From: a phage | Assembly (NCBI GenBank): GCA_020241125.1 | Contig: GCA_020241125.1_4708.1 | Reading direction: 5' to 3' (one strand) | DNA length: 64,000 nucleotides | Shown: positions 1-64,000 of the stretch, in pieces | Layout of the letters: each line of letters starts with the position of its first letter | How positions within the stretch are numbered: the stretch's first letter is position 1 | Translations under genes and position numbers: made by a program | The notes under the pieces: model-generated | Databases searched by the model: none | What the model saw: the letters and a program-made list of their open reading frames with translations, nothing else | Told to the model about the DNA's origin: nothing

Positions 1-1704
1 CGTATCATGAACGTTTGCCTGTGCCCAGTCTTCCCACAGTTCTTCACTACCACTTACTAAACTCGAACCGAGACGAACGGCGATTTTATTTAGTGGTTTG
101 ATTGGGTCACTGTTGATTGTCTGGATAAAATGGATGGTGTAACTGCTCAATGTCTTAAGCAGCTGCAGCATTCCGTATTGAATATCCTTAAGACTGGTGA
201 CATCTTCCAAATCCTGGCCGGTGGCCTTTGTGAAGATATCGAGAGCCAGAATACCCGCCTCTTCTTGACTGATTGCGTCAAGCTCCCAATCCATCGATAA
301 GAACCATTCCTTGTAAAGCTGTCCAATACCGAAGTCGACACCAACATCCATGTAGAAGTTTTCAACGATTGCTTCAGCCATGCCTCGAGCTTGATAATGT
401 TCTTGGAGCTGATACATGAACTGATGGCGACGCCAGCCCTGGTAAATCTCGGTAACGGCGCTCAGAAACTCTTCAGTACTGACGACAGCACGCAGCGTCA
501 CTTGCTTATCCAAACACCACCAGATCAGTTTATCGGGAATGATAGCAGGATCGGTAATGCTACGGAGATGGTCGAATGTCGGTAGCGTTAACACCCTGAC
601 GTGGTTAGCATGGATCTTAGGTACTTCAATCAGCGTCATGCCCATCGAATAGTTCAGCAAATACAAGAACAGCTTGTATGCATCTTTCATCGACATCGTC
701 ATGGTATCACCCGTCACCGGGTTGGTTGTCGTTAACCGTGACTGATACATGCCTATCGCGCTAAGATGAATCCATTCGTTCAGCAGGAAATCATACTTAG
801 GATACAGTTCACTGTCTGTAAGGTCTTCGGCTTCACTTTCCAACACCTTGGTCGTTAAGGTATTGTTGTCATGCATCGACATCTTCTCTATCGTGCGGTT
901 AAGCTCGGTATAATACTCCGCTTCGTTATCCCGCGCTAAAGGGAACTGTTGCTGCATCACGGTGGTGACCTTACGTCTTACCGTGCCATTACCGACGATC
1001 TCTTGAAGGTTAAGCGGTTTACGCTCCATGTAAACAGCAGGTTTTAACGTCTGGGGTATCTCGGAAGCGTCTTGTTTGATCGAGAACGCACCGATTGGAA
1101 TTCCACGATCGGTTAATACCTTTTGAATGAGCTTATCGTAGTTTTCCGTTCTGCCCATGTTTCTTTCAACGTAAGCGATGTTACGATAGAACCAGAGCAT
1201 TTGGGATTCGGTCATGTATCGCTTGAATCGATCGAGACCTTGATGGCTTGCCAGATAACTCCAGATATGGAAGCTATGGGCATAATGGGTATGACAGTTT
1301 TCCCAACGAATACCTTTTATCATCTCAGGTATTTGTGTGAATAGGATGGCGTATAGCGCAGGCCAATGAAGCATATCGACGCTCTCGTATGCCGGATGTT
1401 CCCAGCGTCTGAAGTAATCGTCGATTTCTTGCTGTAAACGTGGAATAAGATTGGCCTCGCGTGACTCAACATCTTGTGTATCGTACCAGAGAATCTCATG
1501 ATTGCGTGCCGCAATTGCTTTCTCGATATCGATGGGGTTAAGGATACCCAAGATCAACATACGTTGTTCCGGGTACCGCGCAATTAAACGATTGAAATAA
1601 TCTCCACCATACGCGTACTCCCTTGCCGTCATGCGATGCCGTAACATGTTTTCCTTAGTGAACTCGATCTCTTCGAGCGTATCCAGGGAATTTACGGTCA
1701 TCAT
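1..1704 (-). CDS. hypothetical protein, N-terminal part (start ATG 1704; gene continues past window start)
   Basis: Manual translation gives a stop-free minus frame from 1704 to position 1 (MMTVNSLDTLEEIEF...); in-frame stop upstream at 1786-1788; absent from ORF track because truncated. Confidence 0.55.
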   Translation of the reverse strand, partial: MMTVNSLDTLEEIEFTKENMLRHRMTAREYAYGGDYFNRLIARYPEQRMLILGILNPIDIEKAIAARNHEILWYDTQDVESREANLIPRLQQEIDDYFRRWEHPAYESVDMLHWPALYAILFTQIPEMIKGIRWENCHTHYAHSFHIWSYLASHQGLDRFKRYMTESQMLWFYRNIAYVERNMGRTENYDKLIQKVLTDRGIPIGAFSIKQDASEIPQTLKPAVYMERKPLNLQEIVGNGTVRRKVTTVMQQQFPLARDNEAEYYTELNRTIEKMSMHDNNTLTTKVLESEAEDLTDSELYPKYDFLLNEWIHLSAIGMYQSRLTTTNPVTGDTMTMSMKDAYKLFLYLLNYSMGMTLIEVPKIHANHVRVLTLPTFDHLRSITDPAIIPDKLIWWCLDKQVTLRAVVSTEEFLSAVTEIYQGWRRHQFMYQLQEHYQARGMAEAIVENFYMDVGVDFGIGQLYKEWFLSMDWELDAISQEEAGILALDIFTKATGQDLEDVTSLKDIQYGMLQLLKTLSSYTIHFIQTINSDPIKPLNKIAVRLGSSLVSGSEELWEDWAQANVHDT

Positions 1705-1926
1705 TGTCTGACAAGGATGATACTCGCCAGCGAGATTCATGTAGTATAACCACGTGCGTGGGTCGTCCCCGACGGCCATCTGGTAGACTTCGGAAACCTT
1801 GAGGTTTAACCGTTCTGCCGTGATGTCGCTTTTAATAATCAGGGTGTCCGTTAGACGCTGCACGCTTTCCGAATAAAGCTGATAGTCAGTGTTGGACACG
1901 ATCGGTCCTCCAAGGAGCCAGTGTAA

Positions 1927-4836
1927 ATGAACGATATAAATAAAGGGCGCGTCGCCCTCGAACGTCAAATGAGCAATAATGACGTTGCGAAGGCACTCAT
2001 GAACAAATTTGTCGCTCCTGCTCCGCAGTCACGTCTTTATAATACACGTGATGCGGAAGGAGCGAACGGTCGTTTCGGGTTAGTTGTTCCCGACCAAATG
2101 ACGATGAACACGGTTACGCGTGCGACCGCGACAAACATCGAGGATAATAAAAACATCCTCGAGCTGTTCCCTGAACTTAAACGCGTGATGCAGATCTATG
2201 TTGCCGCGTTGACGAACCCTAACGATCTTAAGACGGTCGAGATGTTTATCGACAGCGAAGATTTCCCCGGCAGAGTCGCAGAAATCGTTCAGCCGATGAT
2301 CGATACCATCGACACGCATTTTAAGAATATCTATAAAATAAAGACGCTTATCCCTCGTATCATCGAAGACGTCTTCTTTATCAAGGGCAGTTATAACTTC
2401 GTTGTTCTGCCGGAAAGCACGCTCGACCGCGCCATTAATGGTAACGGTCAACTGAAACTTGAAGAATACGGATTTAAAGACAACCATTTTGCAAGTTGGG
2501 GGCTTCTAGGTAACGACAGTCGCAAACGCCACGAAAATCAATTACCTGCGACGGTTTCGATGGAAGATTATTTCTCGGGTGTTAATGAAACCATACCGTA
2601 CGATCCTGTTGTTCGCATAGACAGCATCAAGTTTACCAATACCCTGCTTCGCGATAAGGACGGTAAATTCATTGAAGCGAAGATCGATATTCCGGATATG
2701 GTTACGGTTGTCGATAACCCAGACATCCTCCGCATGCCTATTCTGCATCAACGTCGAGCAGCGACAGCAGTGCAGCGTGCGTTACGCGCAAACACGTTAG
2801 GAGGTAGTGGTTTGGTAACGCTGTCAGGCGATCCGACCCTAACCGCTAACCGACGTGAGCTGTCGCAAGAACAGGTTAACGAGATCTGGAATAAGCTCAA
2901 CATCCAGCGCCACACCAAGGTATCGCCCGTTTACGCGCTGGCAACCCCAGATACGCTTGATCGTCAAAGCGTTGGCCATCCTGGCGTGATGCATGTACCA
3001 CCTGAGGCATTAGAACCCGTACATGCGCCCGGTGATCCTGAGAACCATATCGGGTATTTGGTTCAGTTGGATGAGTTTGGTTATCCAGTACGTTTGGTTG
3101 AAGATGCGGCGTATTACAAGCAGTTGGAAGGTCGGTTGTCGAAGATCACCGCAGATATCGCAGGTACGTCAAGCAACGGCATGGCGAGCGAGATGATTGG
3201 TGCAGCCAAGAACATGATCCAAGGTACGTCATGTAATCAGGTAGACATGTCGGCCTTCGTATCATCGTACGAATCGCTGATGCAACGTTACATTGTCGAA
3301 CGTATCGTTAACGGTTATCTTGGCAGTGCGGTGGAGATCGGTGCGACATCATCGTTTTATCTGTCGATGCTTGCTCGTAGCCTCGCTCACAAGCAGACCC
3401 GTGTTTTGTTTATTCCTCGAGAGATGGTGACTTACATCGCCTATGAATACAACAAATACGGTATCGGTCGTTCGCTGCTTGAAAGTACGAAGATGATCTC
3501 ATCGCAACGAGCCATGCTCATGGTTCAAGAACTGATGGCGAAAATCAAAAGTTCGTTGAACTATACGACGCTAAGCGTAATGCTTGAAGACACCGACAGA
3601 AACCCGGTCGATACCGTCGAACAAGCACTGCATAGTTTCGCTCGTGTCTACCAGTCTGGTTTCCCGTTGGGTGAAACTAACCCGATGGATATCATCAACG
3701 CGTACGAACGAAGCTCGATTCGATTGAAGGTTGAGGGGAATAACCCACGCTTCCCGAAATTGAATACAGACGTCAGTGTTGAGCAGCGTAACTATCAGTC
3801 TCCTGATAATGAGCTGATGGATCGTTACCGTCGTGACCATTTCATGGGCTTGGGTGTGTCTCCGGAGATTATCGATACTTCCTACCAATCTGAATTCGCA
3901 GCTTCTGTGATTACAGCTAACGCGATGCAAGAGAAACAGTTCACGGTTTGTCGTGAGGTGATCACGAATGGGTTATCGGACCACATCAAGAAATATACGG
4001 CATACAGTCCCGTGTTGTTGACGTCGTTACGAAACACGGTTCGTGCGAACATGTCTAAGCTTTCCCAGGCACAATTGAAGCAGCTTTTTGGTAGCGATTT
4101 CGAAAACGGTGTTATCCGTAACGTTAACGCCTATCAGGAGATTGACGACCAATCAGCAACAATGGATCTGGATTACACTAAACCAGAAGTCCAGGAAGTT
4201 ATTGCCGATGCTTATGTGTCCATGTTCTTAAACAGCCTGCGTGTGCGTTTACCGGATAGCAATGCCCGTCGCCTTGAAGATCAGGTACGTGAATATAATC
4301 AGTACAAGGAAGCGATTACTGCGCAACTTGATGATTATTTAACGCCTGATTACGTCATGGGTCTGGGTGGGGTTGATGAAACAACGCTGCAGATGATCCG
4401 CGCATGCATTATTGGTACCGCGATGCGTACGTGGGCAAAAGAGAACAACTTCAATCAGGAGCTGGCTGATCTCTTCAGTCTTGACGATAAGAAGAATGCC
4501 GTGCAAGATTGGAAACGTATGTCCATGGAACATATTGAAGTCATGGGTAAATGCATGGGTGATTTTGCATTGTATATTCAGAATCTGACGAAGAAGATTG
4601 AAGAGAAGATGGGAGCTCAAGCACAGGACGGTAGCGTTTCATCTGATGGTTCGTGGTCATCCGATTCAAGTAGCGATACCGGTTCTTCTGATGACTTCGG
4701 TGGCGGTGACGATTTCGGAGATACCGATTTCGATACCGAAACGATGGAGGAAACCTCAACAGAAGAAACAACCACATCTGAGGAAACGACTACCGACACA
4801 ACGTCAGAAGACGATACTTCAGGTGACATTGTCTAA
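1927..4836 (+). CDS. large hypothetical virion-type protein (969 aa) with acidic Ser/Thr/Asp/Glu-rich C-terminal tail
   Basis: Long ORF; AAGGAG 9 nt upstream of ATG; C-terminal ~70 aa low-complexity (SSDSSSDTGSSDDFGGGDDFGDTDFDTETMEE...); portal-like size but no motif recognised. Confidence 0.8.
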   Translation: MNDINKGRVALERQMSNNDVAKALMNKFVAPAPQSRLYNTRDAEGANGRFGLVVPDQMTMNTVTRATATNIEDNKNILELFPELKRVMQIYVAALTNPNDLKTVEMFIDSEDFPGRVAEIVQPMIDTIDTHFKNIYKIKTLIPRIIEDVFFIKGSYNFVVLPESTLDRAINGNGQLKLEEYGFKDNHFASWGLLGNDSRKRHENQLPATVSMEDYFSGVNETIPYDPVVRIDSIKFTNTLLRDKDGKFIEAKIDIPDMVTVVDNPDILRMPILHQRRAATAVQRALRANTLGGSGLVTLSGDPTLTANRRELSQEQVNEIWNKLNIQRHTKVSPVYALATPDTLDRQSVGHPGVMHVPPEALEPVHAPGDPENHIGYLVQLDEFGYPVRLVEDAAYYKQLEGRLSKITADIAGTSSNGMASEMIGAAKNMIQGTSCNQVDMSAFVSSYESLMQRYIVERIVNGYLGSAVEIGATSSFYLSMLARSLAHKQTRVLFIPREMVTYIAYEYNKYGIGRSLLESTKMISSQRAMLMVQELMAKIKSSLNYTTLSVMLEDTDRNPVDTVEQALHSFARVYQSGFPLGETNPMDIINAYERSSIRLKVEGNNPRFPKLNTDVSVEQRNYQSPDNELMDRYRRDHFMGLGVSPEIIDTSYQSEFAASVITANAMQEKQFTVCREVITNGLSDHIKKYTAYSPVLLTSLRNTVRANMSKLSQAQLKQLFGSDFENGVIRNVNAYQEIDDQSATMDLDYTKPEVQEVIADAYVSMFLNSLRVRLPDSNARRLEDQVREYNQYKEAITAQLDDYLTPDYVMGLGGVDETTLQMIRACIIGTAMRTWAKENNFNQELADLFSLDDKKNAVQDWKRMSMEHIEVMGKCMGDFALYIQNLTKKIEEKMGAQAQDGSVSSDGSWSSDSSSDTGSSDDFGGGDDFGDTDFDTETMEETSTEETTTSEETTTDTTSEDDTSGDIV

Positions 4837-4859
4837 ACGGATGTAAAAAAAAATAACAC

Positions 4860-4908
4860 ATAGTTAACCTTCTCCCCAACCCGATGAGGGAAGGGGAGAA
4901 GGGCTATG
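4860..4908. terminator. GC-rich palindromic hairpin (CATA-/-TATG flanked family), between convergent genes
   Basis: CCTTCTCCCCAACCCGATGAGGGAAGGGGAGAAGG; A9 run just 5' on plus gives a U-tract after the hairpin for minus-strand transcripts. Confidence 0.5.
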
Positions 4909-4922
4909 CGCTATTTAATTTA

Positions 4923-5195
4923 TTACGAGGTTAACCACGATTCAATTGTGGTGAGTTTGCTTCTCAGTACGCGCCAACTAGGGTGTGGTGGGATCACAGC
5001 GCCTTTGTCGATTACGGTTAGCTGAACCTGGTACTTCTGTTGCATACGCGCTACCGTGTCGCTTATCGAGAGGAAAAGCTGGTAACGTTCATATGCCGTC
5101 AGTTCACTGTCCTGTTGAACTGCGTTGGCCGCTAACGTAATTTCGCGTAAGTCCTTTGCATCCACAGAGACGGTAATGAGTTTATATTGACTCAT
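4923..5195 (-). CDS. hypothetical protein (90 aa)
   Basis: ORF with AAGGAA SD 5 nt upstream of ATG. Confidence 0.55.
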   Translation of the reverse strand: MSQYKLITVSVDAKDLREITLAANAVQQDSELTAYERYQLFLSISDTVARMQQKYQVQLTVIDKGAVIPPHPSWRVLRSKLTTIESWLTS

Positions 5196-5214
5196 ACGGT
5201 TTCCTTATCAACTA

Positions 5215-5236
5215 GGGTATTGCAAATACAATACCC
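5215..5236 (-). terminator. intercistronic hairpin (not of the main family)
   Basis: GGGTATTG-CAAATA-CAATACCC, 8-bp stem between 5257 gene stop and 4923 gene start. Confidence 0.4.
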
Positions 5237-5256
5237 ACCGTCGGACGATAAGTTAA

Positions 5257-7815
5257 TTACTGCTCTTCACGTTCCAGCAGATACTCGGAAGCGGTAATAC
5301 CGTTTACCGTACGTACTGCTTTCAGACGAGTATCATCGCTCAGAATTACAGTAACAGATTGCAGACCTTTTACTTTGGTTTCGAAGGTCTTGAACACCTG
5401 ATCCAGCATACGAGCAATGCTTGGGTTGGTTGCAGCCGATGCGTGGGTGTAACCGCTTTGGTTCAGCTTCAGAATCTTGGCGTTGGTCGGTACGCGAACA
5501 ACAACATGCGGACGCATCGCGAACACGCTGTGATTGAACCAGTAAGCATCGTTGCTATCTTCGTCGGTAACGATGTCTGGATTAACACGCATATCCTCGA
5601 CAGCCGCATCCGCCAAACGACGTTCGATTTCATCGGCGTCCAGAGAGCCATCTTTCTCCAGTTCTGCACGATACTCACTCATGGCAACCAGATGACGTTC
5701 ACGATTCGCTGCGGATTTTTCGTGAGCGGCTTTCAGGTAGTCATGCATGTTGTACAGTTCTGCCATGGAAAGACGAATGTTCCACTGACCTTCGCCGTCA
5801 CGATTGCAGTAGAGACACTTCAGCATGTTGACCCAGGTATAGTAGCAATTGGAGAATTCATCTTCAATGAACTTCTGGTCCATTTTAAGATCGTGAATCA
5901 GCCAACCGGACAGTTCTCCGATATCATCAACGAAGCTAGAGATGGTGGTTTCAGAGAAGTTCTTCGGTACGATACGTTTGATCAGCTTATTGACGTCTTT
6001 GGTCATGCTATCGTTCAGGAAATGCCAAATACGCAGAGGAATAACATCTCGATACTGTTGCATGATCTGACGATAAGCTTTGATATCGTCGCTACGACCT
6101 TTATCAATAGACAACGCATCCAGGAATTCATGGATTGCATCCAGCTCTTTGTCGGTATAGGTTCCCAGATAGGAATTGACGGTGGCAAGGAATGCTAATG
6201 CGTCGTTTTGGTTAACGTCGGTGTTGGTCTGCTGAATGATTGCCACTGAAGCTTTGGTTTCAGCATCCTCAACGCTTGACGCTGCGATTGCGTCGGTGAC
6301 GGTAAACAGTTTCATTTCGCGCTGCTCACCGACAACGATTGGCTCACGTTGAACCGGTTTGTTAAGACTAACACGAACAACTTCTGCTTGCGCGATGCGA
6401 TCCAGTTTTGCCATTTCCTGCTCTGCCATACGACGAGCGGTTGGATCTGATTCAAGTTCGATGTATTCCACTTCTTCCTCCGTGAGGGATGTAATGTCAA
6501 CAATGGTTTCATGAAGAATTCCGTTTTCGTCGATACGTGCTCGACGAGCGAAGTGCCTGAAGTCATACAACGTCGGCCAACGACTATTAGGTGCAAAGTC
6601 TTTGGCTTTCAGACGCATCTGCATAAATTCTTCATGTTGAACAACACGACCGTAACGCTTAGCATCTTCGGTCGCATCAATTGGATTAACGGTCTTTGTT
6701 ACCGTAGCAGAACGAGCCGTACGAACGGGTTCCGGTTTCACCTGCGCAGGTTCAGGTTGAACGGGTTTCTGCTGCCCAGCCTTAACATGCCATTCTGGCT
6801 CTTCGTACTGCTCAGCAAATTGCTCAGCCGCTGCAAAGATATCGTTGATACCACCAATATCTCCTTCAGGATTTGTCGAGTAAATCCGTGGTTGTGGTGC
6901 CTCGTAACGCGGTGCTGTAGTAGCAGGTACCTCATCAACGATAGGATCGTCATCACCAACATCATACAAACGGTTGAACACACAATCCTTCGAATCAATG
7001 TACGATGGCGCTTGTGGTTGGACAACCGTCGGCCGAGGTTGTGCACCGTATCCTGGTGTTGTTGGAGCCATGCCGCGCATAACTGCCGGACTAGGTTGGT
7101 ATTGCGGTTGCGGATAGGTTCCACCATACATGGCGTACGCAGGCTGTTGTGGTTGACCATACCCGCTGCTAACCATCGCGCTTGCTTGCGGCCCACGATA
7201 AGTCATCCCCATCTGCATCACCTGCTGCTTCAAACCACGTGACTTCTGAGCGATTTGCGCTAGGCTTCCGCTTTTATTCAGCTGCGTGTACTTATTCGCG
7301 GCTTCCGGGTTAATGCGTGATAATTCAATCGCGCGATAATATTCCGGGTACTGATTCGGTTCAAAGAGCCACGTTACAAGATGATACAGCGCAACTGTAC
7401 TCACGGCAGCAGAGACGATCTGGTCATCGGACGCGTTCTGCGGCATCGGGTTGATGTAAGAGAACACGTTCCAACAACAGTCTTCAACAAGAGATTCCAT
7501 CATCATATCGTTATTGGTATAACGTGCGACGAACTCGGTTTGTATTTTGTCTTGCTGAGCGAAGTCTTTCAGGACATTAAAGATGGCTTGACGGATTTTG
7601 ACGATCGTCGCTTCTTGGGTGATGAAGTTATAGTTCTGCTGATATGAGGGTTGTTGGTATTGTGGTGGTTGATAGGCGTTATTCGGGTATGCGCCGTACG
7701 GCGATTGCTGATACTGTTGCTGACGAACCTGTTCAGCCGCATAATTAACCGTGCTCGTATAAGGGTTTTCGCTATAACCCATTTGTTGATACATGTTGTT
7801 ACTGCCATTATACAT
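5257..7815 (-). CDS. hypothetical protein (852 aa) with Gln/Tyr/Pro-rich low-complexity regions
   Basis: Long ORF; N-terminus MYNGSNNMYQQMGYSENPY...QPPQYQQPSYQQNY and internal GYGQPQQPAYAMYGGTYPQPQYQP. Confidence 0.8.
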   Translation of the reverse strand: MYNGSNNMYQQMGYSENPYTSTVNYAAEQVRQQQYQQSPYGAYPNNAYQPPQYQQPSYQQNYNFITQEATIVKIRQAIFNVLKDFAQQDKIQTEFVARYTNNDMMMESLVEDCCWNVFSYINPMPQNASDDQIVSAAVSTVALYHLVTWLFEPNQYPEYYRAIELSRINPEAANKYTQLNKSGSLAQIAQKSRGLKQQVMQMGMTYRGPQASAMVSSGYGQPQQPAYAMYGGTYPQPQYQPSPAVMRGMAPTTPGYGAQPRPTVVQPQAPSYIDSKDCVFNRLYDVGDDDPIVDEVPATTAPRYEAPQPRIYSTNPEGDIGGINDIFAAAEQFAEQYEEPEWHVKAGQQKPVQPEPAQVKPEPVRTARSATVTKTVNPIDATEDAKRYGRVVQHEEFMQMRLKAKDFAPNSRWPTLYDFRHFARRARIDENGILHETIVDITSLTEEEVEYIELESDPTARRMAEQEMAKLDRIAQAEVVRVSLNKPVQREPIVVGEQREMKLFTVTDAIAASSVEDAETKASVAIIQQTNTDVNQNDALAFLATVNSYLGTYTDKELDAIHEFLDALSIDKGRSDDIKAYRQIMQQYRDVIPLRIWHFLNDSMTKDVNKLIKRIVPKNFSETTISSFVDDIGELSGWLIHDLKMDQKFIEDEFSNCYYTWVNMLKCLYCNRDGEGQWNIRLSMAELYNMHDYLKAAHEKSAANRERHLVAMSEYRAELEKDGSLDADEIERRLADAAVEDMRVNPDIVTDEDSNDAYWFNHSVFAMRPHVVVRVPTNAKILKLNQSGYTHASAATNPSIARMLDQVFKTFETKVKGLQSVTVILSDDTRLKAVRTVNGITASEYLLEREEQ

Positions 7816-7849
7816 TTCTTACGATCCTTTTTATTTATTCGGTTATGTG

Positions 7850-9646
7850 TCAATCGATTATGTCGTGATCGTTAATTTCTACAATTTCTTCATCGAATCG
7901 ACCGACGTCTTTCTTCAAGCCTGCATTGGTTGCTGCAACGTCATTTGCAATTTGTGGGGTAATGATTAACCGACCGCGCTCATCGATAGGTGCGTACATA
8001 CTGAACTTCTGACGTCCGGTTGGTTCGGAGTGTGGAAGATTCAGATAGCTTGCACAGAACGGGATGGAACCACTAACCAAACGACTCTCGTCAGCCAATG
8101 CAGCACCGCCTGCGTTTTGGCTCTGGAGAACAACATGCGTGCTCACTTTGAACAGCATGCAATCACCTGGTGACTGAATCGATGTTGCCACTTTCTCACG
8201 TTTATCACGATTGCTCTGGATATTGAGAATCGCTTCCGTTGCAACTTGATTTCGCAACGCCTTCTGTACATCGCGATTGGTCATCTCTTTACGGTTGTTC
8301 TGTCGTTTACCACGTTCTGTGGTTTTAAGATGGAACCCCAGTTTAAAGATGCTCTTACGCACATCCTCCATGACATATTCCAACACCATCAATTCCTTAC
8401 CGAACATCGTCGTGGTATCAACACGACTCATTTCGATAGTGACATTGTCAATCAGATACGCCATAAATTCGTAGAAGTCGTCGCAAGGAATATTTTCCTG
8501 TTTGAACTTCTTCTGCTGAATCTCGTCAACGTAAAGATCGAGACTGTCGATGTGGTGATTTACATCACGTAACAAACGCGCATCCGCGTTGTTGTTATTA
8601 AAGATAATCAAACCGAGTAATGTACGCCAATGGTCTGGCGCATTCGCGAACTCCTCAACCGGATAGTCTTCCGGAAAACGATCGTAATAACGGTCGATGA
8701 GATACAAGAATGCACCGACAAGGCCAAGAACAATACGTTCCGTGCCTCCGCGTCTTACAGCAATTTGAATATCAGGATGTTTGTAACGTACAGCGCTAGC
8801 GCTACGGCTTTTACCGCTTTTGCTGATACTAAAGCCTTTAGGAATAACCCCCATGGTGCGATAGATTACCCATTGGTCACGCGGAAAATCGCGTTCAGCA
8901 AGGTTCCGTCCGGTTACGGCTTCGACACCTGCAAAACGTCGGAAACACTCACCCACCCCATACTTCGCAAAGAGATAGTGACCCAGTGTGGTTACGCTGG
9001 TGTGGTTGATGTTGTCACCGTTCACTTTACTTTGTTTAGTAAGATGGTAGATTTGCGACCAGGGTAACGACAGGTAATGACGATAATCGATACCGGTCGG
9101 TGTATCATTGCTCAGGAACTGATACGGTGTACGTTTAACCGTGATTTTGTCACGCGGAAGCATGATGAACGCCATGTCTTTCGTGTAACTGATTACCGGG
9201 TCAGCGAGCACTGCACTGAGAATGAAGTTCGCACCACGTAGACGCATTTTACCACCCTGACCTACCGCGGGTAATAGGAGAGGATGTCGGATAATGCAGT
9301 AGTCCTTTCCGGGTTCACGACGGTCACCTGATTCCATCGCGCCGTACCAGCGGAATTCTAGCATCACCATAAACACATCGGATGGCGCAAGGTCGAAGGT
9401 CAGCTTACCGCTATCCTTCCCTTTGGTTTTCTTTCCTCCGCTTAAGTAGTGGAACTGTTCGCGGGCCATACAGCGACGCAGGCCATGATACACCAGATCC
9501 TTAGGTAAACTATCTTTGCTGTTCCGCCAAAGACGATCAACATAGGACTCAACATCTTGCATCTTATCGACGACGATGTTGCGTGCTATCTTCTCGTTCA
9601 TCTTCGGTGCAAGCCCAGCGACAGCTTTGCAGAATCTAGGATCCAT
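7850..9646 (-). CDS. hypothetical protein (598 aa)
   Basis: ORF-track start is GTG at 9649; ATG at 9646 has AAGGAG 6 nt upstream. Confidence 0.8.
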   Translation of the reverse strand: MDPRFCKAVAGLAPKMNEKIARNIVVDKMQDVESYVDRLWRNSKDSLPKDLVYHGLRRCMAREQFHYLSGGKKTKGKDSGKLTFDLAPSDVFMVMLEFRWYGAMESGDRREPGKDYCIIRHPLLLPAVGQGGKMRLRGANFILSAVLADPVISYTKDMAFIMLPRDKITVKRTPYQFLSNDTPTGIDYRHYLSLPWSQIYHLTKQSKVNGDNINHTSVTTLGHYLFAKYGVGECFRRFAGVEAVTGRNLAERDFPRDQWVIYRTMGVIPKGFSISKSGKSRSASAVRYKHPDIQIAVRRGGTERIVLGLVGAFLYLIDRYYDRFPEDYPVEEFANAPDHWRTLLGLIIFNNNNADARLLRDVNHHIDSLDLYVDEIQQKKFKQENIPCDDFYEFMAYLIDNVTIEMSRVDTTTMFGKELMVLEYVMEDVRKSIFKLGFHLKTTERGKRQNNRKEMTNRDVQKALRNQVATEAILNIQSNRDKREKVATSIQSPGDCMLFKVSTHVVLQSQNAGGAALADESRLVSGSIPFCASYLNLPHSEPTGRQKFSMYAPIDERGRLIITPQIANDVAATNAGLKKDVGRFDEEIVEINDHDIID

Positions 9647-9685
9647 CACACACTCCTTTCAGAAAGTTGCTTAAGCAGATTAAAG

Positions 9686-11122
9686 TTACTTTTTCGATGA
9701 CACTTTCTCAAGAATCTTGAAAAAGGTCATACCTATACCGACAACGGCCGCGGTTATGCTCGCAGCGGCTTTCCAAACATCGACGTTACGTTGACGTCGC
9801 GCTTCTTCCGCTTCACGTTGTCTTTTTGCCTCTTCATCACGTCGACGTATCTCAGCAGCAAACTCGTCGTGCTTACGTTTGGATTCTTCGTCTCGACGAC
9901 GAAGTTCAGCGACGAATTCTTCATGTTTGCGTTTAGCCTCGTCGTCACGACGTTTTAAATCAGCTTGATAATCTTCGTGTATTTGTCTACGTAGATCATC
10001 TTGACGCTTCATTTCGGCTTGGTGTTGTTCCATCCTACGTTTTTGTTCGTCTTTAAGCTGATCGAGTTCGGCTTTATGTTGTTCATCACGCAGCTTTGCG
10101 TCGGCGCGATGCGCCTCATGCATCTGTGCGATAACTGCCTTGTGTTCATCCGCCATACGTCGCATTTCAGCCATCACCCCTTTAAGGGTTTCTTCTGATG
10201 CCTTACGTTCGTAGCTACGTTGGTCGAAATCATTTTTGTAGGCTTCTTTTTGGATGGGGTCGCGCCAATGCAATGCCGATTCACGTGTCGGAAAAACATT
10301 GTACTTCCACATCTCTTTTTCCAAATCTTCGACCGGTACGAAGATGGAGTCATTATTCCCGAAGGTAACCAACATACCTGGCGCGCCTGCTCCATTCGTT
10401 GGTTTTATTTCGAACGCTTTCCCCAACACGTTAACCCATAAGCTATACGGATTATGAAAGTCGGGCGGCGTCCAATGGATAGTGAGTTGCGTTCCGAGAA
10501 TCCGGAAACCCTCTGTTTTTCCCGTCAAGCTCCGCGCGCACGTTGCGATGTAGGGGTGATCAATCCCTTTCGTAACGTGGTCTGCGCTTTTGTATTCTCC
10601 TTTAACTTTTACGATTGCCACGTTGATTTGCGCGACATAAGCGGGTTGATTAAAGTTCAGCGTGTTGAGGTCAATTTGACATATCTCATCCAGCGTATCG
10701 TACCAGTCTTGCTGGTCTAATAGACGCGGCATTTTCTCAGCGTTAACAATACGACGGATATGCGGTTTCCTTATCGCGTAACCTGTACCGTTTTTAACAC
10801 GGAGTATATCCCGACGTCTACCCGCGTAGACGAAGTTTCTGAATGCACCATTCGCATTAGATACGTCATGGCTGTCAACTATTACAGGACTACGAAATTT
10901 TGAACGTCGTACGATCCTGAATGTATTGCCGTCCTCAACCCTACCAGGAATGTACTGGAACATATTGTCGGAGGTGATAACCAACACGGTATGGCCAGAT
11001 TCATTAATACATGCCCATCCTAATTCCAGGTCATATAACGGTTCAGCATAACCGTCAATGCGATAAGCGTGCGTACCATCCCACGGTTCGAACGCGGTAT
11101 CACATATTGGCATGGAGGGCAT
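9686..11122 (-). CDS. tail-anchored coiled-coil protein with tandem 19-aa charged repeats and C-terminal transmembrane helix (478 aa)
   Basis: ORF-track start is TTG at 11128; ATG at 11122 has GGAGG 6 nt upstream; C-terminus ...RRRDEEAKRKHEEFVAELRRRDEESKRKHDEFAAEIRRRDEEAKRQ... then AAASITAAVVGIGMTFFKIL. Confidence 0.8.
   Translation of the reverse strand: MPSMPICDTAFEPWDGTHAYRIDGYAEPLYDLELGWACINESGHTVLVITSDNMFQYIPGRVEDGNTFRIVRRSKFRSPVIVDSHDVSNANGAFRNFVYAGRRRDILRVKNGTGYAIRKPHIRRIVNAEKMPRLLDQQDWYDTLDEICQIDLNTLNFNQPAYVAQINVAIVKVKGEYKSADHVTKGIDHPYIATCARSLTGKTEGFRILGTQLTIHWTPPDFHNPYSLWVNVLGKAFEIKPTNGAGAPGMLVTFGNNDSIFVPVEDLEKEMWKYNVFPTRESALHWRDPIQKEAYKNDFDQRSYERKASEETLKGVMAEMRRMADEHKAVIAQMHEAHRADAKLRDEQHKAELDQLKDEQKRRMEQHQAEMKRQDDLRRQIHEDYQADLKRRDDEAKRKHEEFVAELRRRDEESKRKHDEFAAEIRRRDEEAKRQREAEEARRQRNVDVWKAAASITAAVVGIGMTFFKILEKVSSKK
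9790..9960 (-). repeat. in-frame tandem repeat (~57-bp unit, about 3 copies) inside 9686..11122
   Basis: Repeated CGTCGTC...GAATTCTTCATGTTTGCGTTT units encoding RRRDEE(A/S)KRKH(E/D)EF(V/A)AE(L/I). Confidence 0.7.
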
Positions 11123-11272
11123 CGTCAACCTCCATCAGATTGAAAACTATCACGCATAATACATTTCCCTTTTCTTGTTCTTATCGAGCCGACAGCCGAC
11201 GGTTTCAGCATCGTTCCTAGCGCGAGAACGACCTTACGTGTTGTCTATGCCTTATTCATCGCAGGCGTCTGT

Positions 11273-11296
11273 CACCTAGGTAATGTAAGCGTCAAA
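11273..11296 (-). promoter_or_regulatory. conserved ~31-bp motif, copy 1 (candidate phage promoter)
   Basis: CACCTAGGTAATGTAAGCGTCAAA on plus; lies between hairpin 11322..11370 and start of 9686..11122. Confidence 0.4.
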
Positions 11297-11321
11297 TTTT
11301 TTCTATTCGCAACAATAAACG

Positions 11322-11370
11322 GCATAGAAACCTCCCCCAACCCTTGCGGGCTGAGGGAGGCTGACTTATG
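11322..11370. terminator. GC-rich palindromic hairpin family member downstream of putative MCP gene
   Basis: GGCATAGAAA-CCTCCCCCAACCCTTGCGGGCTGAGGGAGG-CTGACTTATG. Confidence 0.5.
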
Positions 11371-11459
11371 TATCACGGTGCCGGATGAATGTCCGGTGCA
11401 ATGAAACCATCCGCAACGTTGTCGTCAAGAATATCATCCAACGAAGCAGCTACGGTAGT

Positions 11460-13682
11460 TCAGTTAGTCTGAACAGGCAGCTTGATGTTTTCAGTGTAGA
11501 CCTTACGCAGGTTCACAACGTTAATCAGACCCAGCAGCGGGCAGTTGTTAACGAAGCGGCAGCGCGGCTGAACCATGGTTTCTTTAGAAACCTGACCGTT
11601 ACGGGTAACCTGAGCAACAGATACCAGTTCCGGTACATACAGGAACATACCGAAGGTCAGCGGATCCGGAGAACCCTGGATACCACGAGACAGGGTCACG
11701 AAGATCTTATCGCGCAGCATGACGTTCGGGTTATCTACAACTACGAAGTTGAAGCTTACACCAACGGTACGGAAATCACCATCGGTCTGCAGGAACTGCG
11801 GGATGTAGTTGTCAGTTGCTACTACGCAACGCGGTTTCTCATCAGCGTTGGAAGACAGCAGCTGCAGAGCTGGCTGATAACCAGACTCGGAGTACATGCG
11901 GTATGCCATCTCACGAATCACGTTCATGATCGCAGCAGACACTTCAGCACGACGTTCTGCAGTGGTGGTACCCTGAACAGATTTCTCCAGGTCCAGATTG
12001 ATTTCTTCGAACCACGGACGGATCAGGTAACGACCGAAACCTTCGATCTGGATGTCACCGAACTGACGGAAGCGAGAGGTCGCAACCGCTTTCAGTGCGT
12101 CTTTGTAGCTGAACAGTTTCTCAACCATCAGGTTGTCGAAACGTGCGTTAGCAGCTTGGATCAGAACGTCCAGGTCAGCAGCGTTTTCTTCCCAATCCAG
12201 CGGACGAGGAATGGAGAACGGAGCCAGCAGGCCGATTGCGTAACGTTCTTGCTTCATGTTGAAGTCAAGGTGCTTACCGCGCTCACGACGGTTGCTGTTG
12301 TTACGGCGGATACGCAGTTCGTAACCAACCAGTTTGAAGCTCAGGTCTTCAGCCAGTTGTTTGAACTCTTCGCTCTTACGCGGTTGTTCGATGTTGTCCT
12401 GATCAACCAGGCGATACAGTTCAGCGTTAGCGCCGTTAACACGCAGACCGGCTTTCTCTACGTTGGAAGAACCGTAAACTTCGATCGCCAGCTGAGCAGC
12501 AGATTTCGCATCGATGATGTCCTGCAGCGCTTCAGCTTTCGCGCCTTTAACGTCTTTGGTGTTCTCATCAACGAAGATGGAGTGGGTGTCGAACGCCAGG
12601 GTCATTTTGCGGAAGTCGCCTTCCAGGGATTTCTGGAAACCGTTGGTGATCAGACCAGATACGTCGAACGGTACGTAAGAGGTTTTGCTGTGCTTGGTAG
12701 ATTTGATTTCCACCAGGATTTTGGTCAGCGTGATCTGGGCGTCCAGCGCGTCGGTGTTGTCGCTGTAACCGTTAGCCAGGATGCTATCGTCTTCAGCAAT
12801 ACCGATCATGTCGATCAGTTTATCAACAGCCAGGTAAGACGTTTTGTAAGTTACGCCTTTAATTTCGATGTCGCGCGGAGCAACGATAGCTTTGTCAACG
12901 AAGTACTGTGCGTTAGCATCGTCAGCACGATAGATCGGATGCAGATCGGTCACGTCGTTGGACAGAACGTCGTTGTACATGAACGCATCCAGCAGCGGAC
13001 GACGTACCCAATCAGCCGGAGTACCGTCAGCGTTACGACGCAGGTGGTTGAACACCAGCGGACGACGGAAAGATACGTCGTAACCGATCTGGTTCGGAGC
13101 CAGAACGATGGTGTTGTACAGTTCGTTACCCATGCGGCTCAGACGAGAAGCCTTCACGTTGAACACAACGGAGTACGGCATCATGTCACGCAGTTCTTTC
13201 TGGTCGTAGGACAGCTGAACCAGTTCTTCAGATTCGCAACCGCAGGAATCAGCAGCCATCATGACGAAGTTAGAGCTGTCAACTTCACGGCCAGACGGAG
13301 TGGTGCTGATGTTCATGGAACGTGCTTGTTTAGCATATTCTACCGGGTTACCATGAGCCAGCATGATCAGTGCTGCTGCACGAGCCTGCTGTGCGTTCAT
13401 GGTGAACAGCTGTTCTTCAATACGCTGCTTCTCTTCCGGAGTGGTGGTTTCGAAGCCCAGCATGGACAGAACCGGTTCTTCGGCTTTACGGATGTCGCTG
13501 CTGAAGCTCTTAACATCCATTTCGTTAACCAGTTTGTCCATGGATTTGAAATCAACCTTAGAAGCAGATTCCATAGACAGGAAGGTGTTCTCCAGACCTT
13601 TGTCTGCTGGTTTGCTACCATTAGCGGTCAGGAACTGGCGAGTGGCCGCGACCTGTTGGCTAAGAAGGGTTTTATCATTCAT
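11460..13682 (-). CDS. putative major capsid protein (740 aa; size comparable to phiKZ-type MCP)
   Basis: Strong host-optimal codon usage suggesting high expression; AAGGA SD 8 nt upstream of ATG; functional call from size and codon usage only. Confidence 0.5.
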   Translation of the reverse strand: MNDKTLLSQQVAATRQFLTANGSKPADKGLENTFLSMESASKVDFKSMDKLVNEMDVKSFSSDIRKAEEPVLSMLGFETTTPEEKQRIEEQLFTMNAQQARAAALIMLAHGNPVEYAKQARSMNISTTPSGREVDSSNFVMMAADSCGCESEELVQLSYDQKELRDMMPYSVVFNVKASRLSRMGNELYNTIVLAPNQIGYDVSFRRPLVFNHLRRNADGTPADWVRRPLLDAFMYNDVLSNDVTDLHPIYRADDANAQYFVDKAIVAPRDIEIKGVTYKTSYLAVDKLIDMIGIAEDDSILANGYSDNTDALDAQITLTKILVEIKSTKHSKTSYVPFDVSGLITNGFQKSLEGDFRKMTLAFDTHSIFVDENTKDVKGAKAEALQDIIDAKSAAQLAIEVYGSSNVEKAGLRVNGANAELYRLVDQDNIEQPRKSEEFKQLAEDLSFKLVGYELRIRRNNSNRRERGKHLDFNMKQERYAIGLLAPFSIPRPLDWEENAADLDVLIQAANARFDNLMVEKLFSYKDALKAVATSRFRQFGDIQIEGFGRYLIRPWFEEINLDLEKSVQGTTTAERRAEVSAAIMNVIREMAYRMYSESGYQPALQLLSSNADEKPRCVVATDNYIPQFLQTDGDFRTVGVSFNFVVVDNPNVMLRDKIFVTLSRGIQGSPDPLTFGMFLYVPELVSVAQVTRNGQVSKETMVQPRCRFVNNCPLLGLINVVNLRKVYTENIKLPVQTN

Positions 13683-13831
13683 TGAAAGTATCCTTTACAG
13701 AATTAACTTATATAAGTCGGTCGATAGACCATAGCGTACACGCGTGCATGCGCCACTATAGTATCAGTAAACACTTACCGTTATTGAGGTCGTGATACAA
13801 CACTAAAAATGCCGCATAACTTTTCCCTACG

Positions 13832-14452
13832 TCACAAACGACGCAGGCGATAATGGATGGAACGATTGGTGCAATATGAACGGAACAGCGGCAATTGCGC
13901 AACTTCCGCAAGACTCATATTAATTCGCAGGTGTTCAATAACGGCGCTGTAGTTATCAGCAATACGATCGCTCAATAACTCTTCTGCCAATAAAGGAAGA
14001 CAATCGACAACAATCGCGATCACATCCTCATTAACATAACGCACCCGAACACTCAACGGACGTTTGTCTGGGCTGTAAGTTGGATCCGCCAAACGACGTT
14101 CAATATCACGCGGATAGCTCGTCAGTAAATGGTAATAACCATTGTCATAACGATTGATGTACTCACACAGCACATCAACATTCTTCTCTGGCGGCAAACC
14201 TGTTTCGTCATAGTGATACGCAAACATACCACCAAGCAGGTTGTTAAGATGAACCGCAGGGTTCGCTTGTTCGTGTTCTTTCGTGATGAAGAAAGGCACG
14301 TTCTGGGCTGCGAAATAAAAACCTACATCATTGGGCGATAGTATGCCGAAAAGACTTTTAGGGTCTAATAACACCTGTAAGTCATCACGCGCATTTCGAA
14401 TAATCGCGTGTTCTACCCAATTCGGAACGACGAGATATCGGAGTTCCTTCAT
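13832..14452 (-). CDS. hypothetical protein (206 aa)
   Basis: ORF with AGAGG SD 8 nt upstream; divergent from 14492 gene. Confidence 0.7.
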   Translation of the reverse strand: MKELRYLVVPNWVEHAIIRNARDDLQVLLDPKSLFGILSPNDVGFYFAAQNVPFFITKEHEQANPAVHLNNLLGGMFAYHYDETGLPPEKNVDVLCEYINRYDNGYYHLLTSYPRDIERRLADPTYSPDKRPLSVRVRYVNEDVIAIVVDCLPLLAEELLSDRIADNYSAVIEHLRINMSLAEVAQLPLFRSYCTNRSIHYRLRRL

Positions 14453-14491
14453 TATGATTACCTCTTTGCAAGTATCGAAAGGATTGAGTCG

Positions 14492-16102
14492 ATGGACCCA
14501 AAACAGATAGCCATTAAGATTATTACGTTACTGTTTCGTAATGCACAATTGAACCATCCCGATCCCAGTACGATCGAACATGTTAAATCCGTCTTAGATA
14601 AAGTCGAACCCCCGAAAAACCATCTCGCTACAGACGTAGATAGAGAGGTTTTCAACAACCTGATGAATACCATTCATTGGATGTTGGAACAACCATTATC
14701 GGAACCTTTCGATAAACAACAGTTGTTACAAAGGATACGTTTGGATTGCCTTGAACAAAGCAATCTTTACGAGATTCTTGCCGACGGACTGTACGATATC
14801 GAAGACGACGCTCATATCAGTAAGGTCTGTTCACTCTATTACAACGAATTACGTAATCTGATTACCCGTCGTCGTGTTTTCGAAACCTTTAGAAACACGT
14901 ACATGGATATCAGTAACGGGCGACTTGGGGATAAAGAATTTTTCGATGCAATGGCGAATCTGAAATTATCGCTAGACAGTATCGAAATGGATACCGAAAA
15001 TCCCGAAGAGATGTCGTGTATGATTGACGGCTTTATCGCTGACAGCGAAGACGATATCGAGAAAGTCGAACGTATGTTCGTCAAAGCGATGGAACGTAAC
15101 AGTCCTGAAGGTGGATTTGTAACCGGCTGGCAAGGCTTTAATAAAATGTTGGGGTCGGTCGGTGTTTTACGTCGCGGTACCTTAGGACTGATTGGTGCAA
15201 TGCAGCACCGGAACAAGTCAGGCGTGTTGTTAAAACTGTTCACACATCTGGCATTGTACAACAAACCCCATTTCTTTTTCCCGGAGCGAGCAAAGAAAGC
15301 ATTACTGATTCATTTGTCGACAGAAAACGAAGTGGAAGAAAACACGCTTCAGATATACAAGAACATGCGAGAACAGGAAACAGGCGAATATGTCGATATT
15401 CGTAAGATTGACCCTCGCGAGGCATCACGTTATGTGTTGAAGGTGTTCAACGATGCGGGTTTCTCTGTTTGTATGCGTCGTGTTGATGGGATGAGTTATA
15501 AACAACTCGCTAATCTCATCGACCATTTCGAACGCATGGGTTATGAAGTCATGGCGTTGTTCATTGACTATCTGAAAATGTTCTCATCGGAAGGGCTGGA
15601 TAGAAATGGACCGACCGGCGCATGGCTCCAAGAACTCTTCAACAAAGTCCGTAACCTCTGCAGTGTTAAACGTATTTTAGGCATGACCGTACACCAGCTG
15701 TCATCCGATGCGAAGATGCGTGCACGTGATGGCAACGATGAAGAGTTTGTTGACCAAGTCGCAGGTTTAAGTTACTGGGATGGTTGTAAAGGGATTGACC
15801 GTGAGATTGACCTTGAAGTGATTGTTGATATCGTTAAGGAACCGGGCAAACGTCAAAGCTGGCAAGTCTTTGCATTAGGGAAAGACCGTCAACCGGATAA
15901 CGGTTCAACGAAACCTGAAGACAAACACTTCGCAATGCCATTCCAAACCATCGGGATGCTTCCTGATGATTACGGTAAGAAAGCAGTGTATTGCCGCAAG
16001 GTTGGCGGACAACCTGTCTCCGAGGGAGGTAAAGGTCCGTGGAACAAGTTCGATGAAAACGCAGCACCGAGTAATGAATTACAATTTGATTTAGAATTTT
16101 AA
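14492..16102 (+). CDS. DnaB-family helicase-like protein with non-canonical P-loop (536 aa)
   Basis: Start trimmed to ATG 14492 (AAGGA SD); DnaB-like blocks: LGLIGAMQHRNKSG (P-loop position, Gly replaced by Asn), ALFIDYLKMF (Walker B-like IDYL), MTVHQLSSDAKMR, FALGKDRQP. Confidence 0.7.
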   Translation: MDPKQIAIKIITLLFRNAQLNHPDPSTIEHVKSVLDKVEPPKNHLATDVDREVFNNLMNTIHWMLEQPLSEPFDKQQLLQRIRLDCLEQSNLYEILADGLYDIEDDAHISKVCSLYYNELRNLITRRRVFETFRNTYMDISNGRLGDKEFFDAMANLKLSLDSIEMDTENPEEMSCMIDGFIADSEDDIEKVERMFVKAMERNSPEGGFVTGWQGFNKMLGSVGVLRRGTLGLIGAMQHRNKSGVLLKLFTHLALYNKPHFFFPERAKKALLIHLSTENEVEENTLQIYKNMREQETGEYVDIRKIDPREASRYVLKVFNDAGFSVCMRRVDGMSYKQLANLIDHFERMGYEVMALFIDYLKMFSSEGLDRNGPTGAWLQELFNKVRNLCSVKRILGMTVHQLSSDAKMRARDGNDEEFVDQVAGLSYWDGCKGIDREIDLEVIVDIVKEPGKRQSWQVFALGKDRQPDNGSTKPEDKHFAMPFQTIGMLPDDYGKKAVYCRKVGGQPVSEGGKGPWNKFDENAAPSNELQFDLEF

Positions 16103-16106
16103 ACGC

Positions 16107-16119
16107 AAAAAAAAAAAAA
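16107..16119. repeat. A13 homopolymer tract
   Basis: 13 consecutive A immediately after stop of 14492..16102. Confidence 0.9.
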
Positions 16120-16125
16120 GATTGT

Positions 16126-16173
16126 GCGGTTCCCTCCTCCAACCCGTAAGGGAAGGAGGAGGGGTTATGACCG
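16126..16173. terminator. GC-rich palindromic hairpin family member between convergent genes, with adjacent A13 tract
   Basis: CCCTCCTCCAACCCGTAAGGGAAGGAGGAGGG with GTAA tetraloop; A13 at 16107-16119 gives a U13 tract after the hairpin for minus-strand transcripts. Confidence 0.55.
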
Positions 16174-16179
16174 CTTTGA

Positions 16180-16506
16180 TTAACTTATTGTCATGAATTC
16201 ATTAGGTGAAAATTTCCAGCCGTTCTCGGTGAGAAGCGTGTTGAGTTTCGCTGCAACGATAAGCCATGCGTGCATGGCTGTTACATCGTATTGGCGATTC
16301 ACTCGACGTTGGTTTTCGATATTGATTTGCTCCTGTTCAGTGATGTTTGGATAAAGTGCGATAGCGCTAGGTTTACCCAGCGCGCTAGTCATCACCGCCG
16401 TACATTCACTGATAATGTTGTTTAAGTGGTAGTTATACACCGTTCCACGCATGACGCGATGACGGCATTCGATAATAGCGTCGTAAATGATTTCTCGAGT
16501 AATCAT
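16180..16506 (-). CDS. hypothetical protein (108 aa)
   Basis: ORF tightly following upstream gene. Confidence 0.55.
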   Translation of the reverse strand: MITREIIYDAIIECRHRVMRGTVYNYHLNNIISECTAVMTSALGKPSAIALYPNITEQEQINIENQRRVNRQYDVTAMHAWLIVAAKLNTLLTENGWKFSPNEFMTIS

Positions 16507-16512
16507 GATAAT

Positions 16513-16914
16513 TTAAAACATACGGTCGTTTTTAGCACGGGCGTCCATTACCAGATCGTAGATGCCTGCGGTTCGTAAGCACTCTTCGTAGTAACGATGT
16601 GTGCCTTCCTCAGCCATCCACGATAACCCTCGGCTATCCGCAACGATAACCAGTTTGTTATTGTTGAACGCACACACCACACGGTATGTCGCGTTGTTAT
16701 TCGGATCGCGAGTGATGAGTTCATAGACGCCGTTAACAGGTTTACTGAATTCGCCGTTTAACGGAACGAGTTCGGTAGTACCTTCAGCAAACGTTACGTT
16801 GATCGGTGATGGATCTTTAGCGATAACAGTATATTCCACATTGTGTTCTTTACTGGTCATAATACCGAAGTAAGAACTCACAGGGGAACGCGGTACACTA
16901 AGAATATTAAACAT
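16513..16914 (-). CDS. hypothetical protein (133 aa)
   Basis: ORF. Confidence 0.55.
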   Translation of the reverse strand: MFNILSVPRSPVSSYFGIMTSKEHNVEYTVIAKDPSPINVTFAEGTTELVPLNGEFSKPVNGVYELITRDPNNNATYRVVCAFNNNKLVIVADSRGLSWMAEEGTHRYYEECLRTAGIYDLVMDARAKNDRMF

Positions 16915-16984
16915 AAATGTTGTCCTCTTAATTGGATTTAGATTGTTGGGTATGTGATTGGGAAATGAAAACGTTGTTTCGGTT

Positions 16985-17554
16985 TTAGACGATGAGTGAC
17001 CAGGTAGTAAGCACCCCGCTTGCGAATTCGAGCTTAAGACGTTTACCGATAAGTTGTTGCTGGATCATCTTCTCGGTGATACGTCGATCATGCTGAACCG
17101 CTTTATCAAACGCTTCTTTCGCTTCAGCTTGGTAGAAGTTCGTTTCTTCGTTTTCGTCGATCTCTTCGAGAGCATCGTCGTCGATGTCAGCAAGTTTCAC
17201 TCGACCGTTTTCATCAGGTTGTTCTGCAGGTTCATTGTCATACGGCGTGTCTTTTGTTGGTGCGACACGATGTTGCAACTCGACCTGCGTTAACATGATC
17301 TCCATCTCACCATCGATAGGAATGATTTCATCGGCGCTGCCGTTTTCGGTCAACTCTCGACTTTCCAGTAATGTCGTCGTAACAGAGAACACCTCTTCAA
17401 CAGGAACCTCATCATCGTCGATAGTGTTAACCGTATTGCTGGTAACTTCGGCAACGACCATCAAATCGAATGCGTGAGGATCGCCTGGCATTTTGATTCC
17501 TGGAAGTTTGTTGAGGTACCAAGGATCGAGAATCATGATTTCTGGATTGAACAT
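16985..17554 (-). CDS. hypothetical acidic protein (189 aa)
   Basis: ORF; Asp/Glu-rich. Confidence 0.6.
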   Translation of the reverse strand: MFNPEIMILDPWYLNKLPGIKMPGDPHAFDLMVVAEVTSNTVNTIDDDEVPVEEVFSVTTTLLESRELTENGSADEIIPIDGEMEIMLTQVELQHRVAPTKDTPYDNEPAEQPDENGRVKLADIDDDALEEIDENEETNFYQAEAKEAFDKAVQHDRRITEKMIQQQLIGKRLKLEFASGVLTTWSLIV

Positions 17555-17629
17555 CGTTTTTACCTTTCTATGTTAGGTGGGTTGCGGATAGAAGAATCAA
17601 TGCATAGACTGATTTAAGTTTGTTAAGGT

Positions 17630-18532
17630 TTACTTAGTCTTCGAGTTACAAGGACTGACATGTTGTTGTACTCGTTGAATCGTATCGTAGTACGGGTTAG
17701 ATTGGTTGAACATGCTGTTGTGTGGATGATAGCCGTATGGCGCATTTTGCCTTGTTGATGAGAAACCTTGTTGAGAAGGACGATTTGAATTAACCGCGAG
17801 TACGTAGTAAACCAAATTTTGACGGTCGAACGTTCCTTCGTTTTTGAAGGTGTCGGCGTAGGTGTTTATCGCTGGAGCGAGTCTATCACCATCGGCGGTA
17901 ATAATTGTACCGTCTGGGTAAACTTCACGAACGACGCACCATGTTCCGATAAGAACGTCTTTGGGCGGCGTATTGCCGTATCCGGTTGTAACGGTAAGGT
18001 AAGTATCGAACCCTTCAGAACAACAAGGATGACGATAGATAGGTCCTGTCATTTCCGTTCTATCGGTATCGTCGCATTTCTCTATCGAGAGCGATGGTGT
18101 GTCGGTTTTGAAATTGTCAAATTCTTTCTTTAAGTCGATTACAGGTTCTTTCGTATAGTACTTCTTGATTGCTTTGACGTAAAGATCAGGAACGGTTGTC
18201 AGCATTCCGTTATACCTGATTCTCAGGTTTTCGAGTAATCCAAAGATACTCGCGCATGCTTGTTCGCGAGGTTTTGTAAGATAAGAGATCCCCCCAGGAA
18301 CGCTGGGATCTTTGAGAAAGAAGATTGCGTTATTGTCGTTGTGCAGTGCGTTGAAGAAAACGATTGATTCGATATATACGGAGCATAGGCTGTCGTTGGC
18401 GTCGTCAGATAACACCCAGATGCACTCATCGGTCGTCTTGTTTAAAAGTTCTGTTTTGTCCACCAAACGTTGTTTCATTGCGAGGAAATGTGCCTGTTGT
18501 TCAGCGGATAATTCACGATAAATAGTGGTCAT
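17630..18532 (-). CDS. hypothetical protein, paralog A of an HPxC/YPDG pair (300 aa)
   Basis: Start trimmed to ATG 18532 (AAGGAG 6 nt upstream); shares PIYxHPxC, DxYLTxTxG, GxWxxxREVYPDGxIxT with 18618..19391. Confidence 0.75.
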   Translation of the reverse strand: MTTIYRELSAEQQAHFLAMKQRLVDKTELLNKTTDECIWVLSDDANDSLCSVYIESIVFFNALHNDNNAIFFLKDPSVPGGISYLTKPREQACASIFGLLENLRIRYNGMLTTVPDLYVKAIKKYYTKEPVIDLKKEFDNFKTDTPSLSIEKCDDTDRTEMTGPIYRHPCCSEGFDTYLTVTTGYGNTPPKDVLIGTWCVVREVYPDGTIITADGDRLAPAINTYADTFKNEGTFDRQNLVYYVLAVNSNRPSQQGFSSTRQNAPYGYHPHNSMFNQSNPYYDTIQRVQQHVSPCNSKTK

Positions 18533-18617
18533 GTTGAGCTCCTTGATTACGATAAGGATGATTGCGGTTTTGTGATGCTGGTAGGGCCCTAAACAAAGGA
18601 GCCCTACCAATATTGGG

Positions 18618-19391
18618 TTACTCAGGATCGGCGTAGAAATGGTGAGGATAGCCGGAGTACGATCCCGCGTTACCGGCTATGGATTCTTTCTGGGAATCGA
18701 CGACGAGCGCATAGAACTGTCGGGAATTTGTTAGCGTTGAGAAATAAGCGGAAAGGACTTTTTCATTCAACGCATCGCAAGGTAGACAGGTGCGACCGCA
18801 AAACGTCACGATACGGCCGTCGGGATAGATCTCACGAATCATTCTCCACTCACCGATATCCACTGGTGATGGCGCTGCTACACCACCTGTTATCGTTAAG
18901 TAACGATCGTACGTGGTATGGCATTCAGGATGAATATAGATCGGCTTGTTCGTTTCGACAGGTTCCGAAGTATCTCGACGACTAAGAAGCTCAACGACTT
19001 CAAGATAAATCGTTGGTAGATCGCGGAGAATACCGGTGCTACGACGTTTCTTTGTGATTCGCGGACGAATCTCGTTGAGAGCGTATTCGAGCTTACGTTC
19101 AGCTTCGTACGCATCGAGTTTTATCAGGCGACCCGGTTCATCGGAATGATCCTGAGTTACGTAAACGAAATACGCGTTGCCTTTTGCAGCGTGAAAGATT
19201 CGAGCGACCTTAAATGTTTCTACGGTACGATACCCAAGGCGCGATTGATTTTCCACAGGAGAAAATATCCAATGTCGTCCTTCGTCCGCCTCAACAATTT
19301 CGTTGAAACTATCCGTTTGTTCTGGGACCTGGTAGTCAGCCATTAATGTATCAAGAGCGTCGTCAGCCAGTTTGATGTAAATATCTGTCAT
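18618..19391 (-). CDS. hypothetical protein, paralog B of an HPxC/YPDG pair (257 aa)
   Basis: ORF-track N-terminus (GTG 19604) reads through the hairpin and motif; ATG 19391 has GAGGA 7 nt upstream. Confidence 0.75.
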   Translation of the reverse strand: MTDIYIKLADDALDTLMADYQVPEQTDSFNEIVEADEGRHWIFSPVENQSRLGYRTVETFKVARIFHAAKGNAYFVYVTQDHSDEPGRLIKLDAYEAERKLEYALNEIRPRITKKRRSTGILRDLPTIYLEVVELLSRRDTSEPVETNKPIYIHPECHTTYDRYLTITGGVAAPSPVDIGEWRMIREIYPDGRIVTFCGRTCLPCDALNEKVLSAYFSTLTNSRQFYALVVDSQKESIAGNAGSYSGYPHHFYADPE

Positions 19392-19447
19392 GTTTGTATC
19401 CTCGGCTATTAAGAGAAATTTACAGTGATAACAGTAACCGTTGTTAT

Positions 19448-19478
19448 CACCTAGGTAATGTAGTCGCGAAATAAACTG
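19448..19478 (-). promoter_or_regulatory. conserved ~31-bp motif, copy 2 (candidate phage promoter)
   Basis: CACCTAGGTAATGTAGTCGCGAAATAAACTG; between hairpin 19490..19531 and ATG 19391. Confidence 0.45.
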
Positions 19479-19489
19479 GGTTAGACAGT

Positions 19490-19531
19490 ATATGACCCTC
19501 TCCCAACCCGTAAGGGAAGGGAGAGGGAATA
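19490..19531. terminator. GC-rich palindromic hairpin family member
   Basis: CCCTCTCCCAACCCGTAAGGGAAGGGAGAGGG directly after stop of 19532..20899. Confidence 0.5.
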
Positions 19532-20899
19532 TTAAACGGTTGGACGAACAGTATTGTCTTTTTCTGGTGCAATCCATAACGTGACTGTACCATGGCATGT
19601 CCACTGCGGTTCACGCACAGAAGAACCTGCCATTGTAACAGCGCAATCGGTACGCATGATAACCCCGTATGCTTCGCAGAGATTGTTATCCTGCATCCAC
19701 ACAACTTTAGCGGGCATGCCAGGATACAACAAATCCATGTTTGCGTATTCCCACACCAACTGCATCGTTCTACCGCGTAATCCGGCAGTATTGCTTAATT
19801 CACGCCATCGGTTATCGGTTACGCGTCCCATCCCTTTCGCCACTTTCACGTTATCGCTACGTTCTTCAGTTACGTACTCGCTAACGTTTACGGTACGACT
19901 GATGATCGTATCACCCCCTTTTGATAATGTCATTCCCTGACTCATCTGACTTGCCGAAACAAAACGCCCACCCGCATTACCTAACAACGAAGCCGCGTTA
20001 TTGATGTCGCTTACCGACGCCCCTCTCGTACACGCAATTTCCACGTATTTGTCACGATTGATCCAGGTCTTGTCCATGCCCGGAAACATATCGGCAGGAT
20101 AGTTGTAAAAGATCGCCGTGCGCCGACCGTCAGAGAAACGGGTTTCGTCGTATAAGGGGTAGATATACAGATACGGGGATTGATAATAACAACCGACGTC
20201 AGCTGAATAAATACCGACCTGGTTCTGTATTTTATCTACGAGATCCATCGCATTGGTACCGTGTGGAAGAATAAGCAACTTGAATGGGTTGTCGTTATTC
20301 GGTGCAACAATATCCACACCCTGCATTTTGAATCCGGTGTCAGCTTCAACCGCAGAAAGTATCTTGCTGAATTCAAGTCGCAGTACATCCAGCACTTTCG
20401 ACCCAGTATAGTTCTCACCGGTTTCTGATTGCATGAAGCTTTCAAGAACAGGATCGAACAGTTGAAATTGAAGATCGACCATTTGTTCGTAGTCTTTCTT
20501 CGAAGAATCGGTTGCGGTACGTTCGTCGGTAGCGGACATACGACTGTCTACGGTTGTTAAACAAACCGCTCGGTAGACGTAAGCTTGTGCGGCATCGTCT
20601 ACGGTTTGGCGTTGTCCGCGCATCAGGCTGTACGCCTGCACGATGATGCGCATTTTAAGTTGTTGTTGGTACGGTAGAATGTATTTTCCGTAACTGCCGG
20701 GCGGGAACTTTACAGAGATATAGAGTTCATCTCCAGCGTTACGTTCATAGTCTCGATACGTGTGGACTTGAGTCACTAAAGGAACAGACACCGTCATTGA
20801 CGGCGTGATTAATTCCGCGGTGACTTTATACGCAACAGCAACTGCTTCCTGCGCAAATGTACCGATATACCGTCCTAACGGCGTCTGTTTGTAATCCAT
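19532..20899 (-). CDS. hypothetical virion-type protein (455 aa)
   Basis: ORF; stop of upstream gene 2 nt before ATG. Confidence 0.8.
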   Translation of the reverse strand: MDYKQTPLGRYIGTFAQEAVAVAYKVTAELITPSMTVSVPLVTQVHTYRDYERNAGDELYISVKFPPGSYGKYILPYQQQLKMRIIVQAYSLMRGQRQTVDDAAQAYVYRAVCLTTVDSRMSATDERTATDSSKKDYEQMVDLQFQLFDPVLESFMQSETGENYTGSKVLDVLRLEFSKILSAVEADTGFKMQGVDIVAPNNDNPFKLLILPHGTNAMDLVDKIQNQVGIYSADVGCYYQSPYLYIYPLYDETRFSDGRRTAIFYNYPADMFPGMDKTWINRDKYVEIACTRGASVSDINNAASLLGNAGGRFVSASQMSQGMTLSKGGDTIISRTVNVSEYVTEERSDNVKVAKGMGRVTDNRWRELSNTAGLRGRTMQLVWEYANMDLLYPGMPAKVVWMQDNNLCEAYGVIMRTDCAVTMAGSSVREPQWTCHGTVTLWIAPEKDNTVRPTV

Positions 20900-20901
20900 G
20901 T

Positions 20902-21507
20902 TTAACGACCCCGTTGCTGTTGTTGAATGATGAATTCTTCGATCTTCGTACCACGGAATTCGCTGTGACGAACCGCTTGCAGTTGCTCTTCAACGGTTGG
21001 GCCTGCATTGAGACCACCACGACGTGCGCGGTTGATGCCGATTTTACGGCGCTGACCGATTTCACGTAAACGTGAAGATAATCCGCTCATTTCGGTTGGG
21101 TCTTTAATGCGACCGCGTGCAACGTTCCACAGACCACCCATGAACTCTTCGAGGATACGGCTGGCTTCGAGAGACGGTACGCGCGCGTTAGGGTCGTTTT
21201 CGAGATTGTATTTAACGTATTCCGTATGTTCCAGAAGAAGCATGAACATCTTCATGGCGTTCACGTCAGGATTTGCAATACGCATAGGAACACCACGAGA
21301 ATGTTTTTCAGCAGCCTGCGGTACGGTAAGCTGTGCGGGCACCTCTTCGTTCATGGCCATATCGTCGATTTCTGCAACCCCTGAAGAGTAGACGCCGCTG
21401 ACCTCATTGGTGTAATTGTCCACCATGAATTTACGGGGAATCCAGAATTCGAATTTACGTTCAAATAGACGTTTGGTTGGGGTACCTTTAACGTGTTGTA
21501 GACTCAT
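20902..21507 (-). CDS. hypothetical protein (201 aa)
   Basis: ORF; ATGA start/stop overlap with upstream gene. Confidence 0.75.
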   Translation of the reverse strand: MSLQHVKGTPTKRLFERKFEFWIPRKFMVDNYTNEVSGVYSSGVAEIDDMAMNEEVPAQLTVPQAAEKHSRGVPMRIANPDVNAMKMFMLLLEHTEYVKYNLENDPNARVPSLEASRILEEFMGGLWNVARGRIKDPTEMSGLSSRLREIGQRRKIGINRARRGGLNAGPTVEEQLQAVRHSEFRGTKIEEFIIQQQQRGR

Positions 21508-22820
21508 GGTTCAATAGCTCCTGCTCGTAACAGCATAATAACGAACGGTGTGAAATAATAACGATCCAGCGGAGAAAGCAACGGTAATGCGTCAACCATC
21601 TGTTTCAGTGCTGGATGACTGATTGCTTTCTCATCGACCATATCACGTACCATACTCTCAATGATTGTCATTGGGGCTTGATTGCGATAGAAAGCCTCTG
21701 TGAAAACATAGTACGGATCGTCCGCTACAGATGGAAACAACGGAACGCCGTCATACTCCATCGATGTAAGGTTGGTCACCAACGGATTTGTCGGTGGTGT
21801 GTTTTCAGGTACAGCCAACTCTTTACCTACGTCTTCACCGAGCGACGTGGTCGCAGGCCACATACAGAACCGCGCACCACTAAAACGAATCCCACCTGCA
21901 GCCGGGTACTGATAGAAACGCTTTGTTGACAACAGTGTGAATTTCACCGTCAACCGCGCCTCGTCTTCCCGACGTCCGTCCATTACCCATTCAAAGACAG
22001 AAATCGCATTCGCTTCCTGGCTGTCGTCTACGTTAAGACGTCCGAAGTTCCATGAAGGTTTTCCTTCAAGCGACGACCATAATTTCGTAAACGCGTTAAC
22101 ACACCAGGGATCGTAGGTTGCCGCATCCTGACCAGGAACAAGTAATGTGTTTAATTCACGGCTGTAGAATTCATGGTAGTACGCGTGACAAAGTCCCAGC
22201 GCACGACGGAGATAATCATACTTACGATTGTATTTCTCCGTTGCCATTACGGGATGTTTTCCGTGCTTTAACTGGTCTTGGTCGTACAGCGTATCCTCAA
22301 CGATTTTCGCTTCCAGTTCGATAAGCTGTTTTTCGTCAAGAATACGCTGGAAGGAAATATCGCATTCGTAAGCCGGTGCTAAGCTAATGTTCTTCGGCGT
22401 GATTCGGGTGATCGTGTACACCGCGATACGATGATCGAGACCGGAGATTAACAGCATGTTACCTAAAAGAGGAACCGATACCGCCGGAAGTATACACGTA
22501 CCCTCGGATTGAAAACGTGCGGTCCCGTTGTCGTACGACGGCGTCAATGACGACATTAACTTGATAGGGTAATGTCTGATGCGACGGTACTGCTGTTCAG
22601 CGATGTCTCGGTTAGCTTGAAAACTGCTTTGTTCATCATCGCGACCGAGAATCTGTTCGTAATAATCACATTCTACGGAATAACCGGATGCGTAATTCAC
22701 TAACCCGATTTGACTATTGTATTGCTCATCCACCACCGCAGAACGATAAACATCGTCGCGAGCCTTCGCGGGTTGTTGGGGGTTGATGGTGGGTTTCGCG
22801 GGCTTCTTAGCGAGCGCCAT
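21504..22820 (-). CDS. hypothetical virion-type protein (438 aa)
   Basis: ORF. Confidence 0.8.
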   Translation of the reverse strand: MALAKKPAKPTINPQQPAKARDDVYRSAVVDEQYNSQIGLVNYASGYSVECDYYEQILGRDDEQSSFQANRDIAEQQYRRIRHYPIKLMSSLTPSYDNGTARFQSEGTCILPAVSVPLLGNMLLISGLDHRIAVYTITRITPKNISLAPAYECDISFQRILDEKQLIELEAKIVEDTLYDQDQLKHGKHPVMATEKYNRKYDYLRRALGLCHAYYHEFYSRELNTLLVPGQDAATYDPWCVNAFTKLWSSLEGKPSWNFGRLNVDDSQEANAISVFEWVMDGRREDEARLTVKFTLLSTKRFYQYPAAGGIRFSGARFCMWPATTSLGEDVGKELAVPENTPPTNPLVTNLTSMEYDGVPLFPSVADDPYYVFTEAFYRNQAPMTIIESMVRDMVDEKAISHPALKQMVDALPLLSPLDRYYFTPFVIMLLRAGAIEP

Positions 22821-24372
22821 AGCGTTTCACTCCTACGATGGTACCGACAAGAATTCTCGGTACGAATAAACTACGATGTTTGAACCACGAAGCGGTTGTT
22901 GGGATACGTTTGATGGCTTCGATAAGCCCGATTAGCGTATAGCACCCCCGACTGTTCTTCTTAGGCCAGTACTTTTTATCTAGACCTAATACTGCAAACA
23001 GCTCATCCACCAGATTGGGATAACAACACAACGCTTCAAGTGTTTCAACCTGTAACTGACTTAAATCTAACAGTATCGCCAGACGAACGTGGTAATCACT
23101 CCGTAAGTCTAACGGATCTTTCGCTTCAAGATCGCCAACGTCGGTTAATGTCCACGCGTCTCTTGCGTAGCGGTATTTGCCCTTCCAAACCTCAAGGAAA
23201 AAAGGAGACTGGTAATGACATTTTGACCATTCTGGGTACTCACGGAACCACCGAACAAGATCGGGATGGAATTCACCTTCTTCGGCTAACGAGTCCAACG
23301 TCACCAACAGGTTAGGTTGTTCAGGATCGATGGCAAGCAGCGCGGTGAAAAGCGTGCTTGATGGAAGTTCGGTTTCCACACTTGATGGCGGTAGCCATTC
23401 ATCCAGATCAGGATACCGATACGCTTGAATCGACGCACCCTGCTCGGGCAAGAACGAATCACGAAGAATGTCCTGATACTGCACCACCATACCACCACGA
23501 CGCGCACGGGATTTATCACGCACCGAAAGGCTCGGTTTGTAAAGGTACTCTTCGGGGAGTATCTGTTGGTGTACTTGAACAGGATACCGTGCTACGATAT
23601 GTGTTGGCGTGTCGTACGTGTAACGGTAAGAGAAGGTTGCGTTGTACGAAGAACTGTTCTCATTCTTCTCTGGCTTCGGAGCGTCGGTGAAATCAAATTG
23701 ACCAGAGATCTCTTCTTGCATTTCCCTGATAACCAATTTAACGCTCTTACCGTCACCGGCAACTGTCGTCATGGTGGTTGCGCGGTTGTCGAACCCGTCT
23801 CTAAGGTATTCGCTGAACTTATCCCCGTAACCCGCTATTGCTTCCCGGTGTGTATGAATAACTTTTAACAACATGAGAAACTGTGTTGGGATCGCATAGC
23901 TGTATTCGGCGCTAAGGAAGGCAGCGACATGCTGACTTGTGAGCAACCGTTTCATGTCGTACCACCAACGTTCGGCAGTGACCTGATCTTCGAACCGTTT
24001 GGTGATCTGCATGGTTGCAACCATCGTACTGTAAACAGGTACTAACGATACGCCAAGGTTACGGTCTTCAAATACGGGAAGACTGTTTCGTTTGTAAACG
24101 GTATCGTACATAGAGGCCTGTTCTTCAGGGACAATGTTAAGCTCAATTTGGATAAACCCGTCAGCAGGCCCCTTTACATCCTGATCAACAACTTGCGGCG
24201 GTTGCTCGTTCGCAGCACTCATTTTAGCGTGAAGAGCTTCCCCTCGAAAAAGAATGTTCTCCCGACTATAATCCCACCCGCAAAGCTCGCTGATCTGCCG
24301 TAACACCGCGATTGCAACCGGACGTGTTACCGTCGCGTATACGTCATTGATTTTTCGATCAAGTTTAGGCAT
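22807..24372 (-). CDS. hypothetical virion-type protein (521 aa)
   Basis: Start trimmed to ATG 24372 (GAGGA 9 nt upstream). Confidence 0.75.
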   Translation of the reverse strand: MPKLDRKINDVYATVTRPVAIAVLRQISELCGWDYSRENILFRGEALHAKMSAANEQPPQVVDQDVKGPADGFIQIELNIVPEEQASMYDTVYKRNSLPVFEDRNLGVSLVPVYSTMVATMQITKRFEDQVTAERWWYDMKRLLTSQHVAAFLSAEYSYAIPTQFLMLLKVIHTHREAIAGYGDKFSEYLRDGFDNRATTMTTVAGDGKSVKLVIREMQEEISGQFDFTDAPKPEKNENSSSYNATFSYRYTYDTPTHIVARYPVQVHQQILPEEYLYKPSLSVRDKSRARRGGMVVQYQDILRDSFLPEQGASIQAYRYPDLDEWLPPSSVETELPSSTLFTALLAIDPEQPNLLVTLDSLAEEGEFHPDLVRWFREYPEWSKCHYQSPFFLEVWKGKYRYARDAWTLTDVGDLEAKDPLDLRSDYHVRLAILLDLSQLQVETLEALCCYPNLVDELFAVLGLDKKYWPKKNSRGCYTLIGLIEAIKRIPTTASWFKHRSLFVPRILVGTIVGVKRYGAR

Positions 24373-24748
24373 CGATGTCGTCCTCGCTAATTTCCTCACC
24401 TCCTTGTTGTCGATATCCGGTATAATGAATCAGACTGCTCTGTAGAAGCTCTTTAACGAGCCCTAGACGCGTTTTATCTGTTTCATTGGACGTTTCCATT
24501 AATGTTTCTATTTCGTTGTTTAAAACAGCGTATAGCGCTTCTAACGGCAATCCTTGGATGATTGGTTTGATGGTACCTTCCGGTAGTGCCGCAACAGGAA
24601 TCTGCACGACGGTTTCGTGTGCGGTATGTGGGTTAATACGGCAAATATACATACCGGGTACTGAATGTCGCGGGCACGCCGCTACCAAGCATGTCTGTTG
24701 CTGCGCACCGTTAAGTGCGAGTGAAAGAAATTTTGCTTCACGTGTCAT
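24365..24748 (-). CDS. hypothetical protein (127 aa)
   Basis: ORF. Confidence 0.6.
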   Translation of the reverse strand: MTREAKFLSLALNGAQQQTCLVAACPRHSVPGMYICRINPHTAHETVVQIPVAALPEGTIKPIIQGLPLEALYAVLNNEIETLMETSNETDKTRLGLVKELLQSSLIHYTGYRQQGGEEISEDDIDA

Positions 24749-24792
24749 CGCAGATTCCTGTTTGAAAGATAAGATATCACATGATGGTCGAC

Positions 24793-24830
24793 AGCATAAA
24801 GCCCACCCCGAAGGGCGGGCTGTTTATGCG
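24793..24830. terminator. GC-rich palindromic hairpin family member
   Basis: AGCATAAA-GCCCACCCCGAAGGGCGGGC-TGTTTATGCG. Confidence 0.45.
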
Positions 24831-24836
24831 TACGGA

Positions 24837-27800
24837 TTACTTGTAGGCACCGCAATGGGCTTTGATGAGGAAAAGCACCGCTTGCATCGGTTTATTGAAC
24901 TGTTGCCATAACGTCAATGCCGGATGGAACAACCAATCTTCCAGGCCGAGAACAATACCGTAGTTAACGACATTATTAACATCGTTCTCAACGTTGAGTT
25001 CGCTATCCAGGAATTTATCGATTGAACGCAGGGTCTGCATGGCGTTGTCAGCAATAAGCCAAGCTTCATGTGCTTCACGAGCCGCACGCAGCACTGCCTC
25101 CAGTTCGCTGATAGTAGCTACCGGTAATTCCTCACTGGTGAGGTCGTCAGAAACCGTAAACTGGCGATTGATACCGGTGTAGATCCACTGCATCAGTTTC
25201 GCTGCTTCCTCGTTCGGGTTGTTACGCGTTGTCGCATAAGTCGCGCTCACCTTCACGATGTGCGTTTCACCAAGATACGCTTTGGACCCAACACCTTTAC
25301 GATCGCTGTCTTTCCACGGTTGTACGGTAGCGACCATGAGCTTATCCCATTTCTGAATAGGAATACGCTTCAGACCAACAACCGATCCAGCGGATGTTTC
25401 GGACTGGTTGCTCTTCCGCACGTCGCTGAGCTCACGATCGATCGCAACGATTAATTCACGCGTCATGTTACCAAGCATTTTGATTTCACCCAACGCAGCG
25501 ATGAGCTTCTTCACATCGGTAACAGGTTCACCACCGATGGTAAGATGACGGATGAAACGTTTCAGAATAATCCGTTCTGCTGCTGGGTTACCGCGACGCG
25601 CTTTGGCCAGCGCTTGCTGTGTTTCGGCGAACAGCTTATCCCATGGAGCCGTAGCGGCGGTATAGTAACGATGGTTGGTTTCAATCCAGTTACCGATACG
25701 GTTAACCGCGCTCTTAACGGTATCCATGAATCCTTCCATCGCAATTTCGGTAGCTTCGACGTTACCCTGGAAGTTATCGGGACCGATCTCGCGTGCCGCT
25801 ACCAGAATACCTTCCACCGCGCTCACCGCGTGGCGACCGATAGCCAGATTTCGCTGCGCTTCTTCAGCACGCTCAACGAATTCCACCACCGCAGGATTAT
25901 CAACGATTTCCGCCTCGGCAACAACACGTGTACCGGCATCGCCTTCCAGTGTTTCGATGGTGACAACAGGATCGTTTTCACCAGCAACATCCTGGTATTC
26001 TTCCTGTTTGAGATCGCCGTTATCAGCCGCTGCGACAGCGGTGAGTATACGAACGGTAACATCGCCGAGTTCTTTTGCAGCGAATCCGTAAACGGTGCAT
26101 GCGGTCGTTGCAAAGTTCATCAGGGTACGTGTGCGCTGCGTGACGTAGCGTGCGCCCGATTCGTTTTCCACTTTGTCCAGATCGCGGAGTAACTGCTCAG
26201 CCGTCTCCTGAAGTTGAGTAACTGCTTTCAGGAGGTCTTCGTCAAACAGTTTCGTTGCCGCACCGATCAGCATTTCAACGCTAACGTTGGACGGCACAGC
26301 ATCATCCTGTTGTTTCATGGCGCTAAGTTCGTCACGGAACTCACGAATGCCGTTTAACGCATCGTCGATAGAATATCCGAACGCTTTCACGCCCGCCATT
26401 CCAAGAGCTGCTTTCATTTCAGCTGGATGCTGAACTTGCTCGCCTTCCTTGCTGTTCTTTAACTCATCGAAATATTTCTTCGACGCGTCCGCAATACGTT
26501 TACTGTCTTTAACCGCATTTACGATCTTATCGACAGATTTCGAGTCGTTTGCGAGCAGCGTATCCAGTTTATTCCACTCAACGTCAACCTTCTTGGTGTC
26601 GCTCGGCGGAGGAAGCAGTTTCATCACTGGTGCTGTGCGTTGTTCTTTGGTCAGCTTGTCGGCCTTCTCTTCGATTTTTTTCTTATTAACACCAAAGAGA
26701 TTTTTCAAACGCGCCACGAGGGCTTTTAAGAACTTCGCGACCGCTTCGTAAACCGATTTCAGAATCTGTTTAAAGCGACCCGGCTGCTTTTCCCCGTCTT
26801 CCAGATTGAGATCGCTGTTCAGTGCGACATCAAGCTGTTTGTACGATTCCATGATGTATTCGTCTTTGATTTCAGGACGAATCTCGAAGCTTTCCATCGG
26901 ACCTTCAGCCGGACGGAATTCCATTTTCAGTTCGCCTTGCAGGGTAGGGTCGACAATGGCGATCGCTTCACCCTGACCATCAGCGTTAAAGCGTTCAGCG
27001 TAACGAGTACGGCGAACAATAACACTCTTATCCCCATCAAGACGACGTACCACCATGGTGCCAGGAATGTACGGTTGTTCTGTTTCAATGACGGTTACAT
27101 CTGTTTCACCCTCACCGAGAATAACAGATGCACGCTGTTCAACAACAGGAACATCTAATACACCACGGGCTTCCAGCTCTTGATGAATTTCGAACGACTC
27201 TTGTTTCAGATCTTCATCTTCTTCGTTTTCGTCGTCTTCATCATCGTCACCTTTGGTGTTTTCATCACCCTTGGTGGTTGTGTCGTCGGTGGCACCAGCG
27301 TCAGCGTCGGTGTTAGCAGGTTCTTCGGACGCAGGTTCGGTGGTGTTGTCCTCCGTGGACGACCCGTCAGTGTTATCGACATCAACATCACCTTGCAGTT
27401 CTGTTTCCTGAGCAACTGCTTCGGCTTTCTGCTCGCCGGTATTGCCGTCATTAGCGTCAACGACAGGTTGTTCGTCAGCGACGGTATCTTCAACCTTTTC
27501 TACTTTCTCCACGACACGTTTAATCACGGTGACTTTGATGGGTTCTTCCGTTGTTTTGGTTTCTGGCGTCACCTCGGTTGCCGCAGCCGCTGTTTCAGCA
27601 ACAGGTTCTGCTTTTTCCGGTTCGACGACATTACCTTTAACACCTTCGGTGGTTTCTGCAGGTTGCGCTGCCTGTTCGATTTGCGCCGGATTGGTTGGAT
27701 CGATGGCGTTAGCCGCATCCTGAATCTTGTTCTTCAGGTTGTCGCGGTCAGCGTTAACGGTCGGGTCGTTGGTCACTTTCGGTGCCGGTGTTTCGGTCGG

Positions 27801-28214
27801 TGCGTTTGCCGGATACGGGTTCTTCGGCTCTTCGCCAGGTGCGGTCGGTACCGCGATCAGAACGAACGGTTGAACATCGTTACCGTCTTCCATGGTTACG
27901 CCACCGTTGCTCGGTGTGAAACGAATTCGTAAACTACCATCAATAGGACGGGTCACAATAACAGCACGTACGACATCCTCACCGTTCTCATCCGTGCTAC
28001 GAATCACACGAACAGCGTCATCAACGGTAGCCCCTTCCTCGAGCGTATCTGATTCGATCGTCGCTTCGATGCTGTCTGGCCGTGCCGCTGTAGGTAATGC
28101 GATCACTTGCTCTTCTTTATCAGTAGAAAGCGTTGCTTTGACTTCGATAGGTGTATCGCCGCTTTCCAGGTTAAGATGCGACTTACGCATCAGATCAGCT
28201 AACGATTTTTTCAT
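24837..28214 (-). CDS. very large hypothetical virion-type protein (1125 aa) with acidic low-complexity linker
   Basis: Long ORF; GAGGA upstream; internal DDEDDENEEDEDLKQ and Thr/Asp/Glu-rich stretch. Confidence 0.85.
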   Translation of the reverse strand: MKKSLADLMRKSHLNLESGDTPIEVKATLSTDKEEQVIALPTAARPDSIEATIESDTLEEGATVDDAVRVIRSTDENGEDVVRAVIVTRPIDGSLRIRFTPSNGGVTMEDGNDVQPFVLIAVPTAPGEEPKNPYPANAPTETPAPKVTNDPTVNADRDNLKNKIQDAANAIDPTNPAQIEQAAQPAETTEGVKGNVVEPEKAEPVAETAAAATEVTPETKTTEEPIKVTVIKRVVEKVEKVEDTVADEQPVVDANDGNTGEQKAEAVAQETELQGDVDVDNTDGSSTEDNTTEPASEEPANTDADAGATDDTTTKGDENTKGDDDEDDENEEDEDLKQESFEIHQELEARGVLDVPVVEQRASVILGEGETDVTVIETEQPYIPGTMVVRRLDGDKSVIVRRTRYAERFNADGQGEAIAIVDPTLQGELKMEFRPAEGPMESFEIRPEIKDEYIMESYKQLDVALNSDLNLEDGEKQPGRFKQILKSVYEAVAKFLKALVARLKNLFGVNKKKIEEKADKLTKEQRTAPVMKLLPPPSDTKKVDVEWNKLDTLLANDSKSVDKIVNAVKDSKRIADASKKYFDELKNSKEGEQVQHPAEMKAALGMAGVKAFGYSIDDALNGIREFRDELSAMKQQDDAVPSNVSVEMLIGAATKLFDEDLLKAVTQLQETAEQLLRDLDKVENESGARYVTQRTRTLMNFATTACTVYGFAAKELGDVTVRILTAVAAADNGDLKQEEYQDVAGENDPVVTIETLEGDAGTRVVAEAEIVDNPAVVEFVERAEEAQRNLAIGRHAVSAVEGILVAAREIGPDNFQGNVEATEIAMEGFMDTVKSAVNRIGNWIETNHRYYTAATAPWDKLFAETQQALAKARRGNPAAERIILKRFIRHLTIGGEPVTDVKKLIAALGEIKMLGNMTRELIVAIDRELSDVRKSNQSETSAGSVVGLKRIPIQKWDKLMVATVQPWKDSDRKGVGSKAYLGETHIVKVSATYATTRNNPNEEAAKLMQWIYTGINRQFTVSDDLTSEELPVATISELEAVLRAAREAHEAWLIADNAMQTLRSIDKFLDSELNVENDVNNVVNYGIVLGLEDWLFHPALTLWQQFNKPMQAVLFLIKAHCGAYK

Positions 28215-28229
28215 AAAGCGTTATTCCTC

Positions 28230-29336
28230 TTAAAAGTAATATTTCAGCGCCTCGCGAGAGACATCAAGCATAGCCGCTGTTGAATTCGTAAAGAACTCGG
28301 CATAGCCCACAAGCGGCACCTTGATCCACGCGGTATACGCTGTAAGGTATCGAGAAAGGGCTACCATAGCATCATCAGAAGCAGTAGTAACTGACAACTG
28401 ACCTTGTTGACGATAAACGTCGTTAAGTTTTGCTTGTAGATTCCCTGCGATTTCGAGTAACTCGTTGGCGTACTTTTTACGATGGTAACTAACCAGTAAA
28501 TCAACACCCGTATTTACCGACTCGAGTAGCACACCAACTTGTTCTAATGTTGGCATTGTAACCACCATATCCCGTTCAACGGACGGTACATCCTGGACTT
28601 CAAACCGTGCGGATTGAATAGCGAGGGACTGTTGAATTGAACCAGAACCTGAGGTGGTAACCTGATCGAGTCGTAGCGTACGGTTGCCCAGTAACGTTAC
28701 ATTGACGAGTCTCGATTCGTTCAGCGTACTGTAGACTTTATGCAATAACGTATACGCATCACGATTAATCACATCGATTAATGCGGTATCCGTCTGTTTT
28801 AAGATAATGTCGAGTGCTCTATCTAACGTATTAGCGAACTGCTTAAAATCATCACGGAACGACGAAGACAAGAGATATTCAGCGATTGCCAAATTCTGTT
28901 TGTATAACGTATTCCCAGTTGTGAAGTCGAATCCAAAACTGTTCCCATACCGTAGGTGCGGTGCCAGCGTTGACGAAGCTTCGAAGCTTTGCGCGATGGG
29001 TTTACGACCAACGGCTTTTGTGTAGTGACGGCGGATGTTGCTGAGTTCGAGCTGTAGTGCGCGACTACGATCGATAAACCGGGCGATAAACGCAGTGATG
29101 TTCCGCAACGTTGTCCAGATCGCATCGATGATGGCTTTGATGATTTTCATCGCAAGCTGATTGTACGATTCCATCGTGAGGAGATCAGCACTTTCTGTGG
29201 TATAACCGGTTGCCGGAATACCGCCTGCTTGCTGATAAATAAGCTGGTGAATTTGTCGTTGCGTTGCTGTCTCTGGCACAGGTAATGTTTTTAACAAGCT
29301 TAACGCTTGAATCTGTCCGTCATAGGTCTGCAGCAT
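28230..29336 (-). CDS. hypothetical protein, member of head/internal-protein-like paralog family (368 aa)
   Basis: Start trimmed to ATG 29336 (GAGGAAA 6 nt upstream); architecture similar to the next three genes. Confidence 0.75.
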   Translation of the reverse strand: MLQTYDGQIQALSLLKTLPVPETATQRQIHQLIYQQAGGIPATGYTTESADLLTMESYNQLAMKIIKAIIDAIWTTLRNITAFIARFIDRSRALQLELSNIRRHYTKAVGRKPIAQSFEASSTLAPHLRYGNSFGFDFTTGNTLYKQNLAIAEYLLSSSFRDDFKQFANTLDRALDIILKQTDTALIDVINRDAYTLLHKVYSTLNESRLVNVTLLGNRTLRLDQVTTSGSGSIQQSLAIQSARFEVQDVPSVERDMVVTMPTLEQVGVLLESVNTGVDLLVSYHRKKYANELLEIAGNLQAKLNDVYRQQGQLSVTTASDDAMVALSRYLTAYTAWIKVPLVGYAEFFTNSTAAMLDVSREALKYYF

Positions 29337-30621
29337 TGCTGGTTTCCTCAAGTTCGAGATGCGCGTCAAGATAATCATTAAGACCGTCGATGACGTCGCA
29401 GACAGTTAACAGGAATCGGGCAAAAGCAACCGCCTGGAAGCCGACGACGTTACGCGCGATACCCACACGTTGAACGATAGCGGATGCGGTGGTATCGTCG
29501 TTGTCCATCTGTTGTAGCAAACGCTCGTAAGGTTGAATCCATTCGTCCTGGTCGGCAAGGCCTGCTTCAAGACAACGTTTAAATTCCAACTGTCGTAGCG
29601 TAGACCATAATGTACTTAATGCGTTGATGATTGTATTGGTTCCGTCGATAACGTCGTTCAACGGTAAGAAACGGAATCCGTCTTTTGCTGATTGGAACGG
29701 TGCAGCCTCCCACACAACGCTGAATTGTGTTCCTGTTGCGTCTTCGATGTTGTGTAATTTAAGGTAGGAAGCACCAACAGGTGCGTCAACGACGATATCG
29801 TCTGTTCCGGTAGGCTTTAACGGCTTCTCGCATAACGCGTCGTTGATGACTTCGAGGATATTCTCCCAACAGGCTTCGTTTTCTGCAGCGATACCTTCTT
29901 TGTTATCCGCTGATGGTGCTTTTAGTAGCTGCATTAATAACGGATCGAGTTGACGATGCCATGCTGCGAGGATTCCTGTGTTCGTTACGATGTTTTCTGC
30001 GGTTTGTCGTAAATCAGCAATGCTGCTTACCGCACCGCCTTTCGGATGAAGATATCGCCAGTTGTAGGGAAAGTTCTCCCAGAATGCGTTATCTTCATCG
30101 ACGTCGTATTCGGAAATAGTTTTCAACGCAGCCGCTTTCTTTAATAACGGCTTCACCTGACGAACGAATCGACGATAACAGCGATTACAGATATCGATCG
30201 CATAGCGGTATAATTCGTTCATGTAAAGCCATAACGCTCGGGTTGCTTCTTTTGCGGTCTTGTCAAAACTTTCCATGTTCAAGCTCATCCCGCTGGAAGT
30301 TTCCTCTTCCAGACCCTCGATGATTTGGTTTGGGTCCATTCCCATTCCGGCTGCTGCGGTTGTTGCGATATGTTTGATCGTGCTGATATCGCGTTCTTCA
30401 ACTTCAGCCATGTTTGGGACAATATCCAGCCGGAGTTTATTTAATGTTTGAAGGTGTTGTTCACCTTCTTTCATCACCGTGTTTGTTTCGTCGATTGAGT
30501 GAAACTGATTCTCAATATTACTGGCATCGAGAATGTTGCCAGCGATACCGAACGATTCTACAGGTTCATCATCAATCCCTTGAAACAACGATGTCATGGG
30601 TTGTTGCAACACGTTTTCCAT
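29320..30621 (-). CDS. hypothetical protein, paralog family member (433 aa)
   Basis: ORF; N-terminal module RDISTIKHIATTAAAGMGMD resembles 30771 and 32070 products. Confidence 0.8.
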   Translation of the reverse strand: MENVLQQPMTSLFQGIDDEPVESFGIAGNILDASNIENQFHSIDETNTVMKEGEQHLQTLNKLRLDIVPNMAEVEERDISTIKHIATTAAAGMGMDPNQIIEGLEEETSSGMSLNMESFDKTAKEATRALWLYMNELYRYAIDICNRCYRRFVRQVKPLLKKAAALKTISEYDVDEDNAFWENFPYNWRYLHPKGGAVSSIADLRQTAENIVTNTGILAAWHRQLDPLLMQLLKAPSADNKEGIAAENEACWENILEVINDALCEKPLKPTGTDDIVVDAPVGASYLKLHNIEDATGTQFSVVWEAAPFQSAKDGFRFLPLNDVIDGTNTIINALSTLWSTLRQLEFKRCLEAGLADQDEWIQPYERLLQQMDNDDTTASAIVQRVGIARNVVGFQAVAFARFLLTVCDVIDGLNDYLDAHLELEETSNAADL

Positions 30622-30721
30622 TTGGGACTCCTACGTAGGAAAATCTTGGCGGGTGATCATGTCCGCCATTTACCTTCTGAACCGTTGATTCAGAAGTCAA
30701 AAGATAACCGGATACCAACGC

Positions 30722-30764
30722 CATAAAACCTTCCTCCAACCCAACAGGGAAGGAGGAAGGGATA
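30722..30764. terminator. GC-rich palindromic hairpin family member
   Basis: CCTTCCTCCAACCCAACAGGGAAGGAGGAAGG after stop of 30771..32060. Confidence 0.5.
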
Positions 30765-30770
30765 TAGTGG

Positions 30771-32060
30771 TTATGCTTTTTCGGTTACAGCGTCGAAGTA
30801 TTTCGCTGCAGCAAATACAGCATCCGCATATTGGCGTATCGAAGCGCGAAGAATCTTGGTTGACAATACAGTACTTAAGCGCGCCATTTCAGAAACCGCG
30901 CTTACATAAGGACGGATGGTTTCACGATCGGCTTCAGGCAGCTTGTCGAGCATATCACCCCACTTCGTTTTGATTTTCATGCCGTTGAGTTTAGCGGTAC
31001 GCTCCACAGAACCGGCCAAAGCTTCAACCATGTGGAAATAAGAGGAGTCTATCGTACGGAACACGTTAAGATAGGAAGTCAATGCACCTTTCAGTTCGTT
31101 ATCGTCTTTGAAAATGTTTGCGTTCTCTATCTCACCGGTCACCGTCGTCTCGGCTTCAACCCGAATATTTTTCACCAACGTATAGGCTTTAATCGCATCG
31201 TGTTCGTTTTCGACGGCGTCGAGACCTTGAATAACGAATTCCTTCCCACCGCTCTCTGGAAAAACAACTTTATTCAGAGCTGATTTGATCGCCAGCAGGT
31301 ATTTGTCTAAGATAGACGGAAGCAGTGTGAGGTCAGTGAGGTCTGCGACCTTTTTATTGATATCAGCCACATGCTTAAACAGTGAATCCGTCCCGCTTGC
31401 GCTTGCAGCGAGTTGTTCGATATGCTTGCTTGCAAACACGGCATTCGCTGATTTAGCATTAGGGAACATATTGACCATATTTCCAGTGGGCTTATCCAAC
31501 TGTTTGATATGGCGCTCACCTTTATTCACAGCGGTTGCGATCTTGACAATTTTGTTGTATGCAACGACCAGGTTCTTGAACAACATCTGGAACAGTTTGA
31601 ACAGTTGCTCAGCGATATTCGCAATGATTACCCAAACTGCGTATAACGCTTGTGCTGCGCGTTCTTTAAAGCCTTCCAGCACAATAGCTTGCCCTTCCAC
31701 CAAACGATCGTCAGCTTGGAACATGTCTTCATCGGACATCCCCAGGTTAGCCGCTGACGTCGAAGCAATCTGACGGATAAGGGCGATGTCGCTCGCACGT
31801 GCTTCAGGGATCGTAGGTGCGATCATGTACGCGGTATCTTCCAGCGTTGCTGAGGTACGCACCGCAATTTCAGCCAGTTCGCTGGATTCGTCGATCGTCT
31901 CGTCGGTGCGTCGAACCACCAACTCAACTTCGTCCTCTTCGATTTCTGCGTTGGGATCATTTTGCTCCGCTGGAATTGCCGCAAGAAGATCTTCGGCGCT
32001 GAGCAGTGCGAGTTCGAATGCGTTTTTATTGACGTTATCAAAAAGAGAGATGCGGGCCAT
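30771..32060 (-). CDS. hypothetical protein, paralog family member (429 aa)
   Basis: ORF; ARASDIALIRQIASTSAANLGMSDED...VEGQAIVLEGFKE module. Confidence 0.8.
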   Translation of the reverse strand: MARISLFDNVNKNAFELALLSAEDLLAAIPAEQNDPNAEIEEDEVELVVRRTDETIDESSELAEIAVRTSATLEDTAYMIAPTIPEARASDIALIRQIASTSAANLGMSDEDMFQADDRLVEGQAIVLEGFKERAAQALYAVWVIIANIAEQLFKLFQMLFKNLVVAYNKIVKIATAVNKGERHIKQLDKPTGNMVNMFPNAKSANAVFASKHIEQLAASASGTDSLFKHVADINKKVADLTDLTLLPSILDKYLLAIKSALNKVVFPESGGKEFVIQGLDAVENEHDAIKAYTLVKNIRVEAETTVTGEIENANIFKDDNELKGALTSYLNVFRTIDSSYFHMVEALAGSVERTAKLNGMKIKTKWGDMLDKLPEADRETIRPYVSAVSEMARLSTVLSTKILRASIRQYADAVFAAAKYFDAVTEKA

Positions 32061-32069
32061 GTTAGTTCC

Positions 32070-33410
32070 TTAACCTTTGGTATAAGCTTTAACGAGAGTG
32101 TTGATAAATGAGGTCAATGCACGAAGATATTGGTAAGCGAATTGGTTTTCAATACGGTTCTCTTTACCGCAAAGCAGAATCGCGCGCTTAACGAGCTTAG
32201 GATAGATCTCAACGTACGGTTGGTAGCTCGCATCAAAATTCTGCTCGTTGAAGCGTTTCATGGTAACGTATTGGATGCGTTCCATGGTACGGATTTTATT
32301 ACGAGAGAATATCTCAGAGAAAGCACGCCCACGTTTTGTTACCATCAACAGATCTTTCGCGAACGTCAGTTGTCGAACGCTACGCAAATCGTCAGGTGTC
32401 GGCAGGACGTACGTTTCCGGGTCACTATCCCATTCAACATCTTCAACGACAATATCCAAATCGAGGTAACGTTTAACCGCATCGATGATATTGTCTTTTG
32501 ACGCATCGAATTCTTTCAAGAAGACTGCACCGTTGACGTAGCGGATGCGTTTTCCGGAAACCGTTGGGGTGATAACGTCAGTACCTTCCACGGAACCGCG
32601 ATTTTCCAGTGTCGATTTGACAGCGTTCAAGAAAGTCAGATAATCAACGGGAAGTTTTTCAACTTTATCTAAATGGAAGTCGATGATGTTTAATCCTAAC
32701 CCATCAATAACTGAATAACCGTCCGATTTAAGGAACATCTGATTGAAGGTATCGATGTTGCTTTTCAGCGCGTCTACACCACCAACGTTGTTACGGTTAG
32801 GGAAAAGTGTCCGCCACTCCGCTTTAAACGCAACTTCTTTATTTTCCTCGTATTTGCCTTTAGGCATTTGTTCGAGGTCTGCAACGGCTTTCTGAAAATT
32901 GCGCGTCTCGTCGTAAACAAGACGGGTAAGCTTCTCGAAGGCTGCTGCCAGAGTCAGGGCAATATCAACGATGATATCCCAGATCTTTTTCATGGCTTTT
33001 ACAACGGTGTCCTTAAACCCTTCAACAACCAAAGCTTCTCCAACCTCAACACGATCGGTTGGGGTCAGCAATGCTTCGGAGGGTAGACCCAGAGCAATCG
33101 ATGCGGATTCTTGAACGTTACGAACTAATGCAACGTCACTGTAGTTAGCCGATTCGATAGTCGGAGCAACATCAAAACTGATTTCCCGCAGTGCAGCAAC
33201 AGCAGGGAAAGCACGATCAAGTGCATCTTCATGTTCGTCGATTGTCGCTAAACGTAATTCAACACCATCGGCGTCGATGACTTCAGTGGTAGGCTCCACG
33301 GCAAGCGCCTCAGCAACAATAGGATCTTTTTCAAACGCCTCAAGGCTGATATCGCCCTGGGTCGCAAATAGCGGTATGTGTACCATGTGTTGTCTCCAGT
33401 AATGATTCAA
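32070..33410 (-). CDS. hypothetical protein, paralog family member (446 aa)
   Basis: ORF; ANYSDVALVRNVQESASIALGLPSE...VEVGEALVVEGFKD module clearly aligns with 30771 product. Confidence 0.8.
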   Translation of the reverse strand: MNHYWRQHMVHIPLFATQGDISLEAFEKDPIVAEALAVEPTTEVIDADGVELRLATIDEHEDALDRAFPAVAALREISFDVAPTIESANYSDVALVRNVQESASIALGLPSEALLTPTDRVEVGEALVVEGFKDTVVKAMKKIWDIIVDIALTLAAAFEKLTRLVYDETRNFQKAVADLEQMPKGKYEENKEVAFKAEWRTLFPNRNNVGGVDALKSNIDTFNQMFLKSDGYSVIDGLGLNIIDFHLDKVEKLPVDYLTFLNAVKSTLENRGSVEGTDVITPTVSGKRIRYVNGAVFLKEFDASKDNIIDAVKRYLDLDIVVEDVEWDSDPETYVLPTPDDLRSVRQLTFAKDLLMVTKRGRAFSEIFSRNKIRTMERIQYVTMKRFNEQNFDASYQPYVEIYPKLVKRAILLCGKENRIENQFAYQYLRALTSFINTLVKAYTKG

Positions 33411-33426
33411 AAGATAAACCTGAGCG

Positions 33427-33472
33427 GCATAGAACCCTCTCCCAACCCGTAAGGGAAGGGAGAGGGGATATG
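33427..33472. terminator. GC-rich palindromic hairpin family member
   Basis: CCCTCTCCCAACCCGTAAGGGAAGGGAGAGGG (core identical to copy at 19496) after stop of codon-optimised 33489..34811. Confidence 0.5.
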
Positions 33473-33488
33473 TCAGTTTATTAACTGA

Positions 33489-34811
33489 TTACTGCTGTGC
33501 TGCGTCAGCCGGTTTCTCAGCCGCCTGGCCGCCGTACTCTTTCAGCATTTTAGCAACGCCATCCAGGACAGCGTTACCTGCCTGAACACCGTATTTCATC
33601 AGACCGGTCTGCGGGTTCACGTAGCAGGAACGTGCGTCTTTCAGTGCAGACAGTACAGCTTGAACACGCTGTTTTTCCTGAGCGGAAACTTCGCCTTTCT
33701 TAGACAGATCGGCTTCCATATCGTCACCGAATTTAACAGCGTCTTTGAAGCCCTGGGATTTCTTACCGATGTTGCCTTTCAGCGCCAGCAGTTTGTCGGC
33801 CAGTGCTTCAACACCGCTAACCGCAGCAGCCAGCTGATTCAGGGACAGGACGGTAGCTTCAACTTCTTTTGCTTCGCCAGAGCGTTCCCAGGTTACTTTA
33901 CCATCATTGGCTTTGAAACCCCAACCTGCCGGGCCAGCAACGTCAGCAATCGCCGGAGCGTTCAGTTTATCAGCGTACTCGGTGTGAGATTTAGCAACAA
34001 CGGTACCAACGAATTTATCAGCACGATCGTCAGCAGCCTTCATTGCTTTCTCGAAGGTGTCAGCGATTTTGGTCGCGCCGGTAACCAGATCATCACCACC
34101 GATGTAACCAGAAACGCCGCTACCCAGTTTAACTTTGGTATTTTTAGCAGCGCCTTTACGCTTGGCGATCATTTCTTTCAGTTTAGCAGCACGTGCTTTC
34201 AGTTTGGTCGCGCCGTCGAAGATGCGATCCATGAACTTCACGAAGGTTTCCCAGGAAGTCTTCAGGAAGTTCTTGATGGTTGCCCACAGTTTCTGCCACC
34301 ATTTTTGTTCTTCCAGGAAGATCATGTTGGTTGCATCGTAGCGGGAAGCGGAACCACCGAAGCTTTCGAAGGAAGGCATGGTTTCCGGCAGTTTGAAACC
34401 GATAGTACCACACAGACGTTTCAGATTACGCATGTGTTCTTGCGCGGTCTGTGCAGACATACCACCGTCTTTCAGGTAGCTTTCGGTTGCAACAACGGTT
34501 TCCGTCAGTTCATCCATGGCTTCGTCCATGGCTTCTGCGGTTTCGTCGTCTTTTGCAATTTCGATAACAACAGCATCAACCTGCTCGATATCACCACGAA
34601 CTTCGATAGCCAGTTCGGTTTCAGCTGCGGTATCTTCAGCGATTTCAGCACGTTCGGTCAGTTCAGCCACAACGGTTTCATCCGCTGGTGCAGCATCAGC
34701 TGCCGGTTCTGCTTCAACGGTTGCCGCTGCATCCGGGTCGATCTCAGCAGCCAGTTGAACCAGCTGTGCGTTAGATGGATTTGCGACAAGACGATCAAAA
34801 ATAGAAGGCAT
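33489..34811 (-). CDS. abundant virion or scaffold-like protein with acidic Ala-rich N-terminal region (440 aa)
   Basis: Host-optimal codon usage like the MCP gene; N-terminus rich in A/E/D/T; function inferred. Confidence 0.75.
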   Translation of the reverse strand: MPSIFDRLVANPSNAQLVQLAAEIDPDAAATVEAEPAADAAPADETVVAELTERAEIAEDTAAETELAIEVRGDIEQVDAVVIEIAKDDETAEAMDEAMDELTETVVATESYLKDGGMSAQTAQEHMRNLKRLCGTIGFKLPETMPSFESFGGSASRYDATNMIFLEEQKWWQKLWATIKNFLKTSWETFVKFMDRIFDGATKLKARAAKLKEMIAKRKGAAKNTKVKLGSGVSGYIGGDDLVTGATKIADTFEKAMKAADDRADKFVGTVVAKSHTEYADKLNAPAIADVAGPAGWGFKANDGKVTWERSGEAKEVEATVLSLNQLAAAVSGVEALADKLLALKGNIGKKSQGFKDAVKFGDDMEADLSKKGEVSAQEKQRVQAVLSALKDARSCYVNPQTGLMKYGVQAGNAVLDGVAKMLKEYGGQAAEKPADAAQQ

Positions 34812-34875
34812 AATTTGTTTCCTTTACAATAAATTGCACATTAGCTAATGCGGCTTAAGTGAACCGTCAGCTCAC

Positions 34876-35406
34876 TTAAAAGCCCTTAAAACCCGGTGCC
34901 ATAGGTTGCCCAAACACCGCATTCAAAGTACATATGATGTCCTGGATGCCATTGTCCCAATGGAGCCAAGTACGCACCATCTCTTCGTCTGACAACGTGA
35001 TATAACTCATAAGTTTACCGCTGCTTTCCAGGCGTTGGTGTGAACTTAACGACTGACGATCTGACCAGTTATCAATCAATTGACCAGCAATCTGAACGTT
35101 CGTGTCTCGTCTACCCGTGTGAATGAACCGTAGCGTATCACGGATAAACTCCAGACTGGTGAAGTTCAGATTTGGGTTATGGCTGTTCATTTCCACCCAA
35201 TCGGTGATGGGGTACATCAAACGATAAAGGGTAGAAAGAACCTGGCGTTCATATTTCCAGTCATCGAGAGGAGTACCGTCGACCAGACGCTGATACAAAC
35301 TAACAACGTCACGATCGTAGTTCTCCTGGCGTTTTACACCGTTAACCGGAAATCCGAAGAACCCGGTACCGTATAACGTTAAAGGGACGTCACGAAGTGC
35401 ATTCAT
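34876..35406 (-). CDS. hypothetical protein (176 aa)
   Basis: ORF; 4-nt overlap with upstream gene. Confidence 0.65.
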   Translation of the reverse strand: MNALRDVPLTLYGTGFFGFPVNGVKRQENYDRDVVSLYQRLVDGTPLDDWKYERQVLSTLYRLMYPITDWVEMNSHNPNLNFTSLEFIRDTLRFIHTGRRDTNVQIAGQLIDNWSDRQSLSSHQRLESSGKLMSYITLSDEEMVRTWLHWDNGIQDIICTLNAVFGQPMAPGFKGF

Positions 35407-36305
35407 ACAGCCGCCTCTTCTTTTCGTTTAATATCATAACGAAGTTTCTTCAGTCGCTCTTCGTGATATTCGATCTGCTGCTGGATTTTTGGATCGTTGC
35501 CCGCATTCTGCTGTTTTTGCTTCAGTGACAAAATCCAATACTCCAACGCTTGGGCTTCTTCTTTGGCTGCTTGTAACGACGCTTCTTCACGTTCGCTGCG
35601 CCAGATGCGATAACGGTAAATAAGCGTGTTGGTCATTTGAGTGTCGGACCATGAGCCCATACGCATCGGGTCAGTATTACCCGCGTTGTACAATCCATTA
35701 CCAACACCGTCTTCATCAGAAACCACAACATCCGGGATTTTATCCAACCCAGCAAGGATCTGTTGTTTCTGTCCACACAGCACCTCGGTGGCGATGGCGA
35801 AACCGTACATGTTGGCGGTCAGGTAAGCAATCTCGTTTTTGGTGAAGAACTCACCAAGTGCTTTATCACCACCTGGCATGCTTTCGCAGATGACCGTCGC
35901 ACGAAGCAGCGTACGAGCGTAGCTAACGTAGAAGCCCAGGGACTCAACAAGACGTACCAGAGCGGCTTCTTTGAAACTCAGACCGTCAGCAGCAACATCG
36001 ATTTCCAGGTTTTTGTTAACACGTTTAACAATTTCTGGAATCAGATCAACAGCATTACGTAGCGCTAAGTGAACGTTTTCTACCCAGCTTCCAGAGCGAA
36101 CGCGGGTTAAACGCTGGTGCAGATCCTTATCAGCAAGTTTCCATAAGGCGCTTTCTCCCTTTTGGAGAAGCGAAGCGGATGTCTCGTAGTAAGGAATCGC
36201 GGTGTTGTTGATTTCGTCACGGATTGATTCAAGTGCGTCAGCAACACCGGTGCGTTTAAAAAGCGGCTTCAAACCGCGAATGAATTCTTTAAAATCGATT
36301 GCCAT
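35403..36305 (-). CDS. hypothetical protein (300 aa)
   Basis: ORF. Confidence 0.75.
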   Translation of the reverse strand: MAIDFKEFIRGLKPLFKRTGVADALESIRDEINNTAIPYYETSASLLQKGESALWKLADKDLHQRLTRVRSGSWVENVHLALRNAVDLIPEIVKRVNKNLEIDVAADGLSFKEAALVRLVESLGFYVSYARTLLRATVICESMPGGDKALGEFFTKNEIAYLTANMYGFAIATEVLCGQKQQILAGLDKIPDVVVSDEDGVGNGLYNAGNTDPMRMGSWSDTQMTNTLIYRYRIWRSEREEASLQAAKEEAQALEYWILSLKQKQQNAGNDPKIQQQIEYHEERLKKLRYDIKRKEEAAV

Positions 36306-36344
36306 GAGTGAGCACCTATGCTATTTCGAAACAGGTTGCGTATA

Positions 36345-37451
36345 TTAACGAATCTGTGGGACGTTTCCGGTACGGAGCGCCTGGAGGATCGTCAGGAGAT
36401 CGGAACCCGAGGTTGACGAACTGTTGGATTTTTCCAGCTGCTTGAAGCTTACGGTGGTCCCTTGATCCAAGCTGTGGAAATAGAAGGTCACCATCTCTTC
36501 AGCTTCGTCGATGATGATCAACTGCATTGCGAGGGCTTCAGCCATGACTTTCTGACGTGTGGTATAATCAGATAAACGACGTCCGATCTTACGCTCGATG
36601 GCTTCCTGGTTAGCCTTAGAGATGATATAGGTGGAGGCGATGGCTCCAGAAGAAGGGATCTTTGTGCTCGCTGCAGCTTTTGCGGCATTGATGCGCGCAG
36701 CATTAACAGCCTTACGGATACCCTCTTTATCCATGCGTGAGATTCGTTTGTGTTCGCGAACCAGATCGCTAAGCAGGATCATATCGCTCCAGAAAGACAG
36801 CTCACCGGCCATCATGCGATGCCAACGTGCTCGCCAGGTGTTCTGTGGGCCGCCAATCGCTAAAATCGACGCAAGCACTTCCGCTGGAGAGCTTGCAATA
36901 CGCATGCTGATGTTCAACGGCATTTTCATCGTTGCCTGACCATCGGTCAGCGTCACGGTTAAGAACTTGCCGGTGACCGCGTTTGCATCTTTGTTCAGCA
37001 ATTCGATCGCCGCGTCGCTGGCTCCAACATCGAGGCTATTTTTTTGTTTCCCCTGTAGGTTGAATCCTTTGTCATCAAGGAAAACAAGGCTTTTGCTATC
37101 CGCACTTTCCAGCGCTAATTTAACGGCCTTATCCATCAGGTTAGCGTTACGGTTTGGGTTCACACGACCCAGCGTTTTATCGACACTGATGTTACCCACC
37201 TGCATGATGGTATTCAACGCCAGTAAATAGAACCCGGTATACATGTTTTCAGCGGTGCGCATGCAGTTGCCTAACGCATTGCGTGCGTCGCTATAATACA
37301 ACTCACGTTCAAAGATCAACGGCGCGATAACGCGTGAAGGTTGTGAGAGTTCAACCAGCGAACCTGGCTGGATAAGTTTATTAACTTCGTAGACTTTAGC
37401 GATACCTGACGCAACAACATTAACAGCGTCGGCAATTTCTGATGCTACCAT
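36345..37451 (-). CDS. hypothetical protein (368 aa)
   Basis: ORF; divergent from 37486 gene. Confidence 0.75.
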   Translation of the reverse strand: MVASEIADAVNVVASGIAKVYEVNKLIQPGSLVELSQPSRVIAPLIFERELYYSDARNALGNCMRTAENMYTGFYLLALNTIMQVGNISVDKTLGRVNPNRNANLMDKAVKLALESADSKSLVFLDDKGFNLQGKQKNSLDVGASDAAIELLNKDANAVTGKFLTVTLTDGQATMKMPLNISMRIASSPAEVLASILAIGGPQNTWRARWHRMMAGELSFWSDMILLSDLVREHKRISRMDKEGIRKAVNAARINAAKAAASTKIPSSGAIASTYIISKANQEAIERKIGRRLSDYTTRQKVMAEALAMQLIIIDEAEEMVTFYFHSLDQGTTVSFKQLEKSNSSSTSGSDLLTILQALRTGNVPQIR

Positions 37452-37485
37452 ATTGAAATCCTTATTTACAAATAAAGGAAAGAAA

Positions 37486-38691
37486 ATGTCTAATTACTAC
37501 GACCAAGCTATTCAAACCATTCAGGAGAATAATGCGTCGTTAACACCCGAAGCTGTGGAGGCAGCGGGCAATGCGGTGTTATTCACTGATTCGGATTGGG
37601 CAATAGCGCGGAAGAATATTCGTACCAGTGTCGGTCAAGGGACATACGAGGACAGTATCGCCAGACGGTATCGGAATGTGTCGCCTATTCCTGGTAACAG
37701 CCCGATCCCGATTAACCGCGATCATGCCGGTATTACCTTCTTCACACGACCTAATTTACATCTTACCGACGCGAACTTAAAACGAGATCGACGTTTGTGG
37801 TCGTTACGTACGGATAACCCTAACAGTATTCAGGCTGTTGTCCGTGACTACTTGGACCCTGTGGGTGCCAGAAAGCGGAACCATCGAGGACGTGCCATCG
37901 TCGATGAGCGCAATCCATTCATAAGTATACTGACGGACAACCTGACGGATATCAGCGGTTTCAATGACATGGAAATGCAGGTCTATCAGGGTAAACCGGG
38001 ATTACGCCAAGAAACCGTTGTGATGGCTGACGGTTCAGTGGATATGTTCCAGCCTTATAACCTGAACGCGACGTTCAAGAACATCATGGGTAACCCCATC
38101 ATGTTCCTTCATTATATTTGGTTGATTTACATCGCAGGCGTGCATAATGGTGAACTGACGCCAAGCCCTCAGGCCATCATCGACAATGAAATGGATTACT
38201 GGACAAGATGCTATCGTATCATCCTGGATCCGACTGGGATGTATGTTCGTTATATCTTCGCACCGACCGCGATGTTTCCTGTCGGGTTACCGATTGGTAA
38301 TATGGCTAACTACAGCATCGATAAACCCTTCACGCAAGATAACGAACGTATCACTATTCCATATCAGGCGGTTGGTAACAACGCGTTCGATGAGATTCTG
38401 AAGGATGAATTCAATCGACTTGTCCTGATGTTCTATTACGGTGAGAACGATACCCGTACGTTCCTTGAAGATGAGGAGCTGGTACCTATCTCACCCTACG
38501 AGCGTCGAATCATGTCGTATCGTGTCGATATGTATCCATTTATTCATCCGTTGACCTCAGAGCTTCTTTGGTTCGTACCCGCTGATGATTACAACGAATT
38601 CTATCTGGATCTTGAGCCGTCGGCGTTACCACCGGATACGTTCAGTCGCGATCTTGTCCGTACCACCATTCCGCAAAATTACGAGGGATAA
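37486..38691 (+). CDS. hypothetical protein (401 aa)
   Basis: ORF-track start is TTG 37453; ATG 37486 has AGGA SD 6 nt upstream. Confidence 0.75.
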   Translation: MSNYYDQAIQTIQENNASLTPEAVEAAGNAVLFTDSDWAIARKNIRTSVGQGTYEDSIARRYRNVSPIPGNSPIPINRDHAGITFFTRPNLHLTDANLKRDRRLWSLRTDNPNSIQAVVRDYLDPVGARKRNHRGRAIVDERNPFISILTDNLTDISGFNDMEMQVYQGKPGLRQETVVMADGSVDMFQPYNLNATFKNIMGNPIMFLHYIWLIYIAGVHNGELTPSPQAIIDNEMDYWTRCYRIILDPTGMYVRYIFAPTAMFPVGLPIGNMANYSIDKPFTQDNERITIPYQAVGNNAFDEILKDEFNRLVLMFYYGENDTRTFLEDEELVPISPYERRIMSYRVDMYPFIHPLTSELLWFVPADDYNEFYLDLEPSALPPDTFSRDLVRTTIPQNYEG

Positions 38692-38694
38692 TAA

Positions 38695-41688
38695 ATGAGC
38701 GTAACCAACAAAGATCTTGCTGAACAGCTCAATCGCTATATGCTTTCACCTATTGAAATGCAGGCTGTTGCAAGCGATATGATCCGTTTGGCCTCTGATG
38801 GCGAGTTAACCCTGGTTGACCCCAGCTGTCCGTTTGTTTATCTGCTGGAGGTTGCAACGGCAACGGCTGCGAACCAGAACGCACGAGATGAGTCCCGTGT
38901 TCGCGAACTGTATCCGAAGCTTGCAACCAACTGGAGCCAGCTCTATCGTTGGATGTATGATGAGTCGTACGTCGGACGTTTCGCAATGCCGGGTAAAACG
39001 GAAATCATTTATTCGTTAGGGTATCAGGAAATCCTCGATCGCGCTGTAGAGATTCCCAACACCATCGCCTCCGATGATTTGAGCCGTTCTTACAGCCGTA
39101 AGTTAGTGATACCACGTACGACAGCGTTTACGGTAGCCGGAATGGATTTCGGGTTACATTATCCCATCGAAATCCAAGTACAAGCGCACGACCAGATCCG
39201 CGTCGTTTATAACACCGATAACATCAGCCCATTGCAAACCTTGGAGAGTAACCAAGTTGAGTACGGGGTCGTTCGTGTAAAAGCGGGTAAAGTGTTGGTG
39301 ATGCGTATCCCGCTGTTCCAGTTTAAAACGCTGGTAAAAGATGTGCCGTTTAACAGCGTTCACGGGATGAACAGCAGTATTACCTTCGAAGATCAGTTTT
39401 ACCATTGTCGTGCGTATATGTCGTCGGATAACGATACCTGGACGGAGATAGCGACAACGCACAGTCAACAGATCTACGATCCGTTAACACCAACCATCGC
39501 GTTACAAGTAGAAGGGAACAAACTTAACTGGCGTGTTCCTGAAATTTATTTGTCTCAAGGTACGATGGATAAAAGCACCATTCGACTTGAGGTGTTGACG
39601 ACGAAAGGGAAAATCAGCGTCGACCCGTCTGATTACGACGTGACCGACTGGAAAGATAATTACATCGATTTGTCACCAAAAGCCGAACAGAAATACAGTG
39701 CGCCGCTAAGTGCATTCAACATTAAAGGGATTTATAGCGAGGGGGCGTTGTCTGGTGGGCGATCCGCGTTAACGTTCGAGGAACAACGTGAACGCGTTAT
39801 GGCGGGAGTGAACAAAACCAAGGTACCAATCACAGGAACGCAGGTCGAGCTGGTGCTTCAAGATGCGGGTTATGGGATGGTGACCACCATCGACAACGTA
39901 ACCAATCGTTCGTTCCTGGCAACCCGAGATTTACCGCAATTGAGCGACAGCGTGCCGCAAGCCGGTTCGTTGATGGGGTCTTTCTATACGTCAGCTGCAG
40001 CATTGGTGAAAAGTAAGTTTGTCGCTGATAACGGCGACAGTATTACGATTAAACCTGATTGCTTGTATCGTGACAGTAACGGAAGTATCACGCTGTTGTC
40101 AGACGATGAAATTGACCGTATTAATGCAGGTGACTCTGATGCGAAGTTGAACGCGGTAAACAACGCCATGTTGTTCTACAGTCCGTTTCATTACGTATTA
40201 GATGCGACAAGCGATTTCGACATCCATGCTTATTACCTGGATGCCCCTAAGATCGGCACACAAGCCTTCCTCGACGCGAACGAGACAATCCCGTTAACCG
40301 CTATGGTGACCGGATACCGTCTGGATCGTATCGCCGAAGGATATCGTCTAAGCCTCATTGTAGAAGGTAACGACGCATGGAAAGCGCTCGACGATAAAAA
40401 CGTGCACATCCAGCTGGGGTTCAATCCGCGTGGTGAGGGTGATTACGCAACGATGTTAGCATCGCCTACAACCGATGAACAAGGTCGTCGTTTGTTCACT
40501 TTCGATATCACCACGAATTATGATTTTACGCGAATCCTGGCCGATGATTCCACGGCGTATGAACCATATATCGCATTGACTTCGTTCTCGATGTATGAAT
40601 CGACACCGCGGGATTATTGGGCATCACTGCAGCAGTATTTGGAAATATTCCATGTGGTGACGGATTACGCACCGGAAGATGTCGACGGTATTTTACACAG
40701 CGCTTCCGATAATTACCTGGTTAAGAAACTCACGCTTCAAAATGGGTATTGTTTCTACCGTGAACGTCTCACCGCAACCTTTGGTTATGATCTGGATGGT
40801 CTTTGGATGCGTTCTCGTACGGTAGCCTCGGAGATCACGTATAAACGTTACACCGAGAACATTCCGTGGGTGTATGATGAAGATATCCCAGCGACGGATG
40901 AGACCGGTTCTGTTATCATTGAGCAAGGCGATGATGGTACGTTGTCGGTTAAATATCTGCATCGTAAAGGAGATCCGAAATTAAACAGTGATGGAAGCCA
41001 AGCCTATCGTTACCTGAAAGGCGACATCATGAAAGATAATTACGGTAATCCGATCCCCGTCGATGAACGTGAGGTTCTGCGTAACCTGGACATGTTCTTT
41101 ATTGATGCGTCGTATCTGTTAGCGAACGATACAGACGTGATTGAGTACCGTAATGCGATTCCTACGCAGCTTATCGAATGGATCCAGAACGATATCGACA
41201 CGTTCAGGAATTTCTGTTATGAAGAAACAGAGATTTCACTGTATCCTAAGCAATCGCTGGGGTATGTGGATGTTATTGTGGAAAACGGATTGGAAACGAC
41301 GCTTCCTGCTGCCTTATCGTTCAACGTGACACTGTACTTACCAGCTAAGCAATACGCCGACCTGGATTTACGTCAAGTCCTTCAAGCGATGGTGTCGAAA
41401 GTCATCAATGAATGCTTGACATCCCGTACGGTGGCTAAAGCAGAAATGATCGCGATGATTCGTGAGGAGGGCGGTGACGACATCCTTAACGTTGAAATCG
41501 ATGATTTTGGACCAGGTAAGAACCTCAGTGTTTATACCGCGAAGAACGACGGTGTTCGTTGTGCGGTGAAGAAAGAGCTTTATGTGAAAGCGGATGGTAT
41601 CTTGTCCGTACGTGAAGCGATCGATGTAAGTTTTGTGAAACACGCACAAAGCAACAGTTCAGCGCTAGCGCAAGGCCTTCGTGTCTAA
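38695..41688 (+). CDS. large hypothetical virion-type protein (997 aa)
   Basis: Long ORF 3 nt after upstream stop. Confidence 0.85.
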   Translation: MSVTNKDLAEQLNRYMLSPIEMQAVASDMIRLASDGELTLVDPSCPFVYLLEVATATAANQNARDESRVRELYPKLATNWSQLYRWMYDESYVGRFAMPGKTEIIYSLGYQEILDRAVEIPNTIASDDLSRSYSRKLVIPRTTAFTVAGMDFGLHYPIEIQVQAHDQIRVVYNTDNISPLQTLESNQVEYGVVRVKAGKVLVMRIPLFQFKTLVKDVPFNSVHGMNSSITFEDQFYHCRAYMSSDNDTWTEIATTHSQQIYDPLTPTIALQVEGNKLNWRVPEIYLSQGTMDKSTIRLEVLTTKGKISVDPSDYDVTDWKDNYIDLSPKAEQKYSAPLSAFNIKGIYSEGALSGGRSALTFEEQRERVMAGVNKTKVPITGTQVELVLQDAGYGMVTTIDNVTNRSFLATRDLPQLSDSVPQAGSLMGSFYTSAAALVKSKFVADNGDSITIKPDCLYRDSNGSITLLSDDEIDRINAGDSDAKLNAVNNAMLFYSPFHYVLDATSDFDIHAYYLDAPKIGTQAFLDANETIPLTAMVTGYRLDRIAEGYRLSLIVEGNDAWKALDDKNVHIQLGFNPRGEGDYATMLASPTTDEQGRRLFTFDITTNYDFTRILADDSTAYEPYIALTSFSMYESTPRDYWASLQQYLEIFHVVTDYAPEDVDGILHSASDNYLVKKLTLQNGYCFYRERLTATFGYDLDGLWMRSRTVASEITYKRYTENIPWVYDEDIPATDETGSVIIEQGDDGTLSVKYLHRKGDPKLNSDGSQAYRYLKGDIMKDNYGNPIPVDEREVLRNLDMFFIDASYLLANDTDVIEYRNAIPTQLIEWIQNDIDTFRNFCYEETEISLYPKQSLGYVDVIVENGLETTLPAALSFNVTLYLPAKQYADLDLRQVLQAMVSKVINECLTSRTVAKAEMIAMIREEGGDDILNVEIDDFGPGKNLSVYTAKNDGVRCAVKKELYVKADGILSVREAIDVSFVKHAQSNSSALAQGLRV

Positions 41689-41702
41689 AACAAAATAGCA
41701 TG

Positions 41703-41748
41703 AGCATAACCCTCCTCCAACCCAACAGGGAAGGAGGAGGGAATATGC
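41703..41748. terminator. GC-rich palindromic hairpin family member between convergent genes
   Basis: CCCTCCTCCAACCCAACAGGGAAGGAGGAGGG. Confidence 0.5.
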
Positions 41749-41750
41749 TG

Positions 41751-44543
41751 TTATCTTACGTTAGTGTTATTCTGTTGTTCACTGAACCAACCATACACCT
41801 TGAGATCGGTACCGTATCTCAGTGCGATATACGCATTCAGCGCAGCACAGAACAAAGACGCGAATGCCCATATCAGCGAAGGATCAACATCTTCCGTTAC
41901 CACTGGGAGAGTATTATCCGGTTCCCATGATGGTGAACTGTCCATGAACGTTGCGTACCATCCCCGCCGTTGTTCTTCAGTGGTAAAGTCGCTATGAGGT
42001 TCCAACGCTTCTTTTGCCAGACGTCGATATTCGAACATATGCGTTGCTAAAGCCGATGAGTTACCAGATTCGCCTTCATAGTTCGGATCCACCGCATAAC
42101 AGAGTTCTGTTGAATCTAACAAAGCAACCGCCTGTGTGATGCTGTCGGCAGTACCTGCACCATAGAGCTCGATAGACCGCGAAAGCTTCTCACAGAACGC
42201 ATTTAACGCGGAAGGATTGGACACCTGAAGGTCAAGGCCTAATGTCCACGGATAGTTACTGAATACACCCGTAAACCGCGGCATAACACCCAACAGATGT
42301 TGTCCGATTACAGCACGGTTATAAACAGCCCTGTTATAGACTTGAAACGCAGCCTCCAGGGCTTGGTTATAATGACGACGAAGTTCGTCACGCGAGTTGC
42401 GGAATCTGTTTGCCGCAAGACTCGTGGCTGCGACGCTACAAACATCGTAATTGGTGGACGAGAGCACAACTTCGTTAAGATCGAACGCTTCCTGTTTCAA
42501 TGTTCCGCTAACAGCCGCTGCTTCGCTGTTCGCTTTATCGACAACTGTACTCAAAGCGTTAATATAACGTTTAGCTCGGACTTCCAACCATTGTGCGATA
42601 CCGAGAATATCCACCGCAGCTTTAGCAAGATCGCGTGCGTTCACGATTTCGTTCTTCAAAGCCCCTAAACCTTTATTTTCAGGCGATGAGGCTTGTTGAC
42701 GAATCATGCTGTTTAACATGGTAAGCAGATTATCCAGCTCATGTCCGCTGACCTTGTTGCGCGCATCGGTAATCGGCCCTTGCAGGAATTTACGGCAACC
42801 ATCGTTGTATCGAATCAGTTTATCCACATCGATAGATTCGTTCGTGGATTCCTTGAACTGATCCTTCAATTCTTCACGGTAGTCATGGATTTCACTTGCG
42901 AGATTATCGATAGTGATACCGTTATGTCCAAGAAGAACTTTATTGAAGTTACCTTTCTCGAATGCCAGAGCAAGACCTTCACGAATCTTAGCGAGTTTAT
43001 CCTGATCGAGTTCACGACCGTTCGATAGCTCTTTCACTTCCGAGCTGATTAATGCCGAAACGTTACCCAGATTGTCGGTAACCCCTTTGAACGCTCCCGA
43101 CCAGATCGTTCCTGCTTCAGCATATTTCGCAATGGTCTGAATACCGACGGTGTGCAGCGACGCTAAACGTTTCTTCGTGCCTTCGGTAAGCAGAGCGTCT
43201 TTAGCTCGCGTAAGCTGACTGTTATTAGCTTCCGCCTGCTGAATCGCTGCTTTCGCACTTCCATTACGCCAGCTCTTAACTAACCAATCAACCAAACGTT
43301 TTAGGATATTGACGGTGTATTCCATTGTCCGCCGTAACGTTTCCCACGCGCTTTCTGCGGTATAGATGCCGTACCCTTCCATCTTCGTTGGGTCAAAGAA
43401 ACCTTCCTGCACGAGATCGATACGTGTGTAGCCATCAGCAGCTTCTACTTCCGCCTGGGTTTTATCCCAGAAGTCGTCGCTCTTTGCAGCAATCGCTGTA
43501 TCTTTAACGTCCAGGATGATCTGACCAACCGTTTGTGCAAACAGCAAGGCCGCACGTACCGATTGTGCGAACATCCGCTGATATTTGATTCGAACGCATT
43601 GCATCTGGGTTAGCAGATTCAGTTGTGCGATCCCATCCAAGGTGCTATCCTGAGCAAGCCCTTCGGCTTTAGCGATAACCTGTTTTACACGTTCAGCGAC
43701 ATCACCGTACTGCTGGCAAACATCCCGCAGAATACGTGTTGCGAAGACCCCGGTACCGATATAGTTCAATAGGTCTTTTAACGACCATTCGGTCGGACAA
43801 TCGGTCGGCGCAATAGGGAGTAAGCAACCATCACCGTCCATGAATCTCTCTAATGCGCTAATATCCTGATTTTCTACGCTCATGGGGATATCGACATCAG
43901 CCGCTTGCAGATCCAGCATCTGTTGTAGGATGTTGGTATCGGCTTGTACAAGCGTCGCAAGCGCTTGGCTGTGTGCGATTATTGGTAACGCAGGCGACCA
44001 TACTGCAGCAAGCTTGTCGGCGTGACGTTGAATGGCATACCCCATATCCTCGATCACATCGGGATGCTCGATAACCCCCTGAAGCGTTTGATGTAGCTCA
44101 CCGAGTTGCTGAGACAGATCGACCATCATGGTGTTGAAGGTTTCGCCATCCTCTTTGTGGTTGTCCAGACGCTCGAGTTCATGTCGAAGCAATATGACGA
44201 GCTGTCCGTTGCCTTCTTGCTTCAGCTTGCTTTCCATTAACGTAATGGCTTTATCGACGATCTGGCACGCTTCACGAAAACCGGTTGTGGAAGGAAGCTC
44301 TGTCCATAACGCCAGCGGTTTACCGTCAAGGGCTTCCGGCATCGATAACGAAAGCATAGACAGTTGTTGACGTGATACTTGCTGTTCACAGTGTAATGTT
44401 TCTTTTAACGCCAGGAGATCGTCAAGAAACGCGCCGTTAAGGGTGGTCGTACGCGGTGTTGAATTAATACCGTCAGTTAACGATTCAAGCACCAGGAGAC
44501 CGTTATCAGCTGAAGAGAGTCCCGCGGCAAGATATTTGTTCAT
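41751..44543 (-). CDS. large hypothetical alpha-helical protein (930 aa)
   Basis: Long ORF; GGAG SD. Confidence 0.85.
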   Translation of the reverse strand: MNKYLAAGLSSADNGLLVLESLTDGINSTPRTTTLNGAFLDDLLALKETLHCEQQVSRQQLSMLSLSMPEALDGKPLALWTELPSTTGFREACQIVDKAITLMESKLKQEGNGQLVILLRHELERLDNHKEDGETFNTMMVDLSQQLGELHQTLQGVIEHPDVIEDMGYAIQRHADKLAAVWSPALPIIAHSQALATLVQADTNILQQMLDLQAADVDIPMSVENQDISALERFMDGDGCLLPIAPTDCPTEWSLKDLLNYIGTGVFATRILRDVCQQYGDVAERVKQVIAKAEGLAQDSTLDGIAQLNLLTQMQCVRIKYQRMFAQSVRAALLFAQTVGQIILDVKDTAIAAKSDDFWDKTQAEVEAADGYTRIDLVQEGFFDPTKMEGYGIYTAESAWETLRRTMEYTVNILKRLVDWLVKSWRNGSAKAAIQQAEANNSQLTRAKDALLTEGTKKRLASLHTVGIQTIAKYAEAGTIWSGAFKGVTDNLGNVSALISSEVKELSNGRELDQDKLAKIREGLALAFEKGNFNKVLLGHNGITIDNLASEIHDYREELKDQFKESTNESIDVDKLIRYNDGCRKFLQGPITDARNKVSGHELDNLLTMLNSMIRQQASSPENKGLGALKNEIVNARDLAKAAVDILGIAQWLEVRAKRYINALSTVVDKANSEAAAVSGTLKQEAFDLNEVVLSSTNYDVCSVAATSLAANRFRNSRDELRRHYNQALEAAFQVYNRAVYNRAVIGQHLLGVMPRFTGVFSNYPWTLGLDLQVSNPSALNAFCEKLSRSIELYGAGTADSITQAVALLDSTELCYAVDPNYEGESGNSSALATHMFEYRRLAKEALEPHSDFTTEEQRRGWYATFMDSSPSWEPDNTLPVVTEDVDPSLIWAFASLFCAALNAYIALRYGTDLKVYGWFSEQQNNTNVR

Positions 44544-44558
44544 AAAACACTCCGTTGG

Positions 44559-44589
44559 CCTAGGGGAAGGTTTTCAGCCTTCCCCTAGG
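44559..44589 (-). terminator. intercistronic perfect 12-bp hairpin (distinct sequence)
   Basis: CCTAGGGGAAGG-TTTTCAG-CCTTCCCCTAGG between 44603 stop and 44543 start. Confidence 0.45.
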
Positions 44590-44602
44590 GTTATAAACAC
44601 AA

Positions 44603-47398
44603 TTAAGCTAATTTACCGAAACCGGCTTTCTGCAGTTTCTCGTTGATGATTTTCGCTTCAGCGAAGACGTAATCGCGGTAGGCGGTCACTAACGCATCCA
44701 CACGTGAACGCAAGGCTTCTTCGAAGCTATACCACGCTGCGATTTCACGAATCTGTGCGTTGATATAATCAACGGTTGAGCGAAGCTCGGTTGCGTTTTC
44801 TTGCGGAACGGCTTTCACCTGGCGAGCAACGTCATTTAAACGGCGGAACTGTGTTTCGATTTCTTTAAACTTACTGTCGGCAAGTTTGCTGAATTCGTCA
44901 CCAGAACGGGTAAATAACAGATAGCTGTTGCCGTCAAGTGCGGTCGCTAACTGCTGAAGTACGTTGGTGTCCGGATACACAGGAGTACCGCTTTGCAGTA
45001 CTTTCTCACCGAATTCCGCGAAGTCCTTCGGTGGTAAGTGTGCAGACGTTGTCAATTCGTTGAAACGGAAAGTCAGCGAATTATCATACAGCATCCGGTA
45101 CGCTTCCATACCCTGTTTCATGGTACCGGCCAGGTTAGCCAGACGCGGAGCAATCTCGCCTTCTTTAGCGCGTTTCTGGTCTTCTAACGCCCCTTCGAGT
45201 TCTTTACACTGGTCGTTCAGATACACGATACGATCAGGACGTAGACGACGCATCTCACGAAGAATAGTATCCAGCTTACCTTCCTGGAAATAACCCAACG
45301 TTAAAGACGTACACGCTTGCTGAAGACGATCGAACACCGGTAAGGTTACCATCTCCTTACGGATACCATCAACAATCGCAGAAACAGCCGAAAGTTTCTG
45401 TTCTGTAGTCAATGGAACATCAGAGGCCGACTTGCTGGGTGCACCAACAACGTTACGCATTGCGTCGGTATCCTCGGTTTTATCAACCTCTTTACGAACA
45501 TGCTCATCAGGAACATAAACGTTCGCGTTACGTTTCGCCTGCTTGATGGCGTCGTTGGCCGCTTTTTCGGTGGCCGCTACGCTATCGGCACGTTTCTTCA
45601 AGAGTTCAATAATCCAGAGCAACAGACGACGAATCGCAGTGTAGGCTGTCGTGATGATGACACCGATAACAGCCATCTTCATGATACCGAACGATTCCAT
45701 GGTCGGCTCTAACGCTTGGTCTGGCATATACCGTTCACGCAGCTCCAGATAGATCTGCTCATCTGGTTTGCTGACCTCACCACGATGCGAAGTCCGATAA
45801 ATGGCTTCGTCAATCTCAACAAGATCTTTGCGTGCCTGACGGTCAGATTCTGTTAGGTAAGCACAACCGGATACGTCGTCTTCGAAGCTTAAGAATTTGA
45901 AAAAGTCACTGACGTCGATCTTGATCTTCTTCGCTTCATTATCGACATCGATAACATCTTTTTTCTGTGCCTGATATTCCGCTTTGATGTCGTTCACCGG
46001 CTTCAACGCACGTTCTTTTAATACCTGCACGATCTGTTTCCAGTCGGCGTCACGCTCAAGAACAAGGAAGTAATTCTTGAGTTCAAAAGCACGGTAACGC
46101 GCAACGAGTTGTTCTACCTGAATATGAGCGAGTTGCACATCCATCAGCCAACGCGACATTGCTGAGATCAAACGGCTATAAGCAAGCAATGTCTGATATG
46201 TTAGCTTCATGTGCTTTTCGTACAGCTCAATATCGCCGTCTTGAATATCAGCCGTTGGGTTCATTTCCTTCGTTGCTTTGAAGATCTGTTCGGCCTCATT
46301 TAACGTTTGTTCGAATTTGACTTCATTAAACGTGTCAAACGGTTCAGCCAACTCCATCATTCGATCGTGAAGCTCACGAACCCAGGCTTCCTTATTGTTG
46401 CGAATAGCTGCGTCATCGTGAAGTTCAGTTTGATGTTTCTGTACCCATTCTTCGACGATATCAGCGGCGGCAACAATTCCTGTACCATCGGAAACTAACG
46501 GAACAACTCCAGCAAGTACGCCTACACACGCCGGGGTTTTCCAATAATCGTTCAAAGCGTTTCTGAATTCAACGATGGATTGTACGTTTGGTACCGTATC
46601 CAAAAACGTACTGCCGTTACGGCTCATTGTCGTTACGATATCAGCGAATTCCTTCTGCTTAGCGGTAACAAAAGGAACCAGGACCATAAGCCATTCAGCA
46701 ACCGACTTCGCTTTCTCTTTCAGATTTTTGTCAGCGATTTCCTTAAGGTTTATCGCACCACCGTAACCTGCAAGCTCTTTATATACGTCGCTAAGGGTCA
46801 TCTGTTTATCCAACATTTCTTTGAAACGTGGGTAATCAGCACCTAACGCATCGACAATATCGTTGATTACGTCATCAGTTGTTGCGATAAACTTCTTCGT
46901 ATCAACGTTTGAATATTTCCAGACGTATCGTACTGCTTTCTTGATTCCTGCAAAGATAAACGCCCAGATACGCTTGATGAGTTCCCAGACTTTCTTCGCG
47001 CCATCGACAAACAGTTTAGAGACCTTGGCAACGAATCCTTCCTGCACCAATTCAACGCCGTTACGTGATGGGATTTCCGTGAAGAAAGCATCCGGCAGTT
47101 GTTTCGGGAATGCGTCACCAAGACGCATACGCAGTTCCGGTACATCAGCACGAGAAATACCGCGTGTTACTAATTGTTCGTGAAGACGAACGTTTTCTTC
47201 ACCAGAGGTCACGAATTCGTCAACATCGAAGGAGACCATTGTTTCCTGATCTTCGGTGGTAACGACGCTTGAACCATCACTGGTTTGGATGTCTTCGTCA
47301 GGGAATGCCATGAGCATACCGTGACGCATTTCAACCACCCCGTAATCGGTTGCTAAACCGAATTCGTTGTGGTCTGGGGTAATAACTGGGATACTCAT
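44603..47398 (-). CDS. large hypothetical protein with internal hydrophobic helix (931 aa)
   Basis: Long ORF; hydrophobic segment MKMAVIGVIITTAYTAIRRLLLWIIELL. Confidence 0.85.
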   Translation of the reverse strand: MSIPVITPDHNEFGLATDYGVVEMRHGMLMAFPDEDIQTSDGSSVVTTEDQETMVSFDVDEFVTSGEENVRLHEQLVTRGISRADVPELRMRLGDAFPKQLPDAFFTEIPSRNGVELVQEGFVAKVSKLFVDGAKKVWELIKRIWAFIFAGIKKAVRYVWKYSNVDTKKFIATTDDVINDIVDALGADYPRFKEMLDKQMTLSDVYKELAGYGGAINLKEIADKNLKEKAKSVAEWLMVLVPFVTAKQKEFADIVTTMSRNGSTFLDTVPNVQSIVEFRNALNDYWKTPACVGVLAGVVPLVSDGTGIVAAADIVEEWVQKHQTELHDDAAIRNNKEAWVRELHDRMMELAEPFDTFNEVKFEQTLNEAEQIFKATKEMNPTADIQDGDIELYEKHMKLTYQTLLAYSRLISAMSRWLMDVQLAHIQVEQLVARYRAFELKNYFLVLERDADWKQIVQVLKERALKPVNDIKAEYQAQKKDVIDVDNEAKKIKIDVSDFFKFLSFEDDVSGCAYLTESDRQARKDLVEIDEAIYRTSHRGEVSKPDEQIYLELRERYMPDQALEPTMESFGIMKMAVIGVIITTAYTAIRRLLLWIIELLKKRADSVAATEKAANDAIKQAKRNANVYVPDEHVRKEVDKTEDTDAMRNVVGAPSKSASDVPLTTEQKLSAVSAIVDGIRKEMVTLPVFDRLQQACTSLTLGYFQEGKLDTILREMRRLRPDRIVYLNDQCKELEGALEDQKRAKEGEIAPRLANLAGTMKQGMEAYRMLYDNSLTFRFNELTTSAHLPPKDFAEFGEKVLQSGTPVYPDTNVLQQLATALDGNSYLLFTRSGDEFSKLADSKFKEIETQFRRLNDVARQVKAVPQENATELRSTVDYINAQIREIAAWYSFEEALRSRVDALVTAYRDYVFAEAKIINEKLQKAGFGKLA

Positions 47399-47835
47399 GC
47401 ATTCTCTCCTTGCAGTGCGTTAGCGAAAGCCGTTGCGAGTTGCGCAACCAGCTTAGGATCAACACCTTCGATAACGTCGGGCAGCCCTGCGGTTTCTTGG
47501 TCACGAACGGCGGAGGCTAATAACAGCATGGTTTCAGGTGCGGTCGGCTCATGCACCATGCGGTAACGCAGGCACCAGAAGTAGCGGGCAACGTCTAACG
47601 CATCGGCCAGCCCAATAACCAGTACCTTGTTCAGCTTATCCAGCCCTTCACGGATTTTAGGGAGATGTTCGCGAACGAAAATGCTATCTGCGGTCAGATC
47701 TTCTTTTTCAGCGAATACGGGCATGCTGTAACCAGCGATATAACCTGCGGCAATACTTAGCGCACGGGTCTGTTGTTCGGCTGGGAAATCACGTACCAGG
47801 TCTTTCAGCTGAACGGCGAAATCAGAAATATTCAT
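47395..47835 (-). CDS. hypothetical protein (146 aa)
   Basis: ORF; 4-nt overlap with upstream gene. Confidence 0.65.
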   Translation of the reverse strand: MNISDFAVQLKDLVRDFPAEQQTRALSIAAGYIAGYSMPVFAEKEDLTADSIFVREHLPKIREGLDKLNKVLVIGLADALDVARYFWCLRYRMVHEPTAPETMLLLASAVRDQETAGLPDVIEGVDPKLVAQLATAFANALQGENA

Positions 47836-47867
47836 GTTAAATTCCTTTATAGTAAAAATAGAAGAGA

Positions 47868-49178
47868 TTAGGCGATAATGGAGTCAAGAGTCGCTGCGGT
47901 TTTGAACAGATCGCTGTTCATTGTAGAAGAAAGGACTTGCTGAATTTCTTCCTGTTTAACCGCTTTACGAACCCCAGGACGAAGGATAAGCGTAACCATC
48001 TGTGAAAAGGTACGATTATTGTTCATCGCACTCAGCGTTTCATCGATTGTTTTGATGGCATCCAGCGTCATGGAACGAACATCGCTTGGGATATCACGAT
48101 CTTTCAAGCGTATAATTAAATCTTGTTTGATTTTACGGAATCGTTCCATGTCGTTATCGTAAATGCTGTATGTCGGATCTAACCAAACAGAAAGCGCGGT
48201 TACAGCGACAACAACCAACACGCCGATAGCACCAACAGAAGCTAAACCTATCGCCATCATAGAAGCTATAGTAGCATCCATGATGAAGGAGAGCCAGAAC
48301 ATCGTTTTGGACTTCACGGAGTCTTTGCTATAAAGCCGATACATTTTAGCAAGCCCGCTAACGAGATACTCCCCACCGCCATGACGCGTAGCGAACTGAT
48401 CAGCCATGAATTCGGAAGCAACGTCGGTATATCGTCCAGCGTTGTTTACGTTTCTTAACTGCATCGCTCTGTTAGACACGTAAACCGTGTACCAGACACT
48501 ACCGTCGTCTGAATCACTGATTTTGTCTACGTCGACGTTGGTATCCAACGTTTTGTTTAACGCTTTCGCCAGTTCGATACGTTTTACCTTATCGGTTGTC
48601 CCCAACAGTTCACGCTGTACGGTCATGATTGAGGCTTCGACACGAACCGTTTCCGACAATGTTTCAAGGAAGGTAAATGCGTGCCCGATTTCATGCAGCA
48701 TTATGGCTGCTTTTTCTTCCGGAAGAAAGGGTTCTGTCGCCGTTAGCAGTTCATACGTGATGGCAGAACGAATCTTCAATTCTTCAAAAATACCGTAAAC
48801 ACGACCTTTTTCTAAATCGACGTAACCGACAGGTGTATCTTTAATCTTCTTAAGGAGCGTAACACCATCAGCACCGCGCATCCATAACCGATGATAGTCT
48901 GCCAGGATTGTGTTGTTTGTCGAAATATCCGGCGGGTACACGTAGGCATTCATCCGGCCCATTTTCACGTCGACCGAGAATTCGATGTTCAACCCCGTAT
49001 AGCGTTTAACCATCTCGGTTAAACGACCGTCCTTGAAAACGTTTAAAACCTCTTTTTTATCCAGTCCCTGTTTGCTTCTGAAGAACTCGGTCATTTCCTT
49101 GAACAAGGAACCATCTTGAAACTTGATGGCCTCCATCGTTAATTCGTCATGACCATACACGCGTTGTAGTAATGACAT
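47868..49178 (-). CDS. putative membrane-associated HExxH zinc metallopeptidase, possibly M48/HtpX-like (436 aa)
   Basis: HEIGH motif (AAIMLHEIGHAF); candidate third-ligand Glu ~85 aa later (SEFMADQ); hydrophobic stretch FWLSFIMDATIASMMAIGLASVGAIGVLVVVAVTALSVWL. Confidence 0.6.
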   Translation of the reverse strand: MSLLQRVYGHDELTMEAIKFQDGSLFKEMTEFFRSKQGLDKKEVLNVFKDGRLTEMVKRYTGLNIEFSVDVKMGRMNAYVYPPDISTNNTILADYHRLWMRGADGVTLLKKIKDTPVGYVDLEKGRVYGIFEELKIRSAITYELLTATEPFLPEEKAAIMLHEIGHAFTFLETLSETVRVEASIMTVQRELLGTTDKVKRIELAKALNKTLDTNVDVDKISDSDDGSVWYTVYVSNRAMQLRNVNNAGRYTDVASEFMADQFATRHGGGEYLVSGLAKMYRLYSKDSVKSKTMFWLSFIMDATIASMMAIGLASVGAIGVLVVVAVTALSVWLDPTYSIYDNDMERFRKIKQDLIIRLKDRDIPSDVRSMTLDAIKTIDETLSAMNNNRTFSQMVTLILRPGVRKAVKQEEIQQVLSSTMNSDLFKTAATLDSIIA

Positions 49179-49399
49179 TGTACACTCTCTAAATTTACGT
49201 AAATTTAAGGGTTCATGGATCGGCTGGCCGCACCAATCACAATGTGTCCGCTGCTATGCAACGGCATTCATAGAAATACCTTTTGACGGTAACATCACCG
49301 TTCATACCCCAAGCAATAAGAGTGGTCGGTTAAAAACAACAGAACGTGAGGATGATATAGAAAATCACCTTTTAACACTTATTACGAGTTTATCAAGCC

Positions 49400-51151
49400 A
49401 TGAGCGAACAAGAACGAAAACCTAAGAAGAAACTGCTCGGTATTCAATGTCGACACATCAGCTATAACGAAGCGAACGATGGCAGCAAGAACGACCTCAT
49501 GATCGCAAAAGAGATCATGTTCTTCGATGATAATACGCAAGCGACGAACCTTCGCTTCTTCGAGAATTACAAACGTCCGTTTTGGGTGACGGTAGAGAGT
49601 AAACGTAAGAACAAATATAAAAAGGAAAGCGAGAAGCTCTCGCATGTGCGTCGCTACGATGTCCGCCAAAGCGAACTGGTTGAAAAGATCAGCTCGGTAC
49701 TTTATAAAAGACGTGCTGACGATAACACCCGTTTACAGCAGCTTGCACGGAGTCCATACCTCTATGGAACGGACGTTAGCGCCAGCTGTTATTTAAAAAC
49801 CCAGTACAACACAAAATGGCCGGAATACGTCGATAAATTACCCGCTTCCATTGCCTGTTTCGATATCGAAACCGACGTTGTCCACGGACACGGTAAGATC
49901 GTTTGTATGTCTATTACAATGGGATACAATGCGATACTTTGCTATACCAAGGACTTCGTTGGTCATATTCCGAATGCCATTGAGAAAACCCATGAGAAGA
50001 TTCGATATTACCTGGCCGAACGTCTGAATACCAAAGAAGATCCCCACGCATTCGAAAAATATCAGTACGATGTTCGAATCGTAGAAAGCCCGGCACAAGC
50101 GGTCATCCAATGCATGCAGAAGGTTCACGAATGGCAGCCGGATTATCTCCTTGGCTGGAATATCGCGTTCGATATTCCGCGCATGCTCCAGGCACTGAAC
50201 GAGGAAGGGTATCGTCCCGAGGATGTTTTCTCCGATCCCCGTATACCACCTAAATATCGTATTGCTCGCTGGGTACCACCGAAGACCGACAAGGTATCTG
50301 CTTCAGGTCGTAAAACCAACCTTACCCTTGAGCAAACCTGGCCGATGTTTTATACGATGGCTACGTATCAGGTTATGGATGCGATGTGTGGCTATAAGTT
50401 CGTTCGTTTAGGAAGACCGGATGAAGGACGCTATTCACTCGATGCGGTGTTAGAGCGAAATAAATGCCATACGAAATTAAAAGCTATTCCTGGTACAGAG
50501 GGGTTCACGGAGCTTGCCTGGCACGAAGAGATGCAAACGAACCATCAAATCGACTACGGCGTATATAACCTTTGGGATAACCAGGGTATTGAGGCGTTGG
50601 ACCAGAAAACAAAAGACTATTCGATGACCATCCCTATCCGTTTAGCGGCGTCGGATTTGAAAGATTTCAGTTCTAACCCTAAACGTATCTGCGATAAACT
50701 TTTCTTCGTTTATCTTAACCGTGGGGAAGTCATGGGATGTACCGCTGACGACATGACCCAGGAAGAAGATAAGTGGGTTATCTCACGAGCTGGACATATC
50801 GTCACATTACCATGCGATCTCATGGCTGACAACGGCATTCATCTCTTCTGGGATATGCCGAACCTGAGAAGTTATATCCGTCTATTCGTTGCAGACCTTG
50901 ACATTAGCAGTTCATACCCGAATGGGCAGATCCTGTTGAATCTATCCAGAGCGTGTGTTTTTCGCGAGCTCTCACGCATTGAGGGCGTCTCTGACTATCA
51001 ATTCAGGAAGTTAGGTATCAACTTTATTACCGGAGGTAAAACGAACGCTGTAGACTTCTGTAGAATCGTTTATAAAGCACCATCGATGTTTGAACTTTTA
51101 GAACATTTCGATGCAACGCGTCCAAAAGAGGAAGCGCGGACCATCGAATGA
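49400..51151 (+). CDS. family-B DNA polymerase N-terminal fragment: 3'-5' exonuclease domain plus polymerase motif A (583 aa)
   Basis: Exo I ACFDIETD, Exo II YLLGWNIAFDIPRML, Exo III YSLDAVLER, motif A DISSSYPN, degenerate motif B-like KLGINFITGG; ORF ends before any motif C (YGDTDS). Confidence 0.75.
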   Translation: MSEQERKPKKKLLGIQCRHISYNEANDGSKNDLMIAKEIMFFDDNTQATNLRFFENYKRPFWVTVESKRKNKYKKESEKLSHVRRYDVRQSELVEKISSVLYKRRADDNTRLQQLARSPYLYGTDVSASCYLKTQYNTKWPEYVDKLPASIACFDIETDVVHGHGKIVCMSITMGYNAILCYTKDFVGHIPNAIEKTHEKIRYYLAERLNTKEDPHAFEKYQYDVRIVESPAQAVIQCMQKVHEWQPDYLLGWNIAFDIPRMLQALNEEGYRPEDVFSDPRIPPKYRIARWVPPKTDKVSASGRKTNLTLEQTWPMFYTMATYQVMDAMCGYKFVRLGRPDEGRYSLDAVLERNKCHTKLKAIPGTEGFTELAWHEEMQTNHQIDYGVYNLWDNQGIEALDQKTKDYSMTIPIRLAASDLKDFSSNPKRICDKLFFVYLNRGEVMGCTADDMTQEEDKWVISRAGHIVTLPCDLMADNGIHLFWDMPNLRSYIRLFVADLDISSSYPNGQILLNLSRACVFRELSRIEGVSDYQFRKLGINFITGGKTNAVDFCRIVYKAPSMFELLEHFDATRPKEEARTIE

Positions 51152-51190
51152 TTCAAGTAGGTTGATCCTCGCTTAACAAAAAAGAAAACA

Positions 51191-51245
51191 CATGCGAAGC
51201 CCCTCCCCCTGGCGGAAGCCGGAGGGAGGGGTGAGGTTTATGCGC
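51191..51245. terminator. GC-rich palindromic hairpin family member between convergent genes
   Basis: CCCCTCCCCCTGGCGGAAGCCGGAGGGAGGGG with GGAA loop. Confidence 0.5.
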
Positions 51246-51723
51246 GTTCGTTACCAACCGTTACTTTGTAGTCAGCGTCGGTTAAGAAAATAGACAGGAA
51301 TCCATGTTCTTTGCAAATCTTACTAAGGATGTCAGCAATGATTTCGTTGATCATCGGCTTGTTTGCAAGGGCATAGATGTACCCGGGTGTAAAAGAAAGT
51401 GCGTGATTGATCATAGGCTCATGAGAAGCCAAGATAAGGATCACATGATGCTTCCCATCGTCGGTAACGACCGCTTGCGTAGACACGAAGAAATCAGTGA
51501 AGCAGCAGCGATCACAGGCTTTAGGTATATACAAGTCACCCAGAGCTTCGTCACGTGCTTTTACGTGTGTTTCAGGGGTGATGCTGCTAAGTTGATCTTC
51601 AGCGAGATCCAAGACATCCTCAATCGTTTTAAGAATAGCGTTGCGGAAATCCTCACGGTAGAATGGGATGATATCACGATCGTTCATGTAATCGCCGGAT
51701 TCGATAGTAAAGTTGATGTTCAT
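51238..51723 (-). CDS. hypothetical small protein (161 aa), first gene of small-protein array
   Basis: ORF. Confidence 0.65.
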   Translation of the reverse strand: MNINFTIESGDYMNDRDIIPFYREDFRNAILKTIEDVLDLAEDQLSSITPETHVKARDEALGDLYIPKACDRCCFTDFFVSTQAVVTDDGKHHVILILASHEPMINHALSFTPGYIYALANKPMINEIIADILSKICKEHGFLSIFLTDADYKVTVGNERA

Positions 51724-51793
51724 TGAATGCTCCTAGTGGTTATGTCGATTGATCGATGTATTGATTTATGTTTGAAGGTGTTGTTCACCTTCG

Positions 51794-52258
51794 TTAGATA
51801 TCGTCATCCGTGGTGCCGTAGGACATATGCTGAATTAATTTTCTCGGCTCGATGAAAATACGACATGTGATAAACACATCGGGATCGTATTGCTCCACGC
51901 AACGTCCGAAGGTTTGTTTTGCGGCTTGGCGCATCGATGTTATTTCCTGATCGTTCATCGCATTATCGAATTCGATGTTGATCGCGATTTTATCGGGAAA
52001 TAAATAGATAAAGTAATCGCCGCTGATACCACCATCATCAAAGTGACGTTCATTGTAGCACTGGACGAGCTTACCTTCACGTTCTTTCTGATACCACCCA
52101 AGGATACTATTAAGACCTCTGTCCACGCATTCGAATGCTTGAGTAATAACATCCTCAACGACGGATGCAGGCGTGGGACCATTGAATAGACGATCTAAGC
52201 GCTTTTTCATCGATTTGGTTTTCTCGTTCATGATTTCTTTTCCTGTTATAATCGGCAT
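51794..52258 (-). CDS. hypothetical small protein (154 aa; alternative start ATG 52231)
   Basis: First ATG lies inside the palindromic flank of hairpin 52255..52300; internal ATG 52231 has AGGAA SD. Confidence 0.65.
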   Translation of the reverse strand: MPIITGKEIMNEKTKSMKKRLDRLFNGPTPASVVEDVITQAFECVDRGLNSILGWYQKEREGKLVQCYNERHFDDGGISGDYFIYLFPDKIAINIEFDNAMNDQEITSMRQAAKQTFGRCVEQYDPDVFITCRIFIEPRKLIQHMSYGTTDDDI

Positions 52259-52300
52259 ACAACCCTTCCCCGGCCTGATGGCTAGGGAAGGGGCTATGCT
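52255..52300. terminator. GC-rich palindromic hairpin family member, intercistronic
   Basis: GCATACAA-CCCTTCCCCGGCCTGATGGCTAGGGAAGGGG-CTATGC; overlaps first ATG of 51794..52258. Confidence 0.45.
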
Positions 52301-52306
52301 ACGTTG

Positions 52307-52705
52307 TTATGCTTCGCAATCAGCTGAAGGCGTCGCGCCTTTCTTACCAGCGATACGCCAAATCCGACACGCTGGGTAATGGTTAACCTCTAGAGAGCAA
52401 GGAATGTTATATTTCTCTTCCAGCGCATAAAGACATTTCGTTAGCTGCTCCAGCGCGTTCTCGTCGTGTCGTAACGCGTGGTGGCCTAATCGATGTTGGT
52501 CGTTCTTTATATACGCCTCGAAGAGAACATGTTGGCGATGTACGCTGACGTTTACAGCCTCGAGTATAGCTTGGTCGAGCATACGACTAAAGCACATCAA
52601 CGAGTCAGATACGTTTTCTCGCTTAACCAGATCGATCATGGCGGGAATATACGAATGGTCGATGTTATCGATGACCGCTTTAGCGACGGAATCAGCAACG
52701 TTCAT
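52307..52705 (-). CDS. hypothetical small protein (132 aa), tandem paralog of 52743..53138
   Basis: Shares VKAVxDNIDH and EEKYNIPxSLEVN blocks with the next gene. Confidence 0.7.
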   Translation of the reverse strand: MNVADSVAKAVIDNIDHSYIPAMIDLVKRENVSDSLMCFSRMLDQAILEAVNVSVHRQHVLFEAYIKNDQHRLGHHALRHDENALEQLTKCLYALEEKYNIPCSLEVNHYPACRIWRIAGKKGATPSADCEA

Positions 52706-52742
52706 CTTTTTTAATCCCTAGTTTGTTATTGATCACGTATAT

Positions 52743-53138
52743 TTACTCTTTGACGTCAGTTGTCGTTTCGACATGCTTCTCACTACTGACGTACCAGAGC
52801 AGGTACGCTGGGAAAAGATTGACCTCTAAGCTAAATGGGATATTGTATTTCTCTTCCATTTTACAGAGATGTTCTTTAAGTAAATTTCTCGCGTCTCTGT
52901 CACCACGAACAGAGTGCCAGTCTAGTTCTTTGTTCTCCTTTACCAGGACCTCTACGATGATACGTTGCTCGTGAACCTCGGTTTTCACAGTGAAAAGTAA
53001 ATCGCTGCTATCCAAACGGGTAAAACGAATGTATGAACCAGGTGTTTTTTCTTGTTTAATAATATCGATCATGGTAGAAATGCGCGGATGATCGATGTTG
53101 TCGTTAACAGCTTTAACGATGGATTCTACAATGCTCAT
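52743..53138 (-). CDS. hypothetical small protein (131 aa), tandem paralog of 52307..52705
   Basis: Shares conserved blocks with previous gene. Confidence 0.7.
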   Translation of the reverse strand: MSIVESIVKAVNDNIDHPRISTMIDIIKQEKTPGSYIRFTRLDSSDLLFTVKTEVHEQRIIVEVLVKENKELDWHSVRGDRDARNLLKEHLCKMEEKYNIPFSLEVNLFPAYLLWYVSSEKHVETTTDVKE

Positions 53139-53170
53139 TTTTTATCCTTAATGTTATCGATTTGGAAATA

Positions 53171-53938
53171 TTACTTATTTTTGCTTTCTTTATAGACAGT
53201 TGTTACCCACGATGGGAAAGCCGGATGGAAACAGAGCGTGAACGTAACTGTCGTATCGTATTTAAACGCACAGTTCACTAACCGGGTATCTAACGTTTTC
53301 CTTAATCCGTCATCATCGTTATCGATGATGGTCATATCTCTTAATATCCCAAGCACGTTAACGCCATCGGGTGTCTGGGTTACGACAAGTCGTCGTAATG
53401 GCCCGCATGTATAGTCACGTACAAATCCTTTCTTCGGGTCCGATACCCTGTTTAACGCATCGTGATTTTTGATGAATTCATCGGCGATACAATAGGTTTG
53501 TTCCCTTGCTTTATCGGGATCGTATTCTGCTAATAGTTCCTTCGTGTCGAATGTTATCGCGTTATTAGCATTCGATTCAGAAGGGAAACATAAAACTAAA
53601 CGAACAGGGTATTCATATTGATCTGTTCTCGTTTCGAAAGCATTAGCTAAACACGGCTTGTATGCCTTTGCGTCGACATTGTCCAAACACGGATGCAATA
53701 ATGCGTGAATAACGGCACCATCGTCAGTTAAACCGAATTCCAGAAATTGTGTTTCATCGACATCCGTGACGGTTTTCTGAAGATACGCTTTACCGTTAAC
53801 GATATCGGTATCCCACATATCGTCGTTTAACGATTCTTCAAACTTATCGAATATATGGTTTACGAAATTGATGAGTTCATCAATACGACACTGTTGGTTG
53901 AATTCGATTAATCGTTGAACTTTATCTCTGATAGACAT
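53171..53938 (-). CDS. hypothetical protein (255 aa)
   Basis: ORF. Confidence 0.7.
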   Translation of the reverse strand: MSIRDKVQRLIEFNQQCRIDELINFVNHIFDKFEESLNDDMWDTDIVNGKAYLQKTVTDVDETQFLEFGLTDDGAVIHALLHPCLDNVDAKAYKPCLANAFETRTDQYEYPVRLVLCFPSESNANNAITFDTKELLAEYDPDKAREQTYCIADEFIKNHDALNRVSDPKKGFVRDYTCGPLRRLVVTQTPDGVNVLGILRDMTIIDNDDDGLRKTLDTRLVNCAFKYDTTVTFTLCFHPAFPSWVTTVYKESKNK

Positions 53939-53940
53939 GA

Positions 53941-54405
53941 TTACTCCTTAGTTCCTTCTTCGTTGGACGTATATTCCACATAGTGGAATTCACGGCCGTC
54001 GATAAACTTGAGTGCTACTGTAATAGGGAAATCACACGGCATAGCGGATTTCGTAAATGCGTTATCAGCAACATCAGATAACCGACGTATGGTATTCTCC
54101 CCTTTTGCTATGAATGGGAATTTAATGTTAATAAGGATACGGTGTTTGTAAATAGTAAAGACGACAGTGCTGTCGAAATGTACCCCAGTTAAAGTCATTG
54201 TTGGGATACGTTTTACAACGGAGAAATGTGTCCCGTCAATATCGCTACTTCCCACTGACCATTCATCGGAATTGCGTAGACTTTTCTTGAGGATATCAAC
54301 GCTTTGCGTGACCACCTCAGCAACTTGTACGACGTACGTGTCTTTATGCATGTCGAAAAGTTCGTTGACGTTAGATTTGAATGAATAAACCGTTGCCATT
54401 ATCAT
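53941..54405 (-). CDS. hypothetical small protein (154 aa)
   Basis: ORF; C-terminal HYVEYTSNEEG resembles neighbours. Confidence 0.65.
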   Translation of the reverse strand: MIMATVYSFKSNVNELFDMHKDTYVVQVAEVVTQSVDILKKSLRNSDEWSVGSSDIDGTHFSVVKRIPTMTLTGVHFDSTVVFTIYKHRILINIKFPFIAKGENTIRRLSDVADNAFTKSAMPCDFPITVALKFIDGREFHYVEYTSNEEGTKE

Positions 54406-54860
54406 ACCTCTTTTTTCATCTTCATCGGAACAGCGAGTGCAGCACTCGCTGTTCCATTATCCGGCTCATATTCCAATGTAACGAGATTGCAGCCGTCCGA
54501 TAATTCATAATCGATCGCTAGGGGGAACGAGATACCGTGCGACTTTATGCATTTACCAAATGTCTCGTTGGCTGTATACATTAGAAGTTGCTTTGCGGCA
54601 AGCCCGTTTACGCTGAAAGGTAATTGTGCTGTCGCAGCGATACGATTATTGTAAACTCTGATATCGGTGATATCTACAATCGTAGCATTGCCGTGTTGTG
54701 TTGATGGAACGGATAGGTTGTAGAAGTAAGGTTCGGAGTCGGAATCGGGCTCGTTAAATAATTCCCAGCACCCGTCCTCCTGCAATCTTACTTCGAGTAT
54801 TTCAAAGCTTTTAATTATCGATTCTACCAGCTGCTCACCGTAAGAATCCCATGTCGTCAT
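54402..54860 (-). CDS. hypothetical small protein (152 aa)
   Basis: ORF; C-terminal LEYEPDNG motif. Confidence 0.65.
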   Translation of the reverse strand: MTTWDSYGEQLVESIIKSFEILEVRLQEDGCWELFNEPDSDSEPYFYNLSVPSTQHGNATIVDITDIRVYNNRIAATAQLPFSVNGLAAKQLLMYTANETFGKCIKSHGISFPLAIDYELSDGCNLVTLEYEPDNGTASAALAVPMKMKKEV

Positions 54861-54931
54861 TTTTTAACACCTTCGACACCTTTTAACCGATACGTGTCCC
54901 ATCTAACAAGGGACACGATATCGTTGATTAA

Positions 54932-55432
54932 TTACTCTTCTGTGTTTTCATTGTCAGGATCGTAGTGGAATTCGAACAGCCCTGAACCGTCGTGTCCGTT
55001 GATTGTTAGTATAACGGGCATATCGAATCCTCGGACACGCGAATGAAAACATTGTGCTAATTTTAGTTTGGCGTATGCCGCTACTTCATTGACAGCAATA
55101 CACGATTCACCTGTTATACTCAGTATAACGTCGATACTAACAATGTTGTCGTGCAACGCAAAACGCCAGCGATCGATACGATTATTATCTTTATCGGTTG
55201 TCTCGTTTACGAGATAGACTTTATCGTCAACCGACAAAGCGGGACTCCAGCAACGATCGTTTATTAAATTCGCCTGGAGTTTTAGTATCGTCTGATCGAT
55301 AATATCCCAACACGTAACCAGCGTGGTGTCAGGCACTGAGTAGAGAAGGGCGTGCACTTTATCCTTTATTTTAAGTGCTTCCGCAGGACGTCCGCAAATA
55401 CCATGCATTTCGACTTTCTTATTCATATTCAC
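54932..55432 (-). CDS. hypothetical small protein (166 aa)
   Basis: ORF; C-terminal FEFHYDPDNEN motif. Confidence 0.65.
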   Translation of the reverse strand: MNMNKKVEMHGICGRPAEALKIKDKVHALLYSVPDTTLVTCWDIIDQTILKLQANLINDRCWSPALSVDDKVYLVNETTDKDNNRIDRWRFALHDNIVSIDVILSITGESCIAVNEVAAYAKLKLAQCFHSRVRGFDMPVILTINGHDGSGLFEFHYDPDNENTEE

Positions 55433-55470
55433 TTCTTTCTTAATCTAAATGTTAGTTGGGGGTGGGATGC

Positions 55471-56103
55471 TTACATGCTTTCTAGCATATTGACGATCAT
55501 GGAACCCATACCGAAACTCGGTCTCTCACCGATATACTCAGCAAGCTGGCGATGGACGTCTTTTGGATTTCCTTCTTCACCGTCAGCATCGATGTAGACT
55601 GAAAAAGAAACCGAATCGGAATCCACGCTGATAACCAGACGACGTTCATTGCGTTCCTTGAGCGTGTCGACGATAGATGCTTTCAGTACCGGGATCGCAT
55701 TCATCGCGTGCAAGATATCTCCATCGGGTTTCGGCAGATCGATCTTTTCTTTCAGGTCGATATTGATGTTGGTTACAATTGGGTTGAGGTCGACCTTGAC
55801 GTAATCGTTAGGGTACATGCGAATAATCGCACGATCGATATCTGAACCGTAAAAGTCAACACGTGGCTTTAACACTTCTTTGTTTGGATCCATGTTTTCA
55901 TCCATACCCGCCTGCAAGAAACGTTCTACGTTATCCAGTTCACGATAAACTAACGCTTCGATTTCTTTCAGATAGTTGGCTGCGGTTTCATGTTCTTTAC
56001 GCAGCTCGTCTTTAAGGAGCTGTACGGTGGTTTCACTGGAACGAATGCTGTTCGCGAATTGGGTAATTGACATATCGAATTCCTTAAATTCTCTTGAGTT
56101 CAA
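55471..56103 (-). CDS. hypothetical protein (210 aa)
   Basis: ORF. Confidence 0.7.
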   Translation of the reverse strand: MNSREFKEFDMSITQFANSIRSSETTVQLLKDELRKEHETAANYLKEIEALVYRELDNVERFLQAGMDENMDPNKEVLKPRVDFYGSDIDRAIIRMYPNDYVKVDLNPIVTNINIDLKEKIDLPKPDGDILHAMNAIPVLKASIVDTLKERNERRLVISVDSDSVSFSVYIDADGEEGNPKDVHRQLAEYIGERPSFGMGSMIVNMLESM

Positions 56104-56171
56104 TTAATGATGAAAAGCTGTAAAAAAAGGTGGGGCGAACCCCACCAAAACGTCAGACACACGCGGGAAAA

Positions 56172-56597
56172 TTAATTCAGTGATGCATATAAGGCATAAC
56201 GACTGTAGATCTCAACCGCCGGTCCGTTATGCGTTAACAGACCGTCTCGGCTGTAATACTGGAAAAATGAATAACGTTTGTCGAAGTGATAAACAAAAGC
56301 AATGTCTTTGCCGTCAAAACCTGTGATGCGTGGTCTGTTTTTATCTAGCAATGCTTTGACTTTTAACAGTGTTGCCGCACGTGCTTTAACGTTAGGGATC
56401 AAGCCATCACAATCGATATAAACAGTGTAACCTGTTTCAGATGTTGCGACGGTCGTATTGCGATTGACGCGGAAGATTTTTGTTTCGTATGTACTATCTT
56501 CAAGAATTGGGTTTTGTTTTTCGTATTTTCGTTTACGCAGAAATTCTACAACGGTGATATAGTTAGCGGTAATATGCCCGGTTATAGCTTGTAACAT
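56172..56597 (-). CDS. hypothetical protein (141 aa), preceded by conserved 31-bp motif
   Basis: ORF with AAGGA SD 8 nt upstream. Confidence 0.7.
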   Translation of the reverse strand: MLQAITGHITANYITVVEFLRKRKYEKQNPILEDSTYETKIFRVNRNTTVATSETGYTVYIDCDGLIPNVKARAATLLKVKALLDKNRPRITGFDGKDIAFVYHFDKRYSFFQYYSRDGLLTHNGPAVEIYSRYALYASLN

Positions 56598-56665
56598 CTT
56601 GACATCCTTTTATATTGGATTGGTTGCAATTGTCTTAAATAGATGATAAGATATTTTGCTCTTAT

Positions 56666-56696
56666 CACTAAGGTAATGTAGTCGCGAAATAAACTG
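56666..56696 (-). promoter_or_regulatory. conserved ~31-bp motif, copy 3 (candidate phage promoter)
   Basis: CACTAAGGTAATGTAGTCGCGAAATAAACTG; between hairpin 56719..56770 and ATG 56597. Confidence 0.45.
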
Positions 56697-56718
56697 CGTT
56701 AACACGAAATAAAAAACA

Positions 56719-56770
56719 GCATAGAACCCTCCTCCCACATCCTTCAAGAGGACGGTGGGAAGAGGGAGAG
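56719..56770. terminator. GC-rich palindromic hairpin family member
   Basis: CAGCATAGAA-CCCTCCTCCCACATCCTTCAAGAGGACGGTGGGAAGAGGGAG. Confidence 0.45.
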
Positions 56771-56771
56771 A

Positions 56772-57173
56772 TTAAATGTCGTGGACGGCAATGCCGTTTA
56801 ACCAGCAATACAGCTTAACGCGACAGGAATACCGCTTCGTTGCGGCAACCATTTCATCGCGTAAACGCTGGTATATTTCATCCTGGTGTTCACGATCAAT
56901 GGGGTAATCAGCCCAACATTCGATCATGACGTCACCATTCGTCAGAATCGTCGTACGCATCCTGTCCTGGATACGGCGGTCTTTCCCGGCATTAGGGAAA
57001 TACATTCCTTCAGTACGAATAAGGTCGCCGCAAGGCATGACTAACCATTCGTTCGTTTTGCCGGTATTCTTATAATCCATTACAGCTTGCATTGCGGTGT
57101 CAACGCTAAAAGAAACATAATTCCAAACGGATGTCCAACGATAGATTGCGGGTTGTTCGAGTGTTTCGTTCAT
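56772..57173 (-). CDS. hypothetical protein (133 aa)
   Basis: ORF. Confidence 0.65.
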   Translation of the reverse strand: MNETLEQPAIYRWTSVWNYVSFSVDTAMQAVMDYKNTGKTNEWLVMPCGDLIRTEGMYFPNAGKDRRIQDRMRTTILTNGDVMIECWADYPIDREHQDEIYQRLRDEMVAATKRYSCRVKLYCWLNGIAVHDI

Positions 57174-57219
57174 GGAGTGCTTTTCCTATTTTTATTTTCT
57201 GCACAGGATAAATTCAACG

Positions 57220-57266
57220 GCATAAAGCCCTTCCCTGCCCTTATATGGGGCGGGAAGAGTTTATGA
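57220..57266. terminator. GC-rich palindromic hairpin family member in 214-bp noncoding gap
   Basis: GCATAAA-GCCCTTCCCTGCCCTTATATGGGGCGGGAAGAG-TTTATG. Confidence 0.4.
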
Positions 57267-57387
57267 CCGCAATGAGAATCTCTCACGACAAGCTCACGAC
57301 GATTATCGCATCACCCCGCGAGTGAGGGAGATCAGGATCACCTCCTACGTCGTAACGACAGTAATCCCGTTAACGTCGCCTTAGGCA

Positions 57388-58014
57388 TTATGCGAAGCGA
57401 CGCATGTAACCTGCCAGATAGTTACGTGTATCGAAGTAAGCAATTTCAGGAATTGCGATATTAAGGTCGATAGCACGGATTTCAACCTGGCGACGGCTTT
57501 CATCATAGATCGCATCCATCAGACGCAGTACTGTCAGGAAAGCCATGCGGGTATGGTAGTCCAGCGGCATGTTATCGATGCCACGATACAGATAACGGTT
57601 TGCATTAAATGCTCCTTCGCTGTTATCTTTCCAGATCTTCAGAATATCAGCAAAGGCGGTGCGGAAAACCTCAGGATTATCCACATCCAGTAACGCACGG
57701 AAGGCAGACATTAAAGACCGCTGATGGCGGATCAACGACTGCGGTGTTTGCGGCATGGTCGGACCCATTTCTTCCGCATATTTCTGGAACGGGGCAACCA
57801 GGGTTGCGGCACGAGAAGCCACGATAGAAACAGCAGGCGATTCTTTCACCGCTGGTTTCGCAGGCTTTTCTTCAACAACGGTTTCCTTCTTCTCAACAGC
57901 GACCGTTTCCGGCTGTGCTACAACATCACCAACCGGAGCATCTGCAACGGTGGTTTCTACCGCAGTAATCTCCTCGTCCATTTTTGCAGAACGTTGGTCT
58001 TTATTCTTGCTCAT
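57388..58014 (-). CDS. hypothetical protein with Ala/Pro/Val/Glu-rich N-terminus (208 aa)
   Basis: ORF immediately downstream of beta-prime-like gene. Confidence 0.7.
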   Translation of the reverse strand: MSKNKDQRSAKMDEEITAVETTVADAPVGDVVAQPETVAVEKKETVVEEKPAKPAVKESPAVSIVASRAATLVAPFQKYAEEMGPTMPQTPQSLIRHQRSLMSAFRALLDVDNPEVFRTAFADILKIWKDNSEGAFNANRYLYRGIDNMPLDYHTRMAFLTVLRLMDAIYDESRRQVEIRAIDLNIAIPEIAYFDTRNYLAGYMRRFA

Positions 58015-58039
58015 GTTTATTTCCTTTCATTTAACAAGG

Positions 58040-59341
58040 TTAACTAATATAAAGTTCGGGATCGTAAGGCGCTAACGATACACTGGCGTTATGCATTGCT
58101 TTCATCATAGTGTTCATGAAAACGTTGTTTACACCGGTGATCTCTGCCCCGATCGCGTCTGGGGTTGGAGCCATCGCGTTACCGCAACAGGTAGCACAGT
58201 ATTCCAGTGGGCCTGCTTTACAACGTTGAGGATCACGTAACTTGATGGTCTGTCCTTCCAAGGAAGCAAGTAATTCAGCATCAATAAGTTTAAGCGCTGC
58301 GCCGTCGATCATGTAACGGCCGACAAGCAGCTTATCTTTGATATGATCGCGGTTTACCGTGAACAGAATATGTTCGTGGGTACCACAGTCGTCCATCGTG
58401 ATTTTAAGGTTCTGTGTCGCACGTTGTGATTCTTTCGCCGTCTGTCCCGCTAAAGCGGTCAGTGCGCCACGTGAGAACGAACCTGCACGTGCGCTGTTGT
58501 TGTACTCCGCCCAATGGTCGACACGCATCCCTTCAGCCAGGCTGTGTGTGATAACGTTACGTTTACCAGGGTCAACGAAGTCGGCTTCAACCCCCATCAT
58601 GATGTGCGTTTTCTTTCGAGTATTACCGAAACTCTTACCGGGGTTAATATAGAACCCTTCCGATTCATCACCCTTAAAGGATTCCTTATCCATTTTGGTC
58701 AGCGTGGCTTCGAGTTTGATCAGTTCTTCAGGCGTGAACTTACCTTCCTCTTGTAAGCGTGCTAACTCTTTATCGCGATAGGCAATAATATCATCATCGA
58801 CCGTTAACGCTTTATCACTCATTGATGGAACAATTAAACGGTTGATAGCGGTTAACGCACTAATATTGTTGGTGAATTTCTTCACTTCGCTTGCGTACAA
58901 CGGACCAATTGGACGTTCGTTAGGATCGGGTATTCCCTCTTCAGGATCGTCAGCGACGCGTGGCGCAATCAGTGACTCCAGTGTACCGCTGGTCAACCGT
59001 CCTGCCTGGTATTCAATCTGAATACCGAAAGCATCATAAAGGACGTACATATTGAACAACGCTTCACCGAAGGTTGTGGTGGTTGTATTCTTAACCGACG
59101 GTAGATCACCAGGTGCAAGCTCCAATGGCTCCCAGAAACTCAACAGGGGTTTTGTTGGCTCGGTTTCCCATTGGTGTTCTTCACCGTCGATGGTAACCGT
59201 AACGACGTTACCTTGACGACGTAATTTAGGCTGATACTTCTCAGCGCCGCCTTCCGTAAAAGCAAATGCGTCGTTAATCCATTCAAGATAACGGTAGTGC
59301 CCTTCACGCATCGCGTAAAGGAAATATTCACGAGGTGTCAT
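58040..59341 (-). CDS. multisubunit RNA polymerase beta-prime C-terminal-like subunit (433 aa)
   Basis: Exact DDCGTHE motif; segment GSFSRGALTALAGQTAKESQRATQ aligns to the beta-prime bridge helix region; CATCCG near C-terminus; no NADFDGD, so this is a split C-terminal piece. Confidence 0.75.
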   Translation of the reverse strand: MTPREYFLYAMREGHYRYLEWINDAFAFTEGGAEKYQPKLRRQGNVVTVTIDGEEHQWETEPTKPLLSFWEPLELAPGDLPSVKNTTTTTFGEALFNMYVLYDAFGIQIEYQAGRLTSGTLESLIAPRVADDPEEGIPDPNERPIGPLYASEVKKFTNNISALTAINRLIVPSMSDKALTVDDDIIAYRDKELARLQEEGKFTPEELIKLEATLTKMDKESFKGDESEGFYINPGKSFGNTRKKTHIMMGVEADFVDPGKRNVITHSLAEGMRVDHWAEYNNSARAGSFSRGALTALAGQTAKESQRATQNLKITMDDCGTHEHILFTVNRDHIKDKLLVGRYMIDGAALKLIDAELLASLEGQTIKLRDPQRCKAGPLEYCATCCGNAMAPTPDAIGAEITGVNNVFMNTMMKAMHNASVSLAPYDPELYIS

Positions 59342-59354
59342 GTAACAACTCCTT

Positions 59355-60233
59355 TTAAACCCGGGTCAGGTCACCGTGACATGAAACGAACTCTGATAAC
59401 GCTCGGGTTGCTTCTTTGGATTCTTCAGCCATCGGGAAGTTTGCGGTAATAAGTTCTCGTAAGACAGGGACGAGTTCATTATCTTCGAGATCGGAAGCTA
59501 AGGCGAATGCAATCAGTTCTTGGGTGTATGCATACGGTTGCTGACGTAATGCAGTAAGCTGATCCCGACACTGCGACATTAGCAGGTCCAGTGGAACCGC
59601 TATCGTACCCCCTTCATCAATATACTGGCTGAACACTGGTGGGAACGCATCGCTGATGACACGAATACGTCGACGAATATGATCCGGAATCTGGACGTTT
59701 TCTTCATCGACGACGTTTTCGCTATCTTTCTCCAGCTTCTTGGTCAGTACCTCTTGAATGCGTGGAAGTAAGCTTGAATGCACGAAACCGATTAATGGGG
59801 TTACGTTAACAGCATCAACGCCGTAAATATAATGCGCGCATTCCGCTAGCGCTTCAGCTGTGGTGTAGTCTTCATCTTCAACGATAGCGAGTAGAAAAGC
59901 GGTATCGTCGTGTGTTTCCAGGTCTAATAACGTAGACGCTAGCGCATGAAGATATTTCAGGCTATCCAGAGTTAGCTGCCCTTCGTTAATTCGGATCCCG
60001 AAGGCAAGCAATTGTTGTTTATAAAGTTCGATACATCCGTTTGTTAAAATGATGTCTAATTCGTTTAAATCGTATTGTTCCCCAGCACCTGACAACATCG
60101 TACTGCAGAACGTTTCCAGTTGTTCACATTTAAAATCTTGGTATAAACGATGTATGCAGTGCTGTAACAGCGTACGCCTTGTTTCAGGGATCTTACCTTC
60201 TAACAAAGCCAAGACGGAATCAATCATATCCAC
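59355..60233 (-). CDS. hypothetical protein (292 aa)
   Basis: ORF. Confidence 0.7.
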   Translation of the reverse strand: MDMIDSVLALLEGKIPETRRTLLQHCIHRLYQDFKCEQLETFCSTMLSGAGEQYDLNELDIILTNGCIELYKQQLLAFGIRINEGQLTLDSLKYLHALASTLLDLETHDDTAFLLAIVEDEDYTTAEALAECAHYIYGVDAVNVTPLIGFVHSSLLPRIQEVLTKKLEKDSENVVDEENVQIPDHIRRRIRVISDAFPPVFSQYIDEGGTIAVPLDLLMSQCRDQLTALRQQPYAYTQELIAFALASDLEDNELVPVLRELITANFPMAEESKEATRALSEFVSCHGDLTRV

Positions 60234-60323
60234 TCCGATGCGGTAAATGTCTACTAGCTCTCATAATCTATTGAAGAAACTACCAGCTTACGCCAACTTA
60301 GATTAATCAGGAGTAACCATCCC

Positions 60324-60797
60324 ATGCCAGTTTCATCCAAACCAAGAAAAAAATCCGTAGGAAACCCTAAAGCTCAGGAAACAACAGCAATTCGTTGGGA
60401 CGAGTTACGTGAACCTATCGAAAACTGCGAATTGTTATTAGGTACCCTGGGTGCAGCTATTTACCAAGCGACGCAACCCTGTCGTTTACGATTAACCCAA
60501 AACAAACGTGATGAGTTCGTTGCATTATCAACAAGCACGAATAAAGATCTGACCGAACTTCAAACCGAGTTGACGACGATCAAGAACTCCATCACGCCGA
60601 TGTACGGTAAAGAAGTTGATGAACAAAGTATTCTGTTACAGTACAACTACGGGATGTCGTTAATGAACATCCTGGAACGCGCATCCGATATTCTGCGTCC
60701 TGACGTTGCACGCCTAAGCCAGCTGCGTGTCGAAGGGATGGAGAACCAGATCCGATTCGCTAACAGTGTTAAATCTCAAGGAGCCACCGAAGCATGA
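60324..60797 (+). CDS. hypothetical protein (157 aa)
   Basis: ORF with AGGAG SD; 4-nt overlap with next gene. Confidence 0.65.
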   Translation: MPVSSKPRKKSVGNPKAQETTAIRWDELREPIENCELLLGTLGAAIYQATQPCRLRLTQNKRDEFVALSTSTNKDLTELQTELTTIKNSITPMYGKEVDEQSILLQYNYGMSLMNILERASDILRPDVARLSQLRVEGMENQIRFANSVKSQGATEA

Positions 60798-62458
60798 GCG
60801 AACAAGAAAAAGAAGTCGTGACGAATCAGGAAGCCGTTGAGCGTTCAGAGTCGTCCGTTGAAACAACGATTCCGGCAAGTTCCGAGCCTGTTGGTTCCAC
60901 ACAGCAGGAAAGTAAAGACGAAGTAGTGGCTCCAGAAGCAACCCGTGAAGAAGAACCATCACATCCACCGCTGGTCGATTTCTCGAAGGCAACGATACGT
61001 TTCCAATGCGAAGACATTCGTCCTAAGAGTCCGAAGAAAACAAAACGTCAGCCGTTGGTGTTACCGCTGTATTCTCCACGTGTGCAGACAACGTATTACC
61101 GGGAATACATCAACGAAGCAATGGATACCGTGCAAGCCATTGTCGCTCAACGCGGTAAACCGACAGACGAACAATTTGATAAATTCAGTAAAGCGGTGGT
61201 GCAATCGGTTGCTGATGGACAATATCATCCGCGTGGCCCAGCTCACGATCGCGCCTTGGAACGTAAGGGCAGTCAGTGGACTAACGTACCCGTAGACTCA
61301 TCGGGTGTTGGTCGCGTTATTCCTGGCATTCCACAACCGAACCATATCCCTGATGATGTCGAAGCGCCGCTGACAGGAACCGATGCGATCTATTTTGCCA
61401 TCCGTAATACGAAATCAGGTGCGCCTGCGGTAATGCCGTTATGGCATAGCGGTATTAAGCTGCAGTTTAATCCGCCGTCAAATGAACGTGTTGCAATTAT
61501 GCACGAACGTATTGCACGCGATAAAATCCTGGGTGGACGTGATAGTACCGGTTTCCTGTTTTCAGCAACCTCGATTATCACCATGAAGCACGCTATCGAA
61601 TTAGCATTAGAATGCTGCTACATGGCCAACGTACCGAACCTGGATATCCAGCGTTTGAAAGACATTATTCCGGTTACCGATGTTCCAGCGTTATTGCTGA
61701 ACGTGCTGGTAACCATGTACCCGTACGGATATCCTTACGTACAGACCTGCTATCAGAATCCAGAAACCTGCGACTATCGTGTTGAAGATACCGTAAGCTT
61801 TGCGAAACTCTATCAAGTTGACAACAGCGCGATAACCAAACGTATGCGACAGATCATGACCGAAGGTCCGGTCATGACGGATGAACTTTTGCGTGAGTAT
61901 GCAAACGAACTGGGTGAAACAAACTCCCGTACGCTGGATCTGTCCGACAACGGTTCTGTTATCATTGAACTTGAAGTACCGAAGATTTCACGTCAGATCG
62001 CCATGGGCGAACGCTGGTTAAGCGATACCCTGGAAGATCTGCGTGATATTCTATCGCGTCCGTCAATGACCGAAGAAGAGCGTGATCGTGTTATTCGTGA
62101 ACGTCAGTTCTATAGCTGGATGCGTCAGTATGATGCGTGGATCAAATCGATGCACGTGTCAGTAAACGGTACCATGCGTCGTGTAAGCGATGCAGATACG
62201 GCAACGGTATTAGCACAGCTGTCACGAGACAGCGACCTTCGTGAACGTTATATTGACGGGTTGATGCAATTCATCGGTGATTCGACGATTGCGCTCGCAG
62301 CGATGCCTGCCTGGAAATGTCCGAAATGTAATGCCGATATTGCTGACAATCTGCGTGACCAGAAATACTACGATCTGATTGCTTTGGATGTACCCCAGCT
62401 TTTTTTTACCCTAAACTCCGTCCAATCTCTTCAGGAGGGGATGGACGCGGTATTCTAA
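60794..62458 (+). CDS. hypothetical protein (554 aa) with C-terminal CPKC element
   Basis: ORF with GGAG SD. Confidence 0.75.
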   Translation: MSEQEKEVVTNQEAVERSESSVETTIPASSEPVGSTQQESKDEVVAPEATREEEPSHPPLVDFSKATIRFQCEDIRPKSPKKTKRQPLVLPLYSPRVQTTYYREYINEAMDTVQAIVAQRGKPTDEQFDKFSKAVVQSVADGQYHPRGPAHDRALERKGSQWTNVPVDSSGVGRVIPGIPQPNHIPDDVEAPLTGTDAIYFAIRNTKSGAPAVMPLWHSGIKLQFNPPSNERVAIMHERIARDKILGGRDSTGFLFSATSIITMKHAIELALECCYMANVPNLDIQRLKDIIPVTDVPALLLNVLVTMYPYGYPYVQTCYQNPETCDYRVEDTVSFAKLYQVDNSAITKRMRQIMTEGPVMTDELLREYANELGETNSRTLDLSDNGSVIIELEVPKISRQIAMGERWLSDTLEDLRDILSRPSMTEEERDRVIRERQFYSWMRQYDAWIKSMHVSVNGTMRRVSDADTATVLAQLSRDSDLRERYIDGLMQFIGDSTIALAAMPAWKCPKCNADIADNLRDQKYYDLIALDVPQLFFTLNSVQSLQEGMDAVF

Positions 62459-62550
62459 TCGATCCGCGATACGGGTTACATGACGGACAACTTGTTCGTA
62501 ATGATGAAAAAATCTGGGAATTGCTATTAGCCCGTAAAGGCGACGGTGGC

Positions 62551-62880
62551 ATGAAACTGAACATCGAAATGGGTATTGCGTACGATACCATGTTTGGCTT
62601 GTACGATCGTGTTAACGACTGGACGCCGTTGAAATGGGTTGCTCAGCATCCCGCTGAAGATCCCTGGGACAGATTGGGGATTAAACCCTTAATCGAAGAT
62701 TATGTCCGATTCGGTATTAAAGAGTTCATGACGCTGGATGCGTTTTTACAAGCACCGTATCCTTACGCGCAAACGGTACTCAAAATCGCACAAGACGAAC
62801 TGCGGAAACGTAGTGCGGTACTGGACGACGATGAGGACAAGTTACGACGAGAAGAAGAACGTTTACGAAACGGAAAATAA
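62551..62880 (+). CDS. hypothetical protein (109 aa)
   Basis: ORF-track start is TTG 62521; ATG 62551 chosen. Confidence 0.55.
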   Translation: MKLNIEMGIAYDTMFGLYDRVNDWTPLKWVAQHPAEDPWDRLGIKPLIEDYVRFGIKEFMTLDAFLQAPYPYAQTVLKIAQDELRKRSAVLDDDEDKLRREEERLRNGK

Positions 62881-62881
62881 A

Positions 62882-63391
62882 ATGGCGAGATTTACCAGTT
62901 TGATTGGGTTGGATATTTGGGAAACACCGGCTGACGTTCGGGTTATTCCTGTTAACACCGTCGGTGTGATGGGACGTGGTCTTGCCAAACAGGCAGCCGA
63001 TCGTGTACCCGGTCTTCTTGAAGCGTACCGTAAGCAATGTCAAGATGGGTTTAAGGTGGGCGAAGTCGTGTCGTATCAACACGGTGATAACGATCAACTC
63101 ACCTACGTGTTGTTTCCATCAAAATCGGATTGGCGTGAAAGAACACGACGCGAGTATATCGTTAACGGTTTACTGGCGTTAAAAGCATGGTTACTGGAGC
63201 TTCAGTTCGAAAGAGACGGCTTCTCATATCGGCGTCCGGCTGAACCGCTGATCGTTGCAATTCCTCCGGTTGGTTCTGGTTGCGGTAATATCGGTTACGG
63301 ACAATCCGAAACAATCCAGCCTCAGTGGGTACGCGCACAAATCAAACAGTATCTTGCCACCGTACCGAACGTTCATTTCTACTTGTTCTAA
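62882..63391 (+). CDS. macro-domain protein (ADP-ribose binding/processing fold, 169 aa)
   Basis: GLDIW...VRVIPVNTVGVMGRGLAKQAADRVPGLLE matches macro-domain N-terminal blocks (GDIT...VNAAN...GGGV); LIVAIPPVGSGCGNIGYGQ matches the second macro motif; starts 1 nt after upstream stop. Confidence 0.7.
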   Translation: MARFTSLIGLDIWETPADVRVIPVNTVGVMGRGLAKQAADRVPGLLEAYRKQCQDGFKVGEVVSYQHGDNDQLTYVLFPSKSDWRERTRREYIVNGLLALKAWLLELQFERDGFSYRRPAEPLIVAIPPVGSGCGNIGYGQSETIQPQWVRAQIKQYLATVPNVHFYLF

Positions 63392-63401
63392 CGCAACGGT
63401 A

Positions 63402-63447
63402 ACATAACCCTCTCCCTTCCCTGCTGGGTTGGGAGAGGGCTTATGCT
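63402..63447. terminator. GC-rich palindromic hairpin family member between convergent genes
   Basis: CCCTCTCCCTTCCCTGCTGGGTTGGGAGAGGG (core is reverse-complement orientation of the 19496 copy), flanked ACATAA / CTTATG. Confidence 0.5.
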
Positions 63448-63456
63448 GTTATGCTA

Positions 63457-63831
63457 TTAATGTTCGTTCCAGATGGCATCTTCCGGTGGAACAATAGGAT
63501 CTTTCTTCGGCATTGATGGCACTTCATGGCGATGTTTACGGAACTGCCTATCAATAACCTCACGAAGCCGGTACGCATCAACCCATGTTGATTTATTGAA
63601 CAGCTCCAATGTCACAGTTAATCGTGTTCTTGACATTGAATAGCTTTTCTTTGCAATCAAATTGGGATAATTCAGTTGAGCGAACCACGCACGTATTTGT
63701 GCTTCGGTAAAAGCGATGCTGTAATAACTAAGTTTACCGTCATTAAAATCGTGCGCGTGGGTGTAACGTCCAGCGTAACGCCAGACAAGATGCACATTCA
63801 GATCGATCCATGGTGGGGTGGTATCAGCCAT
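63457..63831 (-). CDS. hypothetical protein (124 aa)
   Basis: ORF with GAGGG SD 7 nt upstream. Confidence 0.65.
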   Translation of the reverse strand: MADTTPPWIDLNVHLVWRYAGRYTHAHDFNDGKLSYYSIAFTEAQIRAWFAQLNYPNLIAKKSYSMSRTRLTVTLELFNKSTWVDAYRLREVIDRQFRKHRHEVPSMPKKDPIVPPEDAIWNEH

Positions 63832-63840
63832 GTGTTACCC

Positions 63841-64000
63841 TCAACGATTCTTCATCACTTTACCCAGGCTTTCGATATTATCCCAAAAGCGATTTTTACT
63901 TGGCGCATCGCCGACGATAACCGACATCAAATCACGACGTTCGCGACTGATGATGCCTTGTGATTTCCAGATCACCATCGTCCAGCAAGCGGCCAGAACG
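63841..64000 (-). CDS. hypothetical protein, C-terminal part (gene begins beyond window end)
   Basis: Manual translation gives a stop-free minus frame from window end to TGA at 63841-63843. Confidence 0.4.
   Translation of the reverse strand, partial: VLAACWTMVIWKSQGIISRERRDLMSVIVGDAPSKNRFWDNIESLGKVMKNR

Follow-up and report, generated by a model that had tools for sequence, protein, structure and literature searches.

What kind of phage does a 64,000-nt stretch of phage DNA (here termed the window) come from? A preliminary description had proposed a phiKZ-like jumbo phage. This was borne out by a relative, phage Goslar, with ~95% identity, by 17 phiKZ homologues, and by four markers of group 1 jumbo phages. 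Since Goslar is so close, the term "phiKZ-like" understates the kinship.

Kinship with Goslar and phiKZ

By megablast, Goslar was the sole match (2 records, 94.5 to 97.7% identity, 84 to 98% of each query covered). Blastn against its genome yielded 5 aligned pieces with 77 to 98% identity that covered 60.2 kb; in total, 94% of the window aligned, at a DNA identity of ~95.4%. Positions 31979 to 94037 of the Goslar record (NC_048170.1) were colinear with the window, with the order and orientation of the genes conserved from gp35 to gp85, and all genes from gp36 to gp84 had an orthologue in Goslar, mostly with 97 to 100% protein identity. With a genome of 237,307 bp, Goslar belongs to the nucleus-forming jumbo phages and to the genus Goslarvirus; the Goslar papers place it in the family Chimalliviridae, and the GenBank taxonomy line gives the genus alone. 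Its chimallin (gp246, record positions 171003 to 172898) and PhuZ (gp234) are encoded elsewhere in its genome, and chimallin, PhuZ, terminase, and RNA polymerase subunits other than the two described below were not found within the 64-kb window. We conclude, with a probability of about 97%, that the window stems from a nucleus-forming Goslarvirus jumbo phage, distinct from Goslar but very closely related to it. It covers a conserved core block with virion, replication, and RNA polymerase genes. Phage records up to August 2025, IMG/VR, and complete E. coli genomes (searched with a 4-kb piece) gave no match close enough to be this same phage. What we observed is homology, synteny, and the presence and enrichment of motifs; by analogy with Goslar, the phage would form a nucleus and carry a genome of >200 kb (its relatives measure 237,307, 237,533, and 243,814 bp).

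Given that most proteins are 97 to 100% identical, the window might be Goslar itself, with the differences reflecting sequencing or assembly noise. This is very improbable, as the 60.2-kb alignment contained ~2,800 mismatched or gapped columns, and divergence was patchy, with 74 to 77% identity within gp65 and gp56 against 98 to 99% elsewhere. The indels were also structured: 1.77 kb with two intact genes, the precise absence of a 1762-nt intron, and 1.6 kb plus 0.55 kb in an island of small genes. Moreover, orthologues of the extra genes occupy the corresponding site in a second Goslar-like genome, a 243,814-bp contig (ABEBTY010000001.1) of Shigella sonnei assembly GCA_021016215.1. This contig kept the gene order of the window over the 20.9 kb compared, from gp39 to gp53, and its DNA identity to the window of 84 to 89% marks it as a more distant lineage.

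The first of these indels (window positions 17614 to 19386) has no counterpart in Goslar, which retains a 62-aa remnant, gp47. The two gene products matched each other (E 4.5e-17) and no Pfam or PHROG family, and their homologue in phage records was the Goslar remnant only; the Shigella assembly contig encodes orthologues of 295 and 260 aa, and protein cluster P0001, from public read sets, was 98% identical to the product of 17630-18532. Goslar has therefore lost the two genes. In the array of small genes, positions 52316 to 53950 and 54407 to 54953 had no Goslar counterpart and the aligned parts were 77 to 88% identical; at 52.3 to 55.0 kb, small genes are additional or replaced relative to Goslar. 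No Pfam family was found in this array, which holds two pairs of paralogues (52307-52705 with 52743-53138, and 53941-54405 with 54402-54860). These pairs, the extra-gene pair, and gp55, gp56, and gp57, which matched one another directly, bear out the earlier mention of several paralogue families. The near lack of intergenic space was equally apparent, with genes occupying 60,602 of the 64,000 nt (~95%) and 3,376 nt intergenic. No tRNA was found in the window, and Rfam at gathering scores gave nothing in it or in Goslar 64-95 kb.

Homologues in phiKZ (NC_004629.1) were identified for 17 window genes by tblastn, including the three whose products had been singled out for this comparison, namely, the capsid protein (gp120, E 4e-49), the virion RNA polymerase subunit (gp80, E 8e-46), and the DNA polymerase (gp82, E 2e-63). 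Fifteen of the 17 matches followed the phiKZ order as one inverted block, from gp123 down to gp77. The homologues of gp128 and gp129 (gp35 and gp36) lay at the end of the block where they were expected, with their own order and divergent arrangement kept, and the macro-domain gene was displaced relative to phiKZ. The window contains the phiKZ-specific Pfam families PF25620, PF12699, PF25618, PF20307, PF24214/PF24215, and PF23971, and its array of PF12699 internal-head or ejected proteins is a Chimalliviridae feature. All four group 1 markers of Iyer et al. 2021 (PMC7824862), that is, a multisubunit RNA polymerase, a divergent family-B polymerase, a divergent DnaB, and a phiKZ-type capsid protein, were present. 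In tblastn searches, matches were found in 311 phage records for the virion RNA polymerase subunit and in 230 for the capsid protein; beyond Goslar, all were below 60% identity and, among the matches listed, ~20 to 33%, with examples from genomes of 184 to 307 kb.

A jumbo phage with multisubunit RNA polymerases but no nucleus, such as an AR9/PBS1-like phage, would agree with weak matches to 7S00_D, from the AR9 non-virion polymerase structure (E 0.008), and to AR9 (25% identity, 45% of the query). Such an origin has hardly any chance of being correct: the AR9 identity is marginal beside ~95% DNA identity to Goslar, which is demonstrated to form a nucleus and encodes chimallin, and the similarity of the capsid protein to the phiKZ capsid family extends along its whole length.

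Table 1. Features of the window and their coordinates (positions in nt; aa, amino acids)
Feature	Position	Strand	Basis or remark
Baseplate upper-wedge protein, 3' part of gp35 orthologue	1..1899	-	Colinear with Goslar gp35 CDS
Portal protein gp36 (phiKZ gp129)	1927..4836	+	969 aa; 99.7% identical to Goslar gp36
Same-family hairpin between convergent gp36 and gp37, putative terminator	4861..4906	.	RNA folding
gp38, at the position of phiKZ gp124	5257..7815	-	852 aa; 98.7% identical to Goslar gp38
Non-virion RNA polymerase subunit, phiKZ gp123 homologue	7850..9646	-	PDB 7OGP_E, phrog_2943, tblastn
Predicted phiKZ-type terminator 3' of capsid gene	11319..11360	-	C/T-rich hairpin, then TTTCTATGCCGT
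Major capsid protein, phiKZ type (Goslar gp41)	11460..13682	-	740 aa
Vertex-binding complex protein gp42 (phiKZ gp119 homologue)	13832..14452	-	100% identical to Goslar gp42
Divergent DnaB-like replicative helicase	14492..16102	+	Pfam PF20307 divDNAB; phiKZ gp118
Same-family hairpins between convergent genes, putative terminators	16128-16172, 41704-41748, 51194-51237, 63403-63445		
Two paralogous genes (17630-18532, 18618-19391), ~300 and 257 aa	17630..19391	-	Both absent from Goslar
Spike cap gp48, gp49, stopper gp50, tail terminator gp51	19532..24372	-	99.1-99.6% identical to Goslar
Terminator-type hairpin 3' of gp53	24791..24834	-	Folding and consensus scan
Six internal-head/ejected proteins gp53-gp58, including a 1125-aa protein	24837..34811	-	PF12699, paralogy
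Predicted phiKZ-type terminator 3' of gp58, type copy	33424..33472	-	CATAGAA-CCCTCTCCCAACCC-GTAA-GGGAAGGGAGAGGG-GATATG
Vertex-binding gp59 (phiKZ gp91 family); packaged/injected gp60, gp61	34876..37451	-	Pfam, phiKZ matches
Tail-tube initiator gp62; baseplate wedge gp63 (997 aa)	37486..41688	+	Pfam, PHROG, phiKZ
gp64 (930 aa); vertex-binding complex gp65 (931 aa) and gp66; gp67	41751..49178	-	85-99% to Goslar gp64-67
N-terminal subunit of split divergent family-B DNA polymerase, intron-less	49400..51151	+	583 aa
Array of 12 small genes, 131-255 aa, partly paralogous	51238..57173	-	Most variable region versus Goslar
Capsid decoration protein gp77	57388..58014	-	94.8% identical to Goslar gp77
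Virion RNA polymerase subunit, beta' C-terminal-like (Goslar gp78)	58040..59341	-	433 aa
Conserved protein gp81 (phiKZ gp77 homologue)	60794..62458	+	554 aa; phrog_4585 E 6e-67; phiKZ gp77 E 7e-33
Macro-domain protein (phiKZ gp104 homologue)	62831..63391	+	Pfam PF01661 E 1.4e-5; phiKZ gp104 E 1.5e-18
Further co-directional terminator-type hairpins	19485-19532, 30718-30760, 52252-52299, 56716-56766, 57217-57265		

Virion and replication genes

The capsid gene product matched Pfam PF25620 (PhiKZ_MCP) over residues 98 to 731 (E 5e-218; 725.7 bits, cutoff 27) and was 99.7% identical to gp41, which forms the T=27 capsid of Goslar (Goslar cryoEM preprint). The preliminary description was right in calling this ~740-aa gene codon-optimised, since its effective number of codons was 30.1 versus 42 to 58 for the other genes of at least 300 codons, with the exception of gp58 (30.0). 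Codon bias thus singles out gp41 and gp58, precisely the pair of proteins most abundant in the virion. The very large proteins mentioned earlier were also present, with lengths of 930, 931, 969, 997, and 1125 aa, in addition to one of 852 aa.

Most of the remaining virion genes can be named from the Goslar cryoEM preprint, which is the source for the baseplate upper-wedge role of gp35, the portal gp36, the vertex-binding roles of gp42, gp65, and gp66 (the latter two with homology to phiKZ gp86 and gp85), the tail and neck roles of gp48, gp50, and gp51, the roles of gp62 and gp63, and the decoration role of gp77. Profile and tblastn matches accompanied several of these assignments: phrog_3222 (E 6e-207) and phiKZ gp128 (35% identity, E 5e-111) for gp35; phrog_3004 (E 8e-161) and phiKZ gp129 (E 1e-70) for gp36; Pfam PF24214 and PF24215 for gp50; and Pfam PF23971 (E 2e-79), phrog_3248 (E 8e-287), and phiKZ gp88 (E 5e-48) and gp87 (E 7e-174) for gp62/gp63. 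The gp48-gp51 region matched phiKZ gp101, gp99, and gp98, and the gp59-gp61 region matched phiKZ gp91 and gp89, with gp59 belonging to Pfam PF25618 (PhiKZ_gp91, E 1e-46). In Goslar, gp60 and gp61 are packaged in the virion and injected. Matches for gp67 were phiKZ gp84 (E 2e-18) and phrog_2767, and for gp38 no PHROG and no Pfam family above threshold was found. The phiKZ internal head protein family PF12699 was recognized in gp58 (E 4e-22, 79.3 bits against a cutoff of 27), with weak, sub-cutoff matches in gp54 and gp57; the Goslar cryoEM data show this fold in all six proteins from gp53 to gp58, with ~2150 copies of gp58 per virion.

Among the non-virion genes, the helicase was assigned to PF20307 (E 1.4e-120, above the 26-bit cutoff) and matched phiKZ gp118 (E 8e-61). 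The family-B DNA polymerase had been described as stopping before motif C, which is correct as to where it ends; it is not truncated, but half of a two-gene enzyme. By eye, the product contains the exonuclease motifs FDIET, NIAFD, and YGVYNLWD and, near residue 510, motif A (DISSSYPN); it stops ~70 residues later, and motifs B and C are absent. This length is normal for the family, because the match to phrog_3011 ("DNA polymerase", E 8e-178) covered profile positions 5 to 570 of 576. Identity to phiKZ gp82 was 36%, and Pfam DNA_pol_B_exo1 matched weakly; a PDB sequence search gave no meaningful match (best E 0.43). The SDTDS motif (motif C) and the Pfam family divDNApol (PF20286, E 2e-204) reside in Goslar gp244, a separate gene whose counterpart would lie beyond the window. 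As judged from these motifs and profiles, the gene encodes one half of a two-gene polymerase whose predicted partner is gp244, and PMC5105663 speaks of a "split subunit DNA polymerase." The 554-aa protein gp81, which had no relative in a PDB sequence search, was considered as the missing half and rejected, the partner being Goslar gp244.

In Goslar, a group I intron of 1762 nt, with an HNH/NUMOD1 endonuclease (gp69), interrupts the polymerase gene, whereas the window copy is uninterrupted. The intron occupies Goslar record positions 81186 to 82947, between exon bases 81185 (last T of GAT) and 82948 (CTC), so that splicing would join GAT to CTC; the corresponding site of the window carries ten synonymous changes. 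Rfam recognized this intron at a relaxed threshold only (44.7 bits versus a gathering score of 50), and it is not listed in the Goslar annotation; the intron-less allele sets its exact boundaries. The usual ICTV guides are ~70% DNA similarity over the genome for a genus and 95% identity over the full genome length for a species. Within the window, similarity to Goslar was at genus level (95.4% over 94%), and identity multiplied by coverage was ~0.90, below 0.95, for a window that represents 27% of a Goslar-sized genome. The phage may represent an undescribed Goslarvirus species that kept the ancestral intron-less polymerase gene.

RNA polymerase subunits and terminator-type hairpins

The preliminary description had reported a beta-prime-like RNA polymerase fragment with an exact DDCGTHE motif. 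The motif was found at residues 317 to 323 (nt 58373 to 58393) and aligned to E. coli beta' residues 812 to 818. The fragment is real, but it is not the only one, as a second subunit gene (7850-9646) had been missed. The first product matched phrog_2962 ("RNA polymerase beta subunit", E 6e-106) over positions 1 to 432 of 433. Its Goslar counterpart, with 99.8% identity, is gp78, which was found in Goslar virions along with four other subunits of the virion polymerase (Goslar cryoEM preprint). The second matched PDB 7OGP chain E ("PHIKZ123", E 2.9e-40 over residues 33 to 560), phrog_2943 (E 1e-119), and, by tblastn, phiKZ gp123 (E 4e-50), a beta-like subunit of the non-virion enzyme that corresponds to a diverged N-terminal half of beta (PMC4666361, PMC8287921). 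By homology, the window encodes one subunit of each of the two phage multisubunit RNA polymerases.

The seven residues identical to E. coli beta' might mark a decayed host rpoC in a bacterial chromosome or prophage remnant. The rest of the protein was only weakly beta'-like (E 0.003 over 67 residues, beta' 758-824), in contrast to its end-to-end match with jumbo-phage subunits in the PHROG profile and in phage records. Moreover, a search of 5,426 complete E. coli genomes with a 4-kb piece (16500-20500) gave nothing, the polymerase subunit was without a relative in 185,579 species genomes, and every gene is a Goslar orthologue or is flanked by such orthologues. The phrog_2962 match, the phage-record matches, the E. 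coli search with the 4-kb piece, and the Goslar orthology rule out a host rpoC pseudogene, and a bacterial origin is the most remote of the alternatives considered, practically without probability.

By analogy with phiKZ and Goslar, the virion RNA polymerase would be injected and transcribe early genes, and the non-virion RNA polymerase would then take over within the phage nucleus, transcribing the middle and late genes with no need for the host enzyme; this timing and the assignment of enzymes to promoters are those expected from the two relatives. Putzeys et al. 2024 (PMC10914365) described the phiKZ intrinsic terminator as a C/T-rich stem-loop followed by YTTATKYYGT. We scanned the window with the 3' half of this consensus (GGGRRGGBYTTATKYYGT, up to 3 mismatches) and obtained 11 matches versus 1.9 +/- 1.3 expected, a number that 0 of 100 shuffles reached. 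All 11 lay on intergenic hairpins. Ten coincided with the 3' arm plus the adjoining flank and included the TAT(G/A) tail; the remaining one (44564-44581) was a hairpin stem lacking the TATG tail. In the whole Goslar genome, CATA/TATG flanks were found on 29 of 47 strong intergenic hairpins versus 6 of 35 coding ones. This enrichment indicates that the transcription logic of the group, as the preliminary description expected, carries over at least for termination. The C/T-rich hairpins followed by (T)TATGYYGT thus probably end the transcription units of the window.

A scan for perfect stems missed this hairpin family because the stems carry a symmetric internal loop; the hairpins were detected by sliding-window RNA folding. 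The type copy 3' of gp58 matched the consensus with a dG of -27.9, and the hairpin 3' of the capsid gene had a dG of -18.5 and 2 mismatches to the half-site, with stem changes in the 84 to 89% identical relative that look compensatory by eye. The five hairpins between convergent genes, all intergenic, had dG values of -26 to -32, two of them with consensus matches (41734-41751 and 63432-63449). Counterparts of 24791-24834 and 30718-30760 are annotated as putative terminators in the Goslar record. The 337-bp gap 3' of the capsid gene (11123-11459) was ~95% identical to the Shigella assembly relative versus 84 to 89% overall, by a rough count in three genomes, and a small RNA in this gap was rejected as a candidate, three genomes being too little evidence.

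Regarding promoters, the phiKZ middle-promoter consensus AAANTTACC had 0 exact matches in the window. Across all intergenic DNA, TATG/CATA was not enriched once composition was taken into account (37 observed versus 31 +/- 5.5 in shuffles), and it was nonrandom solely in its position adjoining hairpins. The element is palindromic, CATA(R)AA-hairpin-(W)TATG, so that TATG directly follows the stem on whichever strand is read. The core of the phiKZ late promoter is TATG, with the G as the start site. As TATG past the stem equals this core, the hairpin elements could be bidirectional terminators and restart points for the non-virion RNA polymerase, coupling termination of one late unit to initiation of the following one. 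This reading, like the separate one of an undescribed species that kept an intron-less gene, is speculative and unlikely.

Comparison with known phages

The window sequence is ordinary and largely explained already, and its kinship with Goslar is of a known kind. Goslar serves as a model among nucleus-forming phages and its virion structure has been published, so nearly every window gene has an assigned or studied orthologue; the identification by itself adds little, and its modest value lies in the comparison. This comparison reveals sequence loss in Goslar through the two extra genes and shows that the phiKZ terminator consensus reaches a genus that infects E. coli. Terminator-type hairpins stand at the same places in both phages. 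Protein identity was reduced in gp56 (79%), gp65 (85%), gp67 (91%), and gp53 (94%), and the hot spots of divergence concern virion proteins that are internal or ejected.

With phiKZ, the window shares the capsid protein (gp120), portal (gp129), DnaB-like helicase (gp118), DNA polymerase (gp82), virion RNA polymerase (gp80), and non-virion RNA polymerase (gp123), at protein identities of 24 to 36%, and in both an array of internal-head paralogues adjoins gp87 to gp91 or their homologues. The two differ in host, which is Pseudomonas for phiKZ and E. coli for the Goslar lineage, and in gp65 of the latter, which is much longer than phiKZ gp86.

Identity of the window and its differences from Goslar

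Among 50,697 phage records, a megablast search with three pieces of the window matched Escherichia phage vB_EcoM_Goslar (NC_048170.1) alone, as GenBank and RefSeq copies, with identities of 94.5-97.7% over 84-98% of each piece. Direct blastn against positions 31979-95000 of the Goslar record gave five colinear pieces (see table), from which an overall identity of ~95.4% across 60.2 kb, or 94% of the window, was calculated. With the exception of gp69, each Goslar gene from gp36 to gp84 (gene numbers without a phage name are those of Goslar and are also used for the window orthologues) has an orthologous ORF in the window, in the same order and orientation. The proteins are mostly 97-100% identical; gp47, for its part, is only a short remnant that corresponds to a longer gene in the window. 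Goslar, isolated from duck dung, has a genome of 237,307 bp and belongs to the genus Goslarvirus (GenBank record); within the Chimalliviridae, it is one of the nucleus-forming phages that have been studied (published Goslar work). The window represents a new, very close member of a known, well-studied phage genus.

The window also differs from Goslar in gene content. Two paralogous genes lie in a stretch to which Goslar has no counterpart, save the 62-aa remnant gp47. Family searches of their products gave no assignment, and the first gene matched only five protein clusters among 5.8 billion sequences. For both genes, translation probably begins downstream of the listed TTG/GTG codons (18610, 19604); ATG codons are found behind ribosome-binding sites at 18532 and 19391. 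Both genes are kept in a Goslar-like contig of 243,814 bp that comes from an assembly of Shigella sonnei, and therefore Goslar has lost them. This contig (ABEBTY010000001.1, GCA_021016215.1), filed as Shigella sonnei, represents a Goslar-like jumbo phage of complete size; over 20 kb, its identity to the window is 84-89%. A carrier state, or else contamination, could explain its presence in the assembly.

At 52.3-55.0 kb, the small-gene island of Goslar is largely replaced. Nowhere does the window vary more than in this small-gene array, which includes several pairs of paralogues. About 2.2 kb of it is missing from Goslar, what does align shows 77-88% identity, and no family was found for the products. 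Identity also drops to 74-88% within gp53, gp56, gp65 and gp67, against a background of 95-99%. Each of the four encodes a virion protein that is internal, ejected or vertex-binding, or else a homologue of a phiKZ structural head protein. The pattern points to recombination with less closely related phages, or to rapid evolution of proteins that are injected.

Coordinates of the features (window positions unless marked otherwise)
Feature	Coordinates	Strand	Remark
blastn piece	1-17613		98.2% to Goslar
blastn piece	19387-50895		94.4% to Goslar
blastn piece	50915-52315		88.1% to Goslar
blastn piece	53951-54406		77.4% to Goslar
blastn piece	54954-64000		95.5% to Goslar
Hot spot gp53	26000-27000		87% DNA identity to Goslar
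Hot spot gp56	31000-32000		77% DNA identity to Goslar
Hot spot gp65	46000-47000		74% DNA identity to Goslar
Hot spot gp67	48000-49000		88% DNA identity to Goslar
Non-virion RNA polymerase subunit gene (gp39)	7850-9646	-
Capsid gene (gp41)	11460-13682	-	740 aa
ORF antisense to capsid gene	11385-13685	+	766 aa
Stretch absent from Goslar	17614-19386
First extra gene	17630-18532	-
Second extra gene	18618-19391	-
Internal-head protein gene (gp58)	33489-34811	-
DNA polymerase gene (gp68)	49400-51151	+	583 aa
Polymerase insertion site	50880-50920		intron-less
Polymerase insert, Goslar	Goslar record 81186-82947 (17186-18947 of Goslar stretch L002)		1762 nt
Polymerase insert, IMGVR_UViG_3300045988_173921	L007 5497-7033		1537 bp
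Polymerase insert, IMGVR_UViG_3300011560_000001	L008 5497-7277		1781 bp
Small-gene array	51794-55432		131-255 aa
Virion RNA polymerase subunit gene (gp78)	58040-59341	-	433 aa
Site of 12-nt loss, hairpin after gp48	19485-19502
Hairpin example	33424-33472
Consensus match on stem only	44564-44581
TTTATTTCGCGACTACATTACCTAGGTGATAA motif	11279-11288	-
TTTATTTCGCGACTACATTACCTAGGTGATAA motif	19454-19463	-
TTTATTTCGCGACTACATTACCTAGGTGATAA motif	56672-56681	-
TTTATTTCGCGACTACATTACCTAGGTGATAA motif	Goslar record 15058-15067
TTTATTTCGCGACTACATTACCTAGGTGATAA motif	Goslar record 187630-187639

Capsid gene and split polymerases

The codon-optimised gene of ~740 aa that the preliminary description took for a putative capsid gene is confirmed as such, its product matching Pfam PhiKZ_MCP over the entire profile (E 5e-218). 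With an effective number of codons of 30.1, the gene stands apart from the other window genes of at least 300 codons (42-58); only the gp58 orthologue (PF12699 internal-head protein), at 30.0, is as strongly biased. These two proteins are the most abundant ones in the Goslar virion, with 1,615 copies of gp41 and about 2,150 of gp58 (Goslar cryoEM preprint), and therefore codon bias tracks abundance. A long ORF runs antisense to the capsid gene; since the family match and Goslar orthology lie on the minus strand, the extreme codon bias is the most likely source of this frame. The many very large proteins and several paralogue families that had been described are present, and gene coverage of about 95% agrees with the near lack of intergenic space. 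In Goslar, the large proteins correspond to the portal (969 aa), a baseplate wedge protein (997 aa), a PF12699-fold internal protein (1125 aa) and a vertex-binding complex protein (931 aa) (Goslar cryoEM preprint). Unlike these, the 930-aa and 852-aa proteins have no assigned role.

The beta-prime-like RNA polymerase fragment proved genuine: the gp78 product carries the exact DDCGTHE at residues 317-323, aligned to residues 812-818 of E. coli beta', and matches phrog_2962 end to end (E 6e-106) and phiKZ gp80 (tblastn, E 8e-46). This stretch holds zinc ligand Cys814 (E. coli beta' numbering), and a C-x7-C-x2-C farther along the phage protein would fit the other zinc ligands. A second RNA polymerase gene, overlooked earlier, matches the phiKZ gp123 chain 7OGP_E (E 2.9e-40). 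In phiKZ, gp123 belongs to the non-virion polymerase as one of its subunits and is homologous, though diverged, to the beta N-terminal half (PMC8287921, PMC4666361), and gp80 is a virion polymerase subunit (PMC8287921); Goslar gp78 was found in virions (Goslar cryoEM preprint). The window therefore holds one piece of each enzyme. By analogy with phiKZ and Goslar, the virion polymerase, including the gp78 product, would be packaged and injected to transcribe early genes; the non-virion polymerase, with the gp39 product as one subunit, would be among the early products and would act within the chimallin shell, on the middle and late genes. The window consists for the most part of late structural genes.

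It had also been noted that a family-B DNA polymerase stops before motif C. Indeed, the product contains exonuclease motifs and motif A (DISSSYPN), ends ~70 residues past motif A, and has neither motif B nor motif C. A truncated gene was rejected, as the protein covers positions 5-570 of 576 of the phrog_3011 profile and motif C is on a separate subunit. The phiKZ group is known for a "split subunit DNA polymerase" (PMC5105663), and Goslar gp244, the second subunit, gives a full-length Pfam divDNApol match (E 2e-204) with SDTDS as motif C; it adjoins chimallin ~95 kb off, outside the window.

In Goslar, the polymerase gene is interrupted within motif A by an insert carrying the NUMOD1/HNH gene gp69, whereas the window has an intron-less allele. 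The insert scored 44.7 bits (E 1e-9) with the Rfam group I intron model, just missing the gathering score of 50; it is not among the group I introns of the Goslar annotation, which lists two others. T is the last base of the upstream exon and G that of the insert, and a join at GAT|CTC within motif A yields a 583-aa protein identical to the window's at 580 of 583 residues. Two IMG/VR relatives carry inserts at the same site, leaving the window as the only intron-less copy of four examined. The site is thus polymorphic in insert length, with the intron-less state in the minority. All ten codons across the insertion site differ synonymously between the window and Goslar. A possible explanation is co-conversion from an intron donor, or else that the changes protect the site against the homing endonuclease.

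Terminator-type hairpins and promoter-like elements

A palindromic element is repeated in intergenic regions, for example CATAGAA-CCCTCTCCCAACCC-GTAA-GGGAAGGGAGAGGG-GATATG, and the window has about 17 strong intergenic hairpins. In phiKZ, 61 terminators share the consensus BCCYCCCCHWWDGGGRRGGBYTTATKYYGT (ONT-cappable-seq, PMC10914365). Scanning for its 3' half (<=3 mismatches, 100 shuffles) gave 11 window sites against 1.9 +/- 1.3 expected, a number reached in 0 of 100 shuffles. All 11 fall on intergenic hairpins, and 10 cover the 3' arm and TAT(G/A) tail; the other covers a stem only. Hence, the expectation that the group's transcription logic would apply to regulatory elements here holds for the terminators. 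Of this hairpin family, five members lie between convergent genes and the remainder within minus-strand gene runs. Across the whole Goslar genome, CATA/TATG flanks occur on 29 of 47 strong intergenic hairpins versus 6 of 35 coding ones, and the stem after the capsid gene shows, by eye, paired-looking changes in the relative 84-89% identical to the window. A search for transcript-end data from Goslar gave nothing. At the hairpin after gp48, the conserved TATGYYGT tail is gone through the loss of 12 nt (TATGCCGTCCTG), which the Shigella sonnei contig keeps at about 9020-9035.

The phiKZ late-promoter core, (-3)TATG(+1) (PMC4666361), is identical to the TATG that follows the hairpins. This flank also lengthens the stem, and it is found between convergent genes too, where initiation would give antisense RNA; a dual terminator/restart role is therefore only a possibility. 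No exact match to the phiKZ middle-promoter consensus AAANTTACC was found in the window. A second intergenic motif, with consensus TTTATTTCGCGACTACATTACCTAGGTGATAA, recurs on the minus strand in every case, 40-60 nt downstream from terminator-type hairpins; Goslar has five copies of its core TACATTACCT, where about 0.5 would be expected, and each of them is intergenic. The motif is similar, though not identical, to the phiKZ middle-promoter element AAanTTACc. It is a candidate promoter.

Relation to phiKZ and the jumbo-phage group

Tblastn against phiKZ (NC_004629.1) positions 68-146 kb identified 17 homologues among the window proteins: gp35/36 (phiKZ gp128/129), gp39 (gp123), gp41 (gp120), gp43 (gp118), gp48/50/51 (gp101/99/98), gp59/61/62/63 (gp91/89/88/87), gp67 (gp84), gp68 (gp82), gp78 (gp80), gp81 (gp77) and the macro-domain gene gp83 (gp104). 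The phiKZ numbers drop steadily from gp39 to gp81, so that this set of 15 genes is a single colinear block in inverted order. The gp35/gp36 pair lies at the expected block end and retains its own order and divergent arrangement, and the macro-domain gene is displaced. The capsid and RNA polymerase proteins matched 230 and 311 records of the phage collection, respectively; among the matches listed, genomes span 184-307 kb, hosts include Pseudomonas, Erwinia, Salmonella, Vibrio, Serratia and others, and identities are ~20-33%, Goslar excepted. The group markers of Iyer et al. (PMC7824862), namely, a multisubunit RNA polymerase, a divergent family-B polymerase, a divergent DnaB and a phiKZ-type capsid protein, were all found (4 of 4). 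Together with Goslar as the sole megablast match and the 17 phiKZ homologues, these markers support, with high confidence, the original assignment to a phiKZ-like jumbo phage, and the window shows no departure from what is known for the Goslar/phiKZ group.

Follow-up and report, generated by a model that had tools for sequence, protein, structure and literature searches.

Gene-end hairpins in a Goslar-like jumbo phage as candidate terminators for phage-encoded RNA polymerases

Thirteen hairpins downstream of genes

The window, by which we mean the whole 64,000-nt stretch of phage DNA analyzed here, comes from a new relative of the E. coli jumbo phage Goslar (86-98% identity). Goslar is a phiKZ-like, nucleus-forming phage of E. 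coli. Thirteen GC-rich hairpins had been predicted in this DNA, and all 13 are present at the sites described below. An RNAfold scan of both strands with 44-nt windows puts them, at approximately -21 to -30 kcal/mol, ahead of every other hairpin in this DNA in strength. Intergenic DNA amounts to 3,041 bases, or 4.75% of the window, and holds all of them, an outcome with a chance probability of ~0.0475^13 = 6e-18 by our own arithmetic, and all lie 3′ of a minus-strand gene. As predicted, they directly follow stop codons (median distance 16 nt; 4-22 nt in 11/13), and their placement goes with the stop codon upstream rather than with the downstream start, which is 4-208 nt away.

Several hairpins had been placed between convergent genes; five elements, all bidirectional, in fact occupy all five convergent junctions of the window. 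Element 4856..4912 (site 4860) lies between 1927..4836(+) and 4923..5195(-). Its hairpin (4868-4902) comprises 10 bp, a 2x2 loop, 3 bp and a 5-nt loop, with tails GCTATGCGCT on the plus strand and TTAACTATGTGT followed by a T-run on the minus strand, and the element is identical in Goslar. Element 16106..16173 (site 16126), between 14492..16102(+) and 16180..16506(-), has a two-tier hairpin (16132-16163) with the plus-strand tail GTTATGACCG; its minus strand is without TATG and carries a T13 run 12 nt downstream. The two-tier hairpin (41710-41741) of element 41698..41754 (site 41703), between 38695..41688(+) and 41751..44543(-), has tails AATATGCTGTTAT (+) and TTATGCTCATGC (-) and is the best covariance-model match, at 58.2 bits. 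Element 51177..51246 (site 51191) separates the DNA polymerase gene 49400..51151(+) from 51238..51723(-), its hairpin (51200-51231) being followed by TGAGGTTTATGCGCG on the plus strand and by CTTCGCATGTG and then a T-rich run on the minus strand. Element 63397..63454 (site 63402), between 62831..63391(+) and 63457..63831(-), has a two-tier hairpin (63408-63439) with tails CTTATGCTGTTATGC (+) and TTATGTTACCG (-).

The remaining elements are assigned to the minus strand, to which the tails given here belong. Element 11318..11370 (site 11322; hairpin 11331-11360, tail TTTCTATGCCGTT) lies 99 nt past the stop codon of gene 11460..13682(-), which encodes the major capsid protein, and its hairpin is ~11 kcal/mol more stable on the minus strand because of three G.U pairs. 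Four nucleotides after the stop of 19532..20899(-), element 19488..19533 (site 19490) has a two-tier hairpin (19496-19527) and a degenerate tail (TCATATAC; Goslar counterpart CTTATGCTGTC). Element 24790..24830 (site 24793), 3′ of gene 24837..28214(-), is a simple, phiKZ-style hairpin (24801-24820) reading GCCCGCCC-UUCG-GGGUGGGC on the minus strand, with one G.U pair and the tail TTTATGCTGTC. Two-tier hairpins recur in element 30717..30766 (site 30722; hairpin 30729-30760, tail TTTTATGGCGTT, plus strand without TATG), 10 nt after the stop of 30771..32060(-), and in element 33423..33474 (site 33427; hairpin 33435-33466, tail TTCTATGCCGCT), 22 nt after that of 33489..34811(-). Element 52251..52303 (site 52255; hairpin 52263-52292, tail TTGTATGCCGAT) follows the stop of 52307..52705(-) by 14 nt. 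The long imperfect hairpin (56727-56766, tail TTCTATGCTGTTTTTT, covariance-model E=1.2e-4) of element 56711..56772 (site 56719) lies 5 nt after the stop of 56772..57173(-), and element 57216..57268 (site 57220; hairpin 57227-57260, tail TTTATGCCGTT, E=8e-4) lies 127 nt after that of 57388..58014(-).

Form, strand asymmetry and evolution of the family

A strict descriptor, which requires a purine arm to pair with a 7-nt arm of C and T only, matched 17 strand-loci in the window, against a mean of 0.1 and a maximum of 2 in 50 dinucleotide shuffles. The original prediction had proposed a motif search that took in coding regions. A covariance model trained on seven window sites and run with filters off returned exactly the 13 listed sites at E<1, the weakest being site 24793 (E=0.56), so the list is complete for this hairpin family; these matches are all intergenic, and across the whole window coding regions gave matches only at E>=5. 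The typical form given originally, CCCTCTCCC-AA-CCC-GTAA-GGG-AA-GGGAGAGGG, is exact at sites 19490 and 33427, and most other elements are two-tier variants of it. In most elements the two tiers are an outer stem of 9-10 bp and a 3 bp inner stem capped by a tetraloop, separated by a symmetric 2x2 internal loop (AA/AA or UU/UU). Site 24793 is short and simple, and sites 56719 and 57220 are longer and imperfect. Among 2.9 million viral contigs, just 3 contain the exact two-tier pattern, and all 3 are Goslar-like; the simple form followed by TTATG is found almost exclusively on contigs of 231-317 kb. On this distribution, the two-tier hairpin is a Goslar-lineage form confined to Goslar-like genomes.

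The proposed CATAA...TTATG flank is frequent but does not occur at every site. Each strand has TATG no more than 14 nt 3′ of the stem at 10/13 sites; the motif is confined to the plus strand at sites 16126 and 51191 and to the minus strand at 30722 and 56719, and is on neither strand at 19490. Three of the 13 minus-strand tails (16126, 19490 and 51191) thus have no TATG, and two of these have T-runs instead (16126 and 51191, in keeping with the A/T runs noted originally near some sites); the tail is therefore not strictly required. On the transcribed strand, the consensus for the window and Goslar together is (Y)TTATG-C-Y-G-T, with the U before the G lying 4-8 nt past the stem in 32/37 cases. 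A small sample of SPN3US tails is T-rich (CTTTTAT) and lacks the G; the family as a whole therefore does not share the exact tail.

Strand asymmetry points to selection on the structure of the RNA. Of the 19 one-directional sites in Goslar, 16 have the hairpin more stable on the sense strand (Wilcoxon p=0.003), and G.U pairs number 20 on the sense and 5 on the antisense strand. The 14 nt 3′ of the stem contain TATG on the sense strand at 18/19 of these sites and on the antisense strand at 5/19 (Fisher p=3e-5), against a background of 3.2%. The tail asymmetry is weak in the window alone (15/18 sense vs 5/8 antisense) and becomes clear only genome-wide in Goslar.

The stems have evolved in a manner that preserves pairing: 99.2% of cells are paired and 7/12 pairs have changed on both sides, which none of 500 shuffles reached. 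In a comparison of four related genomes, pairing in the stems is retained, the loops are variable and the inner segment changes orientation. At site 63402, for example, TC>CT is matched by GA>AG. Stems also differ between copies with compensation, and it is therefore structure and not sequence that is kept. The 13 window sites each have an orthologous position in Goslar, and the 13 that Goslar has in the shared region all recur in the window; the two therefore show no presence/absence polymorphism. Several copies are nearly identical, and the loop change AACA is found at both 30722 and 41703; together these point to gene conversion, and the copies are therefore not fully independent observations. 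The inner segment has been inverted independently at three sites (the inner 14 nt of 16106..16173 in contig C182865, the inner segment of 33423..33474 in contig C237533, and the inner 14 nt of 63397..63454 relative to Goslar).

Relation to phiKZ-type terminators

phiKZ terminators, whose 3′ ends were mapped by ONT-cappable-seq, follow the consensus 5'-BCCYCCCCHWWDGGGRRGGBYTTATKYYGT-3' (Putzeys et al. 2024, PMC10914365). They share with the window elements a pyrimidine 5′ arm, a purine 3′ arm, a TTAT-K-Y-Y-G-T-type tail, a place a few nucleotides past stop codons and, between convergent genes, service in both directions. In phiKZ the hairpin has one stem of 6-8 bp closed by a 4-nt loop, whereas most window elements are two-tier; site 24793 has 3 mismatches to the published consensus. 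Detection works in both directions: the window-trained model matched phiKZ sites just 3′ of stop codons down to E=1.8e-5, and the 23 Y/R hairpin loci in an 86-kb portion of phiKZ lie without exception between genes and have CTTATGCTGT-type tails. For 201phi2-1, the published study (PMC11512511) reports a terminator motif A that resembles the phiKZ motif, motifs A and B that combine into a longer hairpin, 15 bidirectional terminators, and several terminators that were confirmed in vivo, where they lowered reporter expression downstream in a terminator trap. The likeness of that elongated A+B hairpin, as described there, to the Goslar two-tier hairpin is one of analogy only.

Both phiKZ and this phage encode the same two multisubunit polymerases. 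Gene 7850..9646(-) is a homologue of phiKZ gp123 (tblastn E=3e-52; 24% identity over 578 aa) with 7/14 residues of the TATG pocket identical. In phiKZ, gp123 is the beta-like subunit of the non-virion RNA polymerase, which binds single-stranded, non-template TATG (PMC12809450). The homologue is probably the reader of the hairpin/TATG signals.

We consider it quite probable that the elements are factor-independent, intrinsic-type terminators adapted to the multisubunit RNA polymerases that the phage itself encodes, and are the Goslar-lineage version of the phiKZ-like motif. Post-stop position, convergent-junction occupancy, structure-preserving evolution, RNA-strand asymmetry and the phiKZ match all favor the terminator role proposed originally, and the proposed bidirectional use is borne out by hairpins at 5/5 convergent junctions in the window and at 19/20 in Goslar (18/20 by the strict descriptor plus one by the covariance model). 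Transcript ends have been mapped for phiKZ; for this phage we infer both 3′-end formation and the identity of the polymerase, with termination resting on homology with phiKZ and 201phi2-1. As a Goslar-type version of a phiKZ stop signal already mapped experimentally, the family is a solid but largely expected finding. The transcript would fold into a GC-rich hairpin with a pyrimidine-only 5′ arm and a purine-only 3′ arm, followed 0-6 nt later by UUAUG-C-Y-G-U in place of a long U-run. The polymerase would stop and release at the short, weak UUAU stretch 4-8 nt beyond the stem. At convergent junctions, one palindrome with a tail on each strand would block transcription from both sides.

Alternative readings

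The elements could instead be mainly RNA 3′-end stabilizers or processing stops, at which read-through transcripts are protected by a hairpin that blocks 3′-to-5′ exonucleases, with no real termination. We regard this as possible, if on the unlikely side. The great stability of the hairpins, their action on the transcribed strand and the absence of a long U-run are in its favor, and 3′-end mapping alone, in phiKZ and 201phi2-1, does not separate termination from processing or stabilization of read-through transcripts; 3′-end sequencing in phiKZ cannot by itself tell protected ends from termination. A pure exonuclease block would have no need of the conserved, directional sequence downstream of the hairpin, however, and a need to keep polymerases from colliding would account for hairpins at nearly every convergent junction. 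The lowered reporter expression in the terminator trap of the 201phi2-1 study also argues against it. The two roles are compatible, so that stabilization is an added function more than an alternative: a hairpin remaining at the mRNA 3′ end would probably also shield it from exonucleases.

The original prediction further held that the elements may be terminator-plus-promoter modules. In such a module, transcription of the upstream gene would end at the hairpin, and the TATG beside it, as a phiKZ-type late promoter, would let the non-virion polymerase start anew at its G to transcribe the next gene. The prediction was right that phiKZ has a TATG late promoter: these promoters require TATG with G as +1, and their strength depends on sequence downstream of +1 (Yakunina et al. 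2015, PMC4666361). The tail has the same tetranucleotide, its C-Y-G-T is conserved, the window encodes a homologue of the TATG-binding core, tails at tandem sites lie 4-208 nt upstream of the next start codon, and three stand-alone TATGC copies precede minus-strand genes, including the capsid gene. The module itself is nevertheless unlikely, as the tail tracks the strand of the gene end and the element keeps to the stop codon upstream and not to the start downstream; at tandem sites, promoter activity would be conceivable. At convergent junctions the tail is present on both strands (24 of 36 tails by our own count), and a promoter there would yield antisense RNA only. P119L, the model late promoter of phiKZ, sits between divergent genes in an AT-rich gap that has no hairpin, whereas the TATG of the window follows a hairpin; the window's divergent gaps, where promoters must lie, have no consistent TATG. 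Away from hairpins there are 6 intergenic TATGC, approximately the number predicted from coding-region density.

In E. coli, REP/BIME elements are repeated, GC-rich, imperfect palindromes that lie between genes at 3′ ends and play a part in mRNA stability. The window elements are alike in repetition, composition, imperfection and location, and might be a DNA-level repeat (a REP- or MITE-like mobile palindrome, recombination hotspot, cruciform or protein-binding site) found at gene ends through insertion tolerance. The near-identical copies, the shared loop change, the three inversions, and the fact that two of the three large gene-content differences between the window and Goslar begin within ~110 nt of a hairpin would suit such a repeat. 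We consider it very improbable, given that the sites are orthologous both ways with no presence/absence variation, that stem differences are compensated, and that the tail is strand-specific relative to gene direction. G.U pairs concentrated on the transcribed strand would be meaningless for duplex DNA or a cruciform, sequence likeness to REP/BIME is nil, and the same grammar recurs in phiKZ, which has no nucleotide-level similarity to Goslar according to the description of that phage.

E. coli terminators typically have a C-rich left arm and a G-rich right arm, as do the window elements, which also share with bacterial rho-independent terminators a GC-rich hairpin and an expected release point a few nucleotides past the stem. 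As in bacterial bidirectional terminators, a palindrome between A-rich and U-rich stretches serves both directions. Unlike the bacterial signals, the window copies share sequence and not shape alone, and a conserved UAUG-C-Y-G-U replaces the U-tract, with no run of >=5 U. That they are ordinary host-type terminators read by E. coli RNA polymerase, alike only by chance, is hardly credible: GC-rich hairpins after genes, T-runs near some elements and the label 'putative transcriptional terminator' given to sites 24793 and 63402 in the Goslar record by a standard predictor would fit, but arm polarity, two-tier form and the TATGCYGT tail are common to copies far beyond chance, both hairpin forms have the narrow distributions given above, and a hairpin-plus-T-run scan of 1-20 kb flagged 0/4 family members, with its sites at chance level (17 vs 19.4). 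The same analysis found sigma-70-like promoters depleted (14 vs 29.6 expected).

The hairpin family and its lineage

Hairpins are present at all thirteen intergenic positions of the original prediction (4860, 11322, 16126, 19490, 24793, 30722, 33427, 41703, 51191, 52255, 56719, 57220 and 63402). When RNAfold was slid along each strand without prior selection of sites, these 13 hairpins came out as the strongest local structures of either strand. A strict descriptor required a 7-nt arm of only C and T, at least five of them C, and a purine arm pairing with it over 3-26 nt. It gave 17 strand-loci in the window, whereas 50 shuffles that preserved dinucleotides gave 0.1 on average and never more than 2. 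The polarity of a pyrimidine 5' arm and a purine 3' arm was found at 13/13 sites. A MAFFT alignment of 18 sense instances misaligned the variable inner stems, and a gapless two-tier set was used instead; a covariance model, R1, was built from the gapless alignment of 7 window sites. With filters off, the R1 matches in the window at E < 1 were exactly the 13 sites, and matches in coding regions began only at E values of at least 5. The window is 95.2% coding, with 3,041 intergenic bases, and 13/13 sites are intergenic. The motif is thus not equally frequent inside genes, and this test, named beforehand, decisively failed to refute the family. Rfam 15 at the gathering threshold returned no matches in the whole window. 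Counts and p values given here refer to copies within a genome, which are not independent, and some tests counted both strands of a palindrome.

Most of the elements have a two-tier architecture. Their outer stem of 9-10 bp has an all-pyrimidine 5' arm and an all-purine 3' arm, and is followed inward by a symmetric 2x2 internal loop that is AA/AA on one strand and UU/UU on the other. The apex is a 3-bp inner stem (CCC/GGG or GGC/GCC) with a 4-5-nt loop. Pairing in the gapless alignment held in 99.2% of cells, with both sides changed in 7 of 12 pairs, and none of the shuffles or slid registers of this alignment came near the observed pairing. The site at 24793 is a simple 8-bp hairpin, whose minus strand has a UUCG loop and one G.U pair. 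When 2.9 million viral contigs were searched, the exact two-tier pattern occurred in three, all of them Goslar-like, and the simple form followed by TTATG occurred in 19 places, 16 of which were on contigs of 231-317 kb.

A 12-kb piece of the window is 96% identical to Escherichia phage vB_EcoM_Goslar (MK327938), a 237-kb nucleus-forming phiKZ-like jumbo phage, and the whole window aligned by BLAST (77-98% identity) to Goslar ~31,979-94,037, the two differing in gene content at three places. Around the hairpins, identity to Goslar and two further Goslar-like IMG/VR contigs was 86-98%. Since the window is identical to none of these three genomes, it represents a fourth member of a small lineage. 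Genes were mapped as long ORFs, guided by the Goslar annotation. At 17614-19386, a 1.77-kb stretch with two minus-strand ORFs (17630..18610 and about 18618..19480) stands in place of 82 bp of Goslar, and its right edge is ~110 nt from the hairpin at 19490. Goslar itself has a 1.78-kb insertion at 81186-82966 in its DNA polymerase region (window counterpart 50896-50914), in which Goslar_00069 encodes a NUMOD1/HNH endonuclease; the insertion probably represents a homing element or mobile intron found in one genome only, and the window polymerase ORF (49400..51151) is unbroken and free of it. At 52316-54953, starting 23 nt past the hairpin at 52255, the window has ~2.6 kb of small genes on the minus strand, which match the 0.55-kb Goslar counterpart hardly or not at all at the nucleotide level.

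Comparison of the window with Goslar showed hardly any change in stems and tails; the substitutions lie in the apical loops. The outer stem at 63402 displays a double compensatory change in the four-genome comparison, CCCTCTCCC/GGGAGAGGG versus CCCTCCTCC/GGAGGAGGG. The inner 14 nt (AA-CCC-NNNN-GGG-AA) is exactly inverted in one of the four genomes at each of three sites, namely window 16146-16159, 33449-33462 and 63422-63435 within the hairpins at 16126, 33427 and 63402, respectively. This is a repeated "flip/flop" between the inverted repeats of the outer stem, and its occurrence at three sites indicates that the orientation of the inner segment is evidently neutral and not under selection. 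The loops at 30743-30746 and 41724-41727 both read AACA in the window and GTAA in Goslar. That two separate copies share one 3-nt change suggests that gene conversion has occurred between them.

Gene context, transcribed strand and tail

All 13 elements are located 3' of a minus-strand gene. The distance from stop codon to hairpin is 4-22 nt at 11 of the sites and 99 and 127 nt at the other two, with a median of 16 nt. Five sites lie between convergent genes and account for 5/5 convergent junctions of the window; at tandem sites, the next start codon is 4-208 nt away, a broad spread. Across the Goslar genome, the descriptor found 33 loci (18 convergent, 14 tandem and one divergent according to the annotation) and the model about 36. 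Counting a model match at 232,596, 19 of the 20 convergent junctions of Goslar have an element. The placement of elements at the convergent junctions of both genomes supports the bidirectional use that had been proposed for them.

At one-directional Goslar sites, the hairpin of the sense RNA (the strand on which a gene ends upstream of the hairpin) was the more stable one in 16 of 19 cases (Wilcoxon p=0.003). Over these sites, 20 G.U pairs were counted in the sense hairpins and 5 in the antisense hairpins. Folding of the opposite strand turns a G.U pair into an A.C mismatch, and the asymmetry therefore speaks for selection at the level of the transcript and against a role of the elements as duplex DNA or as a cruciform. 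A REP- or MITE-like mobile palindrome is a very unlikely explanation on the basis of the same sense bias and of occupancy: orthologous positions in the shared region are filled at 13/13 window sites and 13/13 Goslar sites, with no presence/absence variation.

The tail follows the same strand. TATG was found within 14 nt past the stem at 18/19 one-directional Goslar sites in the sense direction and at 5/19 in the antisense direction (Fisher p=3e-5), the background for a random 14-mer being 3.2%. Among all Goslar sense tails, 37 of 50 have TATG, and it is followed by C (23/37), Y (30/37), G (22/37) and T (18/37); the U preceding the G of TATG lies 4-8 nt past the stem in 32 of these 37. In the window, 15 of 18 sense tails have TATG, and the asymmetry is weak in the window alone. 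At convergent junctions the tail usually occurs on both strands (24/36 tails in Goslar), which gives the symmetric CATAA...TTATG look from which the original prediction had described the family. That flank is frequent but not universal: on either strand, 10/13 sites have TATG in the 14 nt 3' of the stem. Its reading as a mere extension of the stem was rejected, as antisense flanks of one-directional sites are usually without the motif.

In all hairpins of the family, the purine arm with its tail (e.g. GGAGGAGGG-TTATG) resembles a strong Shine-Dalgarno sequence at ideal spacing from an ATG. We rejected the tail ATG as a start codon because ORFs from these ATGs span 4-66 codons, with the exception of a 154-codon ORF at 52255 that is a mechanical extension and absent from Goslar. 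Given these short ORFs, the likeness appears incidental. One Goslar gene, Goslar_00047 (49584..49772, 62 codons), has its annotated start at the ATG of a terminator tail, CTTATGCTG. The orthologous region of the window, ~19400-19495, reads TCATATAC and has no such ORF, and the Goslar gene call may therefore be spurious.

Comparison with mapped phage terminators

Transcript ends of phiKZ have been mapped by ONT-cappable-seq (Putzeys et al. 2024, PMC10914365). Most of the predicted intrinsic terminators of phiKZ share the motif 5'-BCCYCCCCHWWDGGGRRGGBYTTATKYYGT-3', a stem-loop and then TTAT, and six regions between convergent genes are bidirectional terminators (PMC10914365). The same motif (n=59) was described for 201phi2-1, in which two motifs combine into elongated hairpins; this phage has 15 bidirectional terminators, and several terminators were confirmed in vivo (PMC11512511). 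When the phiKZ motif and the window elements are compared position by position, arm polarity and tail are common to both. The window family also shares with the phiKZ terminators the intergenic placement after stop codons and the bidirectional use at convergent junctions.

Detection worked across the two groups. Allowing at most 5 mismatches, the published phiKZ consensus matched 11 sites in phiKZ 1-50 kb, and it matches the window site at 24793 with 3 mismatches. The window-trained R1 found 9 intergenic loci in phiKZ 1-50 kb, most of them right after stop codons (best E=1.8e-5). A like-for-like descriptor applied to 86 kb of phiKZ gave 23 loci, 23/23 intergenic and most of them 6-30 nt past a stop codon, with tails that include CTTATGCTGT. 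Because arm polarity and tail are shared and each model detects the other group, we place the window family in the phiKZ-type terminator class. The reading of the elements as terminators is supported by these features and by the position after stop codons, all of which match the mapped phiKZ terminators, and we regard the elements as predicted transcription terminators of this lineage on the grounds of homology and anatomy. The terminator class itself is already known from phiKZ and 201phi2-1. New is the lineage-specific two-tier hairpin, which sets the window elements apart from the phiKZ terminators. Our literature search found no paper describing Goslar terminators or promoters; a Goslar RNA-seq time course (bioRxiv 10.1101/2023.09.20.558163) comes without an analysis of transcript ends.

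The "hairpin + TTATG" terminator thus extends from Pseudomonas phages to a genus that infects E. coli and is without nucleotide similarity to them. This argues for the signal being a property of the unusual RNA polymerases of this phage family and not of one host. It also provides an annotation rule for operon ends in Goslar-type genomes, where about 36 sites fit and standard predictors called only some. As compact bidirectional terminators, the elements may serve in the engineering of these phages.

Canonical rho-independent termination by the host enzyme describes the elements poorly. Host-type terminators were defined as a hairpin followed at once by a U-run, with at least 5 T in 8 nt; the family tails are of the UUAUG type, and distal T-runs occur only on some minus-strand flanks. 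A hairpin plus T-run scan of window 1-20 kb flagged 0/4 family members and found such sites at chance level. The Goslar record labels 2 of the 13 sites as putative terminators, a low number that is explained by the elements not being canonical host-type. Sigma-70-like promoter matches in window 1-20000 numbered 14, compared to 29.6 expected from shuffles (sd 5.9), a depletion consistent with selection against host-polymerase promoters. No link was seen between the elements and the RNA-binding protein ChmC, whose eCLIP in PhiPA3-infected cells reported no motif and placed binding near start codons.

Three other structures in the window were noted. On the minus strand at 56129-56146, after the gene 56172..56597, GGTGGGG-TTCG-CCCCACC is followed by T7; this terminator is annotated in Goslar and is the sole clearly host-type terminator seen in the window. 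A perfect 12-bp hairpin at 44559-44589, with the purine arm first (CCTAGGGGAAGG-N7-CCTTCCCCTAGG) and hence opposite in polarity to the family, lies in a tandem gap, has no TATG tail of its own and was missed by the family model (E=3.4). The 3' end of ORF 54402..54860 contains a perfect 14-bp palindrome (54427-54455, GGAACAGCGAGTGC-A-GCACTCGCTGTTCC) that has no sequence kinship to the hairpin family.

Other jumbo-phage genera were sampled at 30 kb each. Salmonella phage SPN3US (20-50 kb) has hairpins with pyrimidine and purine arms at gene ends, at 13374, 21185 and 26634 of the 20-50 kb piece, two of them at convergent junctions; their tails are T-rich (CTTTTAT) and not TATGCYGT. The sampled 30 kb held few such hairpins in Ea35-70 and none in AR9. 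In this small sample of 30 kb per genus, the predicted tail seems to vary between genera.

TATG at promoters and tails

The late promoters of phiKZ carry TATG, as correctly stated in the original prediction, and the G of this TATG is +1. Late promoters and terminator tails have this tetranucleotide in common, and there is structural knowledge of the subunit that binds it: in a 2026 structure, the four bases of non-template TATG sit in a pocket under the beta-lobe of gp123, the beta-like subunit of the phiKZ non-virion RNA polymerase (PMC12809450). The window phage encodes phiKZ-type multisubunit RNA polymerases, including a gp123 homologue at 7850..9646(-) (E=3e-52) and a further RNAP subunit homologue at 58040..59341(-), which is Goslar_00078. 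Of the 14 TATG-pocket residues, 7 are identical in the Goslar-type gp123 homologue and two are conservative aromatic swaps, the overall identity being 28%; this degree of pocket conservation is suggestive only.

We consider it an unlikely hypothesis that one pocket of the gp123 homologue reads TATG both at late promoters and in terminator tails. The pocket of the elongating non-virion polymerase would capture single-stranded TATG and cause a pause. The RNA of the paused enzyme would end in ...UAU at 4-8 nt from the stem, a position at which the hairpin could release the transcript and which corresponds to the classical geometry of hairpin-driven release. The enzyme set free in this way could, at tandem sites, start again at the G of TATG. 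If true, one protein pocket would define both starts and stops, which would account for sequence-specific terminators of a polymerase with a fixed sigma-like subunit and for conserved positions downstream of the release point. The shared TATG and the known binding subunit make such control of initiation and termination directly testable, and the interest of the family would rise if both were read by one pocket.

The original prediction had also proposed that the elements double as promoters, by virtue of the TATG next to the stem. This is unsupported. The hairpin-adjacent TATG tracks the strand of the gene end; at convergent junctions, which have no downstream gene, it is present on both strands; and the position of the element is tied to the stop codon upstream of it. 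The model phiKZ late promoter, P119L, sits in a divergent gap that is AT-rich and has no hairpin, and the window elements lack this AT-rich, hairpin-free context upstream of a served gene. Restart of transcription from the hairpin-adjacent TATG may occur at tandem sites, but it is unlikely. Away from the hairpins, the window has 6 intergenic TATGC, near the number predicted from coding density and thus no excess. Three stand-alone TATGC are found upstream of minus-strand genes, one of them at the capsid gene.

Follow-up and report, generated by a model that had tools for sequence, protein, structure and literature searches.

The window, that is, the whole stretch of 64,000 nucleotides of phage DNA that was analyzed, is 97.9% identical to Goslar, a phage of E. 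coli. On its minus strand it carries a complete open reading frame (Table 1), the product of which is Goslar gp38 (Goslar_00038; 98.7% amino acid identity). Eight of the 11 residues at which the two proteins differ fall within aa 217-372, and the stretch of gp38 that evolves fastest between the window and Goslar is the acidic linker segment, aa 273-384. The upstream gp39 gene, whose product is named nvRNAP (non-virion RNA polymerase) in the Goslar paper, ends 34 nt before the gp38 reading frame. Neither a promoter nor a terminator match was found in this gap by sigma-70 and terminator scans, which scored at or below chance around the gp38 gene, and the sequence thus suggests that gp38 and gp39 are likely to be transcribed together.

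Table 1. Features of the gp38 gene, its product, and its surroundings (positions in the window).
Feature	Residues	Position	Strand	Remarks
Open reading frame of the probable JADA orthologue	1-852	5257..7815	minus	852 aa, complete, ATG start
Shine-Dalgarno AGGA		7825..7828	minus	9 nt 5' of ATG
gp39, non-virion RNA polymerase beta subunit		7850..9649	minus	phiKZ gp123 / RAY gp002 homologue; upstream neighbor
Portal protein gp36		1927..4836	plus	downstream neighbor, convergent; context only
N-terminal low-complexity tail	1-64	7624..7815	minus	Q/Y/N/P-rich, predicted disordered
N-terminal helical domain	~65-203	7207..7623	minus	AF2 all-helical, pLDDT 53-73
Internal low-complexity region	204-272	7000..7206	minus	P/Q/Y/G-rich
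Acidic, mixed part of the linker	273-384	6664..6999	minus	from composition and AF2
Motif LYDVGDDDP	283-291	6943..6969	minus	just after the low-complexity linker
C-terminal domain	385-852	5260..6663	minus	conserved family core
Segment profile-aligned to phiKZ gp124 aa 368-629	408-676	5788..6594	minus	hhalign
Goslar-clade insertion in the C-terminal domain	~677-760	5536..5787	minus	helical, charged

The first-pass annotation had described the N-terminal ~65 residues and an internal stretch of ~80 residues as dominated by Q, Y, P, and G, and this description is borne out by the composition of the protein. Residues 1-65 contain 22% Q, 18% Y, 14% N, and 9% P, and residues 205-285 contain 16% P, 12% Q, 11% Y, and 10% G. 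Charged residues are rare in both regions, with three in all in aa 1-64 and three, each of them an arginine, in aa 204-272. The 12 tyrosines of aa 1-64 are spaced by ~5 residues (gaps of 7, 5, 5, 6, 10, 5, 3, 5, 5, 5, and 4), and a further eight are found in aa 206-272. The best 60-residue segment of gp38 holds 42 Q, Y, P, G, or N residues, a value that was reached in 0 of 20,000 shuffles of the protein (mean maximum 25, highest 34); when the first 100 residues were left out, the internal region still reached 35/60 against a shuffle maximum of 33 (again 0/20,000). Among the window's 48 ORFs of 150 aa or longer, no other has a comparable composition, and the next best reached 29/60. Tandem repeats were not detected in the gp38 gene at the DNA level by TRF, and the two regions contain no G-x-x-G pairs or periodicity.

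Structure prediction with AF2, run on both the full-length protein and aa 1-400, yielded mean pLDDT values of 37 and 43, with low confidence over the whole of both models. Residues 1-59 and 203-376 are nearly devoid of secondary structure in the models, while residues ~60-203 are helical and the C-terminal part is α/β. The two low-complexity regions have pLDDT values of 23-37 and are modeled as coil, interrupted only by two short helical stretches (aa 20-31 and aa 209-215). Low pLDDT fits disorder but does not prove it, because the models have low confidence everywhere; most of the C-terminal domain, for instance, falls below 50 with the five-sequence alignment available. With this qualification, both regions are predicted to be intrinsically disordered, one as a terminal tail and the other as an inter-domain tether, in line with the disorder prediction proposed as a check. 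Ordered β-rich fiber repeats, the outcome that would have spoken against the initial description, were not observed, since the regions are predicted to be coil with neither strands nor repeats. The acidic part of the linker that follows is rich in D and E (19%) and P (11%; both measured over aa 284-406), and a single short helix is predicted within it (aa 323-336).

Annotation by direct search was largely uninformative. Pfam gave only sub-threshold noise for gp38 (Cas9_C_2 at 18.6 bits, where the cut-off is 27) and nothing for 10 of its orthologues, PHROGs contains no family for it, and a tblastn search of phages returned Goslar as the sole match. A search of 5.8 billion proteins yielded four close relatives, to which an exhaustive HMMER search added one more with 33% identity (P0005); searches with the Goslar-clade profile retrieved no further relatives, and a merged profile of 15 genera gave no match at E ≤ 1e-3. 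A Foldseek search against BFVD for relatives of the N-terminal domain produced nothing significant, the top entries being uncharacterized myovirus proteins of 663-739 aa (E 4e-3 to 0.1). Comparison of profiles was more productive. The Goslar-clade profile aligns with that of phiKZ and 201phi2-1 with a probability of 97.1% (hhalign; E 6.5e-11, 242 columns), and the phiKZ-group profiles also connect to the orthologues from Eowyn, Ea35-70, FBKp24, and SNUABM_54. In addition, phmmer links P0005 to 201phi2-1 gp204 (E ~1e-3 at Z = 1e5), and the top PDB match of the Goslar-only profile is 9RP3, although with an E-value of 1.3. This entry is the structure of Gp316/JADA from Pa36 (Mol Cell 2026), from which phiKZ gp124 differs by one residue. 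The PSI-BLAST table of Prichard 2023 likewise groups Goslar_00038 with PHIKZ124.

The genomic neighborhood leads to the same assignment. The JADA locus is defined by its adjacency to the nvRNAP β subunit gene, and in 15 chimallivirus loci the gp38 orthologue lies directly downstream of that gene in the same orientation, within the order helicase, gp119, major capsid, gp122, nvRNAP β, gp38 orthologue, portal (counting loci with the whole order or the part of it covered by each sequence stretch). Owing to the profile match and this strict synteny, we consider gp38 to be the orthologue of phiKZ gp124, and it is probable, though by no means certain, that the reading frame encodes the JADA of the Goslar clade with the low-complexity regions as its disordered tail and tether. 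The present analysis assigns Goslar gp38 to the JADA family and maps its low-complexity regions onto the family linker. An assignment of gp38 as PicA or ChmC was rejected, as these proteins are Goslar gp174 and gp176, respectively.

In JADA, an N-terminal domain (residues 1-170) is joined to a dimeric C-terminal domain by a disordered linker, for which cryo-EM showed no density (PMC12931631). The same three-part layout is seen in gp38 from composition and the low-confidence AF2 models, and its internal region is placed like the inter-domain linker of phiKZ gp124 (aa 171-269). Both linkers are rich in P, Q, and G and low in charge, and in both the sequence YDV follows; it forms part of LYDVGDDDP in gp38 and is also present in 201phi2-1 gp204. 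LYDVGDDDP may be a linear interaction motif. By homology, the C-terminal domain would be the counterpart of the dimeric JADA domain by which Avs5 is activated. The two proteins nevertheless differ considerably: their identity is below 20%, tyrosine is more common in the gp38 linker, and the Goslar clade has both an extra Q/Y/N tail of 64 aa before the N-terminal domain and an extra helical insertion of ~85 aa in the C-terminal domain, which is missing from the other orthologues. The N-terminal parts of gp38 match the N-terminal domain of JADA with a probability of just 1.8% in hhalign. The internal low-complexity region corresponds to the JADA linker, and the N-terminal one is a clade-variable tail.

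JADA is an early, abundant, and essential protein that is recruited to the early-infection (EPI) vesicle, where it forms foci on infection, and that is sensed by the host defense system Avs5, which it activates (PMC12931631). When phiKZ124 is knocked down by antisense, fewer phages are produced and, at 30 min, phage transcription is disturbed (PMC12571901). Early expression, essentiality, localization to the EPI vesicle, and Avs5 activation were established with the Pa36, phiKZ, and Churi orthologues; for Goslar gp38, the timing, essentiality, localization, and dimeric state would follow by analogy with these Pseudomonas phage proteins, to which it is less than 20% identical.

Both low-complexity regions are under purifying selection, with dN/dS values of 0.08-0.15. 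The N-terminal tail varies in length by in-frame indels among close relatives, and the in-frame nature of these indels together with the low dN/dS indicates that both regions are translated and constrained. The tail is short or missing in distant orthologues, and phiKZ has none. The internal region, on the other hand, has no indels across homologues of 80-99% identity, and compared with the relatives P0003 and P0004 it is better conserved (83-85% identical) than the N-terminal domain (75-76%). In P0005, the position of the region is retained but its sequence is not, and the tail lacks both Tyr and Pro. Across the family, a hydrophobic-poor inter-domain segment of 100-230 aa is found in 16 of 16 orthologues. 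In the majority, including phiKZ, 201phi2-1, Eowyn, Ea35-70, SNUABM_54, and BONAISHI, it is rich in Q, N, P, and G and low in charge, whereas the clade of FBKp24, Haymo, and PCH45 has a highly charged polyampholyte linker instead. Given these charged linkers and the lack of a tail in phiKZ, the Q/Y/P character cannot be required for the core function of the family. Conservation among homologues, suggested earlier as a check, therefore has a mixed outcome, in that the regions are constrained within the clade and their character recurs in other genera, while the sequence itself is lost beyond the clade.

The composition had further been called typical of phase-separating or amyloid-prone domains. 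In favor of this view, the regions are polar, rich in tyrosine, and poor in charge. The classical prion-like threshold of at least 30 Q and N per 80 residues (Michelitsch and Weissman) is, however, not reached by gp38, which peaks at 26, though two relatives do reach it (P0004 with 30 and Eowyn gp146 with 33). Prion-like domains are also expected to be depleted of both charge and proline; in gp38 charge is depleted, but proline is not, making up 9% of the tail and 16% of the linker. Because the regions are this rich in proline, amyloid formation is unlikely. Toombs et al. are said to have reported in 2010 that proline and charge both reduce prion propensity. Phase separation, on the other hand, appears plausible from the sequence, as gp38 has the attributes of a sticker-and-spacer protein, namely predicted disorder, polar spacers, evenly placed tyrosines, and, by homology, a dimeric core.

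Several known proteins offer comparisons. The Sup35 N domain and the FUS low-complexity domain resemble gp38 in being rich in Q, N, Y, and G and poor in charge and in having tyrosines at regular intervals, but the gp38 regions are shorter, richer in proline, and lower in Q and N. Closer at hand is ChmC (Goslar gp176 / PhiPA3 gp61), a nuclear-shell-associated RNA-binding protein from the same phage family, the N/G-rich tail of which drives the formation of condensates with RNA in vitro (PMC11077065). Like gp38, ChmC combines an oligomeric folded core with a polar, disordered region of low charge followed by an acidic patch, but it has an unrelated (Whirly) fold and its tail is C-terminal and 40-70 aa long; moreover, condensation has been demonstrated for ChmC, while the likeness of gp38 is one of sequence. 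A third parallel is E. coli SSB, in which a G/Q/P-rich, charge-poor linker leads to an acidic motif (DFDDDIPF, compared to LYDVGDDDPIV in gp38). SSB (1eqq) also ranks directly after 9RP3 when the Goslar profile is compared with the PDB, but with an E-value of 6.6 this match is compositional and not significant. Harami et al. reportedly found in 2020 that the SSB linker promotes phase separation. The two proteins are not homologous, the SSB linker contains no tyrosine, and the acidic motif is internal in gp38 and C-terminal in SSB.

In the reading that we prefer, the linker would allow both N-terminal domains of the dimer to range widely around the C-terminal core, and its charge-poor, Tyr/Gln-rich character would add weak multivalent contacts, which could help gp38 gather in foci at the site of early transcription once an infection-specific partner is present. 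A bolder proposal is that the Q/Y/P regions bring about phase separation proper, through which gp38 itself would form a membraneless hub, either at the EPI vesicle or at the nascent nucleus. The sticker-and-spacer character, the multivalency conferred by the dimeric core known from JADA, the foci formed by JADA upon infection, the precedent of ChmC in the same phages, and the purifying selection on both regions are all consistent with such a scaffold. Nonetheless, we consider it unlikely, if a serious candidate. JADA-mScarlet is diffuse in uninfected cells (PMC12931631), and JADA therefore does not condense by itself at those expression levels. One clade has replaced the linker by a polyampholyte, phiKZ does without the tail, and the JADA paper (PMC12931631) uses neither "phase separation" nor "condensate". 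At the opposite extreme, the regions could be purely entropic spacers, for which length matters and composition drifts within the clade. The loss of sequence similarity in P0005, the switch to charged linkers in the FBKp24 clade, and the clustering of the differences between the window and Goslar in and around the linker would all be expected of passive spacers. Drift does not, however, readily account for dN/dS values of ~0.1, for identities above those of the folded N-terminal domain, for the lack of indels in the internal region, or for the recurrence of the same charge-poor character in distant genera, and we regard this explanation as rather improbable.

A very improbable alternative is that the regions form an amyloid or prion, or a repetitive structural element of a fiber or the virion. 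The Sup35 N domain has a similar Q/N/Y-rich composition, the gene lies between those for capsid and portal, and in Goslar virions purified on CsCl, gp38 was represented by 26 peptides, at ~25 copies (virion MS table). Apart from the proline content already mentioned, the absence of repeats, G-x-x-G pairs, and predicted strands led us to reject a fiber or collagen-like repeat. The virion preparation also contains plainly non-structural proteins, with chimallin, PhuZ, ChmC, and thymidylate synthase present at similar or higher levels, and the phiKZ and 201phi2-1 orthologues are not marked as virion proteins in records that indicate those identified by MS. Conversely, gp38 co-purifies with virions ~180 times more than its operon neighbor gp39, which could mean that it forms sticky assemblies, as a condensate scaffold might. 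In the part of the virion MS table that was covered, no tryptic peptides from the low-complexity regions were found, but Lys and Arg are nearly absent from these regions, and the result is consequently uninformative. The designation of gp38 as a phage structural protein is thus not established; what the evidence points to is an orthologue of the early and essential JADA, with ~25 copies in virion preparations.

The Q/Y/P-rich stretches are real, and they belong to an already-described essential early phage protein, JADA, which is common to nucleus-forming jumbo phages and triggers a host immune sensor. The polar, aromatic, and charge-poor make-up of its linker is both selected and recurrent across genera, which raises the question of whether weak multivalent contacts organize the very beginning of an infection. 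Were the regions passive spacers, the finding would be an ordinary one. As a long shot, the disordered regions on the dimeric core of JADA might build a selective condensate at the EPI vesicle, with the ~25 copies packaged per virion seeding the hub at injection, so as to gather newly made nvRNAP subunits, phage mRNA, and ribosomes, and/or aid the handover of the genome to the nascent chimallin nucleus. Such a condensate, if it exists, would be to a bacterial virus what the phases formed by FG-nucleoporins or the RNA polymerase II CTD are to eukaryotic cells.

An intact open reading frame occupies 5257-7815 on the minus strand and encodes 852 residues. Its ATG start has an AGGA sequence 9 nt upstream, and a gap of only 34 nt separates the frame from the stop of the upstream gene. 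The first-pass annotation had described prion-like regions dominated by Gln, Tyr, Pro and Gly in this protein, and both the composition and a comparison with 20,000 shuffles bear this out. Residues 1-65 contain 22% Gln, 18% Tyr, 14% Asn and 9% Pro, with tyrosines spaced by ~5 residues, and residues 205-285 contain 16% Pro, 12% Gln, 11% Tyr and 10% Gly; each region has only three charged residues. The top 60-residue window holds 42 Q/Y/P/G/N residues, compared to a mean maximum of 25 and a highest value of 34 in the shuffles, and the internal region alone reaches 35 per 60 residues versus a shuffle maximum of 33. The enrichment of both regions far exceeds chance. The remaining 47 ORFs of 150 aa or longer in the window all fall well short of this enrichment, and the gene is free of DNA tandem repeats. 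Its convergent neighbor, the portal gene gp36 (1927-4836, plus strand), encodes a second, quite different type of disordered region, a Ser/Asp/Thr/Glu-rich acidic C-terminal tail of ~65 residues (aa ~905-969, …SSDGSWSSDSSSDTGSSDDFGGGDDFGDTDFDTETMEETSTEETTTSEETTTDTTSEDDTSGDIV).

At the DNA level the window shares 97.9% identity with Escherichia phage vB_EcoM_Goslar, a jumbo phage in the family Chimalliviridae that forms a nucleus and in which the ORF is Goslar_00038 (gp38), annotated as 'hypothetical protein'; the two proteins differ at 11 amino acids, eight of them within aa 217-372. No family was found for gp38 in Pfam or PHROGs, and 5.8 billion proteins yielded four relatives at 80-99% identity; one further relative, at 33% (P0005), comes from a syntenic metagenomic chimallivirus contig. 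With ordinary searches having found almost nothing, it was synteny that led to the family. The upstream, co-oriented gp39 is a homologue of phiKZ gp123, a beta subunit of the non-virion RNA polymerase (nvRNAP). In each of the 14 phages compared (phiKZ, PhiPA3, 201phi2-1, Eowyn, Ea35-70, PCH45, RP31, FBKp24, Aphrodite1, CF8, Miami, Haymo, BONAISHI, and SNUABM_54), the gene after the gp123-like one encodes a hypothetical protein of 690-980 aa. The block runs helicase, gp119, major capsid, gp122, nvRNAP beta, this protein, portal. The PhiPA3 copy is split in its record (NC_028999, locus L005 6149-8255, genes 140/141): gp140 has 261 aa, the remaining 519-aa ORF is unannotated in another frame, and gp141 is annotated on the opposite strand, overlapping that ORF. 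A frameshift, an error in sequencing, or a wrong annotation probably accounts for the split. The small gp37 has no family match, and a counterpart of 91-110 aa is kept in all close relatives (L002, L017-L019). The entire major capsid protein gene (11460-13682, minus strand, 740 aa) is overlain by an antisense ORF of 766 aa (11385-13685, plus strand), which is probably a shadow ORF, though unusually long.

In an hhalign profile-profile comparison, the Goslar clade matched phiKZ gp124 and 201phi2-1 gp204 with 97.1% probability (E 6.5e-11; Goslar-clade aa 408-676 versus 368-629). The phiKZ profile also links to the Eowyn, Ea35-70, FBKp24, and SNUABM_54 proteins, and multiple alignment gives two common blocks, at ~Goslar aa 593-640 and 790-852. 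Goslar_00038 is grouped with PHIKZ124 under RAY gp004 in a PSI-BLAST table (Prichard et al. 2023), and a single residue distinguishes phiKZ gp124 from chain A of PDB 9RP3, 'Gp316/JADA'.

The gene for JADA, the Jumbo phage Avs5 Defense Activator (Muralidharan et al., Mol Cell 2026, PMC12931631), invariably lies directly downstream of an nvRNAP subunit gene, and the protein passes from a diffuse distribution to foci at the early-infection (EPI) vesicle. Its C-terminal domain is a rigid dimer with a novel fold, which alone is enough to activate Avs5, its N-terminal region has no cryo-EM density, and the protein is suspected of acting in early transcription (PMC12931631). In independent agreement with that report, phage yield falls and phage transcription is strongly perturbed at 30 min when phiKZ124 is knocked down by antisense (PMC12571901), and the Churi orthologue, classed as non-structural, is seen at 15 min. 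Neither low complexity nor phase separation is discussed in the examined text and supplements of the JADA paper (PMC12931631).

An AF2 run on a shallow Goslar-clade alignment placed a helical domain at aa 60-203 of gp38 (pLDDT 53-73), with secondary structure almost absent from aa 1-59 and 203-376 (pLDDT 23-37) and a low-confidence alpha/beta C-terminal part. On the basis of this predicted layout, aa 204-272 correspond to the disordered JADA linker; the N-terminal low-complexity region is a tail preceding the N-terminal domain. A hydrophobic-poor segment of 100-230 aa occupies the linker position in 16 of 16 orthologues examined. It is rich in Q/N/P/G in the Goslar, phiKZ, 201phi2-1, Eowyn, Ea35-70, SNUABM_54, and BONAISHI proteins, with 4-9% acidic and 3-9% basic residues and an extreme of 33 Q/N per 80 residues in Eowyn; the FBKp24/Haymo/PCH45 linker is a polyampholyte (~20% acidic, ~20% basic). 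N-terminal tails rich in Q/N/P/G/M are found in the Goslar clade, Ea35-70, SNUABM_54, Aphrodite1, CF8, and Miami; the phiKZ orthologue has none. After the low-complexity linker, gp38 has an acidic stretch of mixed composition to ~aa 384, and the LYDVGDDDP sequence is a possible linear interaction motif. phiKZ gp124 (AYDVPGSSP) and 201phi2-1 gp204 (LYDVPVNEP) also have 'YDV' in the equivalent position. In E. coli SSB, a disordered linker likewise precedes an acidic tip; SSB is the next PDB match of the Goslar profile after 9RP3, a non-significant one, and the likeness is compositional. The ~85-aa insertion in the C-terminal domain is missing from the 13 orthologues outside the Goslar clade.

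Features of gp38 and its surroundings, with dN/dS and estimated copies per Goslar virion
Feature	Position	Strand	Description	dN/dS	Copies per virion (estimated)
LYDVGDDDP motif	6943-6969	-	aa 283-291, immediately after low-complexity linker		
Goslar-clade insertion in C-terminal domain	5536-5787	-	aa ~677-760, helical, charged, …HDYLKAAHEKSAANRERHLVAMSEYRAELEKDGSLDADEIERRLADAAVEDM…		
gp37	4923-5195	-	90-aa ORF between JADA orthologue and portal		
gp38 N-terminal tail				0.08-0.14	
gp38 N-terminal domain				0.03-0.16	
gp38 low-complexity linker				0.08-0.15	
gp38 C-terminal domain				0.01-0.09	
gp38					~25 (17-39)
vRNAP subunits					7-21
gp39			nvRNAP subunit, operon neighbor		0.14
Other nvRNAP subunits					~0.5
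DNA polymerase					0.1
Chimallin					~126
PhuZ					~171
ChmC					~76
Thymidylate synthase					~20

The dN/dS values come from aligning the codons of the window gene with those of Goslar and of three metagenomic relatives. Identity to P0003 and P0004 is 83-85% in the linker and only 75-76% in the folded N-terminal domain. The tail varies in length only through in-frame indels (9, 3, and 1 codons) that keep its composition, and the internal region shows no indels among close relatives. In P0005, at 33% overall identity, the position and polar character of the regions are kept but not their sequence, and the tail has lost Tyr and Pro. The comparisons are evidence of purifying selection on the prion-like flavor of the linker, a flavor that reappears in different genera with one clade as the exception. 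The contrary picture considered in the first-pass annotation, that of ordered, beta-rich repeats conserved in sequence, is therefore only half borne out: close relatives conserve the regions, yet these do not form ordered repeats. The P0003 gene (L018 3001-5592, Logan SRR7039243) is a mosaic when compared with the window gene, its C-terminal 468 aa being nearly identical (dS 0.09, one non-synonymous change) and its N-terminal half having dS >1 and 76% amino-acid identity, a contrast that points to recombination within the gene, near the disordered linker.

In a label-free MS table of CsCl-purified Goslar virions (bioRxiv 10.64898/2026.04.21.720040), gp38 is represented by 26 peptides (28% coverage), at ~180 times the level of gp39 and near that of the vRNAP subunits. 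It could be packaged cargo, or it could be a sticky protein that co-purifies, for example with shell-associated material. Clearly non-structural proteins occur at similar or higher levels in the same preparation, gp38 is not among the modelled structural components, and the phiKZ and 201phi2-1 orthologues carry no virion-protein mark in records that mark MS-identified ones.

The reading with the best support is that the two regions are intrinsically disordered parts of a JADA orthologue. In it, the linker would tether two N-terminal domains to the dimeric core, and its Tyr/Gln-rich, charge-poor make-up is selected, most likely for weak multivalent contacts that would aid the gathering of gp38 at the early transcription site. 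That the disordered regions of this orthologue might drive condensates is an attractive extension of low probability. It has a precedent in the same phages, where the N/G-rich tail of ChmC drives condensates with RNA, but the diffuse distribution of JADA in the absence of infection and a linker flavor that is not universal among orthologues count against it. Amyloid formation is unlikely because proline makes up 9-16% of the regions. A fibre or repeat role was excluded, since both periodicity and predicted strands are lacking.

The JADA family, its locus, and the disordered linker are already published, and membership of Goslar gp38 is implicit in an earlier supplementary table. Our analysis places the Goslar-clade protein explicitly in the JADA family, identifies the Q/Y/N tail and the C-terminal domain insertion as clade-specific features, and adds evidence that the linker's prion-like flavor is selectively maintained and is shared between genera, with one clade as an exception.
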